From a virus, in IMG/VR virus record IMGVR_UViG_3300032296_003821, positions 30,995-94,994 of that record: a DNA stretch of 64,000 nucleotides; one strand, 5' to 3'. The position numbers were made by a program, and so were the translations under genes. The number at the start of each line of letters is the position of its first letter. Position 1 is the first letter of the stretch. Of this stretch, positions 1-64,000 are shown piece after piece. The notes below the pieces were generated by a model. The model was given only the letters and a program-made list of their open reading frames with translations, was not told the origin of the DNA and searched no databases.

Positions 1-1
1 A

Positions 2-97
2 GCAGCTGATCTAGGAGCTGAACTCCCAGGAGCAGAAGCCCCAGCAGCAGAAACCCCACCAGCTGAAACACCAGAAGAAACACCAGCAGAAGCATAA
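2..97 (+). CDS. 3' end of an upstream gene (acidic Ala/Pro/Glu-rich C-terminal tail), partial
   Basis: Frame 2 reads AADLGAELPGAEAPAAETPPAETPEETPAEA*; TAA at 95-97 overlaps the next ATG (TAATG). Confidence 0.7.
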   Translation, partial: AADLGAELPGAEAPAAETPPAETPEETPAEA

Positions 98-1095
98 TGG
101 ATATTTTAGAACAATTTATACGAAGCGTATCTTACAAATTTCCAAAAGGATACCCTGATATGAAGGATCCTAAGGATGTTGAATTTCTTAATAAACTAAT
201 AAGTGAAGTAGTTGATCCTAAAATGGTTATCAACGAACAACAAACCGAATACGATGATCGTATTAAAGAAGCTTTAGGTGTAGAACAAATTCCAATATGT
301 CAAACACCACTTGAGATAGGAAAAGATTTTAATTTAAGTGGAAAAGATGCTGAAATTTGGAAAAAATTATTTGGCGTTAAACCAATAGCAGCCAGAACAG
401 GTAAACAAACCGCTGGATCTGGTAATGGTGAAGTTTCTACATATTGGGCATTTCAATACAACAAAACTGGAAAATTCCAAGTAGAAGATAGACGAGGTGC
501 TGACAACCCAGATTTAATAATCAACAACTTAGGTGTTGAAATTAAAGACTATGGTTCCAAAATGATTACCTTAGGTAAATTTTTTGGTGATAAAAAATCA
601 TATGGTCTTTTAAGTAACTTATTTGGATTCAAAAGCTTACTTGAAGCCCTTAAAGAAAACAAATTCCCAGAAGAATCTACAGCCAACCCAGGAACATTTA
701 AATCTTCTGAATTAGTAGATGCTGCTCGTTTAATGTTAAGTTTCTATAAAGAAGCTAAACTAAAAGAATTTGCTGAAAAATATCAATTTGAAATAGTACT
801 AAACCTATTTAAACGTGTAGAAGCTATTTTAAATGAACTTCAACTTGGTTCAGGTGCATCACCAGAAGATGTAGCTGGTGGTATTTTAAAAACCATGATT
901 AAAACAAAACTTAATAAAAAACCATTAATTGGTCAAGCTAAGGGATATGTTTTAAATGTTAATGTGACTGGTTTAGGAGATTTCGTTGAAATTACAAACG
1001 AAAAAATAGATGCACTTAACAATGAAGATTTGTTAAATAATGTAGCTGTTACTTCATCTGAAATGAAAATGAATTTTGATGCTTTATTCAAATAA
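97..1095 (+). CDS. Putative internal head protein with a PD-(D/E)xK nuclease-like domain
   Basis: N-terminal YKFPKGYPD..LNKLISEV..INE segment, then GSGNGE...NPDLIINNLGVEIKD, resembling a restriction-endonuclease-fold PD..ExK active site. Confidence 0.5.
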   Translation: MDILEQFIRSVSYKFPKGYPDMKDPKDVEFLNKLISEVVDPKMVINEQQTEYDDRIKEALGVEQIPICQTPLEIGKDFNLSGKDAEIWKKLFGVKPIAARTGKQTAGSGNGEVSTYWAFQYNKTGKFQVEDRRGADNPDLIINNLGVEIKDYGSKMITLGKFFGDKKSYGLLSNLFGFKSLLEALKENKFPEESTANPGTFKSSELVDAARLMLSFYKEAKLKEFAEKYQFEIVLNLFKRVEAILNELQLGSGASPEDVAGGILKTMIKTKLNKKPLIGQAKGYVLNVNVTGLGDFVEITNEKIDALNNEDLLNNVAVTSSEMKMNFDALFK

Positions 1096-1096
1096 T

Positions 1097-1975
1097 ATGG
1101 ACAAGACTCGCCTTAAAAAACTCATCCAAGAAGTATATCACCATGTTACAGAAGAAAAATGTAGCTGTGGTTGTAACACTTGTGAAAACGTAGGTAACGC
1201 TGGCGTTATCTTAAACGAAAGTATAGCTCCAAGGGAAATATTATCGGAAAATCTGCGTTATCACGTGGAAAATAAACTCCCACTTACTGAAAATACGTTC
1301 CGATATGGTTCCAAATCGTTTCTTAATTTATGGGCAGAAGCTCGTTCATTGTATTTACGTGAAGTAATTCATGTTAACGATGATGATAAAGAAATTTTAG
1401 AGGAAACTGATCTTGGAAACTATGGAATGTATGAAGGTGTTAAAGTACCTTTAGACTTACCTATGTTAGAGGAAGGTGAAGAAGAATTAAATATAGGAGA
1501 TATCATTGAAATTAACCCTAAAGAATTTCCTAACTTTGAATTCCCATATGGCACTGAAGGTGAAATTGAAGATATAAACAAAGCAGATTACGCTAGTGAC
1601 GATTTAGTCTATACAGTTAAAATCAAATATATTGATAGTCAAGGAGATGAAGCTAATACTTTACATATTGAAAATTCATCTCAATATTTGAATGAAACTG
1701 AGAAAAAGAAAACACCACCAATTGGAAAACCAAAACGTGGTGGATCTAAAAAATTCTACGTTTACGTTAGAGATAAAGGAAAAGTTAAAAAAGTATCTTT
1801 CGGACAAGCAGGTATGTCTGCTAAAATAAATGACCCAAAAGCACGCCGTGCATTTGCTGCTCGTCATGATTGTAAAAATAAAAAAGACAGAACAAAACCA
1901 TCTTATTGGTCATGTCGCTTACCAAGATATGCTAAATTACTTGGATTAAAATCATCTTTTTCAGGATTCTGGTGA
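1097..1975 (+). CDS. Modular hypothetical protein (putative head-packaged polyprotein) with a basic C-terminal domain of a type seen in T4-like phages
   Basis: Likely start ATG 1097 (MDKTRLKKLIQEV), just after the upstream stop. CSCGCNTC motif; segments separated by ILNE/LSE/LEE/YLNE; C-terminal KPKRGGSKKFYVYV..KKVSFG..FAARHDC..YWSCR. Confidence 0.6.
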   Translation: MDKTRLKKLIQEVYHHVTEEKCSCGCNTCENVGNAGVILNESIAPREILSENLRYHVENKLPLTENTFRYGSKSFLNLWAEARSLYLREVIHVNDDDKEILEETDLGNYGMYEGVKVPLDLPMLEEGEEELNIGDIIEINPKEFPNFEFPYGTEGEIEDINKADYASDDLVYTVKIKYIDSQGDEANTLHIENSSQYLNETEKKKTPPIGKPKRGGSKKFYVYVRDKGKVKKVSFGQAGMSAKINDPKARRAFAARHDCKNKKDRTKPSYWSCRLPRYAKLLGLKSSFSGFW

Positions 1976-2382
1976 TGGATAGATTAGATAAACTTATCAA
2001 CGAAGTTCTTTCTGAAGAAAAGAAAAAACGTGACAGATGTCTTCGTATTGCAGACCGCAAATACGACAAACCATCTGCTTACAAATCTGGCGCTGTTGTA
2101 AAATGCCGCAAAGGAATGATTTGGAAAGGCTTAAAAGAAGAAGTTATTCAAGAAAAAGTAAAAGAAACCCTCCGCACTTGGTTCAAACGTAAAGGAACAC
2201 CTGGTAAAAAAGGTGGATGGGTTGATTGTAATGCACCAATCAGAAAAGATGGTAAAGTAACAGGATATAAAGCATGTGGACGTGAAGAAGGTGAAAAACG
2301 TTCAAAATATCCATCATGTCGTCCTACACCTGCTCAATGTAAAACACCTGGTAAAGGTAAAAAATGGGGAAAAACAAAATGA
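1975..2382 (+). CDS. Basic Cys-containing two-module hypothetical protein (putative internal head protein)
   Basis: ATG 1975 overlaps TGA. Leader LDKLINEVLSEE; module 1 DRC..PSAYKSGAVVKCRK; linker LKEEVIQE; module 2 LRTWFK..GGWVDC..CGR..KYPSCRP. Confidence 0.65.
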   Translation: MDRLDKLINEVLSEEKKKRDRCLRIADRKYDKPSAYKSGAVVKCRKGMIWKGLKEEVIQEKVKETLRTWFKRKGTPGKKGGWVDCNAPIRKDGKVTGYKACGREEGEKRSKYPSCRPTPAQCKTPGKGKKWGKTK

Positions 2383-2624
2383 TTAGTTTATTAGAGTTAT
2401 TGAAACAACAGGAATCACCTGAATCTCCACCTTACATGTATTCACCTGTGGGGTTTGGATGCCATGTTTGTAAATTTTATTATATGGAAGACGACAAACA
2501 TATGTGCGGCAATTCATATTACAAACATTATATGAAAACTAATGAACTTATAGATGAAGAAGGAAATCAAATTAAAGATCCTTCAAAATGGTGTTCAAAT
2601 TGGTTTTTACCAAAAGATGAATGA
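2379..2624 (+). CDS. Small 4-Cys metal-binding protein (HiPIP-like spacing)
   Basis: ATGA overlap at 2379 (MISLLELLKQ); CHVCKFY...HMC...KWCSNWF. Confidence 0.5.
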   Translation: MISLLELLKQQESPESPPYMYSPVGFGCHVCKFYYMEDDKHMCGNSYYKHYMKTNELIDEEGNQIKDPSKWCSNWFLPKDE

Positions 2625-2881
2625 GACCCTATATAGACATAGAAGTTACTGACAAATATATTATTCGCGAATTTAGCGAAAATATAGACCCAATTGAACT
2701 ATTATGGCATCGTGATGATGAAGATAGAACAGTTGAAATCCTAGAAGATACAGACTGGAAACTCCAATTAGAAGATCAGTTGCCTACCTCCCTAAAAGAA
2801 CGTATATTTATACCAAGACACGAATGGCATAGAGTCATTAAAGGAACTGGTACTTTAAAATTAAAAATACATAAATCATGA
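2621..2881 (+). CDS. Cupin-fold protein
   Basis: WHRDDEDR...IFIPRHEWHRVIKG matches cupin motifs 1 and 2. Confidence 0.65.
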   Translation: MRPYIDIEVTDKYIIREFSENIDPIELLWHRDDEDRTVEILEDTDWKLQLEDQLPTSLKERIFIPRHEWHRVIKGTGTLKLKIHKS

Positions 2882-3147
2882 AGCTAGACGGCTTAAAACA
2901 ATTGGTAAAAGAAGAACTTAAACGTGCTTTAAATGAAGAACTTAAAGACCAAGTTCCTACTGAACCTGGAAAATATAAAGTAGAATATACTATTGATGGT
3001 GGTTCAGGTGGTGATGATGAAATAGTAACTATCACTCAAGAAGATATAGATAATGCTGAGGGCTCAACAAAAATATGGCAATATAAAATTGATAACCATC
3101 TTTTTGGACGTGGTGATAGAGTAATGAGTGTTAAAAAAATAACATAA
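2878..3147 (+). CDS. Hypothetical protein with a shared N-terminal tag (putative internal head protein)
   Basis: MKLDGLKQLVKEELKRALNEE is nearly identical to the N-terminus of ORF 49962. Confidence 0.6.
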   Translation: MKLDGLKQLVKEELKRALNEELKDQVPTEPGKYKVEYTIDGGSGGDDEIVTITQEDIDNAEGSTKIWQYKIDNHLFGRGDRVMSVKKIT

Positions 3148-3148
3148 A

Positions 3149-3877
3149 ATGAATAAAGAAACTTTACGTATGCAAATGTTGGCTGGTATTATTACAGAGA
3201 GTCAATATAAAGAAAAAATGAATGAAAATAATGTTGGGAGTGTTGATGTTTCTCTAGTAAAAGATTTAATGAATGATCCCAATGTTAAAAAAATAACTGC
3301 TAAACTTAAAGCGGATCCTGAAGCACTTAAAAAAACCATTAAATTTGTTTCAACATATGCTAATAAAGAAGTCCCATTAAATGAAAATGATAAAATAACT
3401 AATTTAATGATGCAAAAACTAGCAGTAGATGAAATTCCATGGAAAGAATTTGTTAAAAAGGGAGATATATTATACTTAGGTGATAAACCTCTTGAATCTT
3501 ACACAACAGAAGAATTAGCTAGTTTAATTAAAGCTTCTCGAGCTGATAAAGAAGCTCAAACAGCAGCAGAAAAAGCAAGAGAAGAAAAAGCAAGAGAAGA
3601 GGCTAAAAAACAGCTTCAAATGAATAAAAAAGATAAATTATATTCTATTGCTAGTTGGTTAGGATTTCCTGCTCTTTTAGGATCAATGATGGCTGGATTT
3701 GTAGATTCTGCTGCACCCGGAGGAGTAGTGTTAGTAAGTGCTTTAACGGCGGCATTGCTTGGTTTAGGAGTTGGAGCTCTTGCTACTAAAGGATTTAAAG
3801 AAAAAGTATTACATGAAGAAGATATGAGTATTGAAGACCAAATTCAAAAAATTATTGATTTAGGAAAATCAATGTAA
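3149..3877 (+). CDS. Hypothetical protein with a scaffold-like N-terminal motif and a C-terminal hydrophobic hairpin
   Basis: LRMQMLAGII matches the scaffold C-terminus LRMQKLAGLL; two hydrophobic segments at about aa 165-212. Confidence 0.6.
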   Translation: MNKETLRMQMLAGIITESQYKEKMNENNVGSVDVSLVKDLMNDPNVKKITAKLKADPEALKKTIKFVSTYANKEVPLNENDKITNLMMQKLAVDEIPWKEFVKKGDILYLGDKPLESYTTEELASLIKASRADKEAQTAAEKAREEKAREEAKKQLQMNKKDKLYSIASWLGFPALLGSMMAGFVDSAAPGGVVLVSALTAALLGLGVGALATKGFKEKVLHEEDMSIEDQIQKIIDLGKSM

Positions 3878-3927
3878 TATATAGACAGATTCATAGCCTG
3901 TCGACTTAAAAAAAAATTAATAGAGCT

Positions 3928-3961
3928 GTGGCCTAATCTTTGGATTAGGTCACTTTTTTTT
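3928..3961 (+). terminator. Rho-independent terminator
   Basis: GTGGCCTAATC-tttg-GATTAGGTCAC stem followed by T8. Confidence 0.8.
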
Positions 3962-3970
3962 GTATCTTTA
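3939..3970 (+). promoter_or_regulatory. Bacteroidota-type host-sigma (early/middle) promoter
   Basis: TTTG (3939) - 20 nt - TATCTTTA (3963), resembling the Bacteroidota -33 TTTG / -7 TAnnTTTG consensus; same spacing at 39321, 61072 and 62826. Confidence 0.6.
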
Positions 3971-3985
3971 AATATAAAATAGAAT

Positions 3986-5281
3986 ATGGACAAGAAAATA
4001 GTAATAGTAGGAGCCGGAGTAGCAGGTGTGAATGCGGCAACAAAATTAGTGGATAACGGTTATCCTGGAGAATTAATCACAGTAATTGATATGGGTAAAG
4101 ATCCATACAAACGTAAACCTGAAGAAGTAATGACAGGTTTTCTTGGTGCTGGAGGTTGGTCAGATGGTAAATTGACTTATCATACTGCAATTGGAGGACA
4201 GTTATCAAAATACTGTGGTGATGATAAAGCAATGGAATTGATGGATCAAGTGATTACCAATTTCAAACGTTTTCACCCTAAACCTGAAGAAGTACAATGT
4301 TCAAACCCTGTTGAGGAACCTGAATTTATCAAACCATATTTTGGTCTACGTTTATTCCCAGTATGGCACGTTGGAACAGATTATCTATCTGAAATTGCTA
4401 AAAACTGGTACGATTATTTAGTATCTAAAGGTGTTGTATTTCATTGGGAAACTAAAGTAGAATCTATTGATTTTAAAAATAACCGAGCTTACACACATAA
4501 TGCTGATATCACATATGATGAACTTATTTTCGGTGTAGGCAAATCAGGTATTGACTTTGCTCAAGAATTAGCCCAAGAATATAAACTCCCAGATGAACCT
4601 AAATCAGTTCAAATCGGAGTACGTTTTGAAGCACCACAAGAACACTTTCAAAAACTAATCGATATTTCATATGACTTTAAGTTATATAGAAAATTTGATG
4701 ATGAAGGAGTATCGTTACGTTCATTCTGTACAAACAATAATGCCGCTTATGTTGCTGTAGAAGAAACATATGGAGATCACAGTTACAATGGTCACGCTAA
4801 GAAAGATGAAGCGTATAGAAACAACATGACTAACTTCGGTATATTGATGGAAATCAATGGTATTGAAGATCCATTTACTTGGTCACGAGAAGTTGTAAAT
4901 AAACTACAATCAAATGGAACTGGTTTGTATTATAGTCCATCTCGTCAACCATCTACTACATCTGAAGGTAATAATGTAACTGCTACTCAAATTAGTTTAG
5001 ATACATTAACTCATGTTGTAGAACCTGCTATGGGTGGTTATTTTAAGTATGTAATGGATTTTATTATGGATATGAAAAAAGTATTTCCAACACTGCAAAA
5101 TGATTGGGGTATGTATATTCCTGAAGTAAAATACTTGTCACCTGAAGTGAAAGTAGATTATAGTAATCTTAGTTTAGTAGATTATCCTAACGTACATTTC
5201 GTAGGTGATGCTTTGAGTGCACGTGGTATTACAGTGTCAGGAGCGCAAGCAATTTATGTAGCAGAAAGTTTTTTAAAATAA
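3986..5281 (+). CDS. FAD-dependent oxidoreductase (COG2509-like uncharacterised dehydrogenase)
   Basis: IVIVGAGVAG Rossmann motif; GFLGAGGWSDGKL; IGVRFE; RSFCTN; C-terminal HFVGD..ARGI. Confidence 0.8.
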   Translation: MDKKIVIVGAGVAGVNAATKLVDNGYPGELITVIDMGKDPYKRKPEEVMTGFLGAGGWSDGKLTYHTAIGGQLSKYCGDDKAMELMDQVITNFKRFHPKPEEVQCSNPVEEPEFIKPYFGLRLFPVWHVGTDYLSEIAKNWYDYLVSKGVVFHWETKVESIDFKNNRAYTHNADITYDELIFGVGKSGIDFAQELAQEYKLPDEPKSVQIGVRFEAPQEHFQKLIDISYDFKLYRKFDDEGVSLRSFCTNNNAAYVAVEETYGDHSYNGHAKKDEAYRNNMTNFGILMEINGIEDPFTWSREVVNKLQSNGTGLYYSPSRQPSTTSEGNNVTATQISLDTLTHVVEPAMGGYFKYVMDFIMDMKKVFPTLQNDWGMYIPEVKYLSPEVKVDYSNLSLVDYPNVHFVGDALSARGITVSGAQAIYVAESFLK

Positions 5282-5286
5282 AAGTT

Positions 5287-5817
5287 ATGAGAATAGGATT
5301 TTGTGGAACAATTTCAGTTGGTAAAACAACATTAGTTAATGCATTAAGAGAATTACCTGAATTTGCTGATTATGAATTTAGAACAGAGCGTTCAAAATAC
5401 TTACGTGATTTAGGTATTCCATTAAACACTGACTCAACATTAAAAGGTCAATTTGTATTTTTGGCTGAACGTTCAAGTGAATTATATTTAGAAAATGTAA
5501 TTACTGATCGTACTGTTATTGATGTAATGGCATTTACGCGTTTAGCTGATTCAATTCCATATTATATAGGTGATACATTAAACGAAGTTGCTGCTCATTT
5601 ATTGCGCGAATATGACTATATTTTCTATGTTTCACCTGAGGGTGTTGAATTAGAAGATAATGGAGTGCGTGCTATAGATGAAAAATATCGAATGGAAATT
5701 GACCAAGAGATTTGTAAAATTATCGAGAAACATAAAACTAAAATCCCTCATTTCTCCAGATTATCAGGTACTACCGAGGAAAGAATCAAGAAATTGAAAC
5801 AAGTAATGGGTCTCTAA
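5287..5817 (+). CDS. P-loop nucleoside/nucleotide kinase-like ATPase (AAA_28 / NadR-type)
   Basis: GTISVGKTT Walker A; ITDRTVID; YDYIFY; LEDNGVR. Confidence 0.75.
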   Translation: MRIGFCGTISVGKTTLVNALRELPEFADYEFRTERSKYLRDLGIPLNTDSTLKGQFVFLAERSSELYLENVITDRTVIDVMAFTRLADSIPYYIGDTLNEVAAHLLREYDYIFYVSPEGVELEDNGVRAIDEKYRMEIDQEICKIIEKHKTKIPHFSRLSGTTEERIKKLKQVMGL

Positions 5818-5829
5818 TATTTATAAATA
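5818..5829 (+). promoter_or_regulatory. Putative late promoter (ATATTTATA motif, palindromic form)
   Basis: TATTTATAAATA, 10 nt before ATG 5840; the motif recurs before structural genes. Confidence 0.6.
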
Positions 5830-5839
5830 AAATTAGACA

Positions 5840-6685
5840 ATGAAAAAATCTCGTTTACTCGAAATCATACGTGAAGAAATTAGTGCTGTTTTACATGAAG
5901 GTGAAGCAGAAGAAAAAGCAGCAAAAGCTGCTGCTATCAAAGCTACAGATTTAGAAATTAAAGCTCTAGAAAAGAAAAAAGCTGACATGATGAAAAGCGG
6001 TGTCGCTGAATCAGAAGAACTTAATGAAATTCCAGATTTCGGTGGTCGATTTGATAAGCAAGTAGCAGCAAAATATGGTGAAGAAGATACACTAGAAGCA
6101 GCTATGGAAAAAGTTGTTAACAGAACACTTTCGGATAGAGGAATATCTAAAGCAGATGTATCTAAAATGGATAAAGAAGGTTTAAAAGGTCTTTTGAAAG
6201 CTATCCGTCAACAAATTTCTGGTAAAGGTCAAACTTCTGCTGTTGCTCAAGCTTTGAAAAAACAAACAGAATTTGATGATTCAGGAAGCAAATTACAAGA
6301 TAACCAAACAAATAATGCTATCTTAAAAGCATTAGGTTTAAAAGAACCAGGACAACGTGGTAGAAAAGCTGCTGAAAAACCTGCTGAAGCACCTAAAGCT
6401 AAAAAAGAAACAACTCCAAAAGCAGCATCTAAAGCAGAACCTGCAGATGATGAAGATGCAGCAGCAACAAAAGCAGCAGCTAGCGATTCAACAGCAAAAG
6501 AATTAGCTTCTACCCCAGAAGAAAAGAAAATTAAATTCAATCAATTCCTAGCTTCAGTTAAGAAAAATAAAGACGATAAAGCTAAAATTGATGGTATTTT
6601 AAAACTAGCAAAAGATAAATTCAAATTCGCTAAATCAATGATGGACGATTTGAAACGTGCTGCTGGTAGAGAAGTTGAAGCATGA
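5840..6685 (+). CDS. Lys/Ala/Glu-rich helical protein with N-terminal tag (putative internal head protein)
   Basis: MKKSRLLEIIREEISAVLHE leader; further VAE/LNE sites; GQRGRK motif. Confidence 0.6.
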   Translation: MKKSRLLEIIREEISAVLHEGEAEEKAAKAAAIKATDLEIKALEKKKADMMKSGVAESEELNEIPDFGGRFDKQVAAKYGEEDTLEAAMEKVVNRTLSDRGISKADVSKMDKEGLKGLLKAIRQQISGKGQTSAVAQALKKQTEFDDSGSKLQDNQTNNAILKALGLKEPGQRGRKAAEKPAEAPKAKKETTPKAASKAEPADDEDAAATKAAASDSTAKELASTPEEKKIKFNQFLASVKKNKDDKAKIDGILKLAKDKFKFAKSMMDDLKRAAGREVEA

Positions 6686-7047
6686 TCCAAAATAAAACAT
6701 TCCAACTAAAGCTATCCCATCTTATCATAGGTGGGATACTTTTATTGTTACTAGTATTTTTAGTTAAGTGTGATGTTGAAAAACCTACCCCAACTGACAA
6801 ATACGAAAAACAAAAACAGGAAATTGAGCGACTAAGAAACAATATTGAAGTATTGAAATTTGGTCAAAAAGTTTTAAACAAACAACTCGATCAACAAAAT
6901 CACATTGTTGATTCATTGAATATAGAAATTAAACACACCGAAAAAGAGCTACAACAAACACGCACATATTATGGCAACAAAATTAAAGATCTTACTAGTG
7001 CTTCTAATACTGAGCTCGAGCAGTTTTTCTCAGACCGTTACAGATAA
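6682..7047 (+). CDS. Membrane-anchored or lipoprotein coiled-coil protein (spanin-like component)
   Basis: Hydrophobic LIIGGILLLLLVFLVK followed by Cys and a long coiled coil; overlaps the next ORF. Confidence 0.5.
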   Translation: MIQNKTFQLKLSHLIIGGILLLLLVFLVKCDVEKPTPTDKYEKQKQEIERLRNNIEVLKFGQKVLNKQLDQQNHIVDSLNIEIKHTEKELQQTRTYYGNKIKDLTSASNTELEQFFSDRYR

Positions 7048-7399
7048 AATTTGTTTTTCACACGATAAAGCACGAGCTATTGCAATTGACCTTACACGAG
7101 GTGATTCTGCTATTGCTGAATTGAAAGTTGTAAATAAAATGGTATGGCAGTTGAATGAAAAAATTGACGCCAAAGATAGCACAATCAGCATTTACGTATC
7201 TAAAGAAAAAAATTATCTTAAGCAAGTAGCAGACTATGAAAAGATTGTTACTGTACAAGATACTGTAATTAAAGGACTAGAAAAAGACGTTAAAGATCTT
7301 ACTCGCAAAAACGCTAACTTAAAGAAAGGTATTAAATGGTTAGGTGGAGGATTCGTGGCTTCCCTACTTGTTATTCTTACATTGGTGGCAGTTAAATAA
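6971..7399 (+). CDS. Secreted coiled-coil protein with a C-terminal TM anchor (spanin-like component)
   Basis: Signal peptide MATKLKILLVLLILSSSSFS/Q, coiled coil, C-terminal [20 protein letters not shown]. Confidence 0.5.
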   Translation: MATKLKILLVLLILSSSSFSQTVTDKICFSHDKARAIAIDLTRGDSAIAELKVVNKMVWQLNEKIDAKDSTISIYVSKEKNYLKQVADYEKIVTVQDTVIKGLEKDVKDLTRKNANLKKGIKWLGGGFVASLLVILTLVAVK

Positions 7400-9000
7400 T
7401 GGAAGAAAAAAGTCTAAAACAAGTCGTCCGCGAGGAGTATATAAAGTGCGCCCAATCCCCGGCATATTTTATGAAAAAATACTGCCAGATCCAGCATCCA
7501 AAGCGTGGACGAATGCCTTTTAACCTTTATCCATTCCAAGAAAAAGTACTTACTCTATTCCAAGAGAACCCATACTCAATAGTACTTAAATCTCGCCAGT
7601 TAGGTATCTCAACATTAGCAGCAGGTTATTCACTGTGGATGATGATCTTCCATGAAGATAAAAACATCCTTTGTATTGCAACAAAACAGGAAACCGCTAA
7701 AAACATGGTTACTAAGGTAAAATTTATGTATGAAAGCTTACCTTCCTGGTTGAAATTTGCAAACAAACCTGACGAAGCAAATAAATTAACACTTCGACTG
7801 CCAAATGGATCTCAAATTAAAGCAGTTGGTGCATCAGCAGATGCAGGTCGATCAGAAGCCGTTTCATTGTTGATTATAGATGAGGCCGCCTTTATTCACA
7901 ATATTGGTGAGATTTGGGCCTCAGCTCAACAAACCTTAGCTACCGGTGGTGGATGTATTGCATTATCTACACCTTATGGTACAGGTAACTGGTTCCATCA
8001 AACGTGGGTTGCTGCTGAAATGGGTGACAATAGTTTCTTACCTATTAGATTACCTTGGGAAGTTCACCCTGAACGAGATCAATCATGGAGAGACCAACAA
8101 GATAAAGATTTAGGTATTCGAATGGCAGCACAAGAATGTGACTGTGATTTTACAACATCGGGTGATACAGTATTCACCCCTGAAGACATTACTTTTTACG
8201 AACAATTTCACGTGAAAGAACCTCTAGAAAAACGTGGTATTGATCAAAACCTATGGATTTGGGAACCAGCGGATTATTCGAGGAGTTATCTGATCGTAGC
8301 TGATGTAGCGCGTGGCGATGGCAAGGATTATTCGGCGTTTCACATCTTTGATGTCGAAACATTCACTCAGGTAGGTGAATATAAGGGCCAAATTAATACA
8401 AAAGATTATGGACATTTACTAGTAAGCATTGCAACAGAATACAACAATGCCTTATTAGCAGTCGAAAATCAAAGCGTAGGTTGGTCAACCGTACAAACCA
8501 TTTTAGACAGAGGTTATCAAAATTTCTATTACTCACCAAAAGGTGGAGCAAATAATGTAGATTCTTTCTTTGATCCCTACATGGACCATAGCAAAATGAC
8601 CCCAGGCTTTACAATGTCAAATACAACTCGTCCTATAGCAATTGGAAAATTCCAAGAAGCTGTTATGGATAAAGGAGTAGTTTTCCATTCAGCTCGCCTA
8701 TTAGAGGAAATGAAAGTATTTATATGGAGAAACGGTAGAGCAGAAGCACAAGCAGGATACAACGATGACCTAGTAATGGCATTTTGTATTGGTTGTTACT
8801 TACGTGAAACCGCATTTAAACTTAGAACAAGTAATATGGAAATGACTAAAAGTATGTTAAATGGTATTGGTAATTCCAAAACCGCATATGCTGGAGGTTA
8901 TTCCAATGGGCCTAGTTATGCTGATAAGTATAACAATAACCCATTTCAAATAGACAACCCTTACTCAAACGGCAAAGAAGACATTTCTTGGCTTTTATAA
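7399..9000 (+). CDS. terL: Terminase large subunit (T4 gp17-like)
   Basis: EYIKCAQSPAYF; LYPFQ; KSRQLGIST Walker A; LLIIDEAAFI Walker B; STPYG; nuclease DVARGDGKDYS and NDDLVMA. Confidence 0.95.
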   Translation: MEEKSLKQVVREEYIKCAQSPAYFMKKYCQIQHPKRGRMPFNLYPFQEKVLTLFQENPYSIVLKSRQLGISTLAAGYSLWMMIFHEDKNILCIATKQETAKNMVTKVKFMYESLPSWLKFANKPDEANKLTLRLPNGSQIKAVGASADAGRSEAVSLLIIDEAAFIHNIGEIWASAQQTLATGGGCIALSTPYGTGNWFHQTWVAAEMGDNSFLPIRLPWEVHPERDQSWRDQQDKDLGIRMAAQECDCDFTTSGDTVFTPEDITFYEQFHVKEPLEKRGIDQNLWIWEPADYSRSYLIVADVARGDGKDYSAFHIFDVETFTQVGEYKGQINTKDYGHLLVSIATEYNNALLAVENQSVGWSTVQTILDRGYQNFYYSPKGGANNVDSFFDPYMDHSKMTPGFTMSNTTRPIAIGKFQEAVMDKGVVFHSARLLEEMKVFIWRNGRAEAQAGYNDDLVMAFCIGCYLRETAFKLRTSNMEMTKSMLNGIGNSKTAYAGGYSNGPSYADKYNNNPFQIDNPYSNGKEDISWLL

Positions 9001-9009
9001 AATAAAAAT

Positions 9010-10908
9010 ATGGCAGATACAGGATTATTTTCACGATTAAGACGATTATTTTCAACTGATGTTATTATCCGTAATGAAGGAGATAACCAATTGAAAGTAT
9101 TTGATATAAACAAGATCCAAGTTTCAGGTGAATATGAAACCAATGCGTTGGTAGATAGATTCAATCGTATCTATACTAACTCACACACCTCAATTTATGG
9201 ATATCAAAGCTCGTTTAATTACCAAACTCTACGCCCCACACTTTATTCCGAATATGATTCAATGGATACAGATGCTATCATTGCTTCTGCCCTAGATATC
9301 TTAGCGGATGAAAGTACATTGCGTAATGACATGGGTGAGGTATTACAAATTCGCTCATCTGATGAAGATGTACAAAAAATTCTATATAATCTATTTTACG
9401 ATGTATTGAATGTAGAATTTAACTTATGGCCTTGGATTCGTAACATGTTAAAATATGGTGATTTCTTCTTGAAACTAGAAATTGCTGAAAAGTTTGGTGT
9501 GTATAATGTAATCCCTTATAATGCATTCCATATTGAAAGACAAGATGGATATGATAAAGATCATCCAAATTCAGTACGTTTTCGTTTTGATCCAGATGGT
9601 ATTTCATCCCCTTCAGACTATGGTTACTACAACGTACCAAATTCAGGTAATCAAGCAAATGCTATTTTCTTTGACAACTATGAAATGGCACACTTCCGTT
9701 TATTAACGGATACTAACTTTTTACCTTATGGTAGATCGTATTTAGAGCCTGCTCGTAAATTGTTTAAACAATATATTATGATGGAAGATGCGATGTTAAT
9801 TCACCGTATTGTTCGCGCACCTGAAAAACGTATCTTCTACATCAATGTTGGAAACATTGCACCTGCTGAGGTAGAAAACTTCATGCAGAAAACAATTTCC
9901 AAAATGAAACGTACTCCTTATATTGACCAAAACACTGGTGATTATAACTTGAAGTACAATATGCAGAATCTACTTGAAGACTTCTATATCCCAGTACGTG
10001 GTAATGATCAAGCAACTAAAATTGATAATTTAGCAGGTTTACAATGGCAAGGTATTGAAGACGTTACCTACTTACGTGATAAATTATTTGCTGCCCTTAA
10101 GGTGCCTAAAGCATTTATGGGTTACGAAAAAGATTTGACTGGTAAAGCTACATTAGCTGCTGAAGATATTCGATTTGCACGTACAATTGAGCGTATTCAA
10201 CGTATTGTAGTATCTGAGTTGACTAAAATTGCTCTTGTTCACTTATATGCTCAAGGTTATCGTGACGAAAGCATGACAAACTTTGAATTGTCATTAACTA
10301 CACCTTCAATCATTTACGATCAAGAAAGAGTAGCATTAATGAAAGAAAAAGTTGATCTAGCTACTCAAATGATGGAAAATAAAATCCTTCCTACTGATTG
10401 GATTTATGAAAACTTATTCCATTTAAGTGAAGATCAATATGATGAATATAGAGATTTGCTTTTACAAGATGCTAAACGTAAATTCCGTATTGCACAAATT
10501 GAAAACGAAGGTAACGACCCACTTGAAACTGGAAAATCTTATGGTACACCACACGATCTAGCTTCTTTATATGGTAGAGGCAGATATGAAGCAACTAATG
10601 TACCTTTAGGGTATGATGAGGAAAAAGATTTAGGTCGCCCTGAGGAAAAAATTACAGATAAAAATACACAAGATAATGCGTTTGGAAAAGACAGACTTGG
10701 AACAGACGGCGTTAAAAAAGACGGAGACGAATCAGATTCAATTAGACCTCAATACAAAGGTGGCAGTCCATTAGCTCTTGAAACTAAAGGTAAACCAAAC
10801 CCTAACAAGAGAATGTTTAACGATATCAAAAATCAACACAAACAAATGATCTTTGAATCAGACATTAGGGGGAATTCACTATTAGATGAATCACAGATAC
10901 GAGAGTAA
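9010..10908 (+). CDS. Portal protein (T4 gp20-like)
   Basis: MEDAMLIHRIVRAPEKRIFYINVGN; LEDFYIPVRG; LFAALKVPKAF; EDIRFARTIERIQ. Confidence 0.95.
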   Translation: MADTGLFSRLRRLFSTDVIIRNEGDNQLKVFDINKIQVSGEYETNALVDRFNRIYTNSHTSIYGYQSSFNYQTLRPTLYSEYDSMDTDAIIASALDILADESTLRNDMGEVLQIRSSDEDVQKILYNLFYDVLNVEFNLWPWIRNMLKYGDFFLKLEIAEKFGVYNVIPYNAFHIERQDGYDKDHPNSVRFRFDPDGISSPSDYGYYNVPNSGNQANAIFFDNYEMAHFRLLTDTNFLPYGRSYLEPARKLFKQYIMMEDAMLIHRIVRAPEKRIFYINVGNIAPAEVENFMQKTISKMKRTPYIDQNTGDYNLKYNMQNLLEDFYIPVRGNDQATKIDNLAGLQWQGIEDVTYLRDKLFAALKVPKAFMGYEKDLTGKATLAAEDIRFARTIERIQRIVVSELTKIALVHLYAQGYRDESMTNFELSLTTPSIIYDQERVALMKEKVDLATQMMENKILPTDWIYENLFHLSEDQYDEYRDLLLQDAKRKFRIAQIENEGNDPLETGKSYGTPHDLASLYGRGRYEATNVPLGYDEEKDLGRPEEKITDKNTQDNAFGKDRLGTDGVKKDGDESDSIRPQYKGGSPLALETKGKPNPNKRMFNDIKNQHKQMIFESDIRGNSLLDESQIRE

Positions 10909-10920
10909 GGAAATTCTATA

Positions 10921-10932
10921 TATTTATAAATA
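10921..10932 (+). promoter_or_regulatory. Putative late promoter
   Basis: TATTTATAAATA upstream of ATG 10949. Confidence 0.6.
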
Positions 10933-10948
10933 AACAAATATTACCAGA

Positions 10949-11812
10949 ATGCAAGTTAAACATTCAAAGTATAAAAACACGGGTATCCTCTTTGAACTTT
11001 TGGTTCGCCAGATCACCACAGACACACTGGATGGAAAGGATTCTCCGGCTAAAGATATACTTAAAAAATATTTCGTTAAGTCGGAATTGGGTCGTGAGTA
11101 TAAGTTATATGAAACGTTACTTAAAAGAACATCATTAACTGAAGGTAAAGCAAACGTTGTAGTAGATACATTAATCGAATCTTCTAAAACATTAAATAGA
11201 GGAGCTATTAAACGTCAGAAATACAATCTGATCAGCGAGATCCAAAAATATTATGATTTAAACGAGTTTTTTAATCATAAGCTACCAAACTATAAAATGT
11301 TTGCTGCATTCTATACGTTGACTGAAATTGCAAACGCCCAACACACTGTTGACCCTGATCAAGCTATCAACAATAAAGTAACTATTTTAGAGCATTTAAC
11401 TGCTGCTAAAATTGAAGAAAATAAAGTACGTGATGAGGTAATGGGTGAATTTGAAAAAGCCGATAAAGACGTTCGTTTTTTAGCATATAAAATGGTATTA
11501 GAAAGCTTTAATACAAAATATAACGACCTACATCCACGTCAAAAAGAAATTCTTAAAGAATTTATTACTTCGGTTGACAATAAACCACGTTTAAAAGAAT
11601 TTTACACTGCCAAGGTAGTTGAAATTAAAGAAGAATTAGCTAAACTCAATGCTAAAACTAAAAACGAAGTAACCAAAATTAAAATCAACGAAATCATCAA
11701 CATTATCCAGATACCTGCTAAAACAGCTAAAATTACTGATAATGATTTAGTTGACTTGTTACAGTATTATGATTTAATCAACGAGTTAGAAACTGTAAAT
11801 GGAAAAAATTAA
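10949..11812 (+). CDS. Head-assembly/prohead core hypothetical protein
   Basis: KHSKYKNTGILFELLVRQI N-terminus; helical; lies between portal and protease. Confidence 0.6.
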   Translation: MQVKHSKYKNTGILFELLVRQITTDTLDGKDSPAKDILKKYFVKSELGREYKLYETLLKRTSLTEGKANVVVDTLIESSKTLNRGAIKRQKYNLISEIQKYYDLNEFFNHKLPNYKMFAAFYTLTEIANAQHTVDPDQAINNKVTILEHLTAAKIEENKVRDEVMGEFEKADKDVRFLAYKMVLESFNTKYNDLHPRQKEILKEFITSVDNKPRLKEFYTAKVVEIKEELAKLNAKTKNEVTKIKINEIINIIQIPAKTAKITDNDLVDLLQYYDLINELETVNGKN

Positions 11813-12302
11813 AGAAATAATTCGCAAGAAACTAGCAGAAATGAGCGCTACCGGAATGGGTGGTGCTTCGTTTTCTCCTGGTCAAGGAATGAATTATGCT
11901 ACTCCAAAAGCATTTAAAAAAACAAAAAATATTAAAGAAGGTCCTGGAGCTAGTTTAGGAATGGGTCCAAGTGCTGGTTCCGAAGGTGTAAAAGATAATG
12001 CTTACGTAAAACAATTCAAATATAAACTAGTACCTAAGAAAATTAAAGGATCTGGTTTAGAAGTTAAGCAACTTTGGGAAGATGAAACATTAAACGAAAT
12101 GAATGACGTTCAAAAAAGACGCATTGCTTCGTTAGACGAGATTGAAAAATTAATGAACGAAATTCAACCACTTGTTTCAAACGCAAAAAATGAGACAATT
12201 GAATTATATGGTGGAAATGCTGGTTCATATGATATCAATAAACCAATCGAAATAGTTTTAAGCTATTTAAAAGAAATAAAACAACTCTTATCAGAAAAAT
12301 AA
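11799..12302 (+). CDS. Putative prohead core/internal protein
   Basis: IKEIIRKKLAE leader; EMSATG..YATPKAF; IKE, LWE and LNE sites. Confidence 0.55.
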   Translation: MEKIKEIIRKKLAEMSATGMGGASFSPGQGMNYATPKAFKKTKNIKEGPGASLGMGPSAGSEGVKDNAYVKQFKYKLVPKKIKGSGLEVKQLWEDETLNEMNDVQKRRIASLDEIEKLMNEIQPLVSNAKNETIELYGGNAGSYDINKPIEIVLSYLKEIKQLLSEK

Positions 12303-14149
12303 TGAAAAAGACATTACAAGATCAGTATTTGTTAATCAAAGAAGGTAAAGGACACGTTGGTGTTTTCCTTACAGAAGCAAAGCGTCAATTCCCAAATATC
12401 GTACGCAATGCTGCTACATTTGATGAAGCAGTAGCATCACTTAAGACCAAAAACATCATCTCAGAAAATGTAATTTCTGTAATGCCTGCTATGATGGATC
12501 GTCCTAAAAAAGAATCTTATGAAACTGCGTTTGAAGCATTCTTAGCTGAAGCAAAAAAGAAAAACGAAGACGAAAAAGTTAAAGCAGAAGAAAAAAAAGT
12601 TTCTAAACCTGTAGAAGAAGATCTTGCCCATAACTACGATAATTCAGATGATAAGAATCCTGACAATATGATCTTTGGTCAAATTATGATGGGTTATTAT
12701 GCTGAAATGAAAGATCCTAAAAATGCTAATAAGACGATGCAAGAACTTAAAGACATCGTATTTAAAAACTTAGAAAAAGACCCAATTTACTATACAAAAA
12801 ATGGTCAATTTGGTGTTAAAGATTTAGGATATGTAACTGAAGCACCTGGTTTGGGTGAGCCAAAAGAAGCTAAAGGTAAATACAAATCATCTGGATACGG
12901 TGACTTAAAAGAAGGTGTAGAAAAATTTAAGTCGGATGTTAAAGATGCTGTAACTAAAAAAAAAGATAGCAAATTTACTGATGAAGAAATTAAAGCTAAA
13001 CTAAAACAAAAACGTGAAGCTGAACTTAAGCGTAGAAAAGAAGCAGGTGAATCACTTGAAGAAATTGCATTGCGTGAAGTAGTTCAAAATATGATTTTTG
13101 AAGAATTGAATTCTGAAGAATTTGAAGATACTCTTTTTAGACTTGAACAACCACATTTAAGTGATAAAGAAGCTTTAACCACAATTCAAAAAATATATGC
13201 TCGTCACAGTCAAGGACTTAATTCAATTTCTCAAAATATAGAAGAAAGTGATGTTGATGAAGCATATCAATTGGTAAACATTAATCCTGTAAAAAGCGAT
13301 AAAGAAAGGGGTGAAAGAGAACCACAACCTTTCAAAATGTCTTATATTGATCCTTCAGTAGTAGATTCACTTACTAAAAACCAACACTTAAGAATCCTTA
13401 GAAGCCCATCTGACCCAGAAAACATTACACTCGCTATTCGTGCTAGATTGGTCCCAACATCTGCTAAAAATTTAGGAAAAACTACAGATAATTTAAATAA
13501 ACTTCCATTAGATATTCCATCAGATTTTAAAAACTTTTTAACTGATACAAACAATATTTCTGGAGAAAAACAACTTCCAACAAGAGAAGGTGTTGCTGAA
13601 TTGTATAAAGTACTTAGCAATGCTACTTTAAATAAAAATGGTAGTCTTGTATTGAAGGTTCCAAACCCAAATTACGAAAAATCACCTGAATCTTTAAAAG
13701 AAAGTGTTGAAAAGGATTTAGCAGATATCAACAAAGAAGCAGAACACGAAGTTCTACAAGCTAAATTAGACAAAATTGACGCTCTAATCGACCATAGACG
13801 TTCTAAACTTTCAAAACTTGACGAGGATGAGGATATGAAAGCCTTAACTGACAAGAAAAAAGTTAAAGAACTTGAAAAAGACATTAAAAAACTAGAGGTA
13901 GCTCGTAAAAAAGTTGAAAAAATGATGTCGAAATTTAAAGGTAAAAAAGCAGCCTCTAAAGAAGTAATTGACGAAATGGAAGATGAACCATCAACTGAAT
14001 ATCTAGAATATAAAGAAGATGCTGAAAATCGTTACGACGCTGGAGAAAGCATCGATTCAATCCTTGGCAACTATAACAATATCTCTCAAGATATGAAAGA
14101 TATGTTACGTAATGATCTAGAAGGTAAAATGGACGGAATGGATTATTAA
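12302..14149 (+). CDS. Large charged multi-module prohead core/internal protein
   Basis: Lys/Glu-rich modules separated by many [LIV]-x-E sites (IKE, LTE, ISE, LAE, LKE, LRE, IEE, VDE, LKE, IDE); immediately upstream of the protease. Confidence 0.55.
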   Translation: MKKTLQDQYLLIKEGKGHVGVFLTEAKRQFPNIVRNAATFDEAVASLKTKNIISENVISVMPAMMDRPKKESYETAFEAFLAEAKKKNEDEKVKAEEKKVSKPVEEDLAHNYDNSDDKNPDNMIFGQIMMGYYAEMKDPKNANKTMQELKDIVFKNLEKDPIYYTKNGQFGVKDLGYVTEAPGLGEPKEAKGKYKSSGYGDLKEGVEKFKSDVKDAVTKKKDSKFTDEEIKAKLKQKREAELKRRKEAGESLEEIALREVVQNMIFEELNSEEFEDTLFRLEQPHLSDKEALTTIQKIYARHSQGLNSISQNIEESDVDEAYQLVNINPVKSDKERGEREPQPFKMSYIDPSVVDSLTKNQHLRILRSPSDPENITLAIRARLVPTSAKNLGKTTDNLNKLPLDIPSDFKNFLTDTNNISGEKQLPTREGVAELYKVLSNATLNKNGSLVLKVPNPNYEKSPESLKESVEKDLADINKEAEHEVLQAKLDKIDALIDHRRSKLSKLDEDEDMKALTDKKKVKELEKDIKKLEVARKKVEKMMSKFKGKKAASKEVIDEMEDEPSTEYLEYKEDAENRYDAGESIDSILGNYNNISQDMKDMLRNDLEGKMDGMDY

Positions 14150-14150
14150 T

Positions 14151-14783
14151 ATGAGCAAACAACTTTTAATAGAAACCAGACATTTTGATCCAAAACCAAT
14201 GAAATTGGTTGAGGGTATGAGCAAAAGCGGTAACGTTTTTGTTGAAGGGATATTGGCTACTGTAGAGGTAAAAAATGGAAATGGTCGCTATTACAAACGT
14301 GAATTGTGGGAACGCGAAATTGATAACTTTACACGCAAAATCCAAATGAAATCTACCGAAACGGTAGGTGAGTTGGATCATCCTGATTCGCAAGTAATCA
14401 ACCTTAAAAACGCATCTCATGCTATACGTGAAGTATGGTGGAGAGGGGATGAAATTTGGGGTAAAGTAGAAATATTCTCTGATATGGGTGATTTAGGCAC
14501 TACATCAGGTCGTATTGCAGGTGCATTAGTCAAAAATGGCTTAATCATTGGTATTTCTTCTCGTGGAATGGGTTCCCTAAAACAAATGGGTGAGGTAATG
14601 GAAGTACAAGACGACTTTGAATTACTTACTTGGGATTTAGTTTCCAACCCATCTAACCCAGATTCATGGATGAAAAATGGTGCTTTAAATGAATCAAGAT
14701 CAACATATTTGCATGATTACGCACGTACAAATTCAATAGTTACTGAAATATTATGTGCTAAAGGTACATGTCCGATATTTTAA
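14151..14783 (+). CDS. Prohead maturation protease (T4 gp21-like)
   Basis: KNGNGRYY; GELDHPDS; NLKNASH; GISSRGMGS; WDLVSNPS. Confidence 0.95.
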   Translation: MSKQLLIETRHFDPKPMKLVEGMSKSGNVFVEGILATVEVKNGNGRYYKRELWEREIDNFTRKIQMKSTETVGELDHPDSQVINLKNASHAIREVWWRGDEIWGKVEIFSDMGDLGTTSGRIAGALVKNGLIIGISSRGMGSLKQMGEVMEVQDDFELLTWDLVSNPSNPDSWMKNGALNESRSTYLHDYARTNSIVTEILCAKGTCPIF

Positions 14784-14805
14784 AACATGCAAACCGGTGA
14801 AAATT

Positions 14806-14832
14806 AGCCCTCTTTTTGAGGGCTTTTTTTTT
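14806..14832 (+). terminator. Rho-independent terminator
   Basis: AGCCCTC-ttttt-GAGGGCT followed by a T run. Confidence 0.85.
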
Positions 14833-14857
14833 CTTTGCGACTTTGAGTATATCAACA

Positions 14858-14944
14858 CATATATATAACTCGAATATGCCACCCCCCCTCACATCTTATG
14901 TGGCATCGATATAAAAAATTCTATTACGTTTCTTAATAAACGTA
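14858..14944 (+). promoter_or_regulatory. Late-promoter variant plus two-hairpin 5' leader of the scaffold/MCP operon
   Basis: CATATATATAA, then ATGCCAC(14876)..GTGGCAT(14906) and TACGTTT-cttaat-AAACGTA (14925-14944). Confidence 0.45.
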
Positions 14945-14971
14945 TTTTCCCAACAAAATAATTTAGGAAAA

Positions 14972-16270
14972 ATGGCAACAAACAGAGACTTGCTCAAAGA
15001 AGCAATTGCTGATGCTAAAGCTGTTAAAGAAACCGCTATCGCAAACGCAAAAGCAGCTCTAGAAGAAGCCTTCACACCTCAATTGAAAACAATGTTCGCT
15101 GCAAAACTCCAAGAAATGGAAAAAGAAGAACTCGAAGAAGAAGGATTTGGTAAAGCCAATGCCGATTCAGACGAAGGATTCAGCCAAGGAATGGATGAAA
15201 AAGCATTAGACGAATATGCAGAACTACAACCAGATAGAGATATAGATGGTGATGGTGATGTAGATGCTCAAGATGCAGCAATGATGGAAATTGATTTGGA
15301 AGAGCTTTTACGCGAGCTAGAAGAAGAGGAAACAGCGGAAGGCCTTTACGAAGCCGAAGAAGAGGAAGAAGAATCTGAAGAAGAGGAAGAAGAATCTGAA
15401 GAAGGTGAAGACGAAGGTGAACCACTTGACCTCGAAGACATGACCGATGAGGATCTTAAATCAATGATTGAAGATGTTATCAAAGACATGATCGAAGCAG
15501 GCGAACTCGAAGCTGGCCACGAAGGTGGTGAAGAAGAGGAAGCTGAAGAAACAGGCATAGAAGACGAAGAAGAAGTCGACTTAGCAGAACTTTTAAGAGA
15601 AATTGAAGAAATGGAAGAAATGAAAGAACCAGTTGATGAACTTTTTGGTATTAAATCAAGAGCTGTCAGAGACTTTGAAAGAGCAAACCCAGGTTTACTC
15701 GACAAAGTTAAATCAGCTCAAGATGAAAAATCCAAAATTTCCATGATGAAAGATGCTATGGATAAATTTAGAGCAGATTACATCAGAGATACTAAAAGCC
15801 CAGGTGTAGCCAATGCCGCAGTAGCTAGAGTGTGGGAATATGTAGGAGTTGAACCTGCTACTATTCCATCATCATCAGGAGATACAGCAGCAGGAATGTT
15901 AGGCCAAAGAGAATCTATGGAACCTGAATTGGCTGAAGCATTGAAAACTATTGAAGCTCTTAAGTCTGAATTGAACGAAATCAATTTGTTAAATGCTAAA
16001 TTGCTTTATACAAATAAAATCTTCAAAGCTAAAAACTTAAACGAAAACCAAAAAGTGAAAGTGTTGAGTTCTTTTGACAAAGCAACAACTGTAGGTGAAG
16101 TTAAGATGGTATTTGAAACTTTAAATGAGGGAATCAAAGTTTCTAAAAATACAATCAAAGAAAACCTAGGTAGTGCTTCAAAAGCAATGGTAACACCTAA
16201 CGCTAAAAAACCAATCGTAGAGTCAAACGATGCATTCTTACGTATGCAAAAATTGGCAGGATTACTTTAA
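14972..16270 (+). CDS. Prohead scaffolding/core protein (T4 gp22-like role)
   Basis: Between protease and MCP; LLKEAIADAKAVKETAIANAKAALEEAF; very acidic middle; LNEINLLNAKLLY; ends RMQKLAGLL. Confidence 0.85.
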   Translation: MATNRDLLKEAIADAKAVKETAIANAKAALEEAFTPQLKTMFAAKLQEMEKEELEEEGFGKANADSDEGFSQGMDEKALDEYAELQPDRDIDGDGDVDAQDAAMMEIDLEELLRELEEEETAEGLYEAEEEEEESEEEEEESEEGEDEGEPLDLEDMTDEDLKSMIEDVIKDMIEAGELEAGHEGGEEEEAEETGIEDEEEVDLAELLREIEEMEEMKEPVDELFGIKSRAVRDFERANPGLLDKVKSAQDEKSKISMMKDAMDKFRADYIRDTKSPGVANAAVARVWEYVGVEPATIPSSSGDTAAGMLGQRESMEPELAEALKTIEALKSELNEINLLNAKLLYTNKIFKAKNLNENQKVKVLSSFDKATTVGEVKMVFETLNEGIKVSKNTIKENLGSASKAMVTPNAKKPIVESNDAFLRMQKLAGLL

Positions 16271-16298
16271 TTAATTTAATAAAAAACAAAAACAGAAA

Positions 16299-17996
16299 AT
16301 GTCAAACATTAATTCTCTTTTAGAAAGCGCAGCTGGCAGTTGGAAAAACATGCAAAGCGACGCAGCTCGTATGGCCGCAAAATGGGGCAAAACGGGTCTT
16401 TTGGAAGGATTGAGCACAGAAGTTGAGAAAAACAACATGGCTTTGATCCTCGAAAACCAAGCAAAACAACTTGTTGTTGAGCAATCTTCTACAAACGTAG
16501 GTGGTGCTACCTTTACAGTAGGTCAAGGTGAGCAGTGGGCTGGTGTAGCTCTTCCATTGGTACGTAAAGTATTCGGTTCTTTATCATCTAAAGAATTCGT
16601 TTCTGTACAACCAATGAATTTGCCTTCTGGTCTAGTATTCTTCTTAGATTTCCAATATGGTGATGCTAACGGTAAAATTGCTCCTACTGGTCCATTTGGT
16701 CCTGGTGGTGATACTTACGGTGCTACTTCATCTATGTATGGTAACACAAACCCAGCTAATGGTGGTGACCCAACTAACGGTTTATATGGTGCAGGTCGTT
16801 TTGCATACTCAATCAACCAATTCTCAGCTTCAGCAGTTACTACATGTACTACAGCTTCTTGGTCTGATGTTGAATATAATTCTGACTTATCATCTTCTAT
16901 CGCTGCTGGTTACTGGACTAAAGTTGCAGTTCCTGTAACTTCATTATCTGGTTCAGACCTTAAAGGTGTTCGTGCATTCGTAGTAGCTTCAGGTTCAGTA
17001 GTAACTCCAACTCAACAAGCTAAATACCTTCCACAGTATACTTACACTGATGGTACTAATGTATACTTTATTGCAACTGGTTCAGTTAACACTGCTAACC
17101 TTCCATTGAATGGTGGTACTAACACAGTATTCTACAACCTTCAACCAGCTGACAACTACCGTGGTGATTTTGAAGATCAATCATCTGCAAATCGTGGTGG
17201 TTATCCAAATGCTAATTCTACATCTGCAGATCAATTAGCTATTCCACAAATCAACATCCAAATGAAATCTGAGGCTATTGTTGCTAAAACTCGCAAGTTG
17301 AAAGCACAATGGACACCAGAATTCGCTCAAGATTTGAACGCATACCAATCTTTGGATGCTGAAGCTGAATTGACTTCAATCATGAGCGAGTACATTGCAT
17401 TGGAAATCGATCTTGAAGTATTGGATATGTTGATCCAAGACGCATCTGCAGCAGATGAGTACTGGTCAACTAAAAACAACAACTACTTGAATGCTGATAA
17501 AACAGCTTGGGAAAACAACGCTGGTTACTACAACACTCAAGGTCAGTGGTTCCAAACTTTAGGTACTAAAATGCAGAAAGTTTCTAACAAAATTCACCAA
17601 AAAACTCTACGTGGTGGTGCAAACTTCATCGTATGTGCTCCAAGTGTAGCAACTATCCTCGAGTCAATCCCAGGATTTGCTTCATCTTCTGATGGTGATG
17701 TAACTAAAGCTAGCTACGCATTCGGTATCCAGAAAGCTGGTCAAATGAACAACCGTTATACAGTTTACAAAAACCCTTACATGACTGAAAATGTAATGTT
17801 GATGGGTTATAGAGGATCACAATTCCTTGAAACTGGTGCGGTATTTGCTCCGTATGTTCCATTAATCATGACACCTCTTGTGTACGATCCAGATACATTT
17901 ACTCCACGTAAAGGACTCTTGACTCGTTACGCTAAGAAAATGATCCGTCCTGAATTCTTCGGTCGTATCTATGTTAACGATTTGAACGTACTTTAA
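16299..17996 (+). CDS. Major capsid protein (T4 gp23-like)
   Basis: KWGKTGLLEGL; LENQAKQL; SVQPMNLPSGLVFFLDF; AKTRKLKAQWTPEFAQDLNAY; APYVPL; FTPRKGLLTRYA. Confidence 0.97.
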   Translation: MSNINSLLESAAGSWKNMQSDAARMAAKWGKTGLLEGLSTEVEKNNMALILENQAKQLVVEQSSTNVGGATFTVGQGEQWAGVALPLVRKVFGSLSSKEFVSVQPMNLPSGLVFFLDFQYGDANGKIAPTGPFGPGGDTYGATSSMYGNTNPANGGDPTNGLYGAGRFAYSINQFSASAVTTCTTASWSDVEYNSDLSSSIAAGYWTKVAVPVTSLSGSDLKGVRAFVVASGSVVTPTQQAKYLPQYTYTDGTNVYFIATGSVNTANLPLNGGTNTVFYNLQPADNYRGDFEDQSSANRGGYPNANSTSADQLAIPQINIQMKSEAIVAKTRKLKAQWTPEFAQDLNAYQSLDAEAELTSIMSEYIALEIDLEVLDMLIQDASAADEYWSTKNNNYLNADKTAWENNAGYYNTQGQWFQTLGTKMQKVSNKIHQKTLRGGANFIVCAPSVATILESIPGFASSSDGDVTKASYAFGIQKAGQMNNRYTVYKNPYMTENVMLMGYRGSQFLETGAVFAPYVPLIMTPLVYDPDTFTPRKGLLTRYAKKMIRPEFFGRIYVNDLNVL

Positions 17997-18020
17997 TCGG
18001 TAGTAAATAATCGAATATGA

Positions 18021-18052
18021 AGAGCCTGGCGAAAGCCAGGCTTTTCTATTTT
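18021..18052 (+). terminator. Rho-independent terminator after MCP
   Basis: AGCCTGGC-GAAA-GCCAGGCT followed by TTTCTATTTT. Confidence 0.85.
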
Positions 18053-18082
18053 CTCCCAATATTTATTAGCAAATATAGTTAT

Positions 18083-18781
18083 ATGACAGATTTTAACAGA
18101 ACTCCTGAAGCGCAGGAAGTATTTAAAGCAAAAAGAAAACCAAAAGGTCCTATCAAGTTCAACATTCAATTGAATGAAGAACAAAAAACCGCTAAATCTA
18201 AAATTTTAACCAATACAGTAACCATATTACGTGGTAAAGCAGGTTCTGGTAAATCTTTATTAGCAGCTAACGTAGCACTTGATTTGTTATTTAGTCGTGA
18301 AATTGAAAAGATTATCATTACACGACCAACTGTAGTAGCAGGACAAGATATTGGTTTCCTACCAGGAGATGTTAATGAAAAATTAGCCCCATTTACTGCT
18401 CCAGTGTATGAAAATATGCACCGTTTATACAACAAAGATAAAATCGAAAAATGTATAGCAGATGGTGAAATTGAAATTGTACCTGTATCATTTATGCGAG
18501 GTAGAAACTTTACTGATTGTTTAGTTGTAGTAGATGAAGCACAAAATTTAACAGACAATCAAACAGAACTTTTATTAACTCGTATATGCTCAGGTAGTAA
18601 AATGATCTTTTGTGGTGATGGTGCTCAAATTGACTTGAAAGATAAGAAAACATCTGGGTTCGATGTTGTATGTAAACATATGAAAGAAGTACCTGGATTT
18701 GAGGTAGTTACATTAGAGAGAAATCACAGACATCCAATAGTAGATGATATTTTAGAGGTATACAAATCTTTCAGAGGATAG
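18083..18781 (+). CDS. phoH: PhoH-like ATPase
   Basis: GKAGSGKS; IIITRP; IGFLPG; FMRGRNF; VDEAQN; GDGAQIDL; RHPIV. Start moved to ATG 18083 because the track's 18017 start lies in the terminator region. Confidence 0.92.
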   Translation: MTDFNRTPEAQEVFKAKRKPKGPIKFNIQLNEEQKTAKSKILTNTVTILRGKAGSGKSLLAANVALDLLFSREIEKIIITRPTVVAGQDIGFLPGDVNEKLAPFTAPVYENMHRLYNKDKIEKCIADGEIEIVPVSFMRGRNFTDCLVVVDEAQNLTDNQTELLLTRICSGSKMIFCGDGAQIDLKDKKTSGFDVVCKHMKEVPGFEVVTLERNHRHPIVDDILEVYKSFRG

Positions 18782-18784
18782 CCA

Positions 18785-18796
18785 TATTTATAAATA
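18785..18796 (+). promoter_or_regulatory. Putative late promoter
   Basis: TATTTATAAATA upstream of ATG 18805. Confidence 0.6.
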
Positions 18797-18804
18797 AAAG
18801 ATAA

Positions 18805-19293
18805 ATGGCTAATCTATATGTAACCATTACGGAAGAAATCACTCTCCCTAATACCACTACAGAAAAAACAACCACATTTAAAACTATATCGAACATTAAT
18901 CAAATTGTTCGACGTGTAGATACCATTGCCACTACATTTAGTGGTTCAGGTATTGAAATTTTACGTTTTTGTGATAGTGAAGAAGAGCAAACAGGTGGTG
19001 CTTTTGTAAAATCAGATACACAGTATGTTAGAATTACCAATTTATCTACACAATATAATACTTTAATATATTTAATAGCTAATGATAACACTGAAAGTGC
19101 TATTTTTAGTTTAGATCCTGGAAAAACATTAATGTTAGGAGATGCTGATATTAATACTCCTTCAATTGGTGATTATGTAGTGGATGGATATGTAGATGAA
19201 ACTTATTATAGCCCATTAACCTATATCAGTTCAGTAAAAGCAAAAGCAATTTCAGGAAGTACACAATTAGAGTATTTTGTAGCATCAACTTAA
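18805..19293 (+). CDS. Putative virion (head decoration) protein
   Basis: Beta-rich, YVRITNL motif, follows the MCP region and a late motif. Confidence 0.45.
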   Translation: MANLYVTITEEITLPNTTTEKTTTFKTISNINQIVRRVDTIATTFSGSGIEILRFCDSEEEQTGGAFVKSDTQYVRITNLSTQYNTLIYLIANDNTESAIFSLDPGKTLMLGDADINTPSIGDYVVDGYVDETYYSPLTYISSVKAKAISGSTQLEYFVAST

Positions 19294-19305
19294 TATTTAT
19301 AAATA
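19294..19305 (+). promoter_or_regulatory. Putative late promoter
   Basis: TATTTATAAATA upstream of ATG 19313. Confidence 0.6.
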
Positions 19306-19312
19306 AAAGAAA

Positions 19313-19591
19313 ATGGCAAATTTAACATTAAGAGCAGTAAAAGGTTCTCCACTTACCAATGCCGAATTGGATGGTAACTTTGAATATTTTACTGGGTCAC
19401 ACGCGATAACAGGTTCATTAACAATAACTAATAATTTAACGGTAACAGGATCTACCTCACTTTCAGGTTCCCTCGCATTACCTCAATTATTAACTTTTGA
19501 ATGTGTTGATAATGCAACAGCAGCAGCTGCAGGTGTTCCTGTAGGTGGGTTATATAGAAATGGTAATATTATTCAAATAAGAACAGCTTAA
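19313..19591 (+). CDS. Short fibre/decoration protein
   Basis: TLRAVKGSPLTNAELDGNF N-terminus typical of phage fibre anchors; C-terminal AAAAGVPVGGLYR. Confidence 0.6.
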   Translation: MANLTLRAVKGSPLTNAELDGNFEYFTGSHAITGSLTITNNLTVTGSTSLSGSLALPQLLTFECVDNATAAAAGVPVGGLYRNGNIIQIRTA

Positions 19592-19610
19592 CCCTTTAAA
19601 ACTTTATAAA

Positions 19611-21581
19611 ATGCCATTCTTTTCAGGATCATTAAATCTCTCAGGATCAATTATAGCAACAGGTGTTATAACCAGTAATGGTTCACCTGTAGTTACTACT
19701 AGTAATACTAGCTCATTTGTAATTAATACCGGATCATTTGCAACCACCGGATCAAATACCTTTATAGGTAACCAAACTATAACAGGAAGTGTAACAAGCA
19801 CTAGTGGATTTGTAGGATCTCTTACAGGAACTGCAACTACAGCTTCCTATATCAACCCAACCTTTATTTCAGCATCTGCTGCTGCTTCTGGATTTGGTTC
19901 TAGTGGTGGGAGCGTAACTACAGGTTCAAATAATTTTGTAGGTACTCAAAGAATAACAGGTAGTGTTATAGTTACAGGGTCTCTTATCGTTTCTGGTTCA
20001 AATACATTTATTAATATAGGACCTGCTGAATTTACAGGAAGTGTTTCAAGTACAGGTGGATTTACAGGTTCACTACAGGGAACAGCAGCTACTGCTTCAT
20101 ATGTAGAAGTCGCTCAAACAGCATCTTATTTTAATGGAAATTCTATTAGTTCTTCATATGCATTAACCGCTCAAACCTTATTAGGAAGTGTTGTAAGTGC
20201 TTCTTATGCAGAATCATCTTCATATGTACCTTATGTTGATTACTCAGGCCAAACAGATACTATCTTTATGAGCACCTCAGGACTCGCTTCAGATAATTAT
20301 CCTGTAGTATTTTCAGCTAACGTAGGAAATAATTATACTAGTGTATATGGAGATGTTAATAATTTAAATTACAACCCTGTTTCTAACAATTTAAGTATAT
20401 CTGGTAGTCTTACCATTACAGGATCGTTATCCCAAGGCTCTAGAAACTCAACCTCAGGAATTTTTTCTCATGCTCAAGGATCTAGTTCTTTATCTTCTGG
20501 AGTAAGTTCTCATGCTGAAGGTTTTAGAACCACAGCTTCAGGTAACTATTCACATGCTGAAGGTCAACAAACAATTGCTCTTGGTTCAGTTTCCCATGCT
20601 GAAGGACAAATTACTTTATCAAGTGGTCAATATTCTCACGCTGAAGGATATAATACTACTTCATCAGGTTTTTACTCCCATGCCGAAGGGGAAAATACCC
20701 AAGCAACAGGTCAAGGTTCTCATGCTGAAGGATCTTATACTATTTCTTCAGGTGGTAATTCTCATGCCGAAGGAGGATTTACTGTTGCTTCAGGTACTAA
20801 TTCTCATGCTGAAGGAGCTTACACTACTGCATCAGGTATTTTTTCTCATGCTGAAGGAAGTTTCACTAAAGCATTAGGTTTTTATTCACATGCTGAAGGT
20901 GGTGATGGAATATCAAATGGTGGTATTGCTTTTGGTAATGGATCACATGCTGAAGGAAGACTTACAATAGCATCCGGTTCAAACTCACATGCCGAAGGTA
21001 GTTATTCAATATCTATAGGTTATGGATCTCATGCTGAAGGAGACACTACCATAGCATCAGGTTCCCACGCTCATACCGAAGGATTTAGCACTTCAGCTTC
21101 AGGTAATTTTTCCCATGCTGAAGGGGTTGGAACATTTTCCCTAGGAATGGGTTCCCATGCAGAAGGAAATTATACAACTTCATCAGGTTATGTATCTCAT
21201 GCTGAAGGAGAATATACTAAAGCATTAGGACAAGGTTCCCATGCTGAAGGAAATTATACCATTGCATTAGGAGATTGGTCTCATGCTGAAGGAAACCAAA
21301 CAATAGCTTCAGGATCTTATCAACTTGTAGTAGGACAATATAATAAACGTGGAGATTCAACTTCATTAATGATTGTAGGAAATGGTAATGGTGATAATGA
21401 TGTTAGCCGTAGAGACGCCTTTAAAGTAAGAATGTCTGGTTCAATCGTTCTACCAACTACACAGTCAGCTGCTCCATCTTGGACAGGTACCGATGGTGAA
21501 ATGGTATTTGCAACCGTAACAGGAAACTATTTATTCTATGTTTGGATGGGTGGTGCTTGGAGATCAGGCTCATTATCATAA
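19611..21581 (+). CDS. Fibre protein with 14-aa SHAEG (YadA-head-like) repeats
   Basis: S/T/G-rich N-terminal half; about 20 SHAEG repeats; VGQYN..IVGNG..RRDAF neck-like motif. Confidence 0.75.
   Translation: MPFFSGSLNLSGSIIATGVITSNGSPVVTTSNTSSFVINTGSFATTGSNTFIGNQTITGSVTSTSGFVGSLTGTATTASYINPTFISASAAASGFGSSGGSVTTGSNNFVGTQRITGSVIVTGSLIVSGSNTFINIGPAEFTGSVSSTGGFTGSLQGTAATASYVEVAQTASYFNGNSISSSYALTAQTLLGSVVSASYAESSSYVPYVDYSGQTDTIFMSTSGLASDNYPVVFSANVGNNYTSVYGDVNNLNYNPVSNNLSISGSLTITGSLSQGSRNSTSGIFSHAQGSSSLSSGVSSHAEGFRTTASGNYSHAEGQQTIALGSVSHAEGQITLSSGQYSHAEGYNTTSSGFYSHAEGENTQATGQGSHAEGSYTISSGGNSHAEGGFTVASGTNSHAEGAYTTASGIFSHAEGSFTKALGFYSHAEGGDGISNGGIAFGNGSHAEGRLTIASGSNSHAEGSYSISIGYGSHAEGDTTIASGSHAHTEGFSTSASGNFSHAEGVGTFSLGMGSHAEGNYTTSSGYVSHAEGEYTKALGQGSHAEGNYTIALGDWSHAEGNQTIASGSYQLVVGQYNKRGDSTSLMIVGNGNGDNDVSRRDAFKVRMSGSIVLPTTQSAAPSWTGTDGEMVFATVTGNYLFYVWMGGAWRSGSLS
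20467..21293 (+). repeat. About 20 tandem ~42-bp coding repeats (SHAEG)
   Basis: Recurrent tctcatgctgaagg with mostly 42-nt period. Confidence 0.9.
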
Positions 21582-21605
21582 CAAAAAACACAACATAATT
21601 AAAAT

Positions 21606-21630
21606 GGGCCTCTAAATGAGGCCCTTTTTT
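21606..21630 (+). terminator. Rho-independent terminator
   Basis: GGGCCTC-taaat-GAGGCCC followed by T6. Confidence 0.85.
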
Positions 21631-21635
21631 ATTCA

Positions 21636-21643
21636 TATTTATA
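21636..21643 (+). promoter_or_regulatory. Putative late promoter
   Basis: ATATTTATAA upstream of ATG 21657. Confidence 0.55.
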
Positions 21644-21656
21644 ACAAAATAGAAAC

Positions 21657-22805
21657 ATGAACATTCCAATTTGGCCAGGCTCAAGTTCATTTCAACCCGG
21701 AGATACTCCATTTGGGTTCTACGACTATGATCCACAATTCCAATCCGATGCTGATAAATTTGCAAAATTTGCTGCACAACGTTTGGGATATCCTTTAGTT
21801 GAAGTTGAATTACAAGATATAAACTTTTATACCGCACTTGAAGATGCTGTAACAACTTATGGAAATGAATTGTATGCTTACCAAGTAGCAGAAAACTTAT
21901 TATCTTTTCAAGGTGCTCCTACAACTATTGGTGCTGCTAATAATGAGGTTATTCAAGAAAATATGGCCTCCATTGTTCGCTTGTCTCAACAATATGGTGA
22001 AGAAGCAGGTGTTGGAGGTACAATAACATACCGATCTGGTTCAATTAAACTCCAATCAGGGGTTCAAGAATATGATATGAATAAATGGGCCCTTGATAAT
22101 GGAATCCAAGGTCGTATTGAAATTAAACGTATCTATTATGAAGCACCACCTGCAATCATGCGATATTTTGATCCATATGCTGGTACAGGTACAGGTATGA
22201 TGCAAATGCTTGATAGTTTTGGTTGGGGTTCATATTCACCAGCTATTAACTTTATGTTGATGCCAATCAACTATGACTTACAGAAAATTCAAGCAATTGA
22301 ATTTAACGATCAAATTCGTAAATCACAATATACATTTGAATTGGTAAACAATCAATTAAAAATATTCCCTATTCCGATTGTACACTACCAAGATTTATGG
22401 TTCCAATATATTTTAGAATCAGACAGAAACCAACCATATGCTGAACGAAATGGTCAAAGTTTAATTACTAATGCTTCTAATGTACCTTATGAAAACCCAG
22501 TTTATTCACAAATAAATTCAATTGGACGTTCATGGATATTTGAATATGCTTTAGCTTTAGCAAAAGAAATGCTAGGATATGTTCGTGGAAAATACCAAAC
22601 AGTCCCAATCCCAGGATCTGAAATTACATTAAACCAAAGTGATTTGATTACTGCTGCAACAAGTGAAAGAACAGCATTAATTGAACGTTTAAGAGCATAT
22701 TTTGACACTACTTCTCGTAAATCTTTATTAGCAAATAAAGAAGCAGAAGCCGCTAGTCAAAAGAATATATTAGCAGATGTTCCAATGACAATTTTTATAG
22801 GATAA
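21657..22805 (+). CDS. Neck/head-tail adaptor (T4 gp13-like)
   Basis: RLGYPLVEVEL; WIFEYALALAKEMLGYVRGKY..IPG..LN; ends PMTIFIG. Confidence 0.8.
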   Translation: MNIPIWPGSSSFQPGDTPFGFYDYDPQFQSDADKFAKFAAQRLGYPLVEVELQDINFYTALEDAVTTYGNELYAYQVAENLLSFQGAPTTIGAANNEVIQENMASIVRLSQQYGEEAGVGGTITYRSGSIKLQSGVQEYDMNKWALDNGIQGRIEIKRIYYEAPPAIMRYFDPYAGTGTGMMQMLDSFGWGSYSPAINFMLMPINYDLQKIQAIEFNDQIRKSQYTFELVNNQLKIFPIPIVHYQDLWFQYILESDRNQPYAERNGQSLITNASNVPYENPVYSQINSIGRSWIFEYALALAKEMLGYVRGKYQTVPIPGSEITLNQSDLITAATSERTALIERLRAYFDTTSRKSLLANKEAEAASQKNILADVPMTIFIG

Positions 22806-22806
22806 T

Positions 22807-23379
22807 ATGGCATTATTTGGCACTCAACGTGATGTTTCCTTATTCAGACACCTCAGCCGTGAGTTGATGTGGGATATTATTTCCCAACAATGTGCTTATT
22901 ATCAATTAATTGCTGACCAAACTAAAGTAAATATTTACGGTGAAGCAGCAGGTGCTAAATATTATAATGGTCCCGTTTTACTTAATGTTTTAATTGAAAG
23001 AGGAGACAATGCTTCTCCAGTAGATGATTTTGGTGTAAGCTTTGATCGTCCTATGACATTTAGATTTTTACGTGATGATTTACGTGGTAAAAATCCTGTT
23101 AACTCTGGTGGCGGTCCTGATATAGGTAATTATGATAATACATCTTATGGAGCAGATATATTGCCTGAAGTAGGAGATATAATTATGTGGAATGAATCAT
23201 ACTGGGAAGTTGATAATGTAAATGATAATCAATTATTTGTTGGAAAAGACCCAGCATACCCATATGCAGAAAATCCTATTAATCCTGGATTAGAAAACTA
23301 CGGTTCAAACTATTCAATTATTTGTACAGCACATTACGTACCTGCAGATAAAGTTCAGATTACAAGAGAAAGATTATAA
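22807..23379 (+). CDS. Head closure/neck protein (T4 gp14-like)
   Basis: Position after the gp13-like gene; NIYGE; PEVGDII.W...YWEV. Confidence 0.65.
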   Translation: MALFGTQRDVSLFRHLSRELMWDIISQQCAYYQLIADQTKVNIYGEAAGAKYYNGPVLLNVLIERGDNASPVDDFGVSFDRPMTFRFLRDDLRGKNPVNSGGGPDIGNYDNTSYGADILPEVGDIIMWNESYWEVDNVNDNQLFVGKDPAYPYAENPINPGLENYGSNYSIICTAHYVPADKVQITRERL

Positions 23380-23382
23380 AAT

Positions 23383-24648
23383 ATGCCATCAGTAAGAAAA
23401 CCTAATCCAAAATCTCAACAAGAGATATCAAATAATCAGGTAGATCCATATGTGTTTCCTGAAACGGGGGAATCTTATGGTAATCCTAATATTCCTTCTG
23501 ATTTTAGGCAATTTACTCCTGATCAACAAAGTGGAGTAGATTTTAATCGTTCCTATGAAATGTCATTTAAGGGAGATACTGTTAAACCTTTTACAGTAGG
23601 TCTTCAAGATATTGACGAATCTATAATGTACTATTTTCAAAACGTTATACGTCCATTTGTTTACCAGAATGGTGTACGAATTGAAGTACCTGTAATATAT
23701 GGTTCTCCTGAAAAATGGAAATCTGTACAAAAAGATGGATTTTATAAAGACAAAAATGGTGCTATAATGGCTCCACTAATTATGTTTAAAAGAGATACTG
23801 TTGATAAAAATCGTTCTCTTACAAATAAATTAGATGCTAATCACCCACATCTTTATACTTCTTGGGCTAAATCATATAACCCAAAAAATTCATATTCAAA
23901 TTTTAACGTATTAACAAACCGTATACCTGTTAAACAATTTATTACTAATGTAGTGCCTGATTACGTTAATTTAACGTATACATGTGCTATTCAAACGTAC
24001 TATGTTGAGCAGATGAATAAAATAATTGAAGCAATCAATTACGCATCTGATTCATATTGGGGTGATCCTGAGCGCTTTAAATTTAAGGCCTCTATTGATT
24101 CATATAGTACCGCGATTGAAATGTCTGATAATTCAAATCGCATTATAAAAGGCACTTTTACCATTAAATTGTTTGGTTATATCGTGCCTGATACAGTACA
24201 AAAAGATGTAACAGCAATTAAAAAATATAATAGTAAAGCCCAAGTAATTATTGGAATGGAAACGGTTGATAGTTTAGCAGAAGTTAAACCACCAATTAAA
24301 AAACTTTCTCCTATATTTATAGACGATCAACAACTTGTAGTAAATTATATAGACCCTACCGTGCTTAATTACATAAATACCAACATACAAAAATTAGGAA
24401 CATATGTAGACCCAATTACAGTAACATTTGCTAGTGGTTGGTTAACAGCCCCCTCAGGCCTTCCAGCAACATCATTAAATAATTTTTCTATATTTTGTAA
24501 TGGTGCATTGATAGAAAATGCAGCAATAGTTTCCTTTACCGTAAATGGTGCAAATAACTTAACAACTTTAGTAATTAATCCGAATGAACTAGGATATAGT
24601 TTTGATTCTCAAGACGAAGTTGTAGCAATTGGTAAATTTAATAGTTAA
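23383..24648 (+). CDS. Tail terminator/sheath stabiliser (T4 gp15-like) with C-terminal extension
   Basis: VPVIYGSPEKW; PLIMFKR; VPDYVNLTY...EQMNKIIE. Confidence 0.7.
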   Translation: MPSVRKPNPKSQQEISNNQVDPYVFPETGESYGNPNIPSDFRQFTPDQQSGVDFNRSYEMSFKGDTVKPFTVGLQDIDESIMYYFQNVIRPFVYQNGVRIEVPVIYGSPEKWKSVQKDGFYKDKNGAIMAPLIMFKRDTVDKNRSLTNKLDANHPHLYTSWAKSYNPKNSYSNFNVLTNRIPVKQFITNVVPDYVNLTYTCAIQTYYVEQMNKIIEAINYASDSYWGDPERFKFKASIDSYSTAIEMSDNSNRIIKGTFTIKLFGYIVPDTVQKDVTAIKKYNSKAQVIIGMETVDSLAEVKPPIKKLSPIFIDDQQLVVNYIDPTVLNYINTNIQKLGTYVDPITVTFASGWLTAPSGLPATSLNNFSIFCNGALIENAAIVSFTVNGANNLTTLVINPNELGYSFDSQDEVVAIGKFNS

Positions 24649-24664
24649 CGTAAAATAGTTTAAA

Positions 24665-24808
24665 ATGGCAAAAGCAAAAGCACAAGCATCAGTTTCATTT
24701 ATTAAAAAATCAAGAAAAAGAAGACCAGGCGTTCATGCAAAGTCTAAAACAAGTAAAAGTAAAAATAGTAAAAATTACGTTAAAAAATACGTAGCCCAAG
24801 GAAAATAA
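24665..24808 (+). CDS. Small highly basic protein (47 aa), absent from the ORF track
   Basis: MAKAKAQASVSFIKKSRKRRPGVHAKSKTSKSKNSKNYVKKYVAQGK*; fills the gap, stopping 1 nt before the next ATG. Confidence 0.75.
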   Translation: MAKAKAQASVSFIKKSRKRRPGVHAKSKTSKSKNSKNYVKKYVAQGK

Positions 24809-24809
24809 G

Positions 24810-26813
24810 ATGTCATTAATTAAACCGGAACAGTTACGATCAGGATCATATAATATAACGGGTTCGTTATTTGGTACTTCTTCCTTTGCTACAACTGCGT
24901 CATATGCTTTAAATGTAGCTAATATAGACACAGGAAGTTTACTTATAACTGCTTCCGCTACTAATGACACTATTACTTTTACTAAAGGAGATGGATCAAC
25001 ATTTCCTATAGTAATAGATAATGTTGCAAGTGCTTCATATGCTTTAACAGCATCATATGCTGTTTCTGCTTCATATGAAATTAACTATGAAGTTTCTTCA
25101 TCATATGCTGAAACCGCTTCATTTGCTATTACAGCATCTTATGCTTTAAATGCACTTTCAAGTTCATATTCATTAACTTCTTCATATGCTGCAACTGCTT
25201 CATATATTGATACTCTCTATAGTAGTAATTATACACAATCATTTACAAATCAATCTACTTGGACAGTAATTCATAATTTAGATACTCGTTATGTTATTGT
25301 ACAAGTATATGATACAGCATTTGATGAAGTAATCCCACAAAACATTGATTTAACAGATGACAATACTGTTACTATCACATTCCCTACCCCAGAAAGCGGA
25401 ACTGCAGTTGTAACTGTAGGAGGTGCTTTACAAAATTCAGGAGCTGTATCTTCTTCATATGCTTTAAATTCTACAAGTGCATCATTTACTTTAACAGCAT
25501 CATATATTAACCCAACCTTTATTTCAGCTTCAGCAGCTGCTGCTGGGTTCGGTTCTGGAGGTACTATTACTATTCCTGGTAGTAATACTCAAATATTATT
25601 TAACAGTGCAAGTGCATTAGGAGCATCATCTAATTTCATATTTGATTATACTCTTGGAAGTTTACAACAAGGTTTTAATAACCTTGCTTCAGGACAATAT
25701 TCACATGCTGAAGGACAATTAGCAACAGCATCTGCAGTGTATTCACATGCCGAAGGAGGTGTTACTAGAGCAACTAATTTTTATGCTCATGCTGAGGGAG
25801 CTGACACTACTGCTGCTGGAATAGCAGCTCATTCTGAAGGTAATTATACTTCAGCACAAGGAAATTATTCTCATGCTGAAGGAGTAAGTAATATATCCAC
25901 AGGGCTAGGCTCTCATGCTGAAGGTCAACAAACTACATCCCAAGGAAATTATTCTCATACCGAAGGATATAGCACTAGTACTCTCGCAATATATTCACAT
26001 GCTGAAGGATCAGGTACTACAACTCAAGGAGTAGGTTCTCATGCTGAAGGAAATTTAACTTATGCTAATGGCCCTTATTCACATGCTGAAGGTAATTCAA
26101 CAATAGCAACTGGAAATTATTCTCATGCTGAGGGGTTTAGAACTTTAGCTAGTGGTCAATATTCACATACTGAAGGATATTATACTACTGCTTCGGGAAA
26201 TGGAGCCCATACCGAAGGATACTATACAATAGCTTTAAATGAATTTTCCCATGCTGAAGGTAGATCTACAATAACCTCAGGACAATATTCTCATGCTGAA
26301 GGATATGGAACCATAACCTCTGCACTTTATCAACATACCCAAGGTACTTTTAATCTTACTAGTTCAATAACCGGAGCATTTATTCATGGTAATGGTGCTG
26401 ATGATTTGAATAGATCTAACTTAATATTTGCTGCAGGTAACCAAGTTCAAATTACTGGATCACTTGCAGTAACAGGATCACTAATTGTAACTGGATCTAC
26501 TCAAGGAAATGTAGCTGCTTTAACAATATCTTCAAATACTGCATCTGTAGATTTAACTAGAGCTAGTTTCTTTACAATCACACTTACTTCAGGTGTTACT
26601 ACACATATTAGTGCAAGTAATATTTTACCTGGTTCTACTAGCACAATACTAGTTACAACGGATGGAACTTCAAATGTATCTTTTCCATCAAACGTAAAAC
26701 AACCATCTGGTTCTTTTTATACTGCCTCTGCAGTATCTGCAAAAGATATATTGACATTTATATCATATGACTCAACAAATCTATATTTAGCAAGTGTTAA
26801 AAATTTAATATGA
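24810..26813 (+). CDS. Fibre protein with TASYA repeats and SHAEG repeats
   Basis: SAS/TAS-YA repeats; WTVIHNL..VQVYD module; about 16 SHAEG repeats; C-terminal DILTFISYD domain. Confidence 0.75.
   Translation: MSLIKPEQLRSGSYNITGSLFGTSSFATTASYALNVANIDTGSLLITASATNDTITFTKGDGSTFPIVIDNVASASYALTASYAVSASYEINYEVSSSYAETASFAITASYALNALSSSYSLTSSYAATASYIDTLYSSNYTQSFTNQSTWTVIHNLDTRYVIVQVYDTAFDEVIPQNIDLTDDNTVTITFPTPESGTAVVTVGGALQNSGAVSSSYALNSTSASFTLTASYINPTFISASAAAAGFGSGGTITIPGSNTQILFNSASALGASSNFIFDYTLGSLQQGFNNLASGQYSHAEGQLATASAVYSHAEGGVTRATNFYAHAEGADTTAAGIAAHSEGNYTSAQGNYSHAEGVSNISTGLGSHAEGQQTTSQGNYSHTEGYSTSTLAIYSHAEGSGTTTQGVGSHAEGNLTYANGPYSHAEGNSTIATGNYSHAEGFRTLASGQYSHTEGYYTTASGNGAHTEGYYTIALNEFSHAEGRSTITSGQYSHAEGYGTITSALYQHTQGTFNLTSSITGAFIHGNGADDLNRSNLIFAAGNQVQITGSLAVTGSLIVTGSTQGNVAALTISSNTASVDLTRASFFTITLTSGVTTHISASNILPGSTSTILVTTDGTSNVSFPSNVKQPSGSFYTASAVSAKDILTFISYDSTNLYLASVKNLI
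25701..26346 (+). repeat. About 16 tandem 42-bp coding repeats (SHAEG)
   Basis: Recurrent (t)cacatgctgaagg-like units. Confidence 0.9.
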
Positions 26814-26814
26814 T

Positions 26815-27666
26815 ATGTTTATTCCATTTGGTTTTTTTCAAAATTACTCACTAGCTTCTGCTATTACTTCTTCAATTACAGGTTCTCCTTGGCAACAAAT
26901 TGATACTATTGTTTCAACTTTACGAAGCAATGTTACCGATTTTAGAAATCCAAGATTTTTTGTTTATCGATTAGATGGTAATGCTTTCAATATTAATGAT
27001 GGTGGTAATGATATGTTTGATAGTGGAAATAGCACTATTCCTTGGCTCCGTTCCAATACAGTATACTGGAACCCAGGATCAGCAACTTATACTGCTTCAC
27101 CGGCAATGTCATATGCATTACAAACTAGTTCATTAACTGATACAAATTTATATTATGCCTCAATTGGGTATACCCAATCAGCAGGAACATTCCCAGCAGC
27201 ACAAAGCGCAATATACCATCCGTTAACAATGATTAGTGCTCGTAGTGGTTCAGGACCAATTGGATGGCAAAAAACAGGAAATATTGGAGCTGATGGGGCC
27301 GGAAGTATTTTAACAGGAAGTATATATACTGGTTCTGTAGTAAATGGATTTACAACATATGCTTACTTTAGGCAAACATATGGTCAAGCATCTGATCCAA
27401 ACATATGTGATGTTTATATGTTATTTGGACATCCAAACTGGGATTCTAATTTTGGAACTGTTGTTTGGTCTGCAAGTTTAAGTACTCAAGGACAGGGAGC
27501 TACATTATATGCTACAGGATCTGCTTCTAATTTATTAGCAGTAACTACTCTATTAAGTCAAACAGGTAGTACTCCATCTGGTGCTAGTTTACCAATTAGT
27601 GCTAGTGATATTGCTACAGTCGTAGATAATTTTGCATTACGAATTAAACAATCACTATCTTATTAA
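26815..27666 (+). CDS. Putative virion fibre-associated protein
   Basis: S/T/G-rich; MFIPFGF start; within the fibre cluster. Confidence 0.5.
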   Translation: MFIPFGFFQNYSLASAITSSITGSPWQQIDTIVSTLRSNVTDFRNPRFFVYRLDGNAFNINDGGNDMFDSGNSTIPWLRSNTVYWNPGSATYTASPAMSYALQTSSLTDTNLYYASIGYTQSAGTFPAAQSAIYHPLTMISARSGSGPIGWQKTGNIGADGAGSILTGSIYTGSVVNGFTTYAYFRQTYGQASDPNICDVYMLFGHPNWDSNFGTVVWSASLSTQGQGATLYATGSASNLLAVTTLLSQTGSTPSGASLPISASDIATVVDNFALRIKQSLSY

Positions 27667-27673
27667 CCCATAA

Positions 27674-27681
27674 TATTTATA
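27674..27681 (+). promoter_or_regulatory. Putative late promoter
   Basis: ATATTTATAA upstream of ATG 27695. Confidence 0.55.
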
Positions 27682-27694
27682 ACAAAATAAATTA

Positions 27695-27946
27695 ATGAGA
27701 TTATTTTCCCCTGTCATAACCGGATCTTTAGATGTTACAGGCTCAGCATCTATAACTGGTTCTTTATTCGTAAAGAGTGATTCTAATGATATTTTTCTCA
27801 TTAAAAATTCAAATAATACTCCTGTTTTAACAGTATCCCAAAGTGGAGTAGTAATTTTTTCTACCCAATCTCAGGAGCTTGCAGGTCCTGCTCCAAATGG
27901 CGGGATTTATTTTACTTCTGCATCATTTTTTGTTGGTCTCGATTAA
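27695..27946 (+). CDS. Short fibre-like structural protein
   Basis: ITGSLDVTGSASITGSL repeats; GGIYFTSASFFVG end. Confidence 0.55.
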   Translation: MRLFSPVITGSLDVTGSASITGSLFVKSDSNDIFLIKNSNNTPVLTVSQSGVVIFSTQSQELAGPAPNGGIYFTSASFFVGLD

Positions 27947-27989
27947 GGGTAACATATGTATAATAAAACAATTTAAATAAGAAAACAAT

Positions 27990-29252
27990 ATGGCAACTTG
28001 GAAAAAAGTCATTGTCTCGGGTAGTGCAGCAAACCTATCAGCTTTACAAGTAGACAACTTAACTTCCGGTCAGGTAGTAATTGGTGGTGGTACAGGTAAC
28101 TTATCCACAACAGCAGTTAACGGCACCGGAAACATTGTAGCAACTACTGGTGCTACAGGATTATCAGCATCTGGTTCATTTAGTGGTTCATTTCAAGGTA
28201 CTTTTACAGGTACTACGAATTTACCTGATTTAACTCAAGGTACTGGTATTACAGCATTTACGTATGACGGTGGTGCTACAGCAACAGTAGCAGTAAGTGG
28301 TGCATCTGCTTTAAGTACTAATAACATTACAAAATGGACAGGTACAGCATTTGCAAACTCCTCATTAACTGATAATGGTACAGCAATTACAGGTACTACT
28401 TCATTGCAATTATCTGGTGCCAATTCAAGCCTTTCAGGATCATTTAGTGGTTCATTCTTTGGTAATGGTGCTGGCTTAACGGGTGTTACTGCAACTCCAA
28501 TATTCCCAACAATTGCTAAAACTGATTTAACTAGTACTGATCAATTCTTTATTAATGATGGTGCCAATAAGTATATTACTTATGGTAACCTATTAACTGA
28601 TTTAGCTGGTACTAATTTAGCAGTTGAAGGTACAGATAGTTTAACATTAGCTACTACTATTACAGGTATTACTTCAATTAGTTCAACTGCCTTTACAGGA
28701 TCACTTTTAGGTAATGTTAATGGTACTGCAAGTTGGGCTACAAATGCTTTAACAGCATCTAATATTACTCCTTCAATTACTAATAATACAAATAATTATG
28801 TATTAACAGCAACTGGTGGAGGAACAATTAATGGTGAATCTAATTTACAATTTGATGGTACTACATTAACAGTAACAGGTAATCAAGTATTAACTGGTAA
28901 TTTAACAGTACAAGGTACAGCTTCATTCCAACAAACTACTAATTTAGAAGTTGCTGATAGATTTGTATTATTAGCTTCAGGTTCAAATACTGCAGGCGAT
29001 GGTGGTTTAGTAATTCAACAAGGTACTCAAAACGTAGGTGAATTGTTTGGATATGAAAACTCAATTAATCGTTGGGGTTTCACATCAAGTTTTTCAGCAG
29101 GAAATTCTTCATTTTCAGCAGTAGCATATGCAACTACTACAGAAGTTTCTACAGCAGCCCCTGCAGCAGCTCCAATTTATGGTGGTGCTTCTAACGGCTA
29201 TGGTAATATACATGTTAATACAGCTACAGGAGATATTTTTATCTACTCTTAA
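27990..29252 (+). CDS. Tail fibre/structural protein
   Basis: [12 protein letters not shown]; SGSFSGSF; GNLTVQGT..NLEVADRFVLL motif common in phage fibres. Confidence 0.7.
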   Translation: MATWKKVIVSGSAANLSALQVDNLTSGQVVIGGGTGNLSTTAVNGTGNIVATTGATGLSASGSFSGSFQGTFTGTTNLPDLTQGTGITAFTYDGGATATVAVSGASALSTNNITKWTGTAFANSSLTDNGTAITGTTSLQLSGANSSLSGSFSGSFFGNGAGLTGVTATPIFPTIAKTDLTSTDQFFINDGANKYITYGNLLTDLAGTNLAVEGTDSLTLATTITGITSISSTAFTGSLLGNVNGTASWATNALTASNITPSITNNTNNYVLTATGGGTINGESNLQFDGTTLTVTGNQVLTGNLTVQGTASFQQTTNLEVADRFVLLASGSNTAGDGGLVIQQGTQNVGELFGYENSINRWGFTSSFSAGNSSFSAVAYATTTEVSTAAPAAAPIYGGASNGYGNIHVNTATGDIFIYS

Positions 29253-29271
29253 TAAATTAAATAAATTAGTT

Positions 29272-29472
29272 ATGTCTTTTATCGCAGGTCACGTCGCAGG
29301 TGATAATAATGAGAAAAAACAACAACCTCTATCTTCTAACCAATTAACGGCTAAGGAGATAGAGGTTTTGCTTTCTATGATTAAACGTACAACTTTCCTT
29401 GGAGAGGATATTGAACCTTTATATAATTTGGTTGTAAAATTACAAAACCAATACATAGAACAAACTAAATAA
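29272..29472 (+). CDS. Small helical protein (possible fibre assembly chaperone)
   Basis: Start re-called at ATG 29272 (MSFIAGH..) after the upstream stop; LTAKEIEVLLSMIK..F.GEDIE. Confidence 0.55.
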   Translation: MSFIAGHVAGDNNEKKQQPLSSNQLTAKEIEVLLSMIKRTTFLGEDIEPLYNLVVKLQNQYIEQTK

Positions 29473-29480
29473 TTTAAGTT

Positions 29481-29720
29481 ATGAACCTATTCTCAGTTGA
29501 CTTTTCCCATGCGGAATTGAACTTTATCCGTCAAGCATTAGAAACAGTTCCAATTCAAGGACGTGATGCTAAATTTTGTGCCTCTATTCAAATTAAGCTA
29601 GAACATGAACTAGAGGAAATTACACAAATGATTAAAGCTGAAGAAGAATCAAAAATGTTAAGTCTTCAACAGATAATCCAACATGAAGAAACAAAAACTT
29701 CAACCAGGAAAAAACAATAA
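29481..29720 (+). CDS. Small helical protein (possible fibre assembly chaperone)
   Basis: ELNFIRQALETVPIQGRDAK; similar in character to the preceding ORF. Confidence 0.55.
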   Translation: MNLFSVDFSHAELNFIRQALETVPIQGRDAKFCASIQIKLEHELEEITQMIKAEEESKMLSLQQIIQHEETKTSTRKKQ

Positions 29721-29734
29721 TATATTTATTACCG

Positions 29735-29792
29735 TATTATAGGCCCGAAAAGGGAAGTGGACACAGCATATTCTGTGTAACCAACCGTAATA
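29735..29792 (+). ncRNA. Candidate structured cis-regulatory RNA (three-way junction) in the 5' UTR of the collagen fibre gene
   Basis: P1 TATTAT(A)GG/CCGTAATA; P2 CCC-GAAAA-GGG; P3 TGG-ACACAG-catatt-CTGTGT-aa-CCA; GC-richer island in an AT-rich spacer. Confidence 0.45.
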
Positions 29793-29801
29793 AACATATA
29801 A

Positions 29802-32090
29802 ATGCCAAACTGGAAAAAAGTCATAGTATCGGGCTCGGATGCAGCCTTAAATTCTTTAAACGTAACATCCCACTTCACGGCAAGTGGTCTTATATATCCA
29901 ACTGTAGATGGTACTGTTGGTCAAGTTATTATAACTGATGGTGCTGGAAATCTTTCATTTTCTCCTATAGAAAATACAGCAATAGTAATTAAAAATGTTT
30001 CAGGAGGTACTATTGCAAAAGGTACTCCATGTTATATTACATCATCTGGTACCTCAGGTAATATTGCTGGTGTTTGGCCTGCAGATGCCTCTAATCCTGC
30101 ACGAATGCCTGCAGGAGTCATTGCAGGAGAGACATTAAATAATGGTGATGAGGGTGTAGGTTTAATTAATGGCTATATTGGAGGTGTAGACACTTCAGCA
30201 TTCGGTGCTGGTGATTCAATATATGTTAAAGCTGGTGGTGGTTATACTAATGTACGCCCAACAGGCTCATCTATTTTAGTACAAAAACTAGGTAATGTTG
30301 AAAAATCAGCTATCAATGGTTCAGGTGTAATCAACGGCCCAGCATATTATAATGATTTACCCAATATACAATCAGGTTATACTTGGGTAGGAAATAGCAA
30401 CGGAGTTGCAGTTGCAGTTGCAACATCTTCAATTCAAAATGTAGTAAGTGCTTCATATGCTACTTCAGCTTCATATGCTCAATTTGCCGCTACTCCAACA
30501 GTAGCAGGTGCAACAGGAGCAACAGGACCTCAAGGTGCTACTGGAATTACTGGCGCAACAGGAGTTACTGGTGCAACTGGACCTACTGGACCTCAAGGTG
30601 CTACTGGTGTAACTGGAGCAACAGGACCACAAGGAATTCAAGGAGCAACTGGGGTAACAGGAGCCACTGGTCCACAAGGAATACAAGGTGCAACAGGAGT
30701 TACTGGAGCTACTGGACCACAAGGGATACAAGGCGCAACAGGTATTACTGGAGCGACAGGCCCACAAGGAATACAAGGCGCAACAGGTATTACTGGAGCA
30801 ACAGGCCCAACTGGACCACAAGGTGCTACTGGTATTACTGGTGCCACTGGTATAACAGGTGCTACTGGAGTTACTGGAGCGACAGGCCCAACTGGACCGC
30901 AAGGTGCAACCGGAGTAACTGGAGCTACTGGACCAACAGGTCCACAAGGCGCAACAGGTGTAACTGGAGCAACTGGTCCACAAGGAATACAAGGTGCAAC
31001 AGGAATCACTGGTGCAACAGGACCACAAGGGATACAAGGTGCAACCGGAGTAACCGGAGCAACAGGTCCTCAAGGTCCACAGGGCGCAACCGGAGTAACA
31101 GGTGCTACTGGAGTTACTGGTGCAACAGGTATTACTGGAGCTACTGGACCACAAGGCCCGCAAGGCGCAACTGGGGTAACAGGTGCTACTGGTCCACAAG
31201 GACCACAGGGCGCAACCGGAGTAACCGGAGCAACAGGGCCACAAGGTCCGCAAGGAGCTACTGGGATAACAGGCGCAACTGGAGTAACTGGTGCTACTGG
31301 GATAACAGGTGCAACCGGAGTAACAGGTGCAACAGGTCCTCAAGGAATACAAGGCGCGACAGGAGTAACTGGAGCTACTGGTCCACAAGGAATACAAGGT
31401 GCTACTGGTGTAACTGGAGCTACTGGACCACAAGGTCCGCAAGGCGCAACAGGAGTAACCGGAGCTACGGGACCGCAAGGTCCACAAGGTGCCACTGGTG
31501 TGACAGGTGCGACAGGTGTAACTGGAGCTACTGGACCGCAAGGCGCAACCGGAGTAACCGGAGCTACTGGAGTTACTGGTGCAACAGGCGTTACTGGAGC
31601 TACTGGTGTTACAGGTGCTACTGGTGCTACATTAGCTGTAAACAATAACGTTAACAACTATGTTATTACCGCTACTGGAGGATCAAGTGTAAATGGTGAA
31701 GCTAACATGACGTTCGATGGTTCTACATTAAATGTTACAGGTACTATCCGCGCTACAACTAAATCCTTTATCATTGACCACCCAACCAAACTCAATAAAA
31801 AATTACAATATGGTGTACTCGAGGGACCTGAACATTCAGTTTACCTTAGAGGACATTTATATAATACTAATGCAATTATATTCCCAGAATATTGGTCTAC
31901 TTTAGTATCAATAGATTCAACAACTGTTTCATTAACACCAGTTGGAAAGTACCAAAATTTATGGGTAAAAGAAATTACAGATACTCACATTATTGTAGGT
32001 TCTGAAACAGAAGAAATCAATTGTTTCTATGCTGTGTTTGCAGAACGTAAAGATGTAGAAAAATTAGTAACAGAATTTGACAAAGAATAA
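29802..32090 (+). CDS. Collagen-like fibre protein
   Basis: [12 protein letters not shown]; ~125 Gly-X-Y triplets; C-terminal [23 protein letters not shown] domain. Confidence 0.85.
30507..31631 (+). repeat. Collagen-like repeat, ~125 Gly-X-Y triplets ([18 protein letters not shown])
   Basis: Uninterrupted 9-bp period. Confidence 0.95.
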
Positions 32091-32093
32091 GTT

Positions 32094-32729
32094 ATGGCTC
32101 TAAATTATGGCCCTAATATAGTTACTAATGGATTAATCCTCCATTGGGACCCAGCTGATAAAAATTCTTATCCTGGATCTGGTACTACTATGTATGATTT
32201 AACAGGAAATGGAAACCATGCAACATTATATAATGGTGTAGGATATAATACTACCAATGGTGGTGTTTTAGAATTTGATGGTGCCAATGATATTGCTCAT
32301 GGGGGGCCTAATATGGCATCTTCTAATTATACATTAATGGGAGTTGCTAGATATGTAACAATTACCGGACGAGTTATTGCTGGGTGGTATAATAACTGGT
32401 TATTAGGTCATTGGGCTGGATACACAAATGATCACTATGCTGAAGGATGGGTATATTATAACCCAACTATCCAAAATACCAACTGGGCTATTTATGCTGG
32501 CTCAGGAAATATTACATCAGATTCTTATCAATTTTACATGAATAATGTATTATTAGCTTCAAATAGTGAAGGCAGTCAAGGACCTAATGGGATAACACTT
32601 GGTGCTGGAGGAGGGGGATATGAATATTCAAATGCACAAACAGGACCTATACTGTTATATAACAGAGTGTTAACTCAACAAGAATTAACTCAAAATTACA
32701 ACTCATTAAAATCAAGATTCGGATTATAA
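32094..32729 (+). CDS. LamG/concanavalin-like lectin domain virion protein
   Basis: GPNIVTNGLILHWD.A..NSYPGSGTT..DL.GN; FDGAND; YNRVLT..E..QNYN...RFGL. Confidence 0.8.
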   Translation: MALNYGPNIVTNGLILHWDPADKNSYPGSGTTMYDLTGNGNHATLYNGVGYNTTNGGVLEFDGANDIAHGGPNMASSNYTLMGVARYVTITGRVIAGWYNNWLLGHWAGYTNDHYAEGWVYYNPTIQNTNWAIYAGSGNITSDSYQFYMNNVLLASNSEGSQGPNGITLGAGGGGYEYSNAQTGPILLYNRVLTQQELTQNYNSLKSRFGL

Positions 32730-32730
32730 T

Positions 32731-34092
32731 ATGCCAACTTCAGTAGGACCAAATATCGTTAAACAAGAAAACTTAAAAACCGTTTTAGAAGCAGCAGATG
32801 TTAACTCTATGCTTCCTATGTCTACATTTTTAAATATGTCTTCATGGGTTGTAGGAAATGGAGGAATAGGTAATTACTCTGCAAATGGTAATTATGGAGA
32901 AAATGAACGCTTAATAGGAACCGATCCGTGGGGTAATTCTGCAATAGTTTGGCAATCAAATCCTTCTGGAGATAATTATGCTGATGGTGGATGGAATAAT
33001 GGATATTACAGTATTGACAGAACAAAATTATATAGATGGTCAGTTTGGGTAAAACGTACATCTTCAACTACCGGTGGTACTAGTTACCTTGGACTTTATG
33101 GTTCAGGTGGTACTTGGGGAGTTGAACGTTTAGATAATGGAGCTAATGAAGGTAATCCATATTGGGAATGTGCTTCTACTTCTGTTTACACCCAAGATCA
33201 ATGGTATCTTTTAGTAGGCCATTGCTACCCAGCAGGAACAACAGGTGTTCCTGGAAATAAACATCCTGATACAGGAAGATATACAGTTAATGGAAGAGAT
33301 GGAGATTTAAATTATTGTAACATTGGTGGAGATGTACGTTGGTTAAGTGATTCAACTGTGGGTTTACATAGAACATATCACTACTATTGTGCAGATAATA
33401 CAACTCATTTACAATGGTATGATCCTAGATTTGAAATATGTGACGGTACAGAACCAACTATTTCAGAATTACTTTCTAACCCAGCAACATTTTTCAGAGA
33501 TGTTTCAGGTAATAGTATTAAAGGTAATTTAAAAAATGGTGTTCAACAAGATAGATCTAATTTAGGAGCTATGATTTTTGATGGCACTGATGATTATATT
33601 AATATAGGAGCAGGCACTGGATTAAATCAATTTTCTGGAGATTTTACTATTTCTTTATGGGCTATGAGAACAGGAGGTGGTAGTTATGGAAATTTAATTG
33701 GTGATTATTATACAAACACAGTAGCAACAACAGGAGAATGGCAAATAATGATGGGTCCTGAATCCCAATTTAACCTATATAAAGTAGGACCTGGATATGT
33801 TATTGGAAACACAGCATCCGGTTTTTCAAATTATACATGGATAAATGTAGTAGTAACTCGTAGTGGAACAGCTGTTACAATGTATGCTAATGGAAATATA
33901 ATAGCAACAGGTACTGATTCCACTAGTTACGGTACAGTAACTGGAAATCTAAACATTGGAATAGATGGAAATAACACCTCAGAACCATTTCCTGGTAAAA
34001 TTGCTAATATCCAAATATATGATATAGCGTTAACATCAACAGAAGTAAGACAAAACTTCAATAGATATAAAACACGTTTTAATTTAAGTTAA
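32731..34092 (+). CDS. LamG-domain virion protein with an inserted domain
   Basis: FDGTDDYI; WINVVVTR; IYDIALTSTEVRQNFN..KTRF. Confidence 0.8.
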   Translation: MPTSVGPNIVKQENLKTVLEAADVNSMLPMSTFLNMSSWVVGNGGIGNYSANGNYGENERLIGTDPWGNSAIVWQSNPSGDNYADGGWNNGYYSIDRTKLYRWSVWVKRTSSTTGGTSYLGLYGSGGTWGVERLDNGANEGNPYWECASTSVYTQDQWYLLVGHCYPAGTTGVPGNKHPDTGRYTVNGRDGDLNYCNIGGDVRWLSDSTVGLHRTYHYYCADNTTHLQWYDPRFEICDGTEPTISELLSNPATFFRDVSGNSIKGNLKNGVQQDRSNLGAMIFDGTDDYINIGAGTGLNQFSGDFTISLWAMRTGGGSYGNLIGDYYTNTVATTGEWQIMMGPESQFNLYKVGPGYVIGNTASGFSNYTWINVVVTRSGTAVTMYANGNIIATGTDSTSYGTVTGNLNIGIDGNNTSEPFPGKIANIQIYDIALTSTEVRQNFNRYKTRFNLS

Positions 34093-34095
34093 GAT

Positions 34096-35325
34096 ATGGC
34101 AGTAGCAAATGGGTTTGGAAAAGTAACAATGTCTGGTTCAGTGTTTATGTATGACACTGGAGATAATGTAAATTCTTATATTGGAGAACCTACTACAAAC
34201 TACCAATGGAATGGAGGGTCTGAAGTAACGCCATCATACAGTGATTGGACAGGAGCCCCAGCTCCCGTTAATGTAACTAATACTGTAAATCAAGGTCCTA
34301 TTAAAGGGGCAAAAACCTGGAAATTTATAAAAAATGGTAATTCAAACCAATGGCATGGTTGGGAAGCTACTTATGGAGGGATTTGGACAGGAAACTCTGG
34401 AGATGTTTGGACCACTAGTTATTGGTACAAAACAACTGCTCCTGCAGGAATTTCTAACTTTGGAATAGGATATTTTTACAAACCAGATTGGTCTGCTCCA
34501 TTTAATACAACAATATTAGCAGATGTTAGTAGTATTATTCCTGATGGGCAATGGCATTATAATTATACCGTAACAAGATTTAATGAAAATTATTCAAATG
34601 CTATTATTGTTGATGGTCCTTCTTGGGGATATAGTGGTCAAGCTGGCGAACTTTATATAAATGGACTACAATGGGAAAAAAAATTTCACTCAACTCCATT
34701 TGCATATGGCACTCGTTCTACTACACAAGGTTTATTACCATTAATAAGTAATTCAACAATTGATTTATCTAATACATCATTTGACTCAAATGCTCAATTG
34801 ATATTTGATGGTACTGATGATAGAATTTTACTTACTAATTTTACTAATAAACCTACTACATCCATTACTTGTGAAACTATAATTAAACCTACTAGACCTT
34901 CAGTAGGTACGGGTACTGTACGAGGTGGTGCTATATCATCAACTAATAGTATGTATTTAGGAATTATTGACTCGATAGACGGGGGAAATACATTTGCAAT
35001 GCATTGGGCTAACCAAACAGTAAATAGTAGGGTTTATAATTGGAACGGGCAAATACCTAATAATGCTTATTCTTATTTAGTTGGAACATATGACGGAACA
35101 ACTGCAAGAGCTTATCTTAATGGTATTGAAATATGGTCAACTTCACAAACTGGAAATATCCCTGATGCAGAATATTATATTGGCACATATGGTGGAGCCC
35201 CAGTTGATGGAGTTCATAATTTTAATGGCTATATCCCTGTAGCTAAAATATATAATAGAGCATTATCCCCCTCAGAAATTAAACAAAACTACAACAAATA
35301 TAAAACACGTTTTAATTTACCATAA
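34096..35325 (+). CDS. LamG-domain virion protein with an inserted carbohydrate-binding-like domain
   Basis: FDGTDD; LVGTYDG...YLNG; IYNRALSPSEIKQNYN..KTRF. Confidence 0.8.
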   Translation: MAVANGFGKVTMSGSVFMYDTGDNVNSYIGEPTTNYQWNGGSEVTPSYSDWTGAPAPVNVTNTVNQGPIKGAKTWKFIKNGNSNQWHGWEATYGGIWTGNSGDVWTTSYWYKTTAPAGISNFGIGYFYKPDWSAPFNTTILADVSSIIPDGQWHYNYTVTRFNENYSNAIIVDGPSWGYSGQAGELYINGLQWEKKFHSTPFAYGTRSTTQGLLPLISNSTIDLSNTSFDSNAQLIFDGTDDRILLTNFTNKPTTSITCETIIKPTRPSVGTGTVRGGAISSTNSMYLGIIDSIDGGNTFAMHWANQTVNSRVYNWNGQIPNNAYSYLVGTYDGTTARAYLNGIEIWSTSQTGNIPDAEYYIGTYGGAPVDGVHNFNGYIPVAKIYNRALSPSEIKQNYNKYKTRFNLP

Positions 35326-35337
35326 TATTTATCATAG

Positions 35338-35682
35338 ATGGATATATTTAAAAATAGAAGATGGTTGGTAATTCCAACAACATTAACAGGATCAATTGAC
35401 TTTGGACAAGTTTTAGAATCAGGTCCTGAAGCTTTACGTTTATCAGTAGATGGTACTCAAACATTTGTAAAATATGATATTAATATTGTAGAAGAAGATT
35501 ATACAGTAGTAGTACCAAACCCCGAAACTGGACAAGAAGATTCATATGTTGTATATGCTGGACTTTATGGAAGACCAGATATTTATTCCCCAGAATACCC
35601 AGAATATACACATCAACCAATGTTAGAATTACTAGCAACACCGGAATGGACACAACCATTACCTACAGAACCAATAAAGTAA
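35338..35682 (+). CDS. Phage hypothetical protein (fibre-associated)
   Basis: IDFGQVLE...[14 protein letters not shown]...YTH..ML.LL.TPEW; follows the LamG genes. Confidence 0.6.
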
Positions 35683-35683
35683 C

Positions 35684-38572
<2,889 letters not shown>

Positions 38573-38584
38573 AATAATTAATTT

Positions 38585-39088
38585 ATGGCAATTATAATAA
38601 ATGGCTTTAATACAGGTGCACCTAAAATAGTAGGTCTTCAAGTAGGAAATGGTACCACAGTAACAGGTACTACCTCAGCAACCCTAAGTGCAACTATTAC
38701 TATCCCTGCAAATACTTTAGCTACTAACTCAATTTTAGAGGTAGTTTGGTCTACTGTTAGATCTAGTGGTGCAAATAATGTTATTCAAGGACAAGTATAT
38801 GTTAATACATCAAATTCATTAACAGGTGCTACCCAAATTGCATTAGGTGCCAATATAGCAGCAGCATCCTCAGCAGTTAAAGGTGCTAGGGATATACAGA
38901 AACTAAACACTAGTTGTCAAATAATGCAAGTTACTCAATTTGCCTCAGATTTTTCTGTTACAGCCGCTCCTTCAACCTTTACTTTAAATAATGCAAATAC
39001 TATATATTTTCTTTTTGCTTGCCTAAATTTATCAGCATCAGATTCATCCTATATAAACAGAATAAGAATTACAGAATATGCCCCTTAA
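38585..39088 (+). CDS. Putative fibre tip/structural protein
   Basis: S/T/A-rich beta protein; ITIPANTL motif. Confidence 0.5.
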   Translation: MAIIINGFNTGAPKIVGLQVGNGTTVTGTTSATLSATITIPANTLATNSILEVVWSTVRSSGANNVIQGQVYVNTSNSLTGATQIALGANIAAASSAVKGARDIQKLNTSCQIMQVTQFASDFSVTAAPSTFTLNNANTIYFLFACLNLSASDSSYINRIRITEYAP

Positions 39089-39314
39089 TTTAACTAAAAT
39101 TGAAAATGGGTTTGAGATGAATGAATCTCCCTATTTATTTGAAAACTTTGACCATGAAGGTCAATCAGTTAGATACTATATCCAATCCACAGATCAAGTT
39201 CTTGTAGGAACCGATCAAGGAATTATATTATTTGATTTAACGGTATCTATTGATAACGTATTTTATAATACTATTCAAGAATTTACTGATAAGTTATTTG
39301 AACCTTTATCTTAA
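39078..39314 (+). CDS. Hypothetical protein
   Basis: 78-aa ORF overlapping the upstream stop. Confidence 0.55.
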   Translation: MPLNLTKIENGFEMNESPYLFENFDHEGQSVRYYIQSTDQVLVGTDQGIILFDLTVSIDNVFYNTIQEFTDKLFEPLS

Positions 39315-39320
39315 TAGATA

Positions 39321-39352
39321 TTTGGTTATTTAAAAAATAGTTTTTATATTAT
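39321..39352 (+). promoter_or_regulatory. Bacteroidota-type host-sigma promoter
   Basis: TTTG (39321) - 20 nt - TATATTAT (39345). Confidence 0.5.
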
Positions 39353-39370
39353 TGTTATATTTAATTTGTT

Positions 39371-40267
39371 ATGGAAAAAAAATATTCAATTTTTCATATT
39401 GAAGGTGGACTAGGCAAACATATTGCAGCAACTGCTGTTGCACGTTGTATTAAGAAAAACCACCCCAATAGAGATCTTATTATAGTTTGTGCTTACCCAC
39501 AAATATTTTTAAATTTAGACTTTGTATCTCGTGTGTATAGAATAGGACATACTCCTTATTTCTATAAAGATTACATTGATCAAAAAGATTCAATGATTTT
39601 CAAACATGAACCATATTTTACAACAGAACATATCCACAAGAAACTCCCATTAATTGAAAATTGGTGTAAGTTATTTGGTTTAAAATACAATGGTGAACAA
39701 CCCGAAATTGTATTTAACAAAAGAGAGCTTCAAAAATATCGTCAAATTTGGCAAGCAGAAAAACCAATATTTGTAATCCAAAGTAATGGAGGTATGCTAC
39801 CTTCTGATAGTGGCTTACCTTATCGTTGGACTAGAGATATTCCTTTTAATATCGTACAAAATATTGTAGAAAGATATAAAGAACAATACACAATCTATCA
39901 AGTCACTAGACCAGGATCCCCAGTAGCATCCGGTGTTATACAAATATCACATGAAATGGCTTCAATGGAATTTCTTTCTATTCTTTTAAATTCCGAAAAA
40001 CGATTATTGATAGATTCTTCATTGCAACATGCCGCGGCTGCTTTAAATTTACCTTCAACAGTACTGTGGGCAGGCACATCTCCAAAAGTATTTGGATATG
40101 ATATTCACGATAATATTGTAGCTAAAATACCTGAAGGTCAAAAACTACCTGATAGTTATTTATTTGATTATGATTTTGAAGGTCAAGTCCATGAATACCC
40201 ATATACAGAAGACTTTATATTTGATGTAGATACCATAGTAAAATCATTAACACGACAAAGTTTATAA
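39371..40267 (+). CDS. Glycosyltransferase, GT-B fold (GT9/heptosyltransferase-like)
   Basis: IEGGLGKHIAATAV N-terminal motif; LLIDSSLQHAAAALNLPSTVLWAGTSPKVFGY matches the GT9 DS..H.A.A...P...L.G.T motif. Confidence 0.75.
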   Translation: MEKKYSIFHIEGGLGKHIAATAVARCIKKNHPNRDLIIVCAYPQIFLNLDFVSRVYRIGHTPYFYKDYIDQKDSMIFKHEPYFTTEHIHKKLPLIENWCKLFGLKYNGEQPEIVFNKRELQKYRQIWQAEKPIFVIQSNGGMLPSDSGLPYRWTRDIPFNIVQNIVERYKEQYTIYQVTRPGSPVASGVIQISHEMASMEFLSILLNSEKRLLIDSSLQHAAAALNLPSTVLWAGTSPKVFGYDIHDNIVAKIPEGQKLPDSYLFDYDFEGQVHEYPYTEDFIFDVDTIVKSLTRQSL

Positions 40268-41082
40268 TGCAAAAGTTATTTTTTCAATCTAGTTTACCTA
40301 GAGCAGGTTCAACCCTATTACAAAATATTTTAGGACAAAACCCAGATTTTTATGTAACACCAACTTCCGGTGTTTTAGAATTGGTTTATGCCGCACGTAA
40401 CAATTATTCAAATTCTGCTGAATTTAAAGCACAAGATGATAACTTGATGCGAGAAGGATTTAGACAATTTTGCCATGATGGTGTTACTGGATTTTTTAAA
40501 GCAGTAACAGATAAACCATACGTAATAGACAAAAGTAGAGGATGGGGATACCATAGAGATTTCCTTGATTTCTTCTATCCAAACCCAAAAATTGTTTGTA
40601 TGATTAGAGATCCTAGAGCAATATTTGCCTCTATGGAAAAAAACTTTAGAAAATCCCCCGAATTAGATAAAGGTATAGTTAACCATGCAGAAATGTCAGG
40701 TGTAACCACGGAACAACGCATTGATATATGGGCTGCAGGTGTCCCGGTAGGAATGGCATTTCAGCGTTTATATCAAATGATTAAAGAGGGAACAGATAAA
40801 AATATGTTATTTGTAAAATATGAAGATTTAATGAAAGATCCTCAAGGTGAAATGAATCGTATTTACAAATATTTAGAAATTCCTTCATACACACACGATT
40901 TTGATAATATAGAACAAATTACTCAAGAAGATGATGCTGTATATGGTGTTTATGGTGACCATGTTATTAAACCTAAATTAACTCCTGTAAAACCTGATTG
41001 GAACGAAGTTTTAGGAAAAAATGCAAGTGGTTGGATCAAAAACAACTATGCATGGTTCTATGAATATTTCGGATATATTTAA
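40267..41082 (+). CDS. PAPS-dependent sulfotransferase
   Basis: SLPRAGSTLL (5'-PSB loop); DKSRGW; MIRDPRAIFAS (3'-PB); VKYEDL. Confidence 0.85.
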   Translation: MQKLFFQSSLPRAGSTLLQNILGQNPDFYVTPTSGVLELVYAARNNYSNSAEFKAQDDNLMREGFRQFCHDGVTGFFKAVTDKPYVIDKSRGWGYHRDFLDFFYPNPKIVCMIRDPRAIFASMEKNFRKSPELDKGIVNHAEMSGVTTEQRIDIWAAGVPVGMAFQRLYQMIKEGTDKNMLFVKYEDLMKDPQGEMNRIYKYLEIPSYTHDFDNIEQITQEDDAVYGVYGDHVIKPKLTPVKPDWNEVLGKNASGWIKNNYAWFYEYFGYI

Positions 41083-41090
41083 TATTTATA
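41083..41090 (+). promoter_or_regulatory. Putative late promoter
   Basis: ATATTTATAA upstream of ATG 41101. Confidence 0.55.
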
Positions 41091-41100
41091 AACAAAAAAT

Positions 41101-41433
41101 ATGACAACAACCTGGACAATCCCAAGCTTAAAACGTTTAACTGATGACGGTTTAGTAGTACAAGCAACTTACATTTTTCAAGCTCAAGAACAGAATTTTA
41201 TCAACCGTAAAGTAGGTGATATGACTTTTTCTGGTAGTATAGATGAGCCTGGATTTATTCCTTACGATCAACTTACTCAAGATGATGTATTAGGGTGGGT
41301 ATTTGCTGAATTAGGTGATCAAAAAGCTGTTATTGAAGCCGAAATCACCCTAGCAACTGAAACCCAATACTCAGCATCAATTGCAAATCCATATTCAAAT
41401 GGAGTTCCTTGGAATTCACAACCACAAGGATAA
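41101..41433 (+). CDS. Small phage (tail-associated) protein
   Basis: TWTI..L....DGLVV...; FIPYDQLTQDDVLGWV; ends GVPW. Confidence 0.6.
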   Translation: MTTTWTIPSLKRLTDDGLVVQATYIFQAQEQNFINRKVGDMTFSGSIDEPGFIPYDQLTQDDVLGWVFAELGDQKAVIEAEITLATETQYSASIANPYSNGVPWNSQPQG

Positions 41434-41451
41434 TATAAAATTTAAATAGTT

Positions 41452-41922
41452 ATGATTTATTGGTTTACCGGACAACCTGGAGCAGGCAAAACAGTTTTAG
41501 CAACTGCTCTAAAACAAGAATTGGACAATACTTTCCATGTAGATGGAGATGATTTACGTGCCATTTTTGATAACAAAGATTATAGTGAAACTGGTAGAAG
41601 AAAAAATATTGAGCTAGCACAACAACTAGCTCATTTTCTTCACAATAAAGGAAACAATGTAGTTGTTTCCCTTGTTTCGCCCTATAAAGATCAACGCGAA
41701 GAATTCAAAAACAAACTTGGAGAATCGTTAAAGGAGTTTTATGTTCATACTACTGAAATACGAGGTAGGGAAAATTTTCATGTTGAAAACTATCAACAAC
41801 CAACAGAAAATTATCTTGATCTAGACACTACAAATATTTCAGTTGAAGAATGTTTACAAAAAATTAGAAGTTATGCAGAATTGGAGCAAAAAAGTACACG
41901 TACAGTCATCACTGAAATCTAA
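41452..41922 (+). CDS. cysC: Adenylyl-sulfate (APS) kinase
   Basis: IYWFTGQPGAGKT; VDGDDLR; DYSETGRRKNI; VVSLVSPY...R; lid region shortened. Confidence 0.8.
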   Translation: MIYWFTGQPGAGKTVLATALKQELDNTFHVDGDDLRAIFDNKDYSETGRRKNIELAQQLAHFLHNKGNNVVVSLVSPYKDQREEFKNKLGESLKEFYVHTTEIRGRENFHVENYQQPTENYLDLDTTNISVEECLQKIRSYAELEQKSTRTVITEI

Positions 41923-42277
41923 ACCTAATCAATATGCTATGTTTATTGGTAGGTGGCAACCACTACACGATGGGCATAAAGCATTATTTCAACAAGCTTT
42001 AGATAAAGGAAAAAATGTTTGGATTGCGATTAGAGATGTTGAAACAACTGAATCAAATCCATTTAATGCCCAAGAAGTACTTAAAAATATTGGAGAAGAA
42101 TATAAAGAACTTTGTGGACAAGGTCGAGTTAAAGTTAGTATTATTCCTGATATATGTTCCGTTGAGTTTGGTAGAGGAGTGGGCTATGATATTATTGAGC
42201 ATATACCCCCTACTCAAGTAGCAGAAATCTCAGCTACAAAAGTACGTGAACAAATGCGTAAAGAAGGTAAGCTATGA
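41873..42277 (+). CDS. HxGH-family nucleotidyltransferase (candidate minimal ATP sulfurylase)
   Basis: MFIGRWQPLHDGH; IAIRD; NPF; GRGVGY; ISATKVRE. ATG at 41873. Confidence 0.65.
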   Translation: MQNWSKKVHVQSSLKSKPNQYAMFIGRWQPLHDGHKALFQQALDKGKNVWIAIRDVETTESNPFNAQEVLKNIGEEYKELCGQGRVKVSIIPDICSVEFGRGVGYDIIEHIPPTQVAEISATKVREQMRKEGKL

Positions 42278-42720
42278 AAACAAAAATAAAAAAATTCCAA
42301 ATTCGCTTTAATGTTAATAGCCAATCAGAACATGAACGTTGGCGCCTTATTGAAGATGGTAAAGAATATTTAGTATCTGACATCATCATTGATGGCCACA
42401 CATATACTACAATGGATTGGATGGAAGATCTTCAAGAATATAAATGGCATATCAGCTGTGAGGGATACGTTAATGTCCAAAACAATGTAGCATATGTTGT
42501 AACAGTGAAAGAAGAAGCTGTAATGACACGACATATTCTAAAAACATTATCTTATCGTATTTTAGGTACTTTAACAACTGTTTTAACTGCCTATGCTTTA
42601 GGAGTTTCACTTGAATTATCTTCATTATTAGGTGTAGGAGAACTTATGATTAAACCTACATTATATTTTTTCCATGAACGTGTTTGGTACAAATATATTA
42701 GGATAGGAAAAAAGAAATAA
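42274..42720 (+). CDS. Hypothetical N-terminal domain fused to a DUF2061-like membrane domain
   Basis: C-terminal RHILKTLSYRILGTLTT...IKPTLYFFHERVW. Confidence 0.65.
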   Translation: MKTKIKKFQIRFNVNSQSEHERWRLIEDGKEYLVSDIIIDGHTYTTMDWMEDLQEYKWHISCEGYVNVQNNVAYVVTVKEEAVMTRHILKTLSYRILGTLTTVLTAYALGVSLELSSLLGVGELMIKPTLYFFHERVWYKYIRIGKKK

Positions 42721-42723
42721 CCA

Positions 42724-42731
42724 TATTTATA
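42724..42731 (+). promoter_or_regulatory. Putative late promoter (near-leaderless)
   Basis: ATATTTATA ends 4 nt before ATG 42736. Confidence 0.55.
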
Positions 42732-42735
42732 ACAT

Positions 42736-43389
42736 ATGGCACAAACCTTATCAACTTCTGGAATAGTTACTGGACAAGATGTTCAAGCATGGCATGTTAC
42801 TCAATCAATAGATGCTTTTACTGGAGTAAGTGATTTTGATATTAGAGTATCTGGTTCATTTACATTGACTGGTAGTTTAAAAGTTAGTGGAAGTGTTTTA
42901 GGTAAAACATCTGAATCTGCTTCAATTGCTATAACATCTTCTTATACTAATCAAGTTAGTGTTGCTAATTCATCCTCATTTGCAGTAGTTAATTCTGGGG
43001 ATTTATTAACTTTACAACTATATGCTCCTCAAATTGCTACTTTAGCAGCAAGTACTATATATTTTATGGGGGTAGGAACTAGTCTTATGACTGCTAATAG
43101 AACAGGAATAGTTGTTCCTATAAATGCGGTTATAGTTAAAGCAGTTATTATTTCTACAATAAAAGGATCCCTTACAGGTATGACATCAGCCCCATCTATT
43201 ATGAAAAATAATAGTTCTATTGCTTCTCTTGAAAGTTTAAGATATATTAATCCTATAAATCATGTATTATCTAATATTAATCAAGAAGTATCAGCAGGAG
43301 ATATATTAAGTATTCGTATAGTAACTGATTCGGGACCAACCCCAACTAACGTTACTCATAAAATGATTTTAACCTTAAAACCTCTTTAA
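42736..43389 (+). CDS. Virion structural protein, paralog 1 of 3
   Basis: LSTSGIVTG..VQAWHVTQSIDAFTG..FDI.VSGS; PTNVTH near the C-terminus. Confidence 0.6.
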   Translation: MAQTLSTSGIVTGQDVQAWHVTQSIDAFTGVSDFDIRVSGSFTLTGSLKVSGSVLGKTSESASIAITSSYTNQVSVANSSSFAVVNSGDLLTLQLYAPQIATLAASTIYFMGVGTSLMTANRTGIVVPINAVIVKAVIISTIKGSLTGMTSAPSIMKNNSSIASLESLRYINPINHVLSNINQEVSAGDILSIRIVTDSGPTPTNVTHKMILTLKPL

Positions 43390-44042
43390 TGGCATCTATC
43401 CTATCAAATAGTGGAATATCTTCGGGTAGTATAGTTGAAACAACTCATATTACTCAAATAGTTGATGCTTTTACAAATACTCAAGCATATGATATCACTT
43501 TATCTGGTTCTTTAACAGTAACAGGTAGTGTAATTTTAGATACTACTATTAATAAAAACTTTTTTGGTACTGCATCTTTTGTAACAACATCATCATTTTC
43601 TCTTTCGGCAAGTAATGTATCATATGCTCATACAACTTCATTTGCAAATAATGATACTACATTTTTAGAACTATACCATCCTGTAACCACATTTAATTCA
43701 GCATCTACTTTTTATTTCGCTGATGGAGACCCAGCTATAGGTTCCCCTGAAGGTGTAGGAACTATTTTACCATTTAATGGGTTAATAGTTAGTGCTAGTG
43801 CTACTTCAATTGTAAATGGATCTACAGGAACTTATCAATCTAGTCTTTTTCTAGTTTCAGAAAGTGCTCAAGTTCAAATTGGAGATTTAACCTATACCGC
43901 TAAAAACCAATCAACAAGAGGAGTAATTAACCTCCCATTTACTTCAGGAAGTAGAATATATTGTAGACTTACTACTGATAATGGTACTACTCCAACAAAT
44001 GTTATACATAACGTGATTTTATATATTAAATATAATGGCTAA
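43389..44042 (+). CDS. Virion structural protein, paralog 2 of 3
   Basis: LSNSGISSG..HITQIVDAFT...YDITLSGS; PTNVIH. Confidence 0.6.
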   Translation: MASILSNSGISSGSIVETTHITQIVDAFTNTQAYDITLSGSLTVTGSVILDTTINKNFFGTASFVTTSSFSLSASNVSYAHTTSFANNDTTFLELYHPVTTFNSASTFYFADGDPAIGSPEGVGTILPFNGLIVSASATSIVNGSTGTYQSSLFLVSESAQVQIGDLTYTAKNQSTRGVINLPFTSGSRIYCRLTTDNGTTPTNVIHNVILYIKYNG

Positions 44043-44733
44043 TACATTATCTAAAACAGGTATCCAAATTAATAATGTCATACAACCATGGCATGTTACT
44101 CAATCTATAGATGCTTTTACAGGAGTATCAGCTTATGATATTACTTTATCTGGTTCATTAGATATAATTGGCCCTTTAAATTTAGATTCTCCTGTAACAG
44201 GAAACTTAATTACAAGTGCTTCTTATGCTGTTACGTCTTCATTTGCTTTAACTGCTGTTTCTGCAAGTAATGTAAATTATGCTTTGACATCATCTGATAG
44301 TACTTTTTTACAATTGCATCATGGATTATTTCAAAATCCTGCTCAAAATACAATATATTATTTTGCCCTTGAACCATTATCTGGATCAGGAATTACATTA
44401 ACAACCGACTCAGGTAAAGTAGGAACATATTTTCCTAAAACAGGGATTACTTTTAATAAATGTTCTATCACTACAACAGTACAAGGAACAGCTGGATCAT
44501 CAGAAGCATCAGCTTATACTTTAGTTATAGGAGGATCAAGTGTATCTTTACCTAGTTTAACTCATAATCAACCTGTTTCTTCTAGCACCAATATCATTTC
44601 AGATATTTCTTTAAGTACTCTTGATTCAAGAATTTATGTTGTTTGGAGAACTCCCACAACATGGGCAACTGCACCAACTAATGTTTCTCATAACATAGTT
44701 TTATATGGAACTCGAGGAACAGCAAATATATAA
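44035..44733 (+). CDS. Virion structural protein, paralog 3 of 3
   Basis: LSKTGI..IQPWHVTQSIDAFTG..YDITLSGS; PTNVSH. Confidence 0.6.
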   Translation: MANTLSKTGIQINNVIQPWHVTQSIDAFTGVSAYDITLSGSLDIIGPLNLDSPVTGNLITSASYAVTSSFALTAVSASNVNYALTSSDSTFLQLHHGLFQNPAQNTIYYFALEPLSGSGITLTTDSGKVGTYFPKTGITFNKCSITTTVQGTAGSSEASAYTLVIGGSSVSLPSLTHNQPVSSSTNIISDISLSTLDSRIYVVWRTPTTWATAPTNVSHNIVLYGTRGTANI

Positions 44734-44741
44734 TATTTATA
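44734..44741 (+). promoter_or_regulatory. Putative late promoter
   Basis: ATATTTATAA upstream of ATG 44759. Confidence 0.55.
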
Positions 44742-44758
44742 AACAAAACCCTTAAATT

Positions 44759-45022
44759 ATGTCAATCGTTTCAGAAAAAAAGTTCTTAACAGAAGAAGAA
44801 TTAACAACTTTAAAAGAAATTCAATCAAACACCCGCATTCTTATTTCTGAGTTAGGTGAAATTGAATTAATTAAAATTCAAGTAGAAAATCGTTATAATA
44901 ATGCAAAACAATTTTTAAGCGATCTATCTACTAAAGAACAAGAATTTACCCAATCCATGCTTCAAAAATATGGTAGAGTTAATATCAGCCCAGAAGACGG
45001 TGAAATTACTTTATTAGATTAA
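44759..45022 (+). CDS. Small coiled-coil protein
   Basis: LTEEEL..LKEIQ...ELGEIEL...KYG.VNI..EDGEI. Confidence 0.6.
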   Translation: MSIVSEKKFLTEEELTTLKEIQSNTRILISELGEIELIKIQVENRYNNAKQFLSDLSTKEQEFTQSMLQKYGRVNISPEDGEITLLD

Positions 45023-45041
45023 TCTAGATTGAAATACACCA

Positions 45042-45049
45042 TATTTATA
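45042..45049 (+). promoter_or_regulatory. Putative late promoter
   Basis: ATATTTATAA upstream of sheath 1. Confidence 0.6.
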
Positions 45050-45068
45050 ATAAAATAATTTATTTACA

Positions 45069-47177
45069 ATGGCAGAAACAATTGTATCACCTGGTGTATT
45101 AGCAATAGAGAACGACCAATCATTTATCACTCAAGGACCTGTTACAGCGGGTGCCGCTATTGTAGGACCAACAGTTAAAGGTAAAGTAGGAATTCCTACT
45201 ATTGTAACTTCATATAGTGATTATTTAAATAAATTTGGTGCTACTTTTATTAGTGGTAGCCAAACTTATACTTACTTTACTTCAATCTCAGCATATAACT
45301 ATTTTAATAATGGTGGTACTAGTTTACTAGTTACTCGTGTTGTAAGTGGATCATTTACCCCAGCAACATCTTCTACAATTCCAACTTCAACTGCATTAAC
45401 ATCGGCATCAGCAAATATAGATTTAACATTTATTTCTGCTAGTGTAGCAGCAGTAGGATCAGGATCTTTTAATTTAAATGGAATTACTTTATTTTATTCT
45501 GGTTCTGCACCTGCAAATACTGCTAATACAATATATTTAAATACTGCTTCATTTGCAGGAGCAACAGTAGCTCATTATGTCGCTACCTCCTCTCAATATG
45601 TTAATTTTAGTAGTTCAGTAGCTCCATATAGTTCATCTTGGCAAAACATTAGTTCAAGTATTAACTCACCTAATTTAGTGTTAACTTCTACTGGTTCTAA
45701 TGGATTACTAGGAAATTCTTATTTTTATACTTCAGGAAGTACTACAGTATATTTTTCTGGAGGTACAAATACAGAAGCATTCATTTTAGAAACACTATCC
45801 GAAGGTGAAATAATGAATAGTACTGGCCCTTCAGGTGCTTTTGGTACTTTATTAAGTGGATCTTCCGAAAATATTAGATGGCAAGTTACTAATACTAATA
45901 TTAATACAGGTACATTTACTTTAATAATTCGTCAAGGTAACGATTCAACTATTTCTCCATCTATTTTAGAAACTTGGACAAATTTATCACTTGACCCATT
46001 TGCTTCAAATTATATTGAAAAAGTAATTGGTAATCAAGTTGAAACTGTTCAATTTGACTCTTCAACCGGTGAATATTATGTTGAATTAGTAGGCAATTAT
46101 CCTAATAGATCACGTTATGTACGTGTTAAACAAGTATTAGTAACTACTCCTAATTATTTAGATAATTTAGGAACCCCTAAACCAGAATACACCGGTTCAA
46201 TTTGTTGGTTCTCAAGCGGATCTTTTGGTGCTGCTTCAGGAAAAAATACTCCTACAGGAATTGCTGGGGGATATTATGAAAATATTTCTAATAATAATAT
46301 TCAAGGACTTTCAGCAAACAATTATACTCAGTCTATTTCTTTGCTATCTAATCAAGATGCTTATAATTACAATTTATTAACTGCTCCTGGTTTAATAGCA
46401 GATTCTGTAAATTATCCTTCTCATACTTCTGTAATCAATACTATGATTTCTACAGTTCAAAATAGAGGAGATGCTATGACAGTATTTGATTTAGTCGGAT
46501 ATGGTGCTAATGTTCTTGAAGTTACATCAAATGCTTCAGGATACGATACTTCATATGCTGCTACTTACTGGCCTTGGGTTAAAACAATTGACCCAAATAC
46601 AGGAACTCAAGTTTGGGTACCATCTACTGTTATGATTCCTGGTGTATATGCCTTTAATGATAGTGTTGCTGAACCTTGGTTTGCTCCTGCTGGTATTAAC
46701 CGTGGAGTATTAACTAACGTTATTCAAGCAGAACGTTCATTGACTCAAGGAAATAGAGATTTACTTTACGAAAGTAATATTAATTCAATTGCTACTTTCC
46801 CTAATACAGGTGTAGTAGTATTTGGTCAAAAGACATTACAGAAAAAACCTAGTGCTCTTGATCGTGTAAATGTACGTCGCTTATTAATTGAACTTAAAAA
46901 CTACATTTCTCAAGTAGCAGATACTTTAGTATTTGAACAAAATAATGTAATTACACGAAATAATTTCTTATCTCAAGTTAATCCTTATTTAGCATCAGTT
47001 CAACAAAGACAAGGTTTAACAGCTTTTAGAGTAGTAATGGATGAATCTAATAACCCTCCTTCAGTAGTAGATCAAAATCAATTAATTGGTCAAATTTATC
47101 TACAACCTACTAGAACAGCGGAATTTATTATATTAGATTTCAATGTATTACCTACTGGTGCAACATTTCCTGCTTAA
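45069..47177 (+). CDS. Tail sheath protein, copy 1
   Basis: SPGVLAIEND; YAATYWPWV; PWFAPAGINRG; FGQKTL; DRVNVRRLLI; LQPTRTAEFIILDF. Confidence 0.95.
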   Translation: MAETIVSPGVLAIENDQSFITQGPVTAGAAIVGPTVKGKVGIPTIVTSYSDYLNKFGATFISGSQTYTYFTSISAYNYFNNGGTSLLVTRVVSGSFTPATSSTIPTSTALTSASANIDLTFISASVAAVGSGSFNLNGITLFYSGSAPANTANTIYLNTASFAGATVAHYVATSSQYVNFSSSVAPYSSSWQNISSSINSPNLVLTSTGSNGLLGNSYFYTSGSTTVYFSGGTNTEAFILETLSEGEIMNSTGPSGAFGTLLSGSSENIRWQVTNTNINTGTFTLIIRQGNDSTISPSILETWTNLSLDPFASNYIEKVIGNQVETVQFDSSTGEYYVELVGNYPNRSRYVRVKQVLVTTPNYLDNLGTPKPEYTGSICWFSSGSFGAASGKNTPTGIAGGYYENISNNNIQGLSANNYTQSISLLSNQDAYNYNLLTAPGLIADSVNYPSHTSVINTMISTVQNRGDAMTVFDLVGYGANVLEVTSNASGYDTSYAATYWPWVKTIDPNTGTQVWVPSTVMIPGVYAFNDSVAEPWFAPAGINRGVLTNVIQAERSLTQGNRDLLYESNINSIATFPNTGVVVFGQKTLQKKPSALDRVNVRRLLIELKNYISQVADTLVFEQNNVITRNNFLSQVNPYLASVQQRQGLTAFRVVMDESNNPPSVVDQNQLIGQIYLQPTRTAEFIILDFNVLPTGATFPA

Positions 47178-47202
47178 TAACATATTTTAAGGAAGTTTTA
47201 GA

Positions 47203-47210
47203 TATTTATA
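47203..47210 (+). promoter_or_regulatory. Putative late promoter
   Basis: ATATTTATAA upstream of sheath 2. Confidence 0.6.
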
Positions 47211-47223
47211 ATAAAAAAATACA

Positions 47224-49347
47224 ATGGCAAATTTCACAGTTTCCCCTGGAGTAGCAATTAGCGAAATAGACAACACATTTTTGGCTGGATTACCAATCCC
47301 TCCTGGAGCCGCAATTATCGGCCCAACAGTAAAAGGACCAGTTGAAGTACCAACATTGGTTACTTCATATTCTGATTTTACAACATTATTTGGAGATACT
47401 TTTATTAGTGGTGGTAATTCATACTCTTATCTAACTTCACAAGCTGCTTTTAATTATTTTAATTATGGTGGAACAGCATTATGGGTAGCAAGAGTTGCTA
47501 GTGGATCTTTTACTCCCGCAACTAGTACTACTATTTCGAATAATGTAATAGCTGTTACAGGAGCTTTTTCATCAGCATCATTTAATGCTTCTTCATTTTT
47601 TACAGGATCTGCTACAGGATCTTGGTCAGGAATGAGGATTGAAATTCCTGGGGTGAATGACTATTATGTAGTTCCGAATAATAGTTCATATAACTATTTT
47701 AATAATTTAATAGACACATATTATTCTTCTAGTGGTGCTGCGACTAACAACAATACTGATAATTATATGGCTGTTGTAGTTTCTACTATTAATAACCCAA
47801 CAGCAGAACTTAAAACAATAGGCCTAACAGCTTCATACGACTCAGGAACTGATATCTTTACCCTTTCCGCTATCAACTCAGGAGTTTCTTTAAATGGTGT
47901 AAATATTTACAAAGATGCATATGCTGGAGGTGTTGGTACTTTAGTAGCTACTTTAGCAGGTGGTACTACTAATATAACTTCAAATTCATTTACTCTTGAA
48001 ACCCTTTCTGAAGGTATTATTATGAATAATTCAGGTTCGGAAGTTGCGGGAGCTCTAGTTTCAGGAAGTATAGCTAATATAAGATTTGAAATTACCAACC
48101 CAAATACTGGTTCAGGTACTTTTAACTTAATAATTCGTCGCGGAGATGATACAACTACTAATAAAATAGTATTAGAAACATGGAATAATTTAACATTAGA
48201 TCCAAATTCACCTAGATTTATTTCTAAAGTAATCGGTAATCAATTGCTTTCTTACAATTCTGTTACTAACCAAATGGACGTAACTGGTGATTATCCAAAC
48301 CAATCACGTTATGTTCGTGTAAAAGCCGTTAATTCATTAACTCCAAATTACTTAAACTCAAATGGTTTCCCTCAATCACAATACACTGGCTCAATCCCAG
48401 CTGCTCAAAGTGGTTCATTTACTGGTGCTATAGGTACTGTAAATCCTGTTATCAATTTGAATGAAAATATTACTCAAACAAATACTCAAGGATTAGCAGC
48501 AAGTGATTATAATAATATGATCGCACTTTTAAGTAACGCCGATTTCTACCAATACAACGTAATATTCACCCCAGGACTAATAGCTTCATATCATGCATCT
48601 CAAGTTAATAGCTTAATTGCTAATTCACAGAACAGAGGTGATTGTTTGTATATTCCTGATATGGTTGAATATTCAAGTAATGTTGCTAGTGCAGTAAGTA
48701 CAGCCCAATCATTTGACAACTCATATGCAGCAACATATTGGCCTTGGGTTCGTTTAGCAGATTCAGCTACTGGAAAATTAGTTTGGGCACCGGCTTCAAC
48801 AGTAATTCCGGGTGTATATGCATTTAACGATAGAGTATCTGCTCCATGGTTTGCACCAGCAGGTATTAATCGAGGTGGTTTAGGTACTGTATCATATGCA
48901 CAATATAAATTAACTCAAGCAGAAAGAGATACATTATATGCAAATAACATTAACCCAATTGCAACATTACCTAAACAAGGTGTGGTAGTATTTGGACAAA
49001 AAACATTACAAAAATCCCAATCAGCTCTTGATCGTGTAAATGTACGTCGTTTGATGATTGAATTAAAAGGATATATTCGTCAAATTGCTGATACGATTGT
49101 ATTTGAACAAAATACTATTACAACAAGAAATGTATTCCTTTCTAAAGTTACTCCATACTTAGAAAATATTCAACAAAAACAAGGATTATACGCATTTAAA
49201 GTTGTAATGGATGAATCTAACAACGGACCAGCAGTAATTGACCAAAATCAATTAATCGGCCAGATTTATATTCAACCAACACGCACAGCTGAATTTATTT
49301 CCCTAGATTTCATCTTACTACCAACAGGAGCTGAATTTCCGGGATAA
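47224..49347 (+). CDS. Tail sheath protein, copy 2
   Basis: SPGVAISEID; YAATYWPWV; PWFAPAGINRG; DRVNVRRLMI; IQPTRTAEFI. Confidence 0.95.
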   Translation: MANFTVSPGVAISEIDNTFLAGLPIPPGAAIIGPTVKGPVEVPTLVTSYSDFTTLFGDTFISGGNSYSYLTSQAAFNYFNYGGTALWVARVASGSFTPATSTTISNNVIAVTGAFSSASFNASSFFTGSATGSWSGMRIEIPGVNDYYVVPNNSSYNYFNNLIDTYYSSSGAATNNNTDNYMAVVVSTINNPTAELKTIGLTASYDSGTDIFTLSAINSGVSLNGVNIYKDAYAGGVGTLVATLAGGTTNITSNSFTLETLSEGIIMNNSGSEVAGALVSGSIANIRFEITNPNTGSGTFNLIIRRGDDTTTNKIVLETWNNLTLDPNSPRFISKVIGNQLLSYNSVTNQMDVTGDYPNQSRYVRVKAVNSLTPNYLNSNGFPQSQYTGSIPAAQSGSFTGAIGTVNPVINLNENITQTNTQGLAASDYNNMIALLSNADFYQYNVIFTPGLIASYHASQVNSLIANSQNRGDCLYIPDMVEYSSNVASAVSTAQSFDNSYAATYWPWVRLADSATGKLVWAPASTVIPGVYAFNDRVSAPWFAPAGINRGGLGTVSYAQYKLTQAERDTLYANNINPIATLPKQGVVVFGQKTLQKSQSALDRVNVRRLMIELKGYIRQIADTIVFEQNTITTRNVFLSKVTPYLENIQQKQGLYAFKVVMDESNNGPAVIDQNQLIGQIYIQPTRTAEFISLDFILLPTGAEFPG

Positions 49348-49363
49348 AAAAATAAAAATTGAA

Positions 49364-49371
49364 TATTTATA
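49364..49371 (+). promoter_or_regulatory. Putative late promoter
   Basis: ATATTTATAA upstream of the tube gene. Confidence 0.6.
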
Positions 49372-49393
49372 ATAGAATTAAAATATAAAACAA

Positions 49394-49882
49394 ATGGCAA
49401 TTTTAAATCCAAACGAAATCTTTTATACAGCGTTTGAACCTAAACAAACAAACCGATTTATCCTTTATATGGATGGTGTTCCATCATATTTGGTAAAAGG
49501 AGTAGGAGCAGTGTCTTTAACACAAACAGCAGTTGCCCTTAATCACATCAACGTTCAACGTTATGTAAAAGGAAAAACTGTTTGGAACACTATTCAATTT
49601 ACCCTCTATGATTCAATTACACCTTCTGGTGCACAAGCAGTAATGGAATGGGTACGTTTAGGCCACGAATCAGTAACTGGCCGTGATGGTTATTCAGATT
49701 TCTATAAAAAAGATATTACGTTTAACGTATTAGGACCTGTAGGTGATATTGTTTCTGAATGGATTGTTAAAGGAGCCGTTATTACAGAAGCTAACTTTGG
49801 TGATTACAACTGGGATGATGATGGAACCCCAGTAAATGTTACAGTAACTGTACAACCTGACTACTGTATCTTGAACTATTAA
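49394..49882 (+). CDS. Tail tube protein (T4 gp19-like)
   Basis: FEPKQTNRF; W.TIQFTLYD; AQAVMEW; YKKDI...LGPVGD.V.EW..KGA; follows the sheaths. Confidence 0.9.
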   Translation: MAILNPNEIFYTAFEPKQTNRFILYMDGVPSYLVKGVGAVSLTQTAVALNHINVQRYVKGKTVWNTIQFTLYDSITPSGAQAVMEWVRLGHESVTGRDGYSDFYKKDITFNVLGPVGDIVSEWIVKGAVITEANFGDYNWDDDGTPVNVTVTVQPDYCILNY

Positions 49883-49907
49883 TATTAGGTTAAACAATAA
49901 ACATGTA

Positions 49908-49940
49908 AGAGCTCCAAAGAAATTTGGAGCTTTTATTTTC
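49908..49940 (+). terminator. Rho-independent terminator
   Basis: AGCTCCAAA-GAAA-TTTGGAGCT followed by TTTATTTTC. Confidence 0.85.
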
Positions 49941-49948
49941 TTTCAATA

Positions 49949-49956
49949 TATTTATA
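49949..49956 (+). promoter_or_regulatory. Putative late promoter (near-leaderless)
   Basis: ATATTTATA ends 5 nt before ATG 49962. Confidence 0.55.
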
Positions 49957-49961
49957 ACCAT

Positions 49962-50333
49962 ATGAAACTAGATAGCTTACGTACTTTAGTTAAAGAGGAG
50001 CTTAGCAAGCGACTAAATGAGGAATACCAAGACAAGTTCAAAATGGTAGGTATGCTTATTACTAATATTAAAAAACGCCCTCAAAAAGAAATTTTCTCAG
50101 ATATTCGTTCCATTCCAGGTGTTACAGTAGCATCTGTAAAAGAACCAATGGAATATAGTGAGCAAGATACAGAAAAATTTCAATCTATAATGACCGTTAA
50201 AGTAGATGGTCATCCATGGATTGCATCTAGTGGATTCGACCGTTCAAAAATGGAAGACATTCGCAAAGCTATATTAAAAGTAGAAGGAGTATTATCATAT
50301 AATGTAAATCCTGATAATATTTCTGCTCTTTAA
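49962..50333 (+). CDS. Tagged small protein (putative internal head protein)
   Basis: MKLDSLRTLVKEELSKRLNEE tag; DIRSIPGVTVAS..; ILKVEGV. Confidence 0.55.
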   Translation: MKLDSLRTLVKEELSKRLNEEYQDKFKMVGMLITNIKKRPQKEIFSDIRSIPGVTVASVKEPMEYSEQDTEKFQSIMTVKVDGHPWIASSGFDRSKMEDIRKAILKVEGVLSYNVNPDNISAL

Positions 50334-50335
50334 TA

Positions 50336-50343
50336 TATTTATA
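50336..50343 (+). promoter_or_regulatory. Putative late promoter
   Basis: ATATTTATA upstream of ATG 50375. Confidence 0.5.
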
Positions 50344-50374
50344 TAAGACAATTAAGTTATAATAAATAAAAATT

Positions 50375-51103
50375 ATGAGTGAATTTAAATTACCTACTGA
50401 AGTAGTTGAATTGCCTTCTAAAGGTTTACTTTATCCTGAAGATTCTGAATTAGCAAAAGGTACAGTTGAAATCAAATATATGACTGCTAAGGAAGAAGAC
50501 ATCCTTACAAATCAATCATATATTAAAAATGGTACAGTACTTGACAAATTACTTAAATCATTGATTGTATCAAAAATTAATTTTGATGATCTACTAATTG
50601 GTGATAAAAATGCAATTATGATTGCAGCCCGTATTCTAGGATATGGTTCAGAATATTCGTTTGACTATTTAGGAGAATCCCATACTGTAGATTTATCCCA
50701 AATGGAAAATAAACCTCTTAAAGAAGAATTATTTAAAGATCGCAAAAACGAATTTTTATTTACCCTCCCTAAATCAGGTAATGTAGTTACTTTTAAAATT
50801 TTAACTCATAAAGATGAACAAGATATTTCTCGTGAATTAGAAGGTCTAAAGAAAATTAATAAAGATGCATCTCCCGAACTTTCAACTCGTTTAAAATATA
50901 TTATTACCTCAGTAAATGGAGATTATGAACGAAAATCTGTTCGAGAGTTTGTCGATGGGTATTTGTTAGCCCAAGATTCTCGGGCATTAAGAGAATATAT
51001 TAAAGAAGTTCAGCCAGATGTTGATCTAACTTTTTTTCCCGACGGGTCTGACATTAGAATCAATATCCCAATTGGGGTTAGCTTTTTTTGGCCTGACATT
51101 TGA
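50375..51103 (+). CDS. Tail assembly chaperone / baseplate hub assembly protein (T4 gp26-like)
   Basis: VELPSKGLLY; MTAKEEDIL; LLIGDKNAIMIAARILGYG; DSRALR; ends SFFWPDI; precedes the tape measure. Confidence 0.8.
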   Translation: MSEFKLPTEVVELPSKGLLYPEDSELAKGTVEIKYMTAKEEDILTNQSYIKNGTVLDKLLKSLIVSKINFDDLLIGDKNAIMIAARILGYGSEYSFDYLGESHTVDLSQMENKPLKEELFKDRKNEFLFTLPKSGNVVTFKILTHKDEQDISRELEGLKKINKDASPELSTRLKYIITSVNGDYERKSVREFVDGYLLAQDSRALREYIKEVQPDVDLTFFPDGSDIRINIPIGVSFFWPDI

Positions 51104-51410
51104 TGCAGCAGCTCAAGTAAGAGCAGCTTTGTTTAAACAAATTCACGAAATAGTTTTCCACGGTAAAGGAGGATATGATTGGAATACAATCTATAATATG
51201 CCTGTTTGGCTTCGTCGTTTTACTTTTAATGAAATACAAAAGTATTACAAAGAAGAAAAAGAAGTTATAGAAAATAAAGGCAAAAAAGGCAGCCAAACTG
51301 TAATCAGTTCTGATGGTAAGATTAAAACCCCAGAACTTCTACAAAAATCAGTAAACCAACCACCACAAAAATTTACTCCCCCACCAAAAAGACCAATAAG
51401 TTATAAATAA
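51084..51410 (+). CDS. T4 gp51-like chaperone segment, probably reached by a +1 frameshift from the upstream ORF
   Basis: QIHEIVFHGKGGYDWNTIYNMPVWLRRF; no ATG before this conserved-looking part; in the +1 frame relative to ORF 50375 at the T7 run 51083-51089. Confidence 0.6.
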   Translation, partial: FFGLTFDAAAQVRAALFKQIHEIVFHGKGGYDWNTIYNMPVWLRRFTFNEIQKYYKEEKEVIENKGKKGSQTVISSDGKIKTPELLQKSVNQPPQKFTPPPKRPISYK

Positions 51411-51414
51411 TTAA

Positions 51415-51422
51415 TATTTATA
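51415..51422 (+). promoter_or_regulatory. Putative late promoter
   Basis: ATATTTATAA upstream of the tape measure gene. Confidence 0.55.
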
Positions 51423-51433
51423 ATAAAAAATAA

Positions 51434-54043
51434 ATGGCTTTAACTCCTGAAGAACAACAACGAAAATTAAATAGTCTTATACGGGAAGGTATTCAATTGG
51501 CTAGACAGTTGAATGACACTCAACAAGAGGCAAGTTTTCAAAACTTTACTGGAAGTCTTACTGATGCTGAACGTTTAGTTGGTTCTTTAAGAGATGAATG
51601 GGCTGAATATACTAGAGATGTTGCTGGGACTGCTTTAAATTTTCAAAGAATTGTAGATGAAATTAAAGCCATGAACAGTGGCACCAAAATTTCCCAACAA
51701 GCATTTTCAGGTTTAAATAGTTTAGCTCAAAGATTACAATCCCATCAAGAAGGGATAAGTAAATTATCTTCTAAAGAAATTAAAAATTTAAAAGATAAGG
51801 TAAAAAACAAAGTAAACGAATTAAAACTTGCTAAAGATCTTTTATCTGATCAATTATCCCAATCTAACCTTTCAGATGCTGAAAGAGCAAAAGCCCAAGC
51901 AGCATATGATAATATTGAAAACTCTCTTTATAATACTACCAGTGCTCTTCATCAACTTAACACTCAACTAAAAGTAGCAGCTGAAGAAGCTGAGACATTA
52001 GAAGATGCTTTAGGATTAGGAGGTAATGCCTTAAAAGGCATGCAAGAAACCATGAGCAAACTTGGTCTTGGTGGTTTAGCAGATAAATTAGGTTTAGATG
52101 AAGCTAATGAAGCCATGGAAGAAATGGCTGCTAAGTTAACTAATAATGGTGAAAAAGTTGCAACTTTAGGAGATAAATTTAAGATATTAGGAGCAGGAAT
52201 GAAATCTGCTTTTTCAAATTTATCAAAAAATCTATTAGACCCTAAAGTATTAATTACAGAATTTGTAGCTACATTACAACAAGCAGATGAAGCTACGGGC
52301 AAATTAGCTAAAGATTTTAACCTGACATATTCTGAAGCTCTCTCTACTCGAAGAGAACTTAGTAATATGGCTGCATTATCTGGAGACGTAGCAGTTAATA
52401 CTAAAGGTTTACAAGAATCTATGGTAGCTGTTGGACAATCTTTAGGTACTAATGCCCAACTTAATCAAAAAGATTTAATAACATTTACTAAATTACGTGA
52501 ACAAGCTGGATTTACTAATGATGAATTAGTAGGAATACAAAAATTATCTTTAGTAAATAATAAAACATTAGAAGAAAATACAAAAGAAATTTTAGGTGGT
52601 GCCGAGGCATATGCTACTAGAAATGGATTTGTTGTAAATGAAAAAGATGTACTACGAGAAGTATCAAAAGCATCAGCTTCATTAAAGTTAACATTAGGTG
52701 GAAGTGCTGAAGCCGTAGCTGTTGCTGCTGTTAAAGCTAAACAATTTGGTTTAAATCTAGAACAAGCTGAAAAAATATCTGAAAGCTTACTTCAATTTGA
52801 ATCCTCTATTGAAAATGAATTAAGTGCCGAATTACTAACTGGTAAAAATTTAAATCTTGAACGAGCAAGATCATTAGCTTTAGAAGGTAAAACAGCAGAT
52901 GCTGCCGCTGAAATAGCAAAACAAGTAGGTACTTCTAGGGATTTTGCTAAAATGAACGTTATTCAACAAGAAGCTTTAGCTAAAGCAGCGGGAATGACTA
53001 GAGATGAATTAGCCCAATCTTTAATGGACCGAGAAGCTCTTACCAAACTATCAGCTAAAGAAGGAGAAACAGCACAACAGGCATTTGATAGAAGAGTTAA
53101 AGAAGTAGGTTTAGAACAAGCTAAAAAAGAATTAGGTGATGAAGCTCTTTCAAATCAATTCGCTCAACAATCTGTTCAAGAACGATTTTTACAAGCTACT
53201 GAAAAATTAAAAGAAGTATTTGTTAGTATGGCTGAGCCTGTATTAGCTATTTTATCTCCTTTGTCTGATATAGTTTCTAGTGTTTTACCTTTAATCAATG
53301 TACTATTACAACCCATATTATTTACATTTCAAACTATAGGAAGTGTTGTATCTAGTATTTTTACTTGGCTTTCTGAATCTGAAGGATTAATATTAGGTTT
53401 AACATCTGCTGCTGTTGGTTTAGGAGTAGCTATGAATTATAATGCTCTAAAAGCAGGTGCTATGGTTGCTTACGAGGAAACTTTACTTCTGCTTAAAGGA
53501 GAAGGACTCCTCATGGAAAAAGGTAAAGCAGCAATCCAAGCAGTTCAATTAGGATACCAGGCTGCTATGGGAAGTATGGAAGCTAAAAGAGCTCTTATAG
53601 AAAAAGGAGGATTTATGAGATCTATAGGTGAAGCTATTATGAAAGTAATAAGCTCCCTAGCTAGCATCCCAGTAGTTGGTTGGGCTTTAGGTTTAGCAGC
53701 TGCTGGTACTGTAGCTGCATTAGGTTACAAATATATGAATGATGGAGTTATTTCTCCATCTTCCGGGGGTAGTGGATATGGTGATAGAGTTCTTTATGGT
53801 CCTGAAGGTGCGATTTCTTTTAATAATAAAGATACCATTGTAGCAGGAACAGATTTATTTAAAAAAGGTGATGATGTAGTATCTGCTCCTAAGAGCGCTA
53901 TAACTGTTGCTAACAGTACTGCACCTAAACCTGCACCTGTTGATTCTAACACATTATTAGCTAGTCAAATGAAACGTTCTAACGATTTAAAAGAACAAGA
54001 AATGAGAAGAGATAGAACAGTTTCAACATTGAGAATTCAATAA
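51434..54043 (+). CDS. Tape measure protein
   Basis: 869-aa helical Ala/Leu-rich protein; FESSIENELSAELLTGKNLNLERAR; hydrophobic C-terminal segments; follows the chaperones. Confidence 0.85.
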   Translation: MALTPEEQQRKLNSLIREGIQLARQLNDTQQEASFQNFTGSLTDAERLVGSLRDEWAEYTRDVAGTALNFQRIVDEIKAMNSGTKISQQAFSGLNSLAQRLQSHQEGISKLSSKEIKNLKDKVKNKVNELKLAKDLLSDQLSQSNLSDAERAKAQAAYDNIENSLYNTTSALHQLNTQLKVAAEEAETLEDALGLGGNALKGMQETMSKLGLGGLADKLGLDEANEAMEEMAAKLTNNGEKVATLGDKFKILGAGMKSAFSNLSKNLLDPKVLITEFVATLQQADEATGKLAKDFNLTYSEALSTRRELSNMAALSGDVAVNTKGLQESMVAVGQSLGTNAQLNQKDLITFTKLREQAGFTNDELVGIQKLSLVNNKTLEENTKEILGGAEAYATRNGFVVNEKDVLREVSKASASLKLTLGGSAEAVAVAAVKAKQFGLNLEQAEKISESLLQFESSIENELSAELLTGKNLNLERARSLALEGKTADAAAEIAKQVGTSRDFAKMNVIQQEALAKAAGMTRDELAQSLMDREALTKLSAKEGETAQQAFDRRVKEVGLEQAKKELGDEALSNQFAQQSVQERFLQATEKLKEVFVSMAEPVLAILSPLSDIVSSVLPLINVLLQPILFTFQTIGSVVSSIFTWLSESEGLILGLTSAAVGLGVAMNYNALKAGAMVAYEETLLLLKGEGLLMEKGKAAIQAVQLGYQAAMGSMEAKRALIEKGGFMRSIGEAIMKVISSLASIPVVGWALGLAAAGTVAALGYKYMNDGVISPSSGGSGYGDRVLYGPEGAISFNNKDTIVAGTDLFKKGDDVVSAPKSAITVANSTAPKPAPVDSNTLLASQMKRSNDLKEQEMRRDRTVSTLRIQ

Positions 54044-54050
54044 TATACAA

Positions 54051-54058
54051 TATTTATA
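54051..54058 (+). promoter_or_regulatory. Putative late promoter
   Basis: ATATTTATAA upstream of ATG 54074. Confidence 0.55.
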
Positions 54059-54073
54059 ATAAATTTATTAACT

Positions 54074-54289
54074 ATGGGACTTTTAGACAAATTAACTAAT
54101 GAAGGATCAGTATTGAGTGAATTTGATGGTACTACACCAAGTACTACTATTTATAATACACCTCAATCACCATTACACAACCAATATTCACTTAATGGTG
54201 CTCCGACTTTAACTGGGTTTCCAACACCATCACAGTTGGATTTAAATGGTGTAACTCCACCACAATACTTAAACAACCTACCTGAATAA
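54074..54289 (+). CDS. Small structural hypothetical protein
   Basis: MGLLDKL..GS; SQLDLNG.TP..YLNNLP. Confidence 0.6.
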   Translation: MGLLDKLTNEGSVLSEFDGTTPSTTIYNTPQSPLHNQYSLNGAPTLTGFPTPSQLDLNGVTPPQYLNNLPE

Positions 54290-54296
54290 AACTTGA

Positions 54297-56369
54297 ATGG
54301 GGCTTTTAATTAAATTACAAGATGGGGATACCCAACTGAAATCACTCAAGTTTGGTAAAGATAGACCAAATGGGGGTGATAGTGGTCAACCATTTGTACA
54401 AAAGTCCATTGATGGTAAACAAGGATCATTTACACAATTAGATAATGATTTTTTATGGCGTGGTGGTATTCGTGCTCCTTTAGCAGCAGCACAAGATACA
54501 TCTCGCTTAACTCAATTTTTGTTTAATATAAAAAGCCCTGACGGGTTTCTTTTTACTACAAAGCAAAATCTTTTATCTAGAACAGGTACTAAAACGGAAG
54601 CATCTAAAGGACTTGCTTATGGTAACAGTACAGTAAATGAAGGGATTTATAATCCATTATCTACAATTGCTCAAGCAGGAGTAAATTATCTTGGATTTCA
54701 TTACAACAAACAAGGAATTGACCCTACAGGAAATTTTCCTAATCTAGGAATCATAACCTACCAGGAAGCTTTACGTGATCAATCTGTTGAAAATTTTCAA
54801 GAAACTAATCGTTTAGTTAAACTAAATAATTTATTAGTTACTAATGATAATAGTACAACAGATTTTAATGGAGTTAAAAAATATAGTTTAAATGGTCCTG
54901 GAGAAAGTATAATACTTTCTTATAGTGGTGGTCCTGGTTCTCAAATCGGAACAGGTACAACATATATAAAATATGCAACTGATAATAAAGGAGTTGCCCC
55001 ATTAAAGACCGGAGTTAACCTCCCCCAACCAGGAAAACCTTTAGACCAAATTGAACAGTCTAAATTTCAATTACCCGTAGGAGTATCTTCTTTGTTTAAT
55101 AGTGCTTCAACCCAACAAGTACCTATTTTAGCCAACGAACAAACTAATGGTTTAGCCAATATACCTGGGTATAATTCATATGAATATAATTTTTCAAATG
55201 ATGTTTACCAATCAGGATCTTTAACACCTGTTGTAGGTATAGATTCTTATTTAACCCGTTCCCAAGCAATAATTGAAAGATCATCAGGAAGTGCAATATA
55301 TGTTTCTCCAATAAATAATCTTTTACGTGTTGCTGGAATAGGAACTACACCTGGAGTAGATGGTAGTGGGAGACAAATTGTAGTTGACCCAATTTACAAT
55401 GTTGCTTTAGGTCATTTTGTAGCAGTAGGAGCTAAAGATTCGGGAGATACATCACCTGGTACTATTTTAGGGCAATACTCATCTGAAAATACATTATTTA
55501 ATGATAATTTAAATCAAAAATATACAACTTCTCCTAAAGATCATAAAAAAGGATATTTAGCTAATTTAGATAAAAATAGTGGTTACTATTATGATCCACA
55601 AGGAAAACTTTCTTATGTACTAAATCAATACCCTAGAGGTATAGCTCCTGACTTTAGAAAAACTTCTCGTAAAATTAGAGGATTTAACGATACCCCTGAA
55701 GGTGATTTCACTAACTACGATAAAATCACTGAATCTTCAGATTACATCAGTGTAGGTGCAAAATTAGTTGATAAAATATATTATGGTTCAAATGCCCAAA
55801 AACGCATTTCGGCTCCTATTAATAATGGAAAAGATATAATCCCATTTAGAATTACTATAGTAGATCCATTAGCTCCAAATTCAAAATCTACTCCATTAAA
55901 TTTTAGAGCCTATATTGATGATTTTTCAGATGATTATTCAGCCGATTGGACTAGTCAAACATATATGGGTAGAGCAGAAAAATTTTATCGTTACACCGGA
56001 TTTGATAGAAGTATTAATTTAAGTTTTACAATTGTTGCTGATAGTAAAAATAATCATTCAATAATGTATGAACAATTAAATACTTTAGCTGCATCTTTAG
56101 CCCCAACATATACAAGTGCTGGTTATATGGCTGGTAATTTACATCAGATTACCTTAGGAGATTATTTAGTTAATCAATGGGGTGTACTAACAGGCCTATC
56201 TTTCACCCCAGATGATGAATCTCCTTGGGGAGTTGAATCAGGAATGCAACTTCCCTTTTATATTAAAGTAACTGGTCTTAAATTTAATGTCATTCATAAC
56301 TTTAGACCTGAATCGTATTTTAATAAACCTCATAGATATATAGCACAAACCGCAGATACTAATGGCTAG
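54297..56369 (+). CDS. Baseplate/tail-tube initiator-like protein
   Basis: C-terminal FRAYIDDFSDDYSADW...YMGRAEKFYRYTGFDRSINLSF...ITLGDY, a tube-like fold typical of baseplate proteins. Confidence 0.65.
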   Translation: MGLLIKLQDGDTQLKSLKFGKDRPNGGDSGQPFVQKSIDGKQGSFTQLDNDFLWRGGIRAPLAAAQDTSRLTQFLFNIKSPDGFLFTTKQNLLSRTGTKTEASKGLAYGNSTVNEGIYNPLSTIAQAGVNYLGFHYNKQGIDPTGNFPNLGIITYQEALRDQSVENFQETNRLVKLNNLLVTNDNSTTDFNGVKKYSLNGPGESIILSYSGGPGSQIGTGTTYIKYATDNKGVAPLKTGVNLPQPGKPLDQIEQSKFQLPVGVSSLFNSASTQQVPILANEQTNGLANIPGYNSYEYNFSNDVYQSGSLTPVVGIDSYLTRSQAIIERSSGSAIYVSPINNLLRVAGIGTTPGVDGSGRQIVVDPIYNVALGHFVAVGAKDSGDTSPGTILGQYSSENTLFNDNLNQKYTTSPKDHKKGYLANLDKNSGYYYDPQGKLSYVLNQYPRGIAPDFRKTSRKIRGFNDTPEGDFTNYDKITESSDYISVGAKLVDKIYYGSNAQKRISAPINNGKDIIPFRITIVDPLAPNSKSTPLNFRAYIDDFSDDYSADWTSQTYMGRAEKFYRYTGFDRSINLSFTIVADSKNNHSIMYEQLNTLAASLAPTYTSAGYMAGNLHQITLGDYLVNQWGVLTGLSFTPDDESPWGVESGMQLPFYIKVTGLKFNVIHNFRPESYFNKPHRYIAQTADTNG

Positions 56370-56679
56370 ATATACTCAAATACCAATCATATCAACACCT
56401 GAAAATACTAATAGAAGATATATAAAGGTTAAATACCCTGAAATCCCCCGTGGACCTCAGGATATCTATGTGTATACTACTAAAGGTGATAGATTTGATT
56501 TATTAGCTCAATCATACTATGGAGATTCTTCTTTATGGTGGATTATAGCACTATGTAATTTAAATAATACAACCCCAGATTCAATTTATCCAAACGTTGG
56601 AGAACAAATTAGAATCCCTGCTTCTTCTAGAGTTGCAGGAATATTATCTGAATATGAAATTTTAAATAAAATAGTATAA
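56362..56679 (+). CDS. LysM-like baseplate protein (P2 gpX / T4 gp53-like)
   Basis: GDRFDLLAQSYYGDSSLWWIIA..N; GEQIRIP. Confidence 0.8.
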   Translation: MARYTQIPIISTPENTNRRYIKVKYPEIPRGPQDIYVYTTKGDRFDLLAQSYYGDSSLWWIIALCNLNNTTPDSIYPNVGEQIRIPASSRVAGILSEYEILNKIV

Positions 56680-56684
56680 TTGTT

Positions 56685-59600
56685 ATGCCAAATATTATAG
56701 GGGAACCTTTAAGACCATATGTCCAATCTCAAATCAAAGCACGTCAAGCTGCCCATGGTTCTGGGGTAAATGGAAATCGTACTCCTGAACAATTATCTTA
56801 TTTAAATTCCAAATCAGCCTGGGTAAAACTAGCTTCAGGTATTGCTGCTTCTGGTACAAGAACTCAATCAGAAAATCTTAGAAGTGGATTAAGCGGAATT
56901 ACTCTAGCTAAAAATTATGTTTTATTTGGAGGTATATCTCGTTTAGAAGGAAATAAATTAACCCCTAGAGGAAATGCTTCTAATAAAAATAATATATATG
57001 ATTGGTTTGATGGAGTTTATAATATAAATGCTCAAAACGACGCTCAATACAGTGGAGAAATGGGACTTGTTCCTATGCCTGGAATAATAGACGCCTCTAT
57101 AAAATGTGAAAACCGAGGATCTATTAAAAAAGCTACAGTAAACATTAAATGTTACAGTCCGGAACAATTTAAAATTTTAGATTTACTATATCTTAGAATC
57201 GGATATACAATGCTTCTTGAATGGGGTTGGGCTCCGTATTTAAATAATGGTGGAGGTTTAGAAAAAGGTTATTCTACTTTAATTGAAAATGAATTTTTTT
57301 CTAGTGATAAAGTATCTAATTTAGAATTTTTAGAAAAAATAGAAAATAAAAGAAAAGAACTTGATGGTAATTATGATGGATTACTATGTAGGGTAACAAA
57401 TTTTTCTTGGAATTTTAACCAAGATGGAACATATGATATTCAATTAAATCTAATTAGTTTAGGAGATATCATTGAATCTTTAAAAATTAATTTATCTCCT
57501 ACTAAAGAACTTTCTGAATATATTATAGGAGCATATAAACTTTATGGGGAAGAAACAATTGATGAAGAACAACTCAAAGAAAATCCTCCAGCACCATCAA
57601 CTAATATTATCTCAGCATATTTTTTTGTTCAAAGAATTTACTTAACTGAAAATTCAGAAAATGATAATTATTGGACTCATAATGATTGTGCTAGTACTGC
57701 GAATGGGGAAATAATTCAAGTTCCAACTAAAAAAATTATTCCTCCTGCAAAACAAATAATAGAAAGTAACCAAACAAAAGATGATTTTGTTTATTTTAAC
57801 TACAATACATTAGTAGATGATGAAGATGTATTAAATGATGATGGTTTTTACGTAAGATTTGGTCATCTTCTTGAATTTATTCAAGATAATTGTATATTTA
57901 AAATTAAAAATAAATTTGAAGATAGTATAAAAATAGATTTTGATGAGGAATCAAATAAAATGTATGTTTTTCCTTACCAAGTATCTTTAGATCCTCGTGT
58001 TTGTATAGTATCTAATACAGAAGAACTTGTAAAAACTAAAGAATATTATAAAGGACTCAAACCGTGGAAAGTTTTAGGAAGTAATCCCTATGGAAAAATG
58101 ATGAACATTTACCTTAATTGTAATATGGTAAATAGGATTATTACTGAAAAACAAGATGAAAATGGAAATATAGCTTTATTTGAATTGTTAGATAGTATAT
58201 GTACTGAATTAAATAAAGCTTTAGGAAATTTAAATAATTTAGATGTTTCTATAGATGAAGATACTTCTATTATCAAAATAATAGATGCTAGTTATGTTCC
58301 TGATATTTCAACAAATAATCAAGTATTAGAACTTTATGGATATGATGGTTCTACTTCTAATTTCGTTTATGATTTTAATATAAAAACAGAAATTACTAAT
58401 GATTTTGCTACAATGGCTTCCATTGGTTCAACAGCTGGGGGTTATGTTAAGGGAACAGAAAATACAATGTTTTCAAAATGGAATAAAGGATTAGTAGATC
58501 GATTTAAAGACGAATATGTCCCCCCAGCAAAATCGGTAGCTAAAAGTGAAGATATTAAAAAAGAACCCCCAATAATTTATGCTGAGGAGTTTTGGAATAA
58601 AAAATATGCTCCTTTTGGATTAACTCCTCCTCAAGATGTTGAAGCTGATCTTTTTACCTCAGATATTTGTGCATTAAGTGCTGAAAATATAGATAAAAAT
58701 TTAACTGTAGTTGATGAATTTTATAAATATTGCCAATATAAAATCCAACAACAACAAGAAAAATATGCATCTCCATCAACCGGTTTTATTCCTATTAGTT
58801 TAGGAATTACTCTTGAAGGGATCTCAGGAATCAAAATTTATAATTATATAGAAGTTTCTACTAGAATCCTCCCAGCTAATTACCCTGATTCATTAAAATT
58901 TATTATAAAAGGGGTTAACCATAAAATTGCTGATGGGAAATGGGAAACTGGAATTGAAACAGTTGTTATAGCTAATAATTTTAAAGAAGATGGTTCTCCT
59001 ATACTTTCTTATTCCCAAATAAAAGATATTGTATTAGCAACCATTAATGAAGGAGTTGCTAGCTCTAACAATCAAGACGCTGAAAGTAGAACATATACTC
59101 CTCCTGTAAGATTAGCTAATACTTCCCCTGAAGCATTAGCTGTAGCCGTATCTAGTGGAGCAGGACTTGCAGCAACTACTATAGGAGGTATTGGAAATAA
59201 AACCCTTGGAACAGCCGGTAAAAATGCATCTGTTGCTGATTTAAGTAGAGATGCTCTTTCTGCTCAAACAATTGAACAAATTGTTAAAGATTCTGGAGCT
59301 GGTAATTCTGTAACCGGGGGGATAATTAGATCTCGAATAGTAAAAATTGCAGCTTCATACGTAGGCCAATTCGAAATTGAAAACCCAGGAAAAAATATCC
59401 ATGGAGATGGCAGAACATACAGCCAAAACCCAGGGTGGTGGGATCCTGACTATCAAGCAAAATTTGCAAAAGCAAATCCTATTCTACAATATGGTAACTG
59501 GACTCCATCCCAACCTTGGTGTGCTTGGTTTTGTCAAGTTGTTTGGAGAGAAGCATATACTACTGGAAACGCATATGTTGATCCTCCTACTCAATATGCA

Positions 59601-60392
59601 ACTGAATATAAAAATATTTGGAATAATTATCTTTCTGCAGGGGGTGCTATAACTGCTGGTGTAGCATATGCTAAAACTAACTTCCAAAGACTTAAAAAGT
59701 TTATTACTTTGCAGGATGCTATAACTGGAAGATCTCTCCCTGAACCAGGTGATATAGCAGTTTATAGTTATGGTCACGTAGATTTAGTAGTTAAACCATT
59801 TATCACTGATGGTAAATTAACTGGATTCTCAGCTATTGGAGGAAATACAGGAGCAGGAGATGCTCGAAATGGTGGAGAAACTAAATATTATGCAAGAAAA
59901 GGAGATTGGAAATCCGTTGTTGGTTTTTGTAAAGTAATTGACCCTTTCAATCAAACCACAGACTACTCCTCAGCCCCTCCATCAGGATTACCTTCTGCTA
60001 ATAACTCAAATTCAACATCAAATTCTACTTCAAATCAACCAACATTTGAAGAACTTCAAGAAAAATCTGCAAGTGCATTTAATTCATTAGTATATCGTTT
60101 AGCTTTAATTTGGACATTAAAAGATAATTATGGTTCAAATGGAAAATATTTATTTTATAATTATAAAGGGGCAAATGATGATGAAGATGGAGCTGTAGAA
60201 GCTGCTAAAAATTGGATGAAAAAATCTGAACAACAAAATTTATTAAATAAATTAACTGATAAGGATCGAGAACAATTCAATAAATATCTTATTCAACTTT
60301 ATCAAAGAACCAAGTACGGAGGAAATAATATAACCTTTAAATCAGCATATAATAAAAAAGTTAAAGATAAAACTATAGACCCTGACTTTTAA
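56685..60392 (+). CDS. Baseplate hub protein with a CHAP/NlpC-P60-like peptidoglycan hydrolase domain
   Basis: Hub motifs PMPGI..; KKATVNIKC; LYLRIGYTMLLEWG; NYDG....VTNFSW; and later QPWCAWFC..PGDIAVY..GHVDLV...GGNT. Confidence 0.75.
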   Translation: MPNIIGEPLRPYVQSQIKARQAAHGSGVNGNRTPEQLSYLNSKSAWVKLASGIAASGTRTQSENLRSGLSGITLAKNYVLFGGISRLEGNKLTPRGNASNKNNIYDWFDGVYNINAQNDAQYSGEMGLVPMPGIIDASIKCENRGSIKKATVNIKCYSPEQFKILDLLYLRIGYTMLLEWGWAPYLNNGGGLEKGYSTLIENEFFSSDKVSNLEFLEKIENKRKELDGNYDGLLCRVTNFSWNFNQDGTYDIQLNLISLGDIIESLKINLSPTKELSEYIIGAYKLYGEETIDEEQLKENPPAPSTNIISAYFFVQRIYLTENSENDNYWTHNDCASTANGEIIQVPTKKIIPPAKQIIESNQTKDDFVYFNYNTLVDDEDVLNDDGFYVRFGHLLEFIQDNCIFKIKNKFEDSIKIDFDEESNKMYVFPYQVSLDPRVCIVSNTEELVKTKEYYKGLKPWKVLGSNPYGKMMNIYLNCNMVNRIITEKQDENGNIALFELLDSICTELNKALGNLNNLDVSIDEDTSIIKIIDASYVPDISTNNQVLELYGYDGSTSNFVYDFNIKTEITNDFATMASIGSTAGGYVKGTENTMFSKWNKGLVDRFKDEYVPPAKSVAKSEDIKKEPPIIYAEEFWNKKYAPFGLTPPQDVEADLFTSDICALSAENIDKNLTVVDEFYKYCQYKIQQQQEKYASPSTGFIPISLGITLEGISGIKIYNYIEVSTRILPANYPDSLKFIIKGVNHKIADGKWETGIETVVIANNFKEDGSPILSYSQIKDIVLATINEGVASSNNQDAESRTYTPPVRLANTSPEALAVAVSSGAGLAATTIGGIGNKTLGTAGKNASVADLSRDALSAQTIEQIVKDSGAGNSVTGGIIRSRIVKIAASYVGQFEIENPGKNIHGDGRTYSQNPGWWDPDYQAKFAKANPILQYGNWTPSQPWCAWFCQVVWREAYTTGNAYVDPPTQYATEYKNIWNNYLSAGGAITAGVAYAKTNFQRLKKFITLQDAITGRSLPEPGDIAVYSYGHVDLVVKPFITDGKLTGFSAIGGNTGAGDARNGGETKYYARKGDWKSVVGFCKVIDPFNQTTDYSSAPPSGLPSANNSNSTSNSTSNQPTFEELQEKSASAFNSLVYRLALIWTLKDNYGSNGKYLFYNYKGANDDEDGAVEAAKNWMKKSEQQNLLNKLTDKDREQFNKYLIQLYQRTKYGGNNITFKSAYNKKVKDKTIDPDF

Positions 60393-60403
60393 TACTTATT
60401 AAC

Positions 60404-61084
60404 ATGCCGTATTACCCATTATCCCAAATAAAATCTAATTTATACACTAATGGTGATGAATATATTTTATCTACTACTAAAGAAAATTATGTAGGATACT
60501 ACTATGAAGTTTCAAACGGAAAAAAATACACAGGAAAAACCCCACAAGATGGTTTAAATATTCTTCTTTTAAATTTAGTAAAAGATTTAAATGATTTTCC
60601 TAGAATTTCCCCAAATTCACCAGGTCTTACTCCATTTACATATTATAATTCGGTATTAACTTATTCTAAAACCCTATCTAATGGACAAACTCAAGAAGTA
60701 AGTTACCCTAGTGATGCTATTGATAAAAGTTATATCCAATCAAAACCATTACAACCAAGGGCTTTACCAACCCCCTCAGTAACTCAACCAACTCAAAAAG
60801 ACTACCAATTAGGAACATTTCAAAGATATTTTTGCAAAAAAAATAATGAAAATACTTATTTTGAAATAAATAAAAATACTTATGATTTACTTTCTACTAA
60901 TAACAATTCAATAGCTTGGGATCTTTATTCAGCAATTTATATAATGTGGTATCTTACAGGTAATAAAGATACAGTATTTAAAGCAAATAAAGGTTTAGTA
61001 GATGTAACTGAACGTACTCAAAAATGGTACGGATTCTCTCAATATTTTAAAGGCGATTTCTTAAAATATTACTTGGGTTCTTAA
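60404..61084 (+). CDS. Phage hypothetical protein (baseplate region)
   Basis: YYPLSQI..NLYTNG.E; Y.G.Y; PT..DY..G...RYF.KK.N. Confidence 0.6.
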   Translation: MPYYPLSQIKSNLYTNGDEYILSTTKENYVGYYYEVSNGKKYTGKTPQDGLNILLLNLVKDLNDFPRISPNSPGLTPFTYYNSVLTYSKTLSNGQTQEVSYPSDAIDKSYIQSKPLQPRALPTPSVTQPTQKDYQLGTFQRYFCKKNNENTYFEINKNTYDLLSTNNNSIAWDLYSAIYIMWYLTGNKDTVFKANKGLVDVTERTQKWYGFSQYFKGDFLKYYLGS

Positions 61085-61103
61085 AAATATGTTAGTATCT
61101 TTA
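61072..61103 (+). promoter_or_regulatory. Bacteroidota-type host-sigma promoter (near-leaderless transcript)
   Basis: CTTG (61072) - 20 nt - TATCTTTA (61096); ATG at 61108. Confidence 0.55.
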
Positions 61104-61107
61104 CAGC

Positions 61108-62358
61108 ATGTACTGGCTGATAGAAGATCCTAAACATATTGAATTACTCGCAAGTTTAAAACATGATATAGCTTATGTTGAGGTAATACCCAACTCACAT
61201 AATTTACATGCTGTTGAAAACGATGTATGTGCTTTATATATCCGTCCAAAAGATGATTCAAAAGGATATATTATTCCGGTAAACCATAGCGAAACAATAA
61301 ATGCAACGATAGAGGATTGTTTAAAAGTATTAAACAGTATAAAACACATTTACGTAAGAGATAGAAAAGAATTTCTACATTATTTCCCTATTAAGCACTG
61401 TTACCAACCCTCACCCTCCCCCAATACGTATATACCTCAATTAACAACAGCTCACACACAAATTTACAATAGGTATCCGGAGATACAAAATTTAAACACT
61501 ATTGTACCGATAGTAAAACATTATGAGGTATGTGAGCAAAACTTTGCAAACTACGAAAAAATAAGATTTAACTCGTTTTATGATAAGGCGGCATTGGTGT
61601 TTAATCAACTAGAACGAGCGGGTATAAAAATAGACCAAGAGTTATTTGAACAGTACTTTGACAAAGAAGCAAACGAGTTTATATACACTCACTATAACCT
61701 AAACACATTAACAACAAGACCCTCAAATACTTTTAATAACATAAATTTTTCAGCATTACATAAATTCAATGGAGAAAGAAAATTTATTATACCGCGCAAT
61801 GATTCGTTTATCGAGATGGATATTAGTGCTTATCACCCTACCCTTCTTGCTAATTTACTTGACTACACTTTCGATAGCAGTGATATCCATGGCAGTTTTG
61901 CTAAGATGTATGGAGTGGATTACGCCCGAGCAAAAGAGATCACATTTAAGCAACTTTATGGTGGAGTTTGGAAAGAGTATAGGGAACTTCCCTTCTTTAA
62001 AAAAGTAGTAGCATATACGGACGATTTGTGGGAATCATTTAATTATGCGGGACATATCAAATGCCCAATTTCAGATCATAAGTTTTACAACAACGAACTG
62101 GAAGATATGAATCCACAAAAGTTGTTGAATTACGTGTTACAAAACTTGGAGACCGCAAATAACGTTAATATATTATATGAAATATTTAAGATATTGCGCG
62201 GGAAAAATACTAAACTCGTATTATATGTGTACGATTCGTTTTTATTTGATTATGATGAAAATGAACCGGACGTAATGCTTCAAATATTAGGAATATTTAA
62301 CAAATATAAATTACAAGTTAAAACCAAAAAAGGTACAAACTACGATAATATTAAATAA
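61108..62358 (+). CDS. Short, divergent family A DNA polymerase-like protein
   Basis: TLTTRPSN; motif A EMDISAYHPTLL; motif B RAKEITFKQLYG; NYVLQ; motif C LYVYDSFLFD. Confidence 0.75.
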   Translation: MYWLIEDPKHIELLASLKHDIAYVEVIPNSHNLHAVENDVCALYIRPKDDSKGYIIPVNHSETINATIEDCLKVLNSIKHIYVRDRKEFLHYFPIKHCYQPSPSPNTYIPQLTTAHTQIYNRYPEIQNLNTIVPIVKHYEVCEQNFANYEKIRFNSFYDKAALVFNQLERAGIKIDQELFEQYFDKEANEFIYTHYNLNTLTTRPSNTFNNINFSALHKFNGERKFIIPRNDSFIEMDISAYHPTLLANLLDYTFDSSDIHGSFAKMYGVDYARAKEITFKQLYGGVWKEYRELPFFKKVVAYTDDLWESFNYAGHIKCPISDHKFYNNELEDMNPQKLLNYVLQNLETANNVNILYEIFKILRGKNTKLVLYVYDSFLFDYDENEPDVMLQILGIFNKYKLQVKTKKGTNYDNIK

Positions 62359-62363
62359 AAGTT

Positions 62364-62825
62364 ATGAACATCACTTTGGAACAACCCCGTCATATGTATA
62401 ATCAATTCGACTATGATTTTACATTTGATACGTTATTGATGAACAATAGATTGTTTTGCACATTTACTTCCTTGGATGATTTAGAGGCGTTGGTTGGAGA
62501 ACTGTCAAGACGCTATTCCATTATGTACAATAAAATGTTTGTGTTGCATGTTAAAAGCAACAATGAATATGTTATTACATATAATGTTGACCAAGGCAAC
62601 ATAAATGATATTCCCGATAATACCATTTTGGTACATAGAAAAAAAGAATCAAACACACTATATACAATAAATGCCTTAAACGAGTTAATTAAAAAACTCA
62701 ATGGAGGAGCAGTTGATACAAATTTTCCAGTAAACTGGCAACACTACAGAAATTGTATATTGCTTACTCAACATAATGAGATAAAGCAACTAAACACAAA
62801 GATTTTCAAGATAGTTGAAATCTAG
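62364..62825 (+). CDS. Phage hypothetical protein
   Basis: LFCTFT; TYNV; TILVHRKKESNTLYTINALN; start uncertain (62364, 62394 or 62439). Confidence 0.65.
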   Translation: MNITLEQPRHMYNQFDYDFTFDTLLMNNRLFCTFTSLDDLEALVGELSRRYSIMYNKMFVLHVKSNNEYVITYNVDQGNINDIPDNTILVHRKKESNTLYTINALNELIKKLNGGAVDTNFPVNWQHYRNCILLTQHNEIKQLNTKIFKIVEI

Positions 62826-62857
62826 TTTGGTTTAGTGAATAAAGGTTATTATATTAA
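62826..62857 (+). promoter_or_regulatory. Bacteroidota-type host-sigma promoter
   Basis: TTTG (62826) - 20 nt - TATATTAA (62850). Confidence 0.55.
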
Positions 62858-62885
62858 AGTTGTAAACAAATAAATTAGTTATATT

Positions 62886-63716
62886 ATGAATCTTGATGCT
62901 ATTAAGAAAAAGCTTGAGTCCATGCAAAAACAACCCTCATCAGGTGGTGGCTCAAACAACCAAACAAAGCGCTTTAAACCGCAAGTTGGTAAACAAACGG
63001 TTCGTGTTGTTCCTTTCAAATACAACAAAGACTTTCCATTTACGGAAATGAAATTCTACTATGGTATTGGTAGTAAAAAGGTAATCGCTTCTCCTTTGAA
63101 CTGGGGTGAAAAAGATCCAATTGCTGAATTTGCAAAACAACTTCGTGGTACAAACGACAAAGAAAACTGGCGCTTGGCTAAGAAATTAGATCCGAAAGTT
63201 CGTATCTTTGCTCCTGTAATTGTTCGTGGACAAGAATCTGAAGGTGTTCACTTGTGGGAATTTGGTAAAGAAATTTACGAGGCATTCTTGCAAATGGCTG
63301 CTGATGAAGAAGTAGGTGACTTCACAGACATCATGACTGGCCGTGACATTAAATTGGTTACTGTAGGTCCTGAATCAACAGGTACTGTGTACAACAAAAC
63401 TACTATTCAACCGTCAATGAAAACATCCCCATTATCTGAAGATAATAAAGAATTGGAATTGTGGTTGGATGATCAAGTTAATCCAAAAGACATTTACAAA
63501 ATGCTTCCTTTTGATGAGATCAAAGCAGCACTTCAAGAATGGTTAAACCCTGAAGAAGATGAAGACTTTACTCCATCAGATGGCCTATTAGTAGTAGAAG
63601 AAAAGGAAGAAAAACCTCAATCAAACTATAGCTTGTCTGCTAAACCAGCAGCTAAAAAATCAAAAGCAGAAACTTTTGACGATTTGTTTGAAGAGGATGA
63701 TGACATGCCATTTTAA
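62886..63716 (+). CDS. Single-stranded DNA-binding protein (T4 gp32-like)
   Basis: KP..GKQTVRVVP; DPIAEF; APVIVRG.E.EGV.LWEFGK; D.TD...GRD; acidic tail DDLFEEDDDMPF. Confidence 0.85.
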   Translation: MNLDAIKKKLESMQKQPSSGGGSNNQTKRFKPQVGKQTVRVVPFKYNKDFPFTEMKFYYGIGSKKVIASPLNWGEKDPIAEFAKQLRGTNDKENWRLAKKLDPKVRIFAPVIVRGQESEGVHLWEFGKEIYEAFLQMAADEEVGDFTDIMTGRDIKLVTVGPESTGTVYNKTTIQPSMKTSPLSEDNKELELWLDDQVNPKDIYKMLPFDEIKAALQEWLNPEEDEDFTPSDGLLVVEEKEEKPQSNYSLSAKPAAKKSKAETFDDLFEEDDDMPF

Positions 63717-63730
63717 TTTGAACTAAGGTT

Positions 63731-64000
63731 ATGGCTAAAGGAAGAAAATCGCTAACAGAGGCGGCGGACAGAGAACTGAAAACCGCCTTTAGTTTAGACA
63801 AATTTAAGGCAAATAAGGGTTTAGCGTCAAACGTTAAGTTCAAGGAGCAAAAGTGGATTCCATTTTCTCCGGCTTTACAAGAAGCACTATCTATCCCTGG
63901 AATTCCTATGGGCCATAACTCAATGGTTCGAGGAAAATCAAATACAGGGAAATCTACTATGACCATTGAAGTAGCAGTTAATGCTCAAAAAATGGGAGTA
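63731..64000 (+). CDS. recA: RecA/UvsX-like recombinase, partial (5' end)
   Basis: MAKGRKSL..WIPFSPALQEALSIPGIPMGHNSMVRGKSNTGKST (Walker A)..AQKMGV; runs off the window and is absent from the ORF track. Confidence 0.8.
   Translation, partial: MAKGRKSLTEAADRELKTAFSLDKFKANKGLASNVKFKEQKWIPFSPALQEALSIPGIPMGHNSMVRGKSNTGKSTMTIEVAVNAQKMGV

What the first reader, a model, noticed from the sequence alone, without database searches (positions are those of the whole stretch)
97..50333. Capsid cargo-loading code: shared N-terminal address tags plus [LIV]-x-E protease sites on unrelated proteins
Seen: unrelated ORFs begin with the same amphipathic helix ending in a Glu site: 1097 (TRLKKLIQEVYHHVTE), 1975 (RLDKLINEVLSE), 2878 (MKLDGLKQLVKEELKRALNE), 5840 (SRLLEIIREEISAVLHE), 11799 (KIKEIIRKKLAE), 49962 (MKLDSLRTLVKEELSKRLNE), and internally 97 (LNKLISEV..VINE) and 12302 (ALREVVQNMIFEEL). 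ORFs 2878 and 49962 lie 47 kb apart, share a near-identical 21-aa leader, and have unrelated bodies. The MCP propeptide (LLE, LLE, ILE, VVE), protease (LIE, LVE, LNE), portal tail and scaffold carry the same [LIV]-x-E sites. Established: T4 gp21 cleaves after (I/L)-x-E, and T4 internal proteins use a short N-terminal capsid-targeting sequence removed this way. Inference: this phage has its own portable tag (about L-x-x-[LI]-[IV]-x-E-[EV]-[LIY]-x3-L-x-E) that loads many cargo proteins into the prohead for delivery to the host. This would be a potentially engineerable protein-packaging system.
Basis: partly seen in the sequence, partly recalled or inferred. Interest (0 to 1): 0.8.

Follow-up and report, generated by a model that had tools for sequence, protein, structure and literature searches.

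The report
Clip-off capsid-loading tags on phage proteins
A T4-like phage of aquatic Flavobacteria starts many unrelated proteins with the same 20-residue helix ending in the cut site of its head protease, most likely a label that loads them into the capsid as phage T4 does, but nobody has yet looked inside the virion.

Summary
A leader (M-K-x-x-x-L-x-x-[LI]-[IV]-x-E-[EV]-[LI]-x3-[LIV]-x-E20) heads five window proteins with unrelated bodies (1097, 1975, 2878, 5840, 49962) and one more upstream in the contig. It is almost only found at N-termini, here, in 80 related loci and in a 1.84-billion-protein library, where it heads at least 73 unrelated protein families. In 25 orthologues of ORF 5840, identity is 0.77 over residues 1-20 and 0.11 just after. 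P3 is always Leu/Ile, P2 is free and P1 is Glu, the pattern phage T4's gp21 cuts. The phage encodes a gp21-type protease, portal, scaffold and gp23 capsid protein.

The same bodies occur without the leader in other phages, so the tag is modular. I found two more tag classes. One copies the scaffold's C-terminal peptide (ORF 3149). The other is M-x-N-F-D-L-K-K-[FY]-L-x-E-N-K-L.

The best reading is T4-CTS-like, protease-clipped prohead-loading tags (about 0.65). Packaging, cleavage and delivery are untested. Plain [LIV]-x-E sites run only about 1.25-fold above expectation genome-wide, the internal motif in ORF 97 is doubtful, and the terminase resemblance is not a tag. Earlier notes of this scan describe similar tags on other DNA.

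The parts
1097..1975 (+). Type A leader protein, 292 aa. Leader is residues 1-19 (nt 1097-1153) ending V-T-E19. A Cys cluster C-x-C-G-C-x-x-C follows, then a conserved V-I-L-N-E41. The C-terminus matches phrog_7595/DUF5754.
   Evidence: Distant orthologues start directly at M-C-x-C-G-C with a stop no more than 5 codons upstream, so the leader is optional on this body.
1975..2382 (+). Type A leader protein, 135 aa. Leader is residues 1-14 (nt 1975-2016) ending L-S-E14. The body is a basic (pI 10.2), Cys-rich DUF5872.
   Evidence: Roseobacter phage CRP-902 gp70 has the same body without the leader, and the alignment begins right after L-S-E.
2878..3147 (+). Type A leader protein, 89 aa. Leader is residues 1-20 (nt 2878-2937) ending L-N-E20.
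3149..3877 (+). Type B tag protein, 242 aa. Its N-terminus (nt 3149-3199) carries L-R-M-Q-x-L-A-G-I-I-T-E17, a copy of the scaffold's C-terminal peptide followed by I-T-E. The body has a hydrophobic hairpin near its C-terminus.
5817..5827 (+). ATATTTATAAA box, 12 nt before the ATG of ORF 5840. It looks like a late promoter (it contains the T4 late core TATAAATA).
   Evidence: 8 copies in the contig, all 3-18 nt upstream of starts of structural-module genes.
5840..6685 (+). Type A leader protein, 281 aa. Leader is residues 1-20 (nt 5840-5899) ending L-H-E20. A second site, L-N-E63, lies before I-P-D-F-G-G. The body is Lys/Ala/Glu-rich, low in complexity and basic (pI 9.1-9.4).
   Evidence: In 25 orthologues, identity is 0.77 in residues 1-20 and 0.11 in residues 21-60.
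9010..10908 (+). Portal protein (T4 gp20 family).
   Evidence: PF07230, E 7e-67
11799..12302 (+). Small protein between portal and protease (the position of T4 gp67/gp68). It has a short leader, residues 1-14, ending L-A-E14 before M-S-A-T-G.
   Evidence: Seven orthologues keep [LI]-x-E followed by M-S-[AT]-T-G. The immuto orthologue fits type A better.
13067..13108 (+). Internal leader-like helix (A-L-R-E-V-V-Q-N-M-I-F-E-E-L) in the 615-aa head-module protein ORF 12302-14149. Its role is uncertain.
   Evidence: orthologues keep L-R-K-V-I-R-E-M-I-x-x-E-L
14151..14783 (+). Prohead protease (Peptidase_S77, T4 gp21 family). Conserved [LI]-x-E sites at residues ~21, ~181 and ~199 flank the catalytic core.
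14972..16270 (+). Acidic scaffold protein, 432 aa. Its extreme C-terminus (nt 16232-16267) is A-F-L-R-M-Q-K-L-A-G-L-L. Internal D-L-x-E-L-L-R-E-[IL]-E-E islands lie at residues 109 and 204.
16299..17996 (+). Major capsid protein (gp23 family). The propeptide, residues 1-61 (nt 16299-16481), has sites L-L-E9, L-L-E36, I-L-E52 and V-V-E61.
   Evidence: The start of mature T4 gp23* aligns to about residues 54-62.
49962..50333 (+). Type A leader protein, 123 aa, between the tail tube gene and a hub-like gene. Leader is residues 1-20 (nt 49962-50021) ending L-N-E20. The body is a ferredoxin/ACT-like domain.

Best explanation
The window belongs to a T4-related ('Far-T4'/Immutovirus-like) myophage of Flavobacteria. 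It marks a set of otherwise unrelated proteins with short N-terminal propeptides.

The main one, type A, is a 20-residue amphipathic helix: M-K-x-x-x-L-x-x-[LI]-[IV]-[KR]-E12-[EV]-[LI]-x3-[LIV]-x-E20.

Proposed mechanism, by analogy with the T4 capsid targeting sequence:
1. The helix gives the protein affinity for the scaffolding core while the prohead is built.
2. The protein is enclosed when the gp23-type shell closes.
3. The gp21-type protease then cuts after Glu of [LIV]-x-E, at E20 and perhaps E12. This frees the mature body inside the head, from where it can leave with the DNA.

Two further tag classes use the same grammar. Type B copies the scaffold's own C-terminal peptide (R-M-Q-K-L-A-G-I-I) and is followed by I-T-E. 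Type C is M-x-N-F-D-L-K-K-[FY]-L-x-E-N-K-L...[LIV]-x-E.

Shown here: the tags exist, are N-terminal, conserved at the protein level, modular, and end in a conserved P3/P1 pattern; and the T4-type head machinery is encoded.

Inferred: binding to the core or capsid, cleavage, packaging and ejection.
For: (1) N-terminal specificity and excess over chance. In a library of 1.84 billion proteins, 305 representatives match at E<=0.001. Of the newly listed hits among the best 150, 127 of 144 carry the core within the first 10 residues.

(2) Unrelated bodies. BLASTP finds no similarity among the window's tagged proteins. The global hits fall into at least 73 body clusters, and 65 of these have [LIV]-x-E exactly 14 residues after the core start.

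(3) Boundary signature in the ORF 5840 family. Identity is 0.77 in residues 1-20 against 0.11 in residues 21-60. P3 is L/I in 25 of 25, P2 varies (N, R, G, H and others) and P1 is E in 24 of 25. Synonymous codon variation shows selection on the peptide, not on the DNA.

(4) Modularity. The DUF5872 body occurs without the leader in Roseobacter phage CRP-902, starting just after L-S-E. Distant orthologues of the ORF 1097 body lack the leader or carry another one.

(5) The machinery is present: Peptidase_S77, gp20 portal and gp23 MCP, and the protease aligns to the T4 gp21 structure. The same P3/free-P2/P1 pattern is conserved at the protease termini (at 25-26 of 26 orthologues, depending on the site) and in the MCP propeptide, whose last site lies where the start of mature T4 gp23 aligns.

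(6) The type B tag is the scaffold's extreme C-terminal motif, conserved in 17 scaffolds (this window's and 16 relatives'). Otherwise it is found only at N-termini of four other proteins. This ties at least one tag class directly to head assembly.

(7) Tagged genes come in clusters in relatives: five adjacent type A and five type C genes in a 96%-complete 156-kb relative, like T-even ip loci. Several have their own late-promoter-like box.

(8) The AF2 model of ORF 49962 has a helix at residues 3-21, a low-confidence linker at 16-23 that contains L-N-E20, and then a compact domain.

(9) Established background. T4 gp21 cuts after L/I-x-E. The 10-19-residue propeptides of the internal proteins target them to the core. 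Divergent internal proteins with CTS-like leaders exist in T4 relatives (PMC9026906, PMC3012670).
Against: - There is no virion proteomics, N-terminal mapping, cleavage assay or packaging test for this phage or for its cultured relative immuto. I found no paper on this.
- The leader has no demonstrable homology to the T4 CTS.
- Its likeness to scaffold internal helices holds only at regex level. HMM scores are about 0 bits.
- ORF 49962 lies between tube and hub genes and is very conserved: 929 homologues, all of the 120 best listed at 85-97% identity and nearly all 123 aa.
- The gene at contig 9855 keeps its place just before the gp25-like baseplate gene in immuto too. Both would also fit a tail or assembly role.
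- Five of 16 local body clusters lack a second [LIV]-x-E near the leader.
- Some library hits carry internal copies of the tag, so a free N-terminus may not be required.
- Bare [LIV]-x-E is only about 1.25-fold over expectation genome-wide.
Confidence: 0.65

Rival explanations
1. The leader is a general assembly or docking helix that is not specific to the head. For example, it could recruit proteins to tail or baseplate assembly, or to a phage chaperone (the clade encodes GroEL/GroES). It may or may not be cleaved. This could hold for only part of the set, such as ORF 49962 and the gene at contig 9855.
For: ORF 49962 sits between the tube gene and a hub-like gene and is highly conserved. The gene at contig 9855 and its immuto orthologue sit immediately upstream of the gp25-like baseplate gene. 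In the 156-kb relative, the tagged-gene cluster lies next to clamp-loader and GroEL-like genes.
Against: The body of 49962 has a generic ferredoxin/ACT-like fold and no tail-terminator fold; the Pfam and PHROG tail-terminator hits are below threshold. The conserved [LIV]-x-E20 boundary and the sharp drop in conservation after it have no role in this reading. T4's ip and alt genes are also scattered outside the head module (established knowledge). The type B tag is a copy of the scaffold tail.
Confidence: 0.14
2. The leader is an ordinary amphipathic or coiled-coil N-terminal helix, used for oligomerisation or as a folding nucleus, that spread among small phage proteins. It is neither a targeting signal nor a protease substrate.
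For: It is K/E/L/I-rich and predicted helical. Such helices are common in AT-rich phage proteomes. Some library proteins repeat it internally.
Against: It is almost never internal in this clade. It keeps a fixed register to Met1. It shows the P3/P1 pattern with a free P2 at a fixed +14 offset. Conservation stops exactly at Glu20. It is gained and lost as a unit on the same bodies.
Confidence: 0.1
3. The shared start is conserved at the nucleic-acid level. It could be a translation-initiation or late-regulatory region, or a homology arm for cassette exchange, rather than a functional peptide.
For: Late-promoter-like boxes lie just upstream of several tagged genes. Tandem arrays of tagged genes would favour recombination.
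Against: Leaders 2878 and 49962 share 71% of residues but only 63% of nucleotides. In 25 orthologues the conserved residues are encoded by two to four synonymous codons. Cassette exchange can coexist with a targeting function, as proposed for T-even ip loci.
Confidence: 0.04

Closest known systems
Phage T4 capsid targeting sequence (CTS) on internal proteins IPI, IPII, IPIII and Alt, removed by prohead protease gp21 (Mullaney & Black 1996; reviewed in PMC9026906 and PMC3012670)
   Same: A short N-terminal peptide shared by unrelated proteins in one genome, ending in hydrophobic-x-Glu. The genome encodes a gp21-family protease, a scaffolding core, a gp20 portal and a gp23 MCP. Bodies are variable, some are basic, and some genes are clustered.
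   Different: The tag is 20 residues, not 10, and forms a clear amphipathic helix with two candidate Glu sites (E12 and E20). No sequence homology to the T4 CTS is shown. There are about 8-16 tagged genes per genome in three tag classes. Some tagged genes are conserved and lie in tail or baseplate modules. Nothing has been tested experimentally.
Propeptides of inner-body/ejection proteins of giant phages phiKZ, 201phi2-1 and SPN3US, cut by gp21-like proteases gp175/gp245 (PMC5694885, PMC10052503, PMC9026906)
   Same: Many head-internal proteins carry N-terminal propeptides that a T4-like protease removes after Glu. Redundant sites are common.
   Different: Those proteases prefer S/A/G at P3, whereas here P3 is L/I/V as in T4. 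The giant-phage propeptides are long and are not one shared short tag.
N-terminal packaging signal of phage P1 DarB (PMC9024508)
   Same: An N-terminal signal of 30 residues or fewer that is sufficient to send a protein, or a reporter, into the capsid.
   Different: No consensus is shared among the Dar proteins, no T4-type scaffold or protease logic is involved, and it is a single known client.
Scaffold C-terminal coat-binding peptides (P22 scaffold helix-turn-helix) and encapsulin cargo-loading peptides (named from my own knowledge, not checked with tools)
   Same: A short terminal peptide docks a protein on the inner face of an HK97-fold shell. The type B tag here is a copy of the scaffold's own terminal peptide.
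   Different: Here the copy sits at the N-terminus of the client and is followed by a protease site. Binding to the MCP is not shown.

Membership tests
T4-type capsid targeting sequence / internal-protein propeptide system | The same short peptide directly after Met1 on several otherwise unrelated proteins of one phage | tested here: met
   Six proteins in the contig, with unrelated bodies. Relatives have 4-10 each.
T4-type capsid targeting sequence / internal-protein propeptide system | The peptide ends in the prohead-protease motif (L/I)-x-E | tested here: met
   P3 is L/I in 25 of 25, P2 is free and P1 is E in 24 of 25 in the 5840 family. The site is at offset +14 in 7 of 16 local and 65 of 73 global body clusters. 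This is sequence evidence only; cleavage is not shown.
T4-type capsid targeting sequence / internal-protein propeptide system | The genome encodes a gp21-family protease with scaffold core, gp20 portal and gp23 MCP | tested here: met
   PF03420 at 95.6 bits, PF07230 at 226 bits and PF07068 at 254 bits. The protease aligns to T4 gp21 structure 5jbl at E 3e-19.
T4-type capsid targeting sequence / internal-protein propeptide system | Sequence homology of the tag to the T4 CTS | not tested
By eye the two share only the M-K start and a hydrophobic-I-x-E. I do not claim homology.
T4-type capsid targeting sequence / internal-protein propeptide system | Tagged proteins are present in proheads/virions with the tag removed, and the tag is sufficient to package a foreign protein | not testable with these tools
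   No virion proteomics was found for this clade.
Peptidase_S77 (T4 gp21 prohead protease) | Pfam match above the gathering score, with the conserved His- and Ser-containing blocks | tested here: met
   95.6 bits against a cut-off of 27. The E-L-D-H-P and G-I-S-S-R-G-x-G-S blocks align to the T4 chain.
Scaffold-tail mimic tag (type B) | The motif is at the extreme C-terminus of the scaffold in relatives, and the same motif is at the N-terminus of non-scaffold proteins followed by [LIV]-x-E | tested here: met
   17 scaffolds (this window's and 16 relatives') end in R-[MF]-[QRK]-[KQ]-L-A-G-[IL]. Four other proteins start with it and continue I-I-T-E-S. There are no internal copies. Binding to the MCP cannot be tested here.
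phiKZ-type propeptide processing (S/A/G-x-E) | A small residue at P3 | tested here: not met
   P3 is L/I/V at the leader, MCP and protease sites.

The most novel reading that the evidence does not exclude
In this abundant aquatic phage clade, the proteins packaged into the head could be read straight from sequence. Three interchangeable clip-off tags would mark them. One tag is a copy of the scaffold's own C-terminal peptide, so cargo would be loaded by mimicking the scaffold's docking on the capsid or core. Together they would mark 5-7% of genes, including conserved proteins, membrane-type proteins and basic DNA-binding-like proteins, and the type A tag alone would serve at least 73 unrelated protein families in nature. 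That would be a far larger and mechanistically more transparent cargo system than the handful of T4 internal proteins.
Probability: 0.35. Interest if true: 0.72.

Novelty: new variant of a known kind. Interest (0 to 1): 0.55.

Why it matters
If the tags work as read, candidate virion-packaged and possibly injected proteins could be listed from sequence alone for a widespread group of uncultured freshwater and marine T4-like phages. Most of these proteins are 'dark matter' with no Pfam family. The scaffold-tail copy offers a testable idea of what such a tag binds, which is still unclear even for the T4 CTS. A 20-residue tag that removes itself could also be used to package proteins in phages of Bacteroidota, as the T4 CTS is used in E. 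coli. The principle itself is not new: T4 showed it in the 1990s, and reviews already suggest that T4 relatives use CTS-like leaders.

Tried and rejected
(1) ORF 49962 as a tail terminator. The PHROG and Pfam hits are below threshold (E 0.007 and 0.023). The AF2 model plus Foldseek gives only generic ferredoxin/ACT-like matches. The ESM Atlas gave only unnamed viral clusters.

(2) 'The leader mimics the scaffold's internal D-L-x-E-L-L-R-E-I-E-E helix or its N-terminus.' A loose regex is nearly confined to leaders, scaffolds and the ORF 12302 family. The leader HMM, however, scores scaffolds at about 0-3 bits. I keep this only as a speculation.

(3) Depletion of [LIV]-x-E in the mature MCP as a sign of protease avoidance. 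The window MCP has one site in 504 residues. But composition predicts only 4-6 sites for the whole protein, and relatives have 1-6 in the mature part. This is not robust.

(4) The terminase N-terminus as a tag. Rejected: it aligns to T4 gp17 residues ~106-130.

(5) tblastn of ORF 5840 against cultured phages gave no match.

(6) Pfam on ten tagged bodies from relatives gave only DUF5661 and sub-threshold hits.

(8) The first version of the all-against-all N-terminus test timed out. It was rerun vectorised.

Full report
WHAT THE WINDOW IS

The window is the last 64 kb of a single 94,994-bp viral contig. Nearly all genes lie on the + strand and G+C is about 34%.

Pfam identifies a T4-type head module:
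- large terminase (7399-9000)
- gp20 portal (9010-10908, E 7e-67)
- Peptidase_S77 prohead protease (14151-14783, E 3.5e-27)
- gp23 major capsid protein (16299-17996, E 5e-75)

The protease aligns to the T4 gp21 structure 5jbl, including the His- and Ser-containing blocks.

The nearest cultured phage is Flavobacterium phage vB_FspM_immuto (MCP 57% protein identity). Microcystis phage Mel-JY01 and Rhodothermus phage RM378 follow. This places the phage in the 'Far-T4' neighbourhood described in PMC4360716.

Yes.

In the contig. A regex for the core, [LIVM]..[LI][IVL].E[EVA][LIVY], hits 8 times in the 98 proteins of the contig. Six hits begin at residue 4-6: ORFs 1097, 1975, 2878, 5840 and 49962, plus a sixth gene at contig 9855-10190, which lies outside the window. 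Within-protein shuffles expect 0.69 hits in all and 0.036 at N-termini.

It gives 12 pairs scoring 30 or more, against 1.7 on average (maximum 6) for random internal 22-mers. After true paralogues (fibres, sheath), the top pairs are exactly the leaders: 2878/49962 at 47, 9855/2878 at 45.

In relatives.
- In 80 related loci fetched with the terminase, the regex hits 49 times in 217,114 residues, 38 of them at residues 4-7.
- In the complete immuto genome all four hits are N-terminal.
- A leader HMM built without the Met columns gives 46 of 46 hits of 10 bits or more at N-termini, and none on reversed sequences.
- In a 96%-complete, 156-kb relative the leader profile finds ten genes. Five are adjacent small genes that all start M-K-H-S-Q-L-K-x-L-I-K-E-E-I.

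In a 1.84-billion-protein library. The profile finds 305 cluster representatives at E<=0.001. Of the newly listed hits among the best 150, 127 of 144 carry the core within the first ten residues.

Unrelated bodies. The bodies behind the leaders show no BLASTP similarity to one another. Leaders 2878 and 49962 share 15 of 21 residues but only 40 of 63 nucleotides, so this is not a recent DNA duplication.

WHAT THE LEADER LOOKS LIKE

The consensus is M-K-x-x-x-L6-x-x-[LI]9-[IV]10-[KR]-E12-[EV]-[LI]14-x-x-x-[LIV]18-x-E20. It holds two hydrophobic-x-Glu motifs. One is inside the core ([IV]10-x-E12) and is present in every copy. The second ends at E20.

Among 16 local clusters of unrelated bodies, the first site after the core lies at offset +14 in seven, +10 in three and +13 in one. 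It is absent in five. Among 73 body clusters from the global search it lies at +14 in 65. That figure is partly circular, because the profile rewards those columns.

AlphaFold2 on ORF 49962 (36-sequence alignment, mean pLDDT 74) gives a helix over residues 3-21. A low-confidence hinge at 16-23 contains L-N-E20, and a compact beta-alpha-beta-beta-alpha-beta domain follows.

EVIDENCE THAT THE GLU MARKS A FUNCTIONAL BOUNDARY

In 25 orthologues of ORF 5840, mean pairwise identity is 0.77 over residues 1-20. It falls to 0.11 over residues 21-60.

At the boundary, position 18 is L/I in 25 of 25. Position 19 is N, R, G, H or another residue. Position 20 is E in 24 of 25. The conserved residues are encoded by two to four synonymous codons, so selection acts on the peptide.

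A conserved hydrophobic P3, a free P2 and Glu at P1 is the specificity established for T4 gp21 (L/I-x-E; PMC9026906).

The same pattern is conserved at the places where T4 processes its own head proteins:
- Four sites in the MCP propeptide (residues 9, 36, 52, 61) are kept in 18 of 18 orthologues. Conservation stops after L-V-[VT]-E61, and the start of mature T4 gp23* aligns to about residues 54-62.
- In the protease, [LI]-x-E at residue ~21 is kept in 25 of 26 orthologues (all but immuto), with P2 running through V, L, I, S, N, T and A. The site at ~181 is kept in all 26, and the site at ~199 in all but immuto. Together they flank the catalytic core.

MODULARITY

The tag comes and goes on the same bodies.
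- The DUF5872 body of ORF 1975 also occurs in Roseobacter phage CRP-902 gp70, a 52-kb phage. There it starts directly at the basic K-K-K-P-K-R-D-x-C segment, the point that follows L-S-E14 in the window protein.
- The ORF 1097 body (a Cys cluster C-x-C-G-C-x-x-C, then V-L-N-E) starts at M-C-x-C-G-C in six more distant relatives, with a stop no more than five codons upstream. Three other relatives carry a different N-terminal helix.

TWO FURTHER TAG CLASSES

Otherwise it occurs only at the N-termini of four non-scaffold proteins, including ORF 3149 (...L-R-M-Q-M-L-A-G-I-I-T-E17-S). There it is followed by I-T-E.

Type C. This one is new: M-x-N-F-D-L-K-K-[FY]-L-x-E-[NG]-K-L. I found it on 22 proteins of 68-436 aa, always at residue 4-5. 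In 21 of them [LIV]-x-E follows at +13/14 or +19-24. One copy lies in this contig at 28997-29587, just outside the window. Immuto has four, and the 156-kb relative has five in the same cluster as its type A genes.

Counting all classes, about 8-9 genes in this incomplete contig are tagged, and 13-16 in complete relatives.

CONTEXT

An ATATTTATAAA box, which contains the T4 late-promoter core TATAAATA, occurs eight times in the contig. It always lies 3-18 nt before a start codon of a structural-module gene, including the tagged genes 5840 and contig 9855. ORF 49962 has a one-mismatch copy.

The contig also encodes a protein whose N-terminal region looks like the T4 late sigma factor gp55. That is my reading by eye and was not tested.

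The mature bodies are diverse (unless noted):
- 1975 is basic and Cys-rich (pI 10.2).
- 5840 is a Lys/Ala/Glu-rich, low-complexity basic protein. It has a second L-N-E63 site before a conserved I-P-D-F-G-G.
- 2878 and the gene at contig 9855 are small and acidic.
- 3149 has a hydrophobic hairpin.
- 49962 has a ferredoxin/ACT-like domain.

MECHANISM

Best supported (about 0.65): these are T4-CTS-like propeptides. The helix gives affinity for the assembling scaffold core, or for the inner capsid surface in the case of the scaffold-tail copy. The protein is enclosed in the prohead. The gp21-type protease then cuts after Glu and releases the body.

T4 establishes each step for its own 10-19-residue propeptides. 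The same sources note that T4 relatives carry divergent internal proteins with CTS-like leaders (PMC9026906, PMC3012670).

Here only the sequence grammar and the presence of the machinery are shown. Binding, cleavage, packaging and ejection are inferred.

CAVEATS AND RIVALS

- ORF 49962 lies between the tube gene and a hub-like gene. It is strongly conserved: 929 homologues, all of the 120 best listed at 85-97% identity and nearly all 123 aa.
- The gene at contig 9855 keeps its place before the gp25-like baseplate gene in immuto.
- Either of these two could be an assembly or tail factor, so the helix may be a more general docking element (rival, 0.14). The tail-terminator hints for 49962 are sub-threshold, and the fold search does not support them.
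- A plain oligomerisation helix (0.10) does not explain the N-terminal restriction, the fixed register, the P3/P1 pattern or the conservation cliff.
- Conservation at DNA level (0.04) is contradicted by the codon data.
It is part of the terminase fold.
- The generic count of [LIV]-x-E (469 against 376 expected) carries little weight.
- The internal motif in ORF 97 is unsupported.
- The likeness between the leader and scaffold internal helices is only at regex level.

NOVELTY

The principle is known from T4, with related cases in phiKZ-like phages (P3 = S/A/G; PMC5694885, PMC10052503) and in P1 DarB (PMC9024508).

What differs here:
- a longer, helical, two-site tag with no shown homology to the T4 CTS
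- three tag classes in one genome, one of them a copy of the scaffold tail
- many more clients, with at least 73 unrelated families behind the type A tag in public data

I found no paper describing this for Far-T4 or Bacteroidota phages.

Earlier notes of this scan describe the same kind of tag system on other DNA, including the R-M-Q-K-L-A-G scaffold-tail copy. Within the scan, therefore, this is a recurrence.

I class it as a new variant of a known kind.

TOOL NOTE

I could therefore not examine the genomic context of the library proteins that carry several tag copies.

Noticed in passing
contig 28997-29587 (about 1.4-2.0 kb before the window start); L085 (G001:95000-104000); immuto 1803, 103806, 117631, 118632: A third N-terminal tag class, M-x-N-F-D-L-K-K-[FY]-L-x-E-[NG]-K-L, followed by [LIV]-x-E. 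It is found on 22 proteins of 68-436 aa, always at residue 4-5. In one relative, five copies are interleaved with five type A genes in one cluster.
   Followed up: partly
window 16232-16267 and 3149-3199: The scaffold's extreme C-terminal peptide (F-L-R-M-Q-K-L-A-G-L-L) is conserved in 17 scaffolds (this window's and 16 relatives'). It recurs at the N-terminus of ORF 3149, a protein with a hydrophobic hairpin, followed by I-T-E.
   Followed up: yes
window 5817-5827, 10920-10930, 18784-18794, 19293-19303, 41082-41092, 44733-44743: An ATATTTATAAA box lies 3-18 nt upstream of start codons of structural-module genes. It looks like a late promoter and contains TATAAATA. The spacing to the ATG is so short that the mRNAs would have almost no 5' leader.
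   Followed up: partly
window 5900-6028: ORF 5840 and five orthologues carry a segment of about 43 residues, acidic and Ala-rich, between L-H-E20 and L-N-E63. In other orthologues the leader's A-L-N-E runs straight into I-P-D-F-G-G. This looks like an inserted spacer bounded by two protease-type sites.
   Followed up: partly
window 1160-1219: A conserved Cys cluster, C-x-C-G-C-x-x-C, followed by V-[IV]-L-N-E. It lies at or near the N-terminus of the ORF 1097 family whether or not the type A leader is present. It may be a metal-binding propeptide of its own.
   Followed up: no
library proteins P0241, P0251, P0288, P0292, P0296, P0335: Some metagenomic proteins carry two to four full copies of the tag, each including an internal M-K, at intervals of about 80-230 residues. 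They are either true polyproteins of tag-body units or fused gene calls.
   Followed up: no
window 45069-47177 and 47224-49347: Two adjacent paralogous sheath-like genes of about 700 aa with similar N-termini. The relative G001 shows one of 564 aa at this place.
   Followed up: no
window 50375-51410: A hub-like gene (weak PF12322 match), followed by an overlapping 112-aa ORF with a TTG start. This could be a frameshifted or coupled pair ahead of the 869-aa tape-measure-like gene.
   Followed up: no

Follow-up and report, generated by a model that had tools for sequence, protein, structure and literature searches.

First, we analyzed the gene content of a locus between tail genes of a large lake-type phage. 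The window, the whole stretch of DNA analyzed, comprises 64,000 nucleotides and corresponds to positions 30,995 to 94,994 of IMG/VR record IMGVR_UViG_3300032296_003821, a 95-kb myovirus contig (94,994 bp) which was rated about 59% complete by CheckV. Six tightly packed genes were found between a fibre gene upstream and two sheath paralogs and the tube gene downstream (Table 1). They encode a GT9-fold glycosyltransferase-like protein (predicted fold), a sulfotransferase, a DUF7936 protein, a trimmed APS kinase, a small HxGH nucleotidyltransferase (NT) and a DUF2061 membrane protein. The cluster described in the sequence-only reading was therefore confirmed.

Table 1. Coordinates of the cassette and of neighboring features in the window.
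Coordinates	Strand	Size (aa)	Feature
35684..38572	+		Fibre with collagen-like GATG triplets and YadA-head-like GGGxxNTASGxxS repeats; candidate acceptor (inference only)
39371..40267	+	298	GT9-fold glycosyltransferase-like protein (predicted fold)
40267..41082	+	271	Predicted PAPS-dependent sulfotransferase
41101..41433	+		DUF7936 small protein, optional cassette member
41452..41922	+	156	Trimmed APS kinase
41873..42277	+	134	HxGH nucleotidyltransferase (NT), candidate minimal ATP sulfurylase
42274..42720	+		DUF2061 protein: N-terminal domain of about 85 aa plus two-helix membrane hairpin
42736..44733	+	217, 217 and 232	Three Ser/Thr-rich paralogs
45069..49347			Two sheath paralogs

Gene arrangement and family assignments

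The glycosyltransferase-like gene shares one base with the sulfotransferase gene (TAATG) and is translationally coupled to it. NT starts with an ATG inside the kinase gene and overlaps it by 50 nt in the +1 frame, while the DUF2061 gene overlaps NT by ATGA. A programmed frameshift joining kinase and NT was considered and rejected, as the A6 run in the overlap was not conserved in the close relatives L001 and L002 (two of the related viral loci described below), which read CCAAGAAAG, while the NT start ATG was invariant. Thus, we read these as two overlapping genes. The cassette lies on the same strand as the flanking fibre and sheath genes with only short gaps. A promoter and terminator scan of 35000-47500 gave nothing informative and no terminator-like site at the cassette borders. 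No PAPS reductase (PF01507) was found in the whole contig, which is, however, incomplete.

The sulfotransferase matched Sulfotransfer_3 (PF13469; 5.6e-25, 89.3 bits) and Sulfotransfer_1 (PF00685; 5e-17, 62.6 bits), both above cutoff, and a NoeE-like family (1e-10). Its PRAGST 5'-PSB loop and RDPRA 3'-PB motif align to PRSGTT and RDGRA of TPST1. The APS kinase scored 59 bits against a cutoff of 21.1 for PF01583 (7.4e-16), and 67 bits (1.7e-18) against 138.7 for the NCBIfam equivalog TIGR00455, indicating a divergent member. The top 15 solved-structure hits were APS kinases or PAPS synthases, and the motifs GQPGAGKT (P-loop), VDGDDLR and SLVSPY align to the APS kinases 8a8h and 7yq0. The Pfam match covers only model positions 4-110 of 152, and the C-terminal lid region (KGxYxxAR ... 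FTGI) is shortened and diverged, as in other phage copies.

For the glycosyltransferase-like protein the Pfam GT9 match was below cutoff (16.2 against 22 bits), and sequence and profile searches against PDB found nothing. The GT9 fold was supported instead by an AlphaFold model (pLDDT 89), whose top ten fold hits were all GT9, the best being 3tov, WaaF (1psw), WaaC and TibC with E-values of 5e-11 to 4e-7. The donor-binding D-x-G/S-x-x-H motif was recovered, with IDSSLQHAAAAL aligning to WaaC VDTGLSHLTAAL (WaaC 251-301), and D215, S216 and H220 were invariant in 28 homologs. Alignment of the profile to E. coli WaaC with hhalign covered only this C-terminal motif, so that the catalytic base (WaaC Asp13) could not be mapped. 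The N-terminal motif reads GGLGK where GT9 has LGD.

NT matched CTP_transf_like (PF01467, 4.2e-6), but it is not a member of the Sat family, as it scored 14.9 bits against a cutoff of 24.3 for PF01747. The listed Foldseek hits were almost all NMNAT and PPAT, with no Sat among them. Best sequence and fold matches were archaeal NMN adenylyltransferases (MJ0541, PDB 1f9a; M. thermautotrophicus, PDB 1ej2) and PPAT, with which NT shares the GRxQPxHxGH, NPF and ISxTxxR motifs and the Rossmann core. However, these matches covered only the N-terminal 60-80 residues (57-70 residues for the PDB profile matches), the segment that binds NMN is missing, and the score for archaeal-type NMNAT (TIGR01527) was 28.3 bits against a cutoff of 181.2.

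The DUF2061 protein matched PF09834 at residues 88-138 (1.9e-14, 54.3 bits against a cutoff of 23.1). Versions with only the hairpin (67-81 aa) occur in relatives. An Atlas search with its N-terminal domain gave no usable hit, and papers mentioning DUF2061 say nothing on function. The DUF7936 protein matched PF25590 (3.5e-16) and phrog_7802, while its description as virion-type remains a suggestion of the sequence-only reading. The upstream fibre matched tail-fibre PHROGs. The three Ser/Thr-rich paralogs (26-29% Ser+Thr) gave no Pfam, PHROG or NCBIfam match.

Occurrence of the cassette genes in viruses and cellular genomes

A DNA-level search of the phage collection gave only one weak hit. The same genes co-occurred in 67 related IMG/VR loci in shuffled orders, which excludes a chance grouping. 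The glycosyltransferase gene lies next to the sulfotransferase gene in most of the 67 loci, and the kinase was always tied to a sulfotransferase. Gene content in the 47 fully flanked loci was nested. Sulfotransferase plus glycosyltransferase without kinase, NT or DUF2061 were found in 12, the kinase was added without NT in 6, and NT was present in 28, always with the kinase. NT without kinase was found in 0. DUF2061 travels with the kinase/NT half of the cassette. DUF7936 was present beside the cassette in 8 loci at differing positions, and the Ser/Thr-rich paralogs were present in the relatives L003, L053 and L054. Relatives carry a second sulfotransferase, a GT8 and a second GT9-like gene, or an FkbM methyltransferase plus a GT9 above the Pfam cutoff. 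In locus L057 the GT9-family gene beside the related sulfotransferase scored 64.9 bits.

Linkage to fibre genes, which had been named beforehand as a test, was examined across the relatives. Repeat proteins similar to the upstream fibre lie within 10 kb of the sulfotransferase in 45 of 67 loci, and fibre-like proteins lie within two genes of the cassette in 30 of 44 loci. We are aware that this enrichment is modest, with 68% observed against about 45% expected from the background of the flanks themselves, and that the loci are not independent. In a different phage region, capsid, NT, APS kinase and a Sulfotransfer_2 gene were found in a row. On the other hand, the kinase-NT fusions in Xylella phage Sano and the sulfotransferase of cyanophage S-SCSM1 lie outside structural modules.

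Fusions of NT to genuine APS kinases were found in both orders. In haloarchaea, analyzed by searches for related loci and of genomes, a sulfotransferase gene directly precedes the fusion. Of 151 sampled Halobacteria genomes 9 have an APS kinase. The 4 stand-alone kinases each have an adjacent Sat, while the 5 genomes with fused kinases have neither Sat nor a true CysD. In Poseidoniia (MGII) archaea and one Flavobacteriales MAG the kinase-NT pair sits beside methionine-cycle genes.

A proposed sulfation route and its possible acceptors

The sequence-only reading had proposed a complete route from sulfate via APS and PAPS to a sulfated glycan decorating the virion, rather than a sulfur-assimilation gene set, and this interpretation was supported in part. 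A phage-encoded route to a sulfated product is well supported by genomic context, and a glycan product is favored by the additional GT8, GT9-like and sugar-type methyltransferase genes of relatives, which point to an oligosaccharide. The gene content, family matches, fusions and co-occurrence were shown by our analysis, while the activities are inferred. In our view, which we hold with moderate confidence, NT would adenylylate sulfate (ATP + sulfate -> APS + PPi), which is inferred from fusions, nested gene content, the neighboring sulfotransferase in haloarchaea and complementarity with Sat. The APS kinase would phosphorylate APS to PAPS, which rests on family membership, and the sulfotransferase would move the sulfate onto a sugar laid down by the coupled glycosyltransferase, which is again inferred. 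As signal or membrane segments were absent from all four enzymes, read by eye from the translations, this chemistry would take place in the cytoplasm. The most likely single acceptor would be a repeat-rich fibre or tail surface protein made at the same time, in parallel to TibC/AAH. The virion as acceptor is, however, only suggested by position, and no evidence was obtained for the proposed mimicry of polysaccharides or shielding of the particle.

A serious, though less likely, rival is the same chemistry acting on a host envelope glycan such as LPS core or capsule, masking receptors so that progeny are not trapped on debris or superinfection is blocked. GT8 and GT9 are classic LPS-core families, a membrane protein belongs to the set, and rhizobia use PAPS-dependent sulfation of LPS and Nod factor. 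However, the cassette sits inside the run of virion structural genes and stays in fibre-rich neighborhoods across rearranged relatives, while receptor masking is usually an early or lysogenic function. It is unlikely that NT makes an ADP-sugar for the glycosyltransferase, like the second domain of HldE, or acts in NAD or CoA metabolism, with the phage relying on host APS. Its similarity to NMNAT and PPAT, the low Sat score and the usual use of ADP-heptose by GT9 enzymes speak for this. In contrast, the glycosyltransferase occurs without NT in 19 of 47 loci, whereas NT follows the kinase, to which it is also fused. In haloarchaea, Poseidoniia and Flavobacteriales genomes NT occurs with the kinase and, where the neighboring genes were scanned, without a GT9 gene nearby. 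Fusion carriers lack Sat and CysD, while non-carriers with a kinase have Sat, and matches to NMNAT are limited to the N-terminal 60-70 residues.

An acceptor other than a sugar, namely protein tyrosine, a small molecule or modified DNA, is also considered unlikely. The best solved sequence relatives of the sulfotransferase are tyrosine sulfotransferases, though weakly (TPST1, 6e-8), and phage glycosyltransferases can hypermodify DNA (Pyle 2024, cited in PMC12619734), which is not excluded as an acceptor. However, the TPST similarity is confined to the PAPS-binding motifs, and the position aligned to the TPST catalytic Glu, read by eye, is not conserved. The sulfotransferase is almost always coupled to a glycosyltransferase, relatives add more sugar enzymes, and a NoeE-like (fucose sulfation) match exists. 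Least likely is an auxiliary metabolic gene set boosting host assimilatory sulfate reduction, as phage cysC is usually read, as freshwater phage cysC genes are interpreted (PMC10914622) and as the methionine-cycle neighbors in Poseidoniia and the Flavobacteriales MAG might suggest. The kinase is embedded in a sulfotransferase/glycosyltransferase cassette in all related loci, no PAPS reductase is on the contig, and PAPS is a dead end without one unless used for sulfotransfer.

If NT activates sulfate, it would be a new and much smaller solution to the first step of all sulfate use, and would explain how haloarchaea with an APS kinase but without Sat or CysDN make PAPS. The reading of phage cysC genes as sulfur-assimilation helpers would change, as here they would feed a sulfotransferase. 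A phage-made sulfated glycan, on the virion or on the host surface, would be a new kind of phage surface chemistry which could bear on adsorption and host range. Only tentatively, phages of this group may coat their fibres or tail surface with a sulfated oligosaccharide built by their own GT9/GT8-type enzymes and sulfotransferase. PAPS would then come from a two-gene mini PAPS synthase whose NMNAT-like half is a third, previously unrecognized class of ATP sulfurylase, also used by haloarchaea and some other cellular lineages lacking Sat and CysDN. Literature searches on phage sulfotransferases, PAPS, sulfated virions and an NMNAT-like ATP sulfurylase found no description, and the Haloferax "open issues" paper does not discuss it.

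Comparable systems are available. In rhizobial nodPQ-nodH and mycobacterial CysDNC with Stf0, PAPS-making genes are kept next to a sulfotransferase for sulfation of a specific glycan rather than sulfur assimilation, but with a CysD/CysN-type heterodimer instead of a small NMNAT-like protein. Here, the system is viral and sits among tail genes. In the bifunctional PAPS synthases (human PAPSS1/2, PDB 1x6v; Aquifex Sat-APS kinase, PDB 2gks) an APS kinase is physically coupled to a sulfate-adenylylating HxGH-superfamily domain, an activity that is only inferred for the phage NT. However, the adenylyltransferase half of the phage pair is about 110-134 aa against roughly 400 aa for a whole Sat-type enzyme (212 positions for the Pfam catalytic-domain model), and in this window the two halves are separate, overlapping genes. 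The heptosyltransferases TibC/AAH and WaaC/WaaF share the GT-B fold and the C-terminal donor motif with the shorter phage protein, and tibC and aah lie next to the repeat-adhesin gene they modify, much as the phage gene lies near a repeat-rich fibre gene. Phage-encoded glycosyltransferases modify virion proteins in mycobacteriophages (Freeman 2023, as cited in PMC12619734), where no sulfation is reported and the enzymes belong to other families. The kinase-NT fusion is also present in cultured phages, the Sano-like phages of Xylella, Stenotrophomonas and Xanthomonas.

Cassette genes and their family assignments

The 94,994-bp IMG/VR virus record, of which bases 30995-94994 were analyzed, is linear and was rated 59% complete by CheckV. 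All genes called in the window were found on the + strand, and myovirus structural genes surround the cassette. The coordinates of the cassette genes, of the flanking genes, and of the loci used for comparison are summarized below.

Coordinates of the cassette, its flanking genes, and selected comparison loci
Sequence	Coordinates	Feature	Junction or remark
Window	29802-32090	Collagen-like tail fibre	
Window	35684-38572	Collagen-like tail fibre	
Window	39371-40267	GT-like protein	Shares one base (TAATG) with the next gene
Window	40267-41082	Sulfotransferase	18-nt gap follows
Window	41101-41433	DUF7936 protein	18-nt gap follows
Window	41452-41922	Kinase	Overlapped by NT for 50 nt
Window	41873-42277	Nucleotidyltransferase (NT)	+1 frame; ATGA overlap with the next gene
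Window	41873-41922	Kinase/NT overlap	Contains an A6 run
Window	42274-42720	DUF2061 protein	
Window	42736-44733	Three tandem Ser/Thr-rich paralogs	217, 217, and 232 aa
Window	45069-47177	Tail sheath paralog	Tandem with the next gene; about 700 aa
Window	47224-49347	Tail sheath paralog	About 700 aa
Window	49394-49882	Tail tube gene	
L017 (related viral locus)	6614-10819	Expanded cassette	
L058 (related locus)	1853-2815	NT copy with N-terminal Cys-rich module	
L084 (Crocinitomicaceae MAG)	4761-10375	Kinase-NT pair	Beside split methionine synthase genes
L087 (386-kb contig binned as Patescibacteria)	7806-11122	NT, APS kinase, and Sulfotransfer_2 genes in a row	Phage major capsid gene about 0.9 kb upstream
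L090 (Poseidoniia (MGII) archaeon)	7-4682	Overlapping kinase-NT pair	Between AdoHcy hydrolase/SAM synthetase genes and SHMT gene
L091 (Xylella phage Sano)	15406-16143 (record)	gp35, annotated "kinase"	Kinase-NT fusion

The assignment of the sulfotransferase was solid, with matches to Sulfotransfer_3 (5.6e-25) and Sulfotransfer_1 (5e-17), and both PAPS-binding motifs aligned to solved enzymes. The kinase passed the Pfam cutoff for APS_kinase with 59 bits, and its top 15 solved relatives were APS kinases or PAPS synthases. The P-loop, DGD, and SLVSPY motifs were present, while the lid region was shortened and the stricter NCBIfam equivalog cutoff was not reached. The GT-like protein scored below the GT9 cutoff (16.2 bits). 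However, a model built on 28 homologs (pLDDT 89) matched only GT9 structures at the top of the fold search, namely 3tov, WaaF, WaaC, and the protein heptosyltransferase TibC, with E-values from 5e-11 to 4e-7. The donor motif aligned to WaaC residues 251-301, while the alignment gave no position for the catalytic base. NT passed the cutoff for CTP_transf_like (4.2e-6) and failed the Sat model (14.9 against 24.3 bits). The matches to DUF2061 and DUF7936 were clear. The A6 run in the kinase/NT overlap could in principle give a +1 shift; however, it was not conserved in the related loci L001 and L002.

Conservation of the gene set and context of the small nucleotidyltransferase

In order to test whether the grouping is real, IMG/VR was scanned with the sulfotransferase, which yielded 67 loci at 49-99% identity on contigs from 7 to 385 kb. 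Using tblastn with the proteins of the window, the GT, sulfotransferase, kinase, NT, and DUF2061 genes were found to recur in at least four different orders. In the 47 loci with at least 4 kb on both sides the gene content beside the sulfotransferase was nested. The GT only, without kinase, NT, or DUF2061, was found in 12 loci, the GT plus DUF2061 without kinase or NT in 1 locus, and the kinase in addition, without NT, in 6 loci. NT was present in 28 loci, always with the kinase, and in 0 loci without it. We are aware of the fact that these loci are not all independent, as some are near-duplicates. This nesting is what a supply chain ending at the sulfotransferase predicts. As the GT occurred without NT in 19 of these 47 loci, NT is tied to the kinase and not to the GT. 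DUF2061 travels with the kinase/NT half of the cassette, either as a protein of about 148 aa or as a hairpin-only protein of 67-81 aa, and was not found next to the cellular pairs examined. A membrane anchor or an anion path can only be guessed as its role. DUF7936 is an occasional member of the cassette at varying positions.

About 7,640 proteins of similar length matched NT. Longer relatives included kinase-NT fusions in phage-like contigs and 285-aa "adenylyl-sulfate kinase" proteins of haloarchaea at 43-48% identity, and NT-kinase fusions in the opposite order were also found. Invariant residues included G26, R27, Q29, P30, H32, H35, R54, N62, P63, R101, G104, Y105, S120, and R125. A profile search of PDB and a Foldseek search with a model of pLDDT 81 both placed NT nearest to archaeal NMNAT, NadM, and PPAT. 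The matches covered only the N-terminal 60-80 residues, so the part that binds NMN is missing. NT is therefore not a member of the Sat family. NT copies of about 320-430 aa (proteins P0241-P0248 and P0262, and the copy in locus L058) carry an N-terminal Cys-rich module, one of them with NUMOD3, which we read as homing-endonuclease-like. In locus L057, a relative of the cassette, a NUMOD3 gene lies inside the cassette.

In Haladaptatus, Haloarcula, and other haloarchaea a 407-aa sulfotransferase-family gene was found directly upstream of the fusion, including the three haloarchaeal replicons L068, L071, and L078, of which L068 and L071 are plasmids. A YqcI/YcgG gene follows the fusion in L068 and a gene of the same size follows it in L071, and several of the loci of this search are located on megaplasmids. 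Five such genomes have no Sat and no true CysD (best CysD hits about 30 bits against a cutoff of 397), and their only strong APS kinase is the fused one. In an even sample of 151 genomes of that class, 9 have an APS kinase. Four of these are stand-alone, each with Sat immediately upstream, while five are located in open frames of about 300 aa that also hold the NT domain, and these have no Sat and no true CysD. One of these five genomes (G001) was already among the five haloarchaeal genomes described before. By our own count this split corresponds to 1 in 126 under Fisher's exact test, without correction for relatedness.

In the contig labelled Patescibacteria (L087) a phage capsid gene lies one unnamed ORF upstream of the NT, APS kinase, and Sulfotransfer_2 genes; the triad therefore recurs with an unrelated sulfotransferase family. 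This contig may be a huge phage or a prophage binned as a cell. The genomes of the Poseidoniia archaeon (L090) and of the Crocinitomicaceae MAG (L084) also showed no Sat or CysD. In the family of that MAG 40 of 61 sampled genomes have CysD, while the two NT carriers do not, although MAG incompleteness weakens these last observations. Taken together, we consider it likely that NT is a sulfate adenylyltransferase, which is inferred and not shown.

Product, acceptor, and related systems

The best solved relatives of the sulfotransferase are tyrosine sulfotransferases; however, the similarity is weak and confined to the PAPS motifs, and a NoeE-like match (fucose sulfation) was also obtained. Relatives extend the cassette with sugar enzymes. 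The expanded cassette of L017 runs sulfotransferase, GT8, GT9-like, GT9-like, sulfotransferase, and is followed, after one 261-aa gene, by a 2,503-aa repeat protein. L057 has an FkbM-type methyltransferase and a GT9 that passes the cutoff at 64.9 bits. These additional sugar enzymes favour a sulfated oligosaccharide as the inferred product.

The acceptor can at present only be inferred from genomic position and enzyme family. Several observations speak for the virion. The cassette lies inside the run of structural genes on the same strand, and no terminator-like site was found at its borders. The upstream fibre (35684-38572) combines about 110 residues of collagen-like G-A-T-G-x-T triplets with some 40 YadA-head-like GGGxxNTASGxxS repeats, many of which contain N-x-S/T. 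Similar repeat proteins were found within the 10-kb flanks in 45 of 67 loci, sometimes on the other strand, and where they are absent other giant repeat proteins flank the cassette. The GT9-type enzymes TibC and AAH glycosylate repeat adhesins encoded next to them. Furthermore, mycobacteriophage virions are glycosylated by phage enzymes (PMC12619734). Other observations speak against the virion. The enrichment is modest, as a fibre-like protein lies within two genes in 30 of 44 loci, against about 45% expected from the flanks' own 13.7% background. GT8 and GT9 are the LPS-core families, and the kinase-NT fusions in Xylella phage Sano and a related sulfotransferase in cyanophage S-SCSM1 lie outside structural modules. 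As a rough estimate, a virion protein is the leading but tentative candidate, short of being more likely than not, while a host envelope glycan and any other acceptor are each possible, to about the same lesser degree.

The system, as inferred, works like rhizobial nodPQ-nodH or a PAPS synthase coupled to a sulfotransferase, while the putative sulfate-activating part belongs to a different, far smaller family. In the literature searched, phage cysC is treated as an assimilation gene (PMC10914622), and no description of this enzyme or of sulfated phage particles was found.

The nearest cellular copies of the kinase-NT pair are found in Crocinitomicaceae and other Flavobacteriales MAGs, at 56-59% identity for NT, and the GC content of the window is about 33%. 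A Bacteroidota host is plausible, but not shown. In the cultured siphophage Sano, gp35 sits among early genes, near a gene annotated as cysteine dioxygenase and with no annotated sulfotransferase, and related copies are present in Stenotrophomonas, Xanthomonas, and Clavibacter phages. The three Ser/Thr-rich paralogs downstream of the cassette gave no match in Pfam, PHROGs, or NCBIfam and are conserved next to the cassette in the related loci L003, L053, and L054. Both tail sheath paralogs match phrog_23 end to end.
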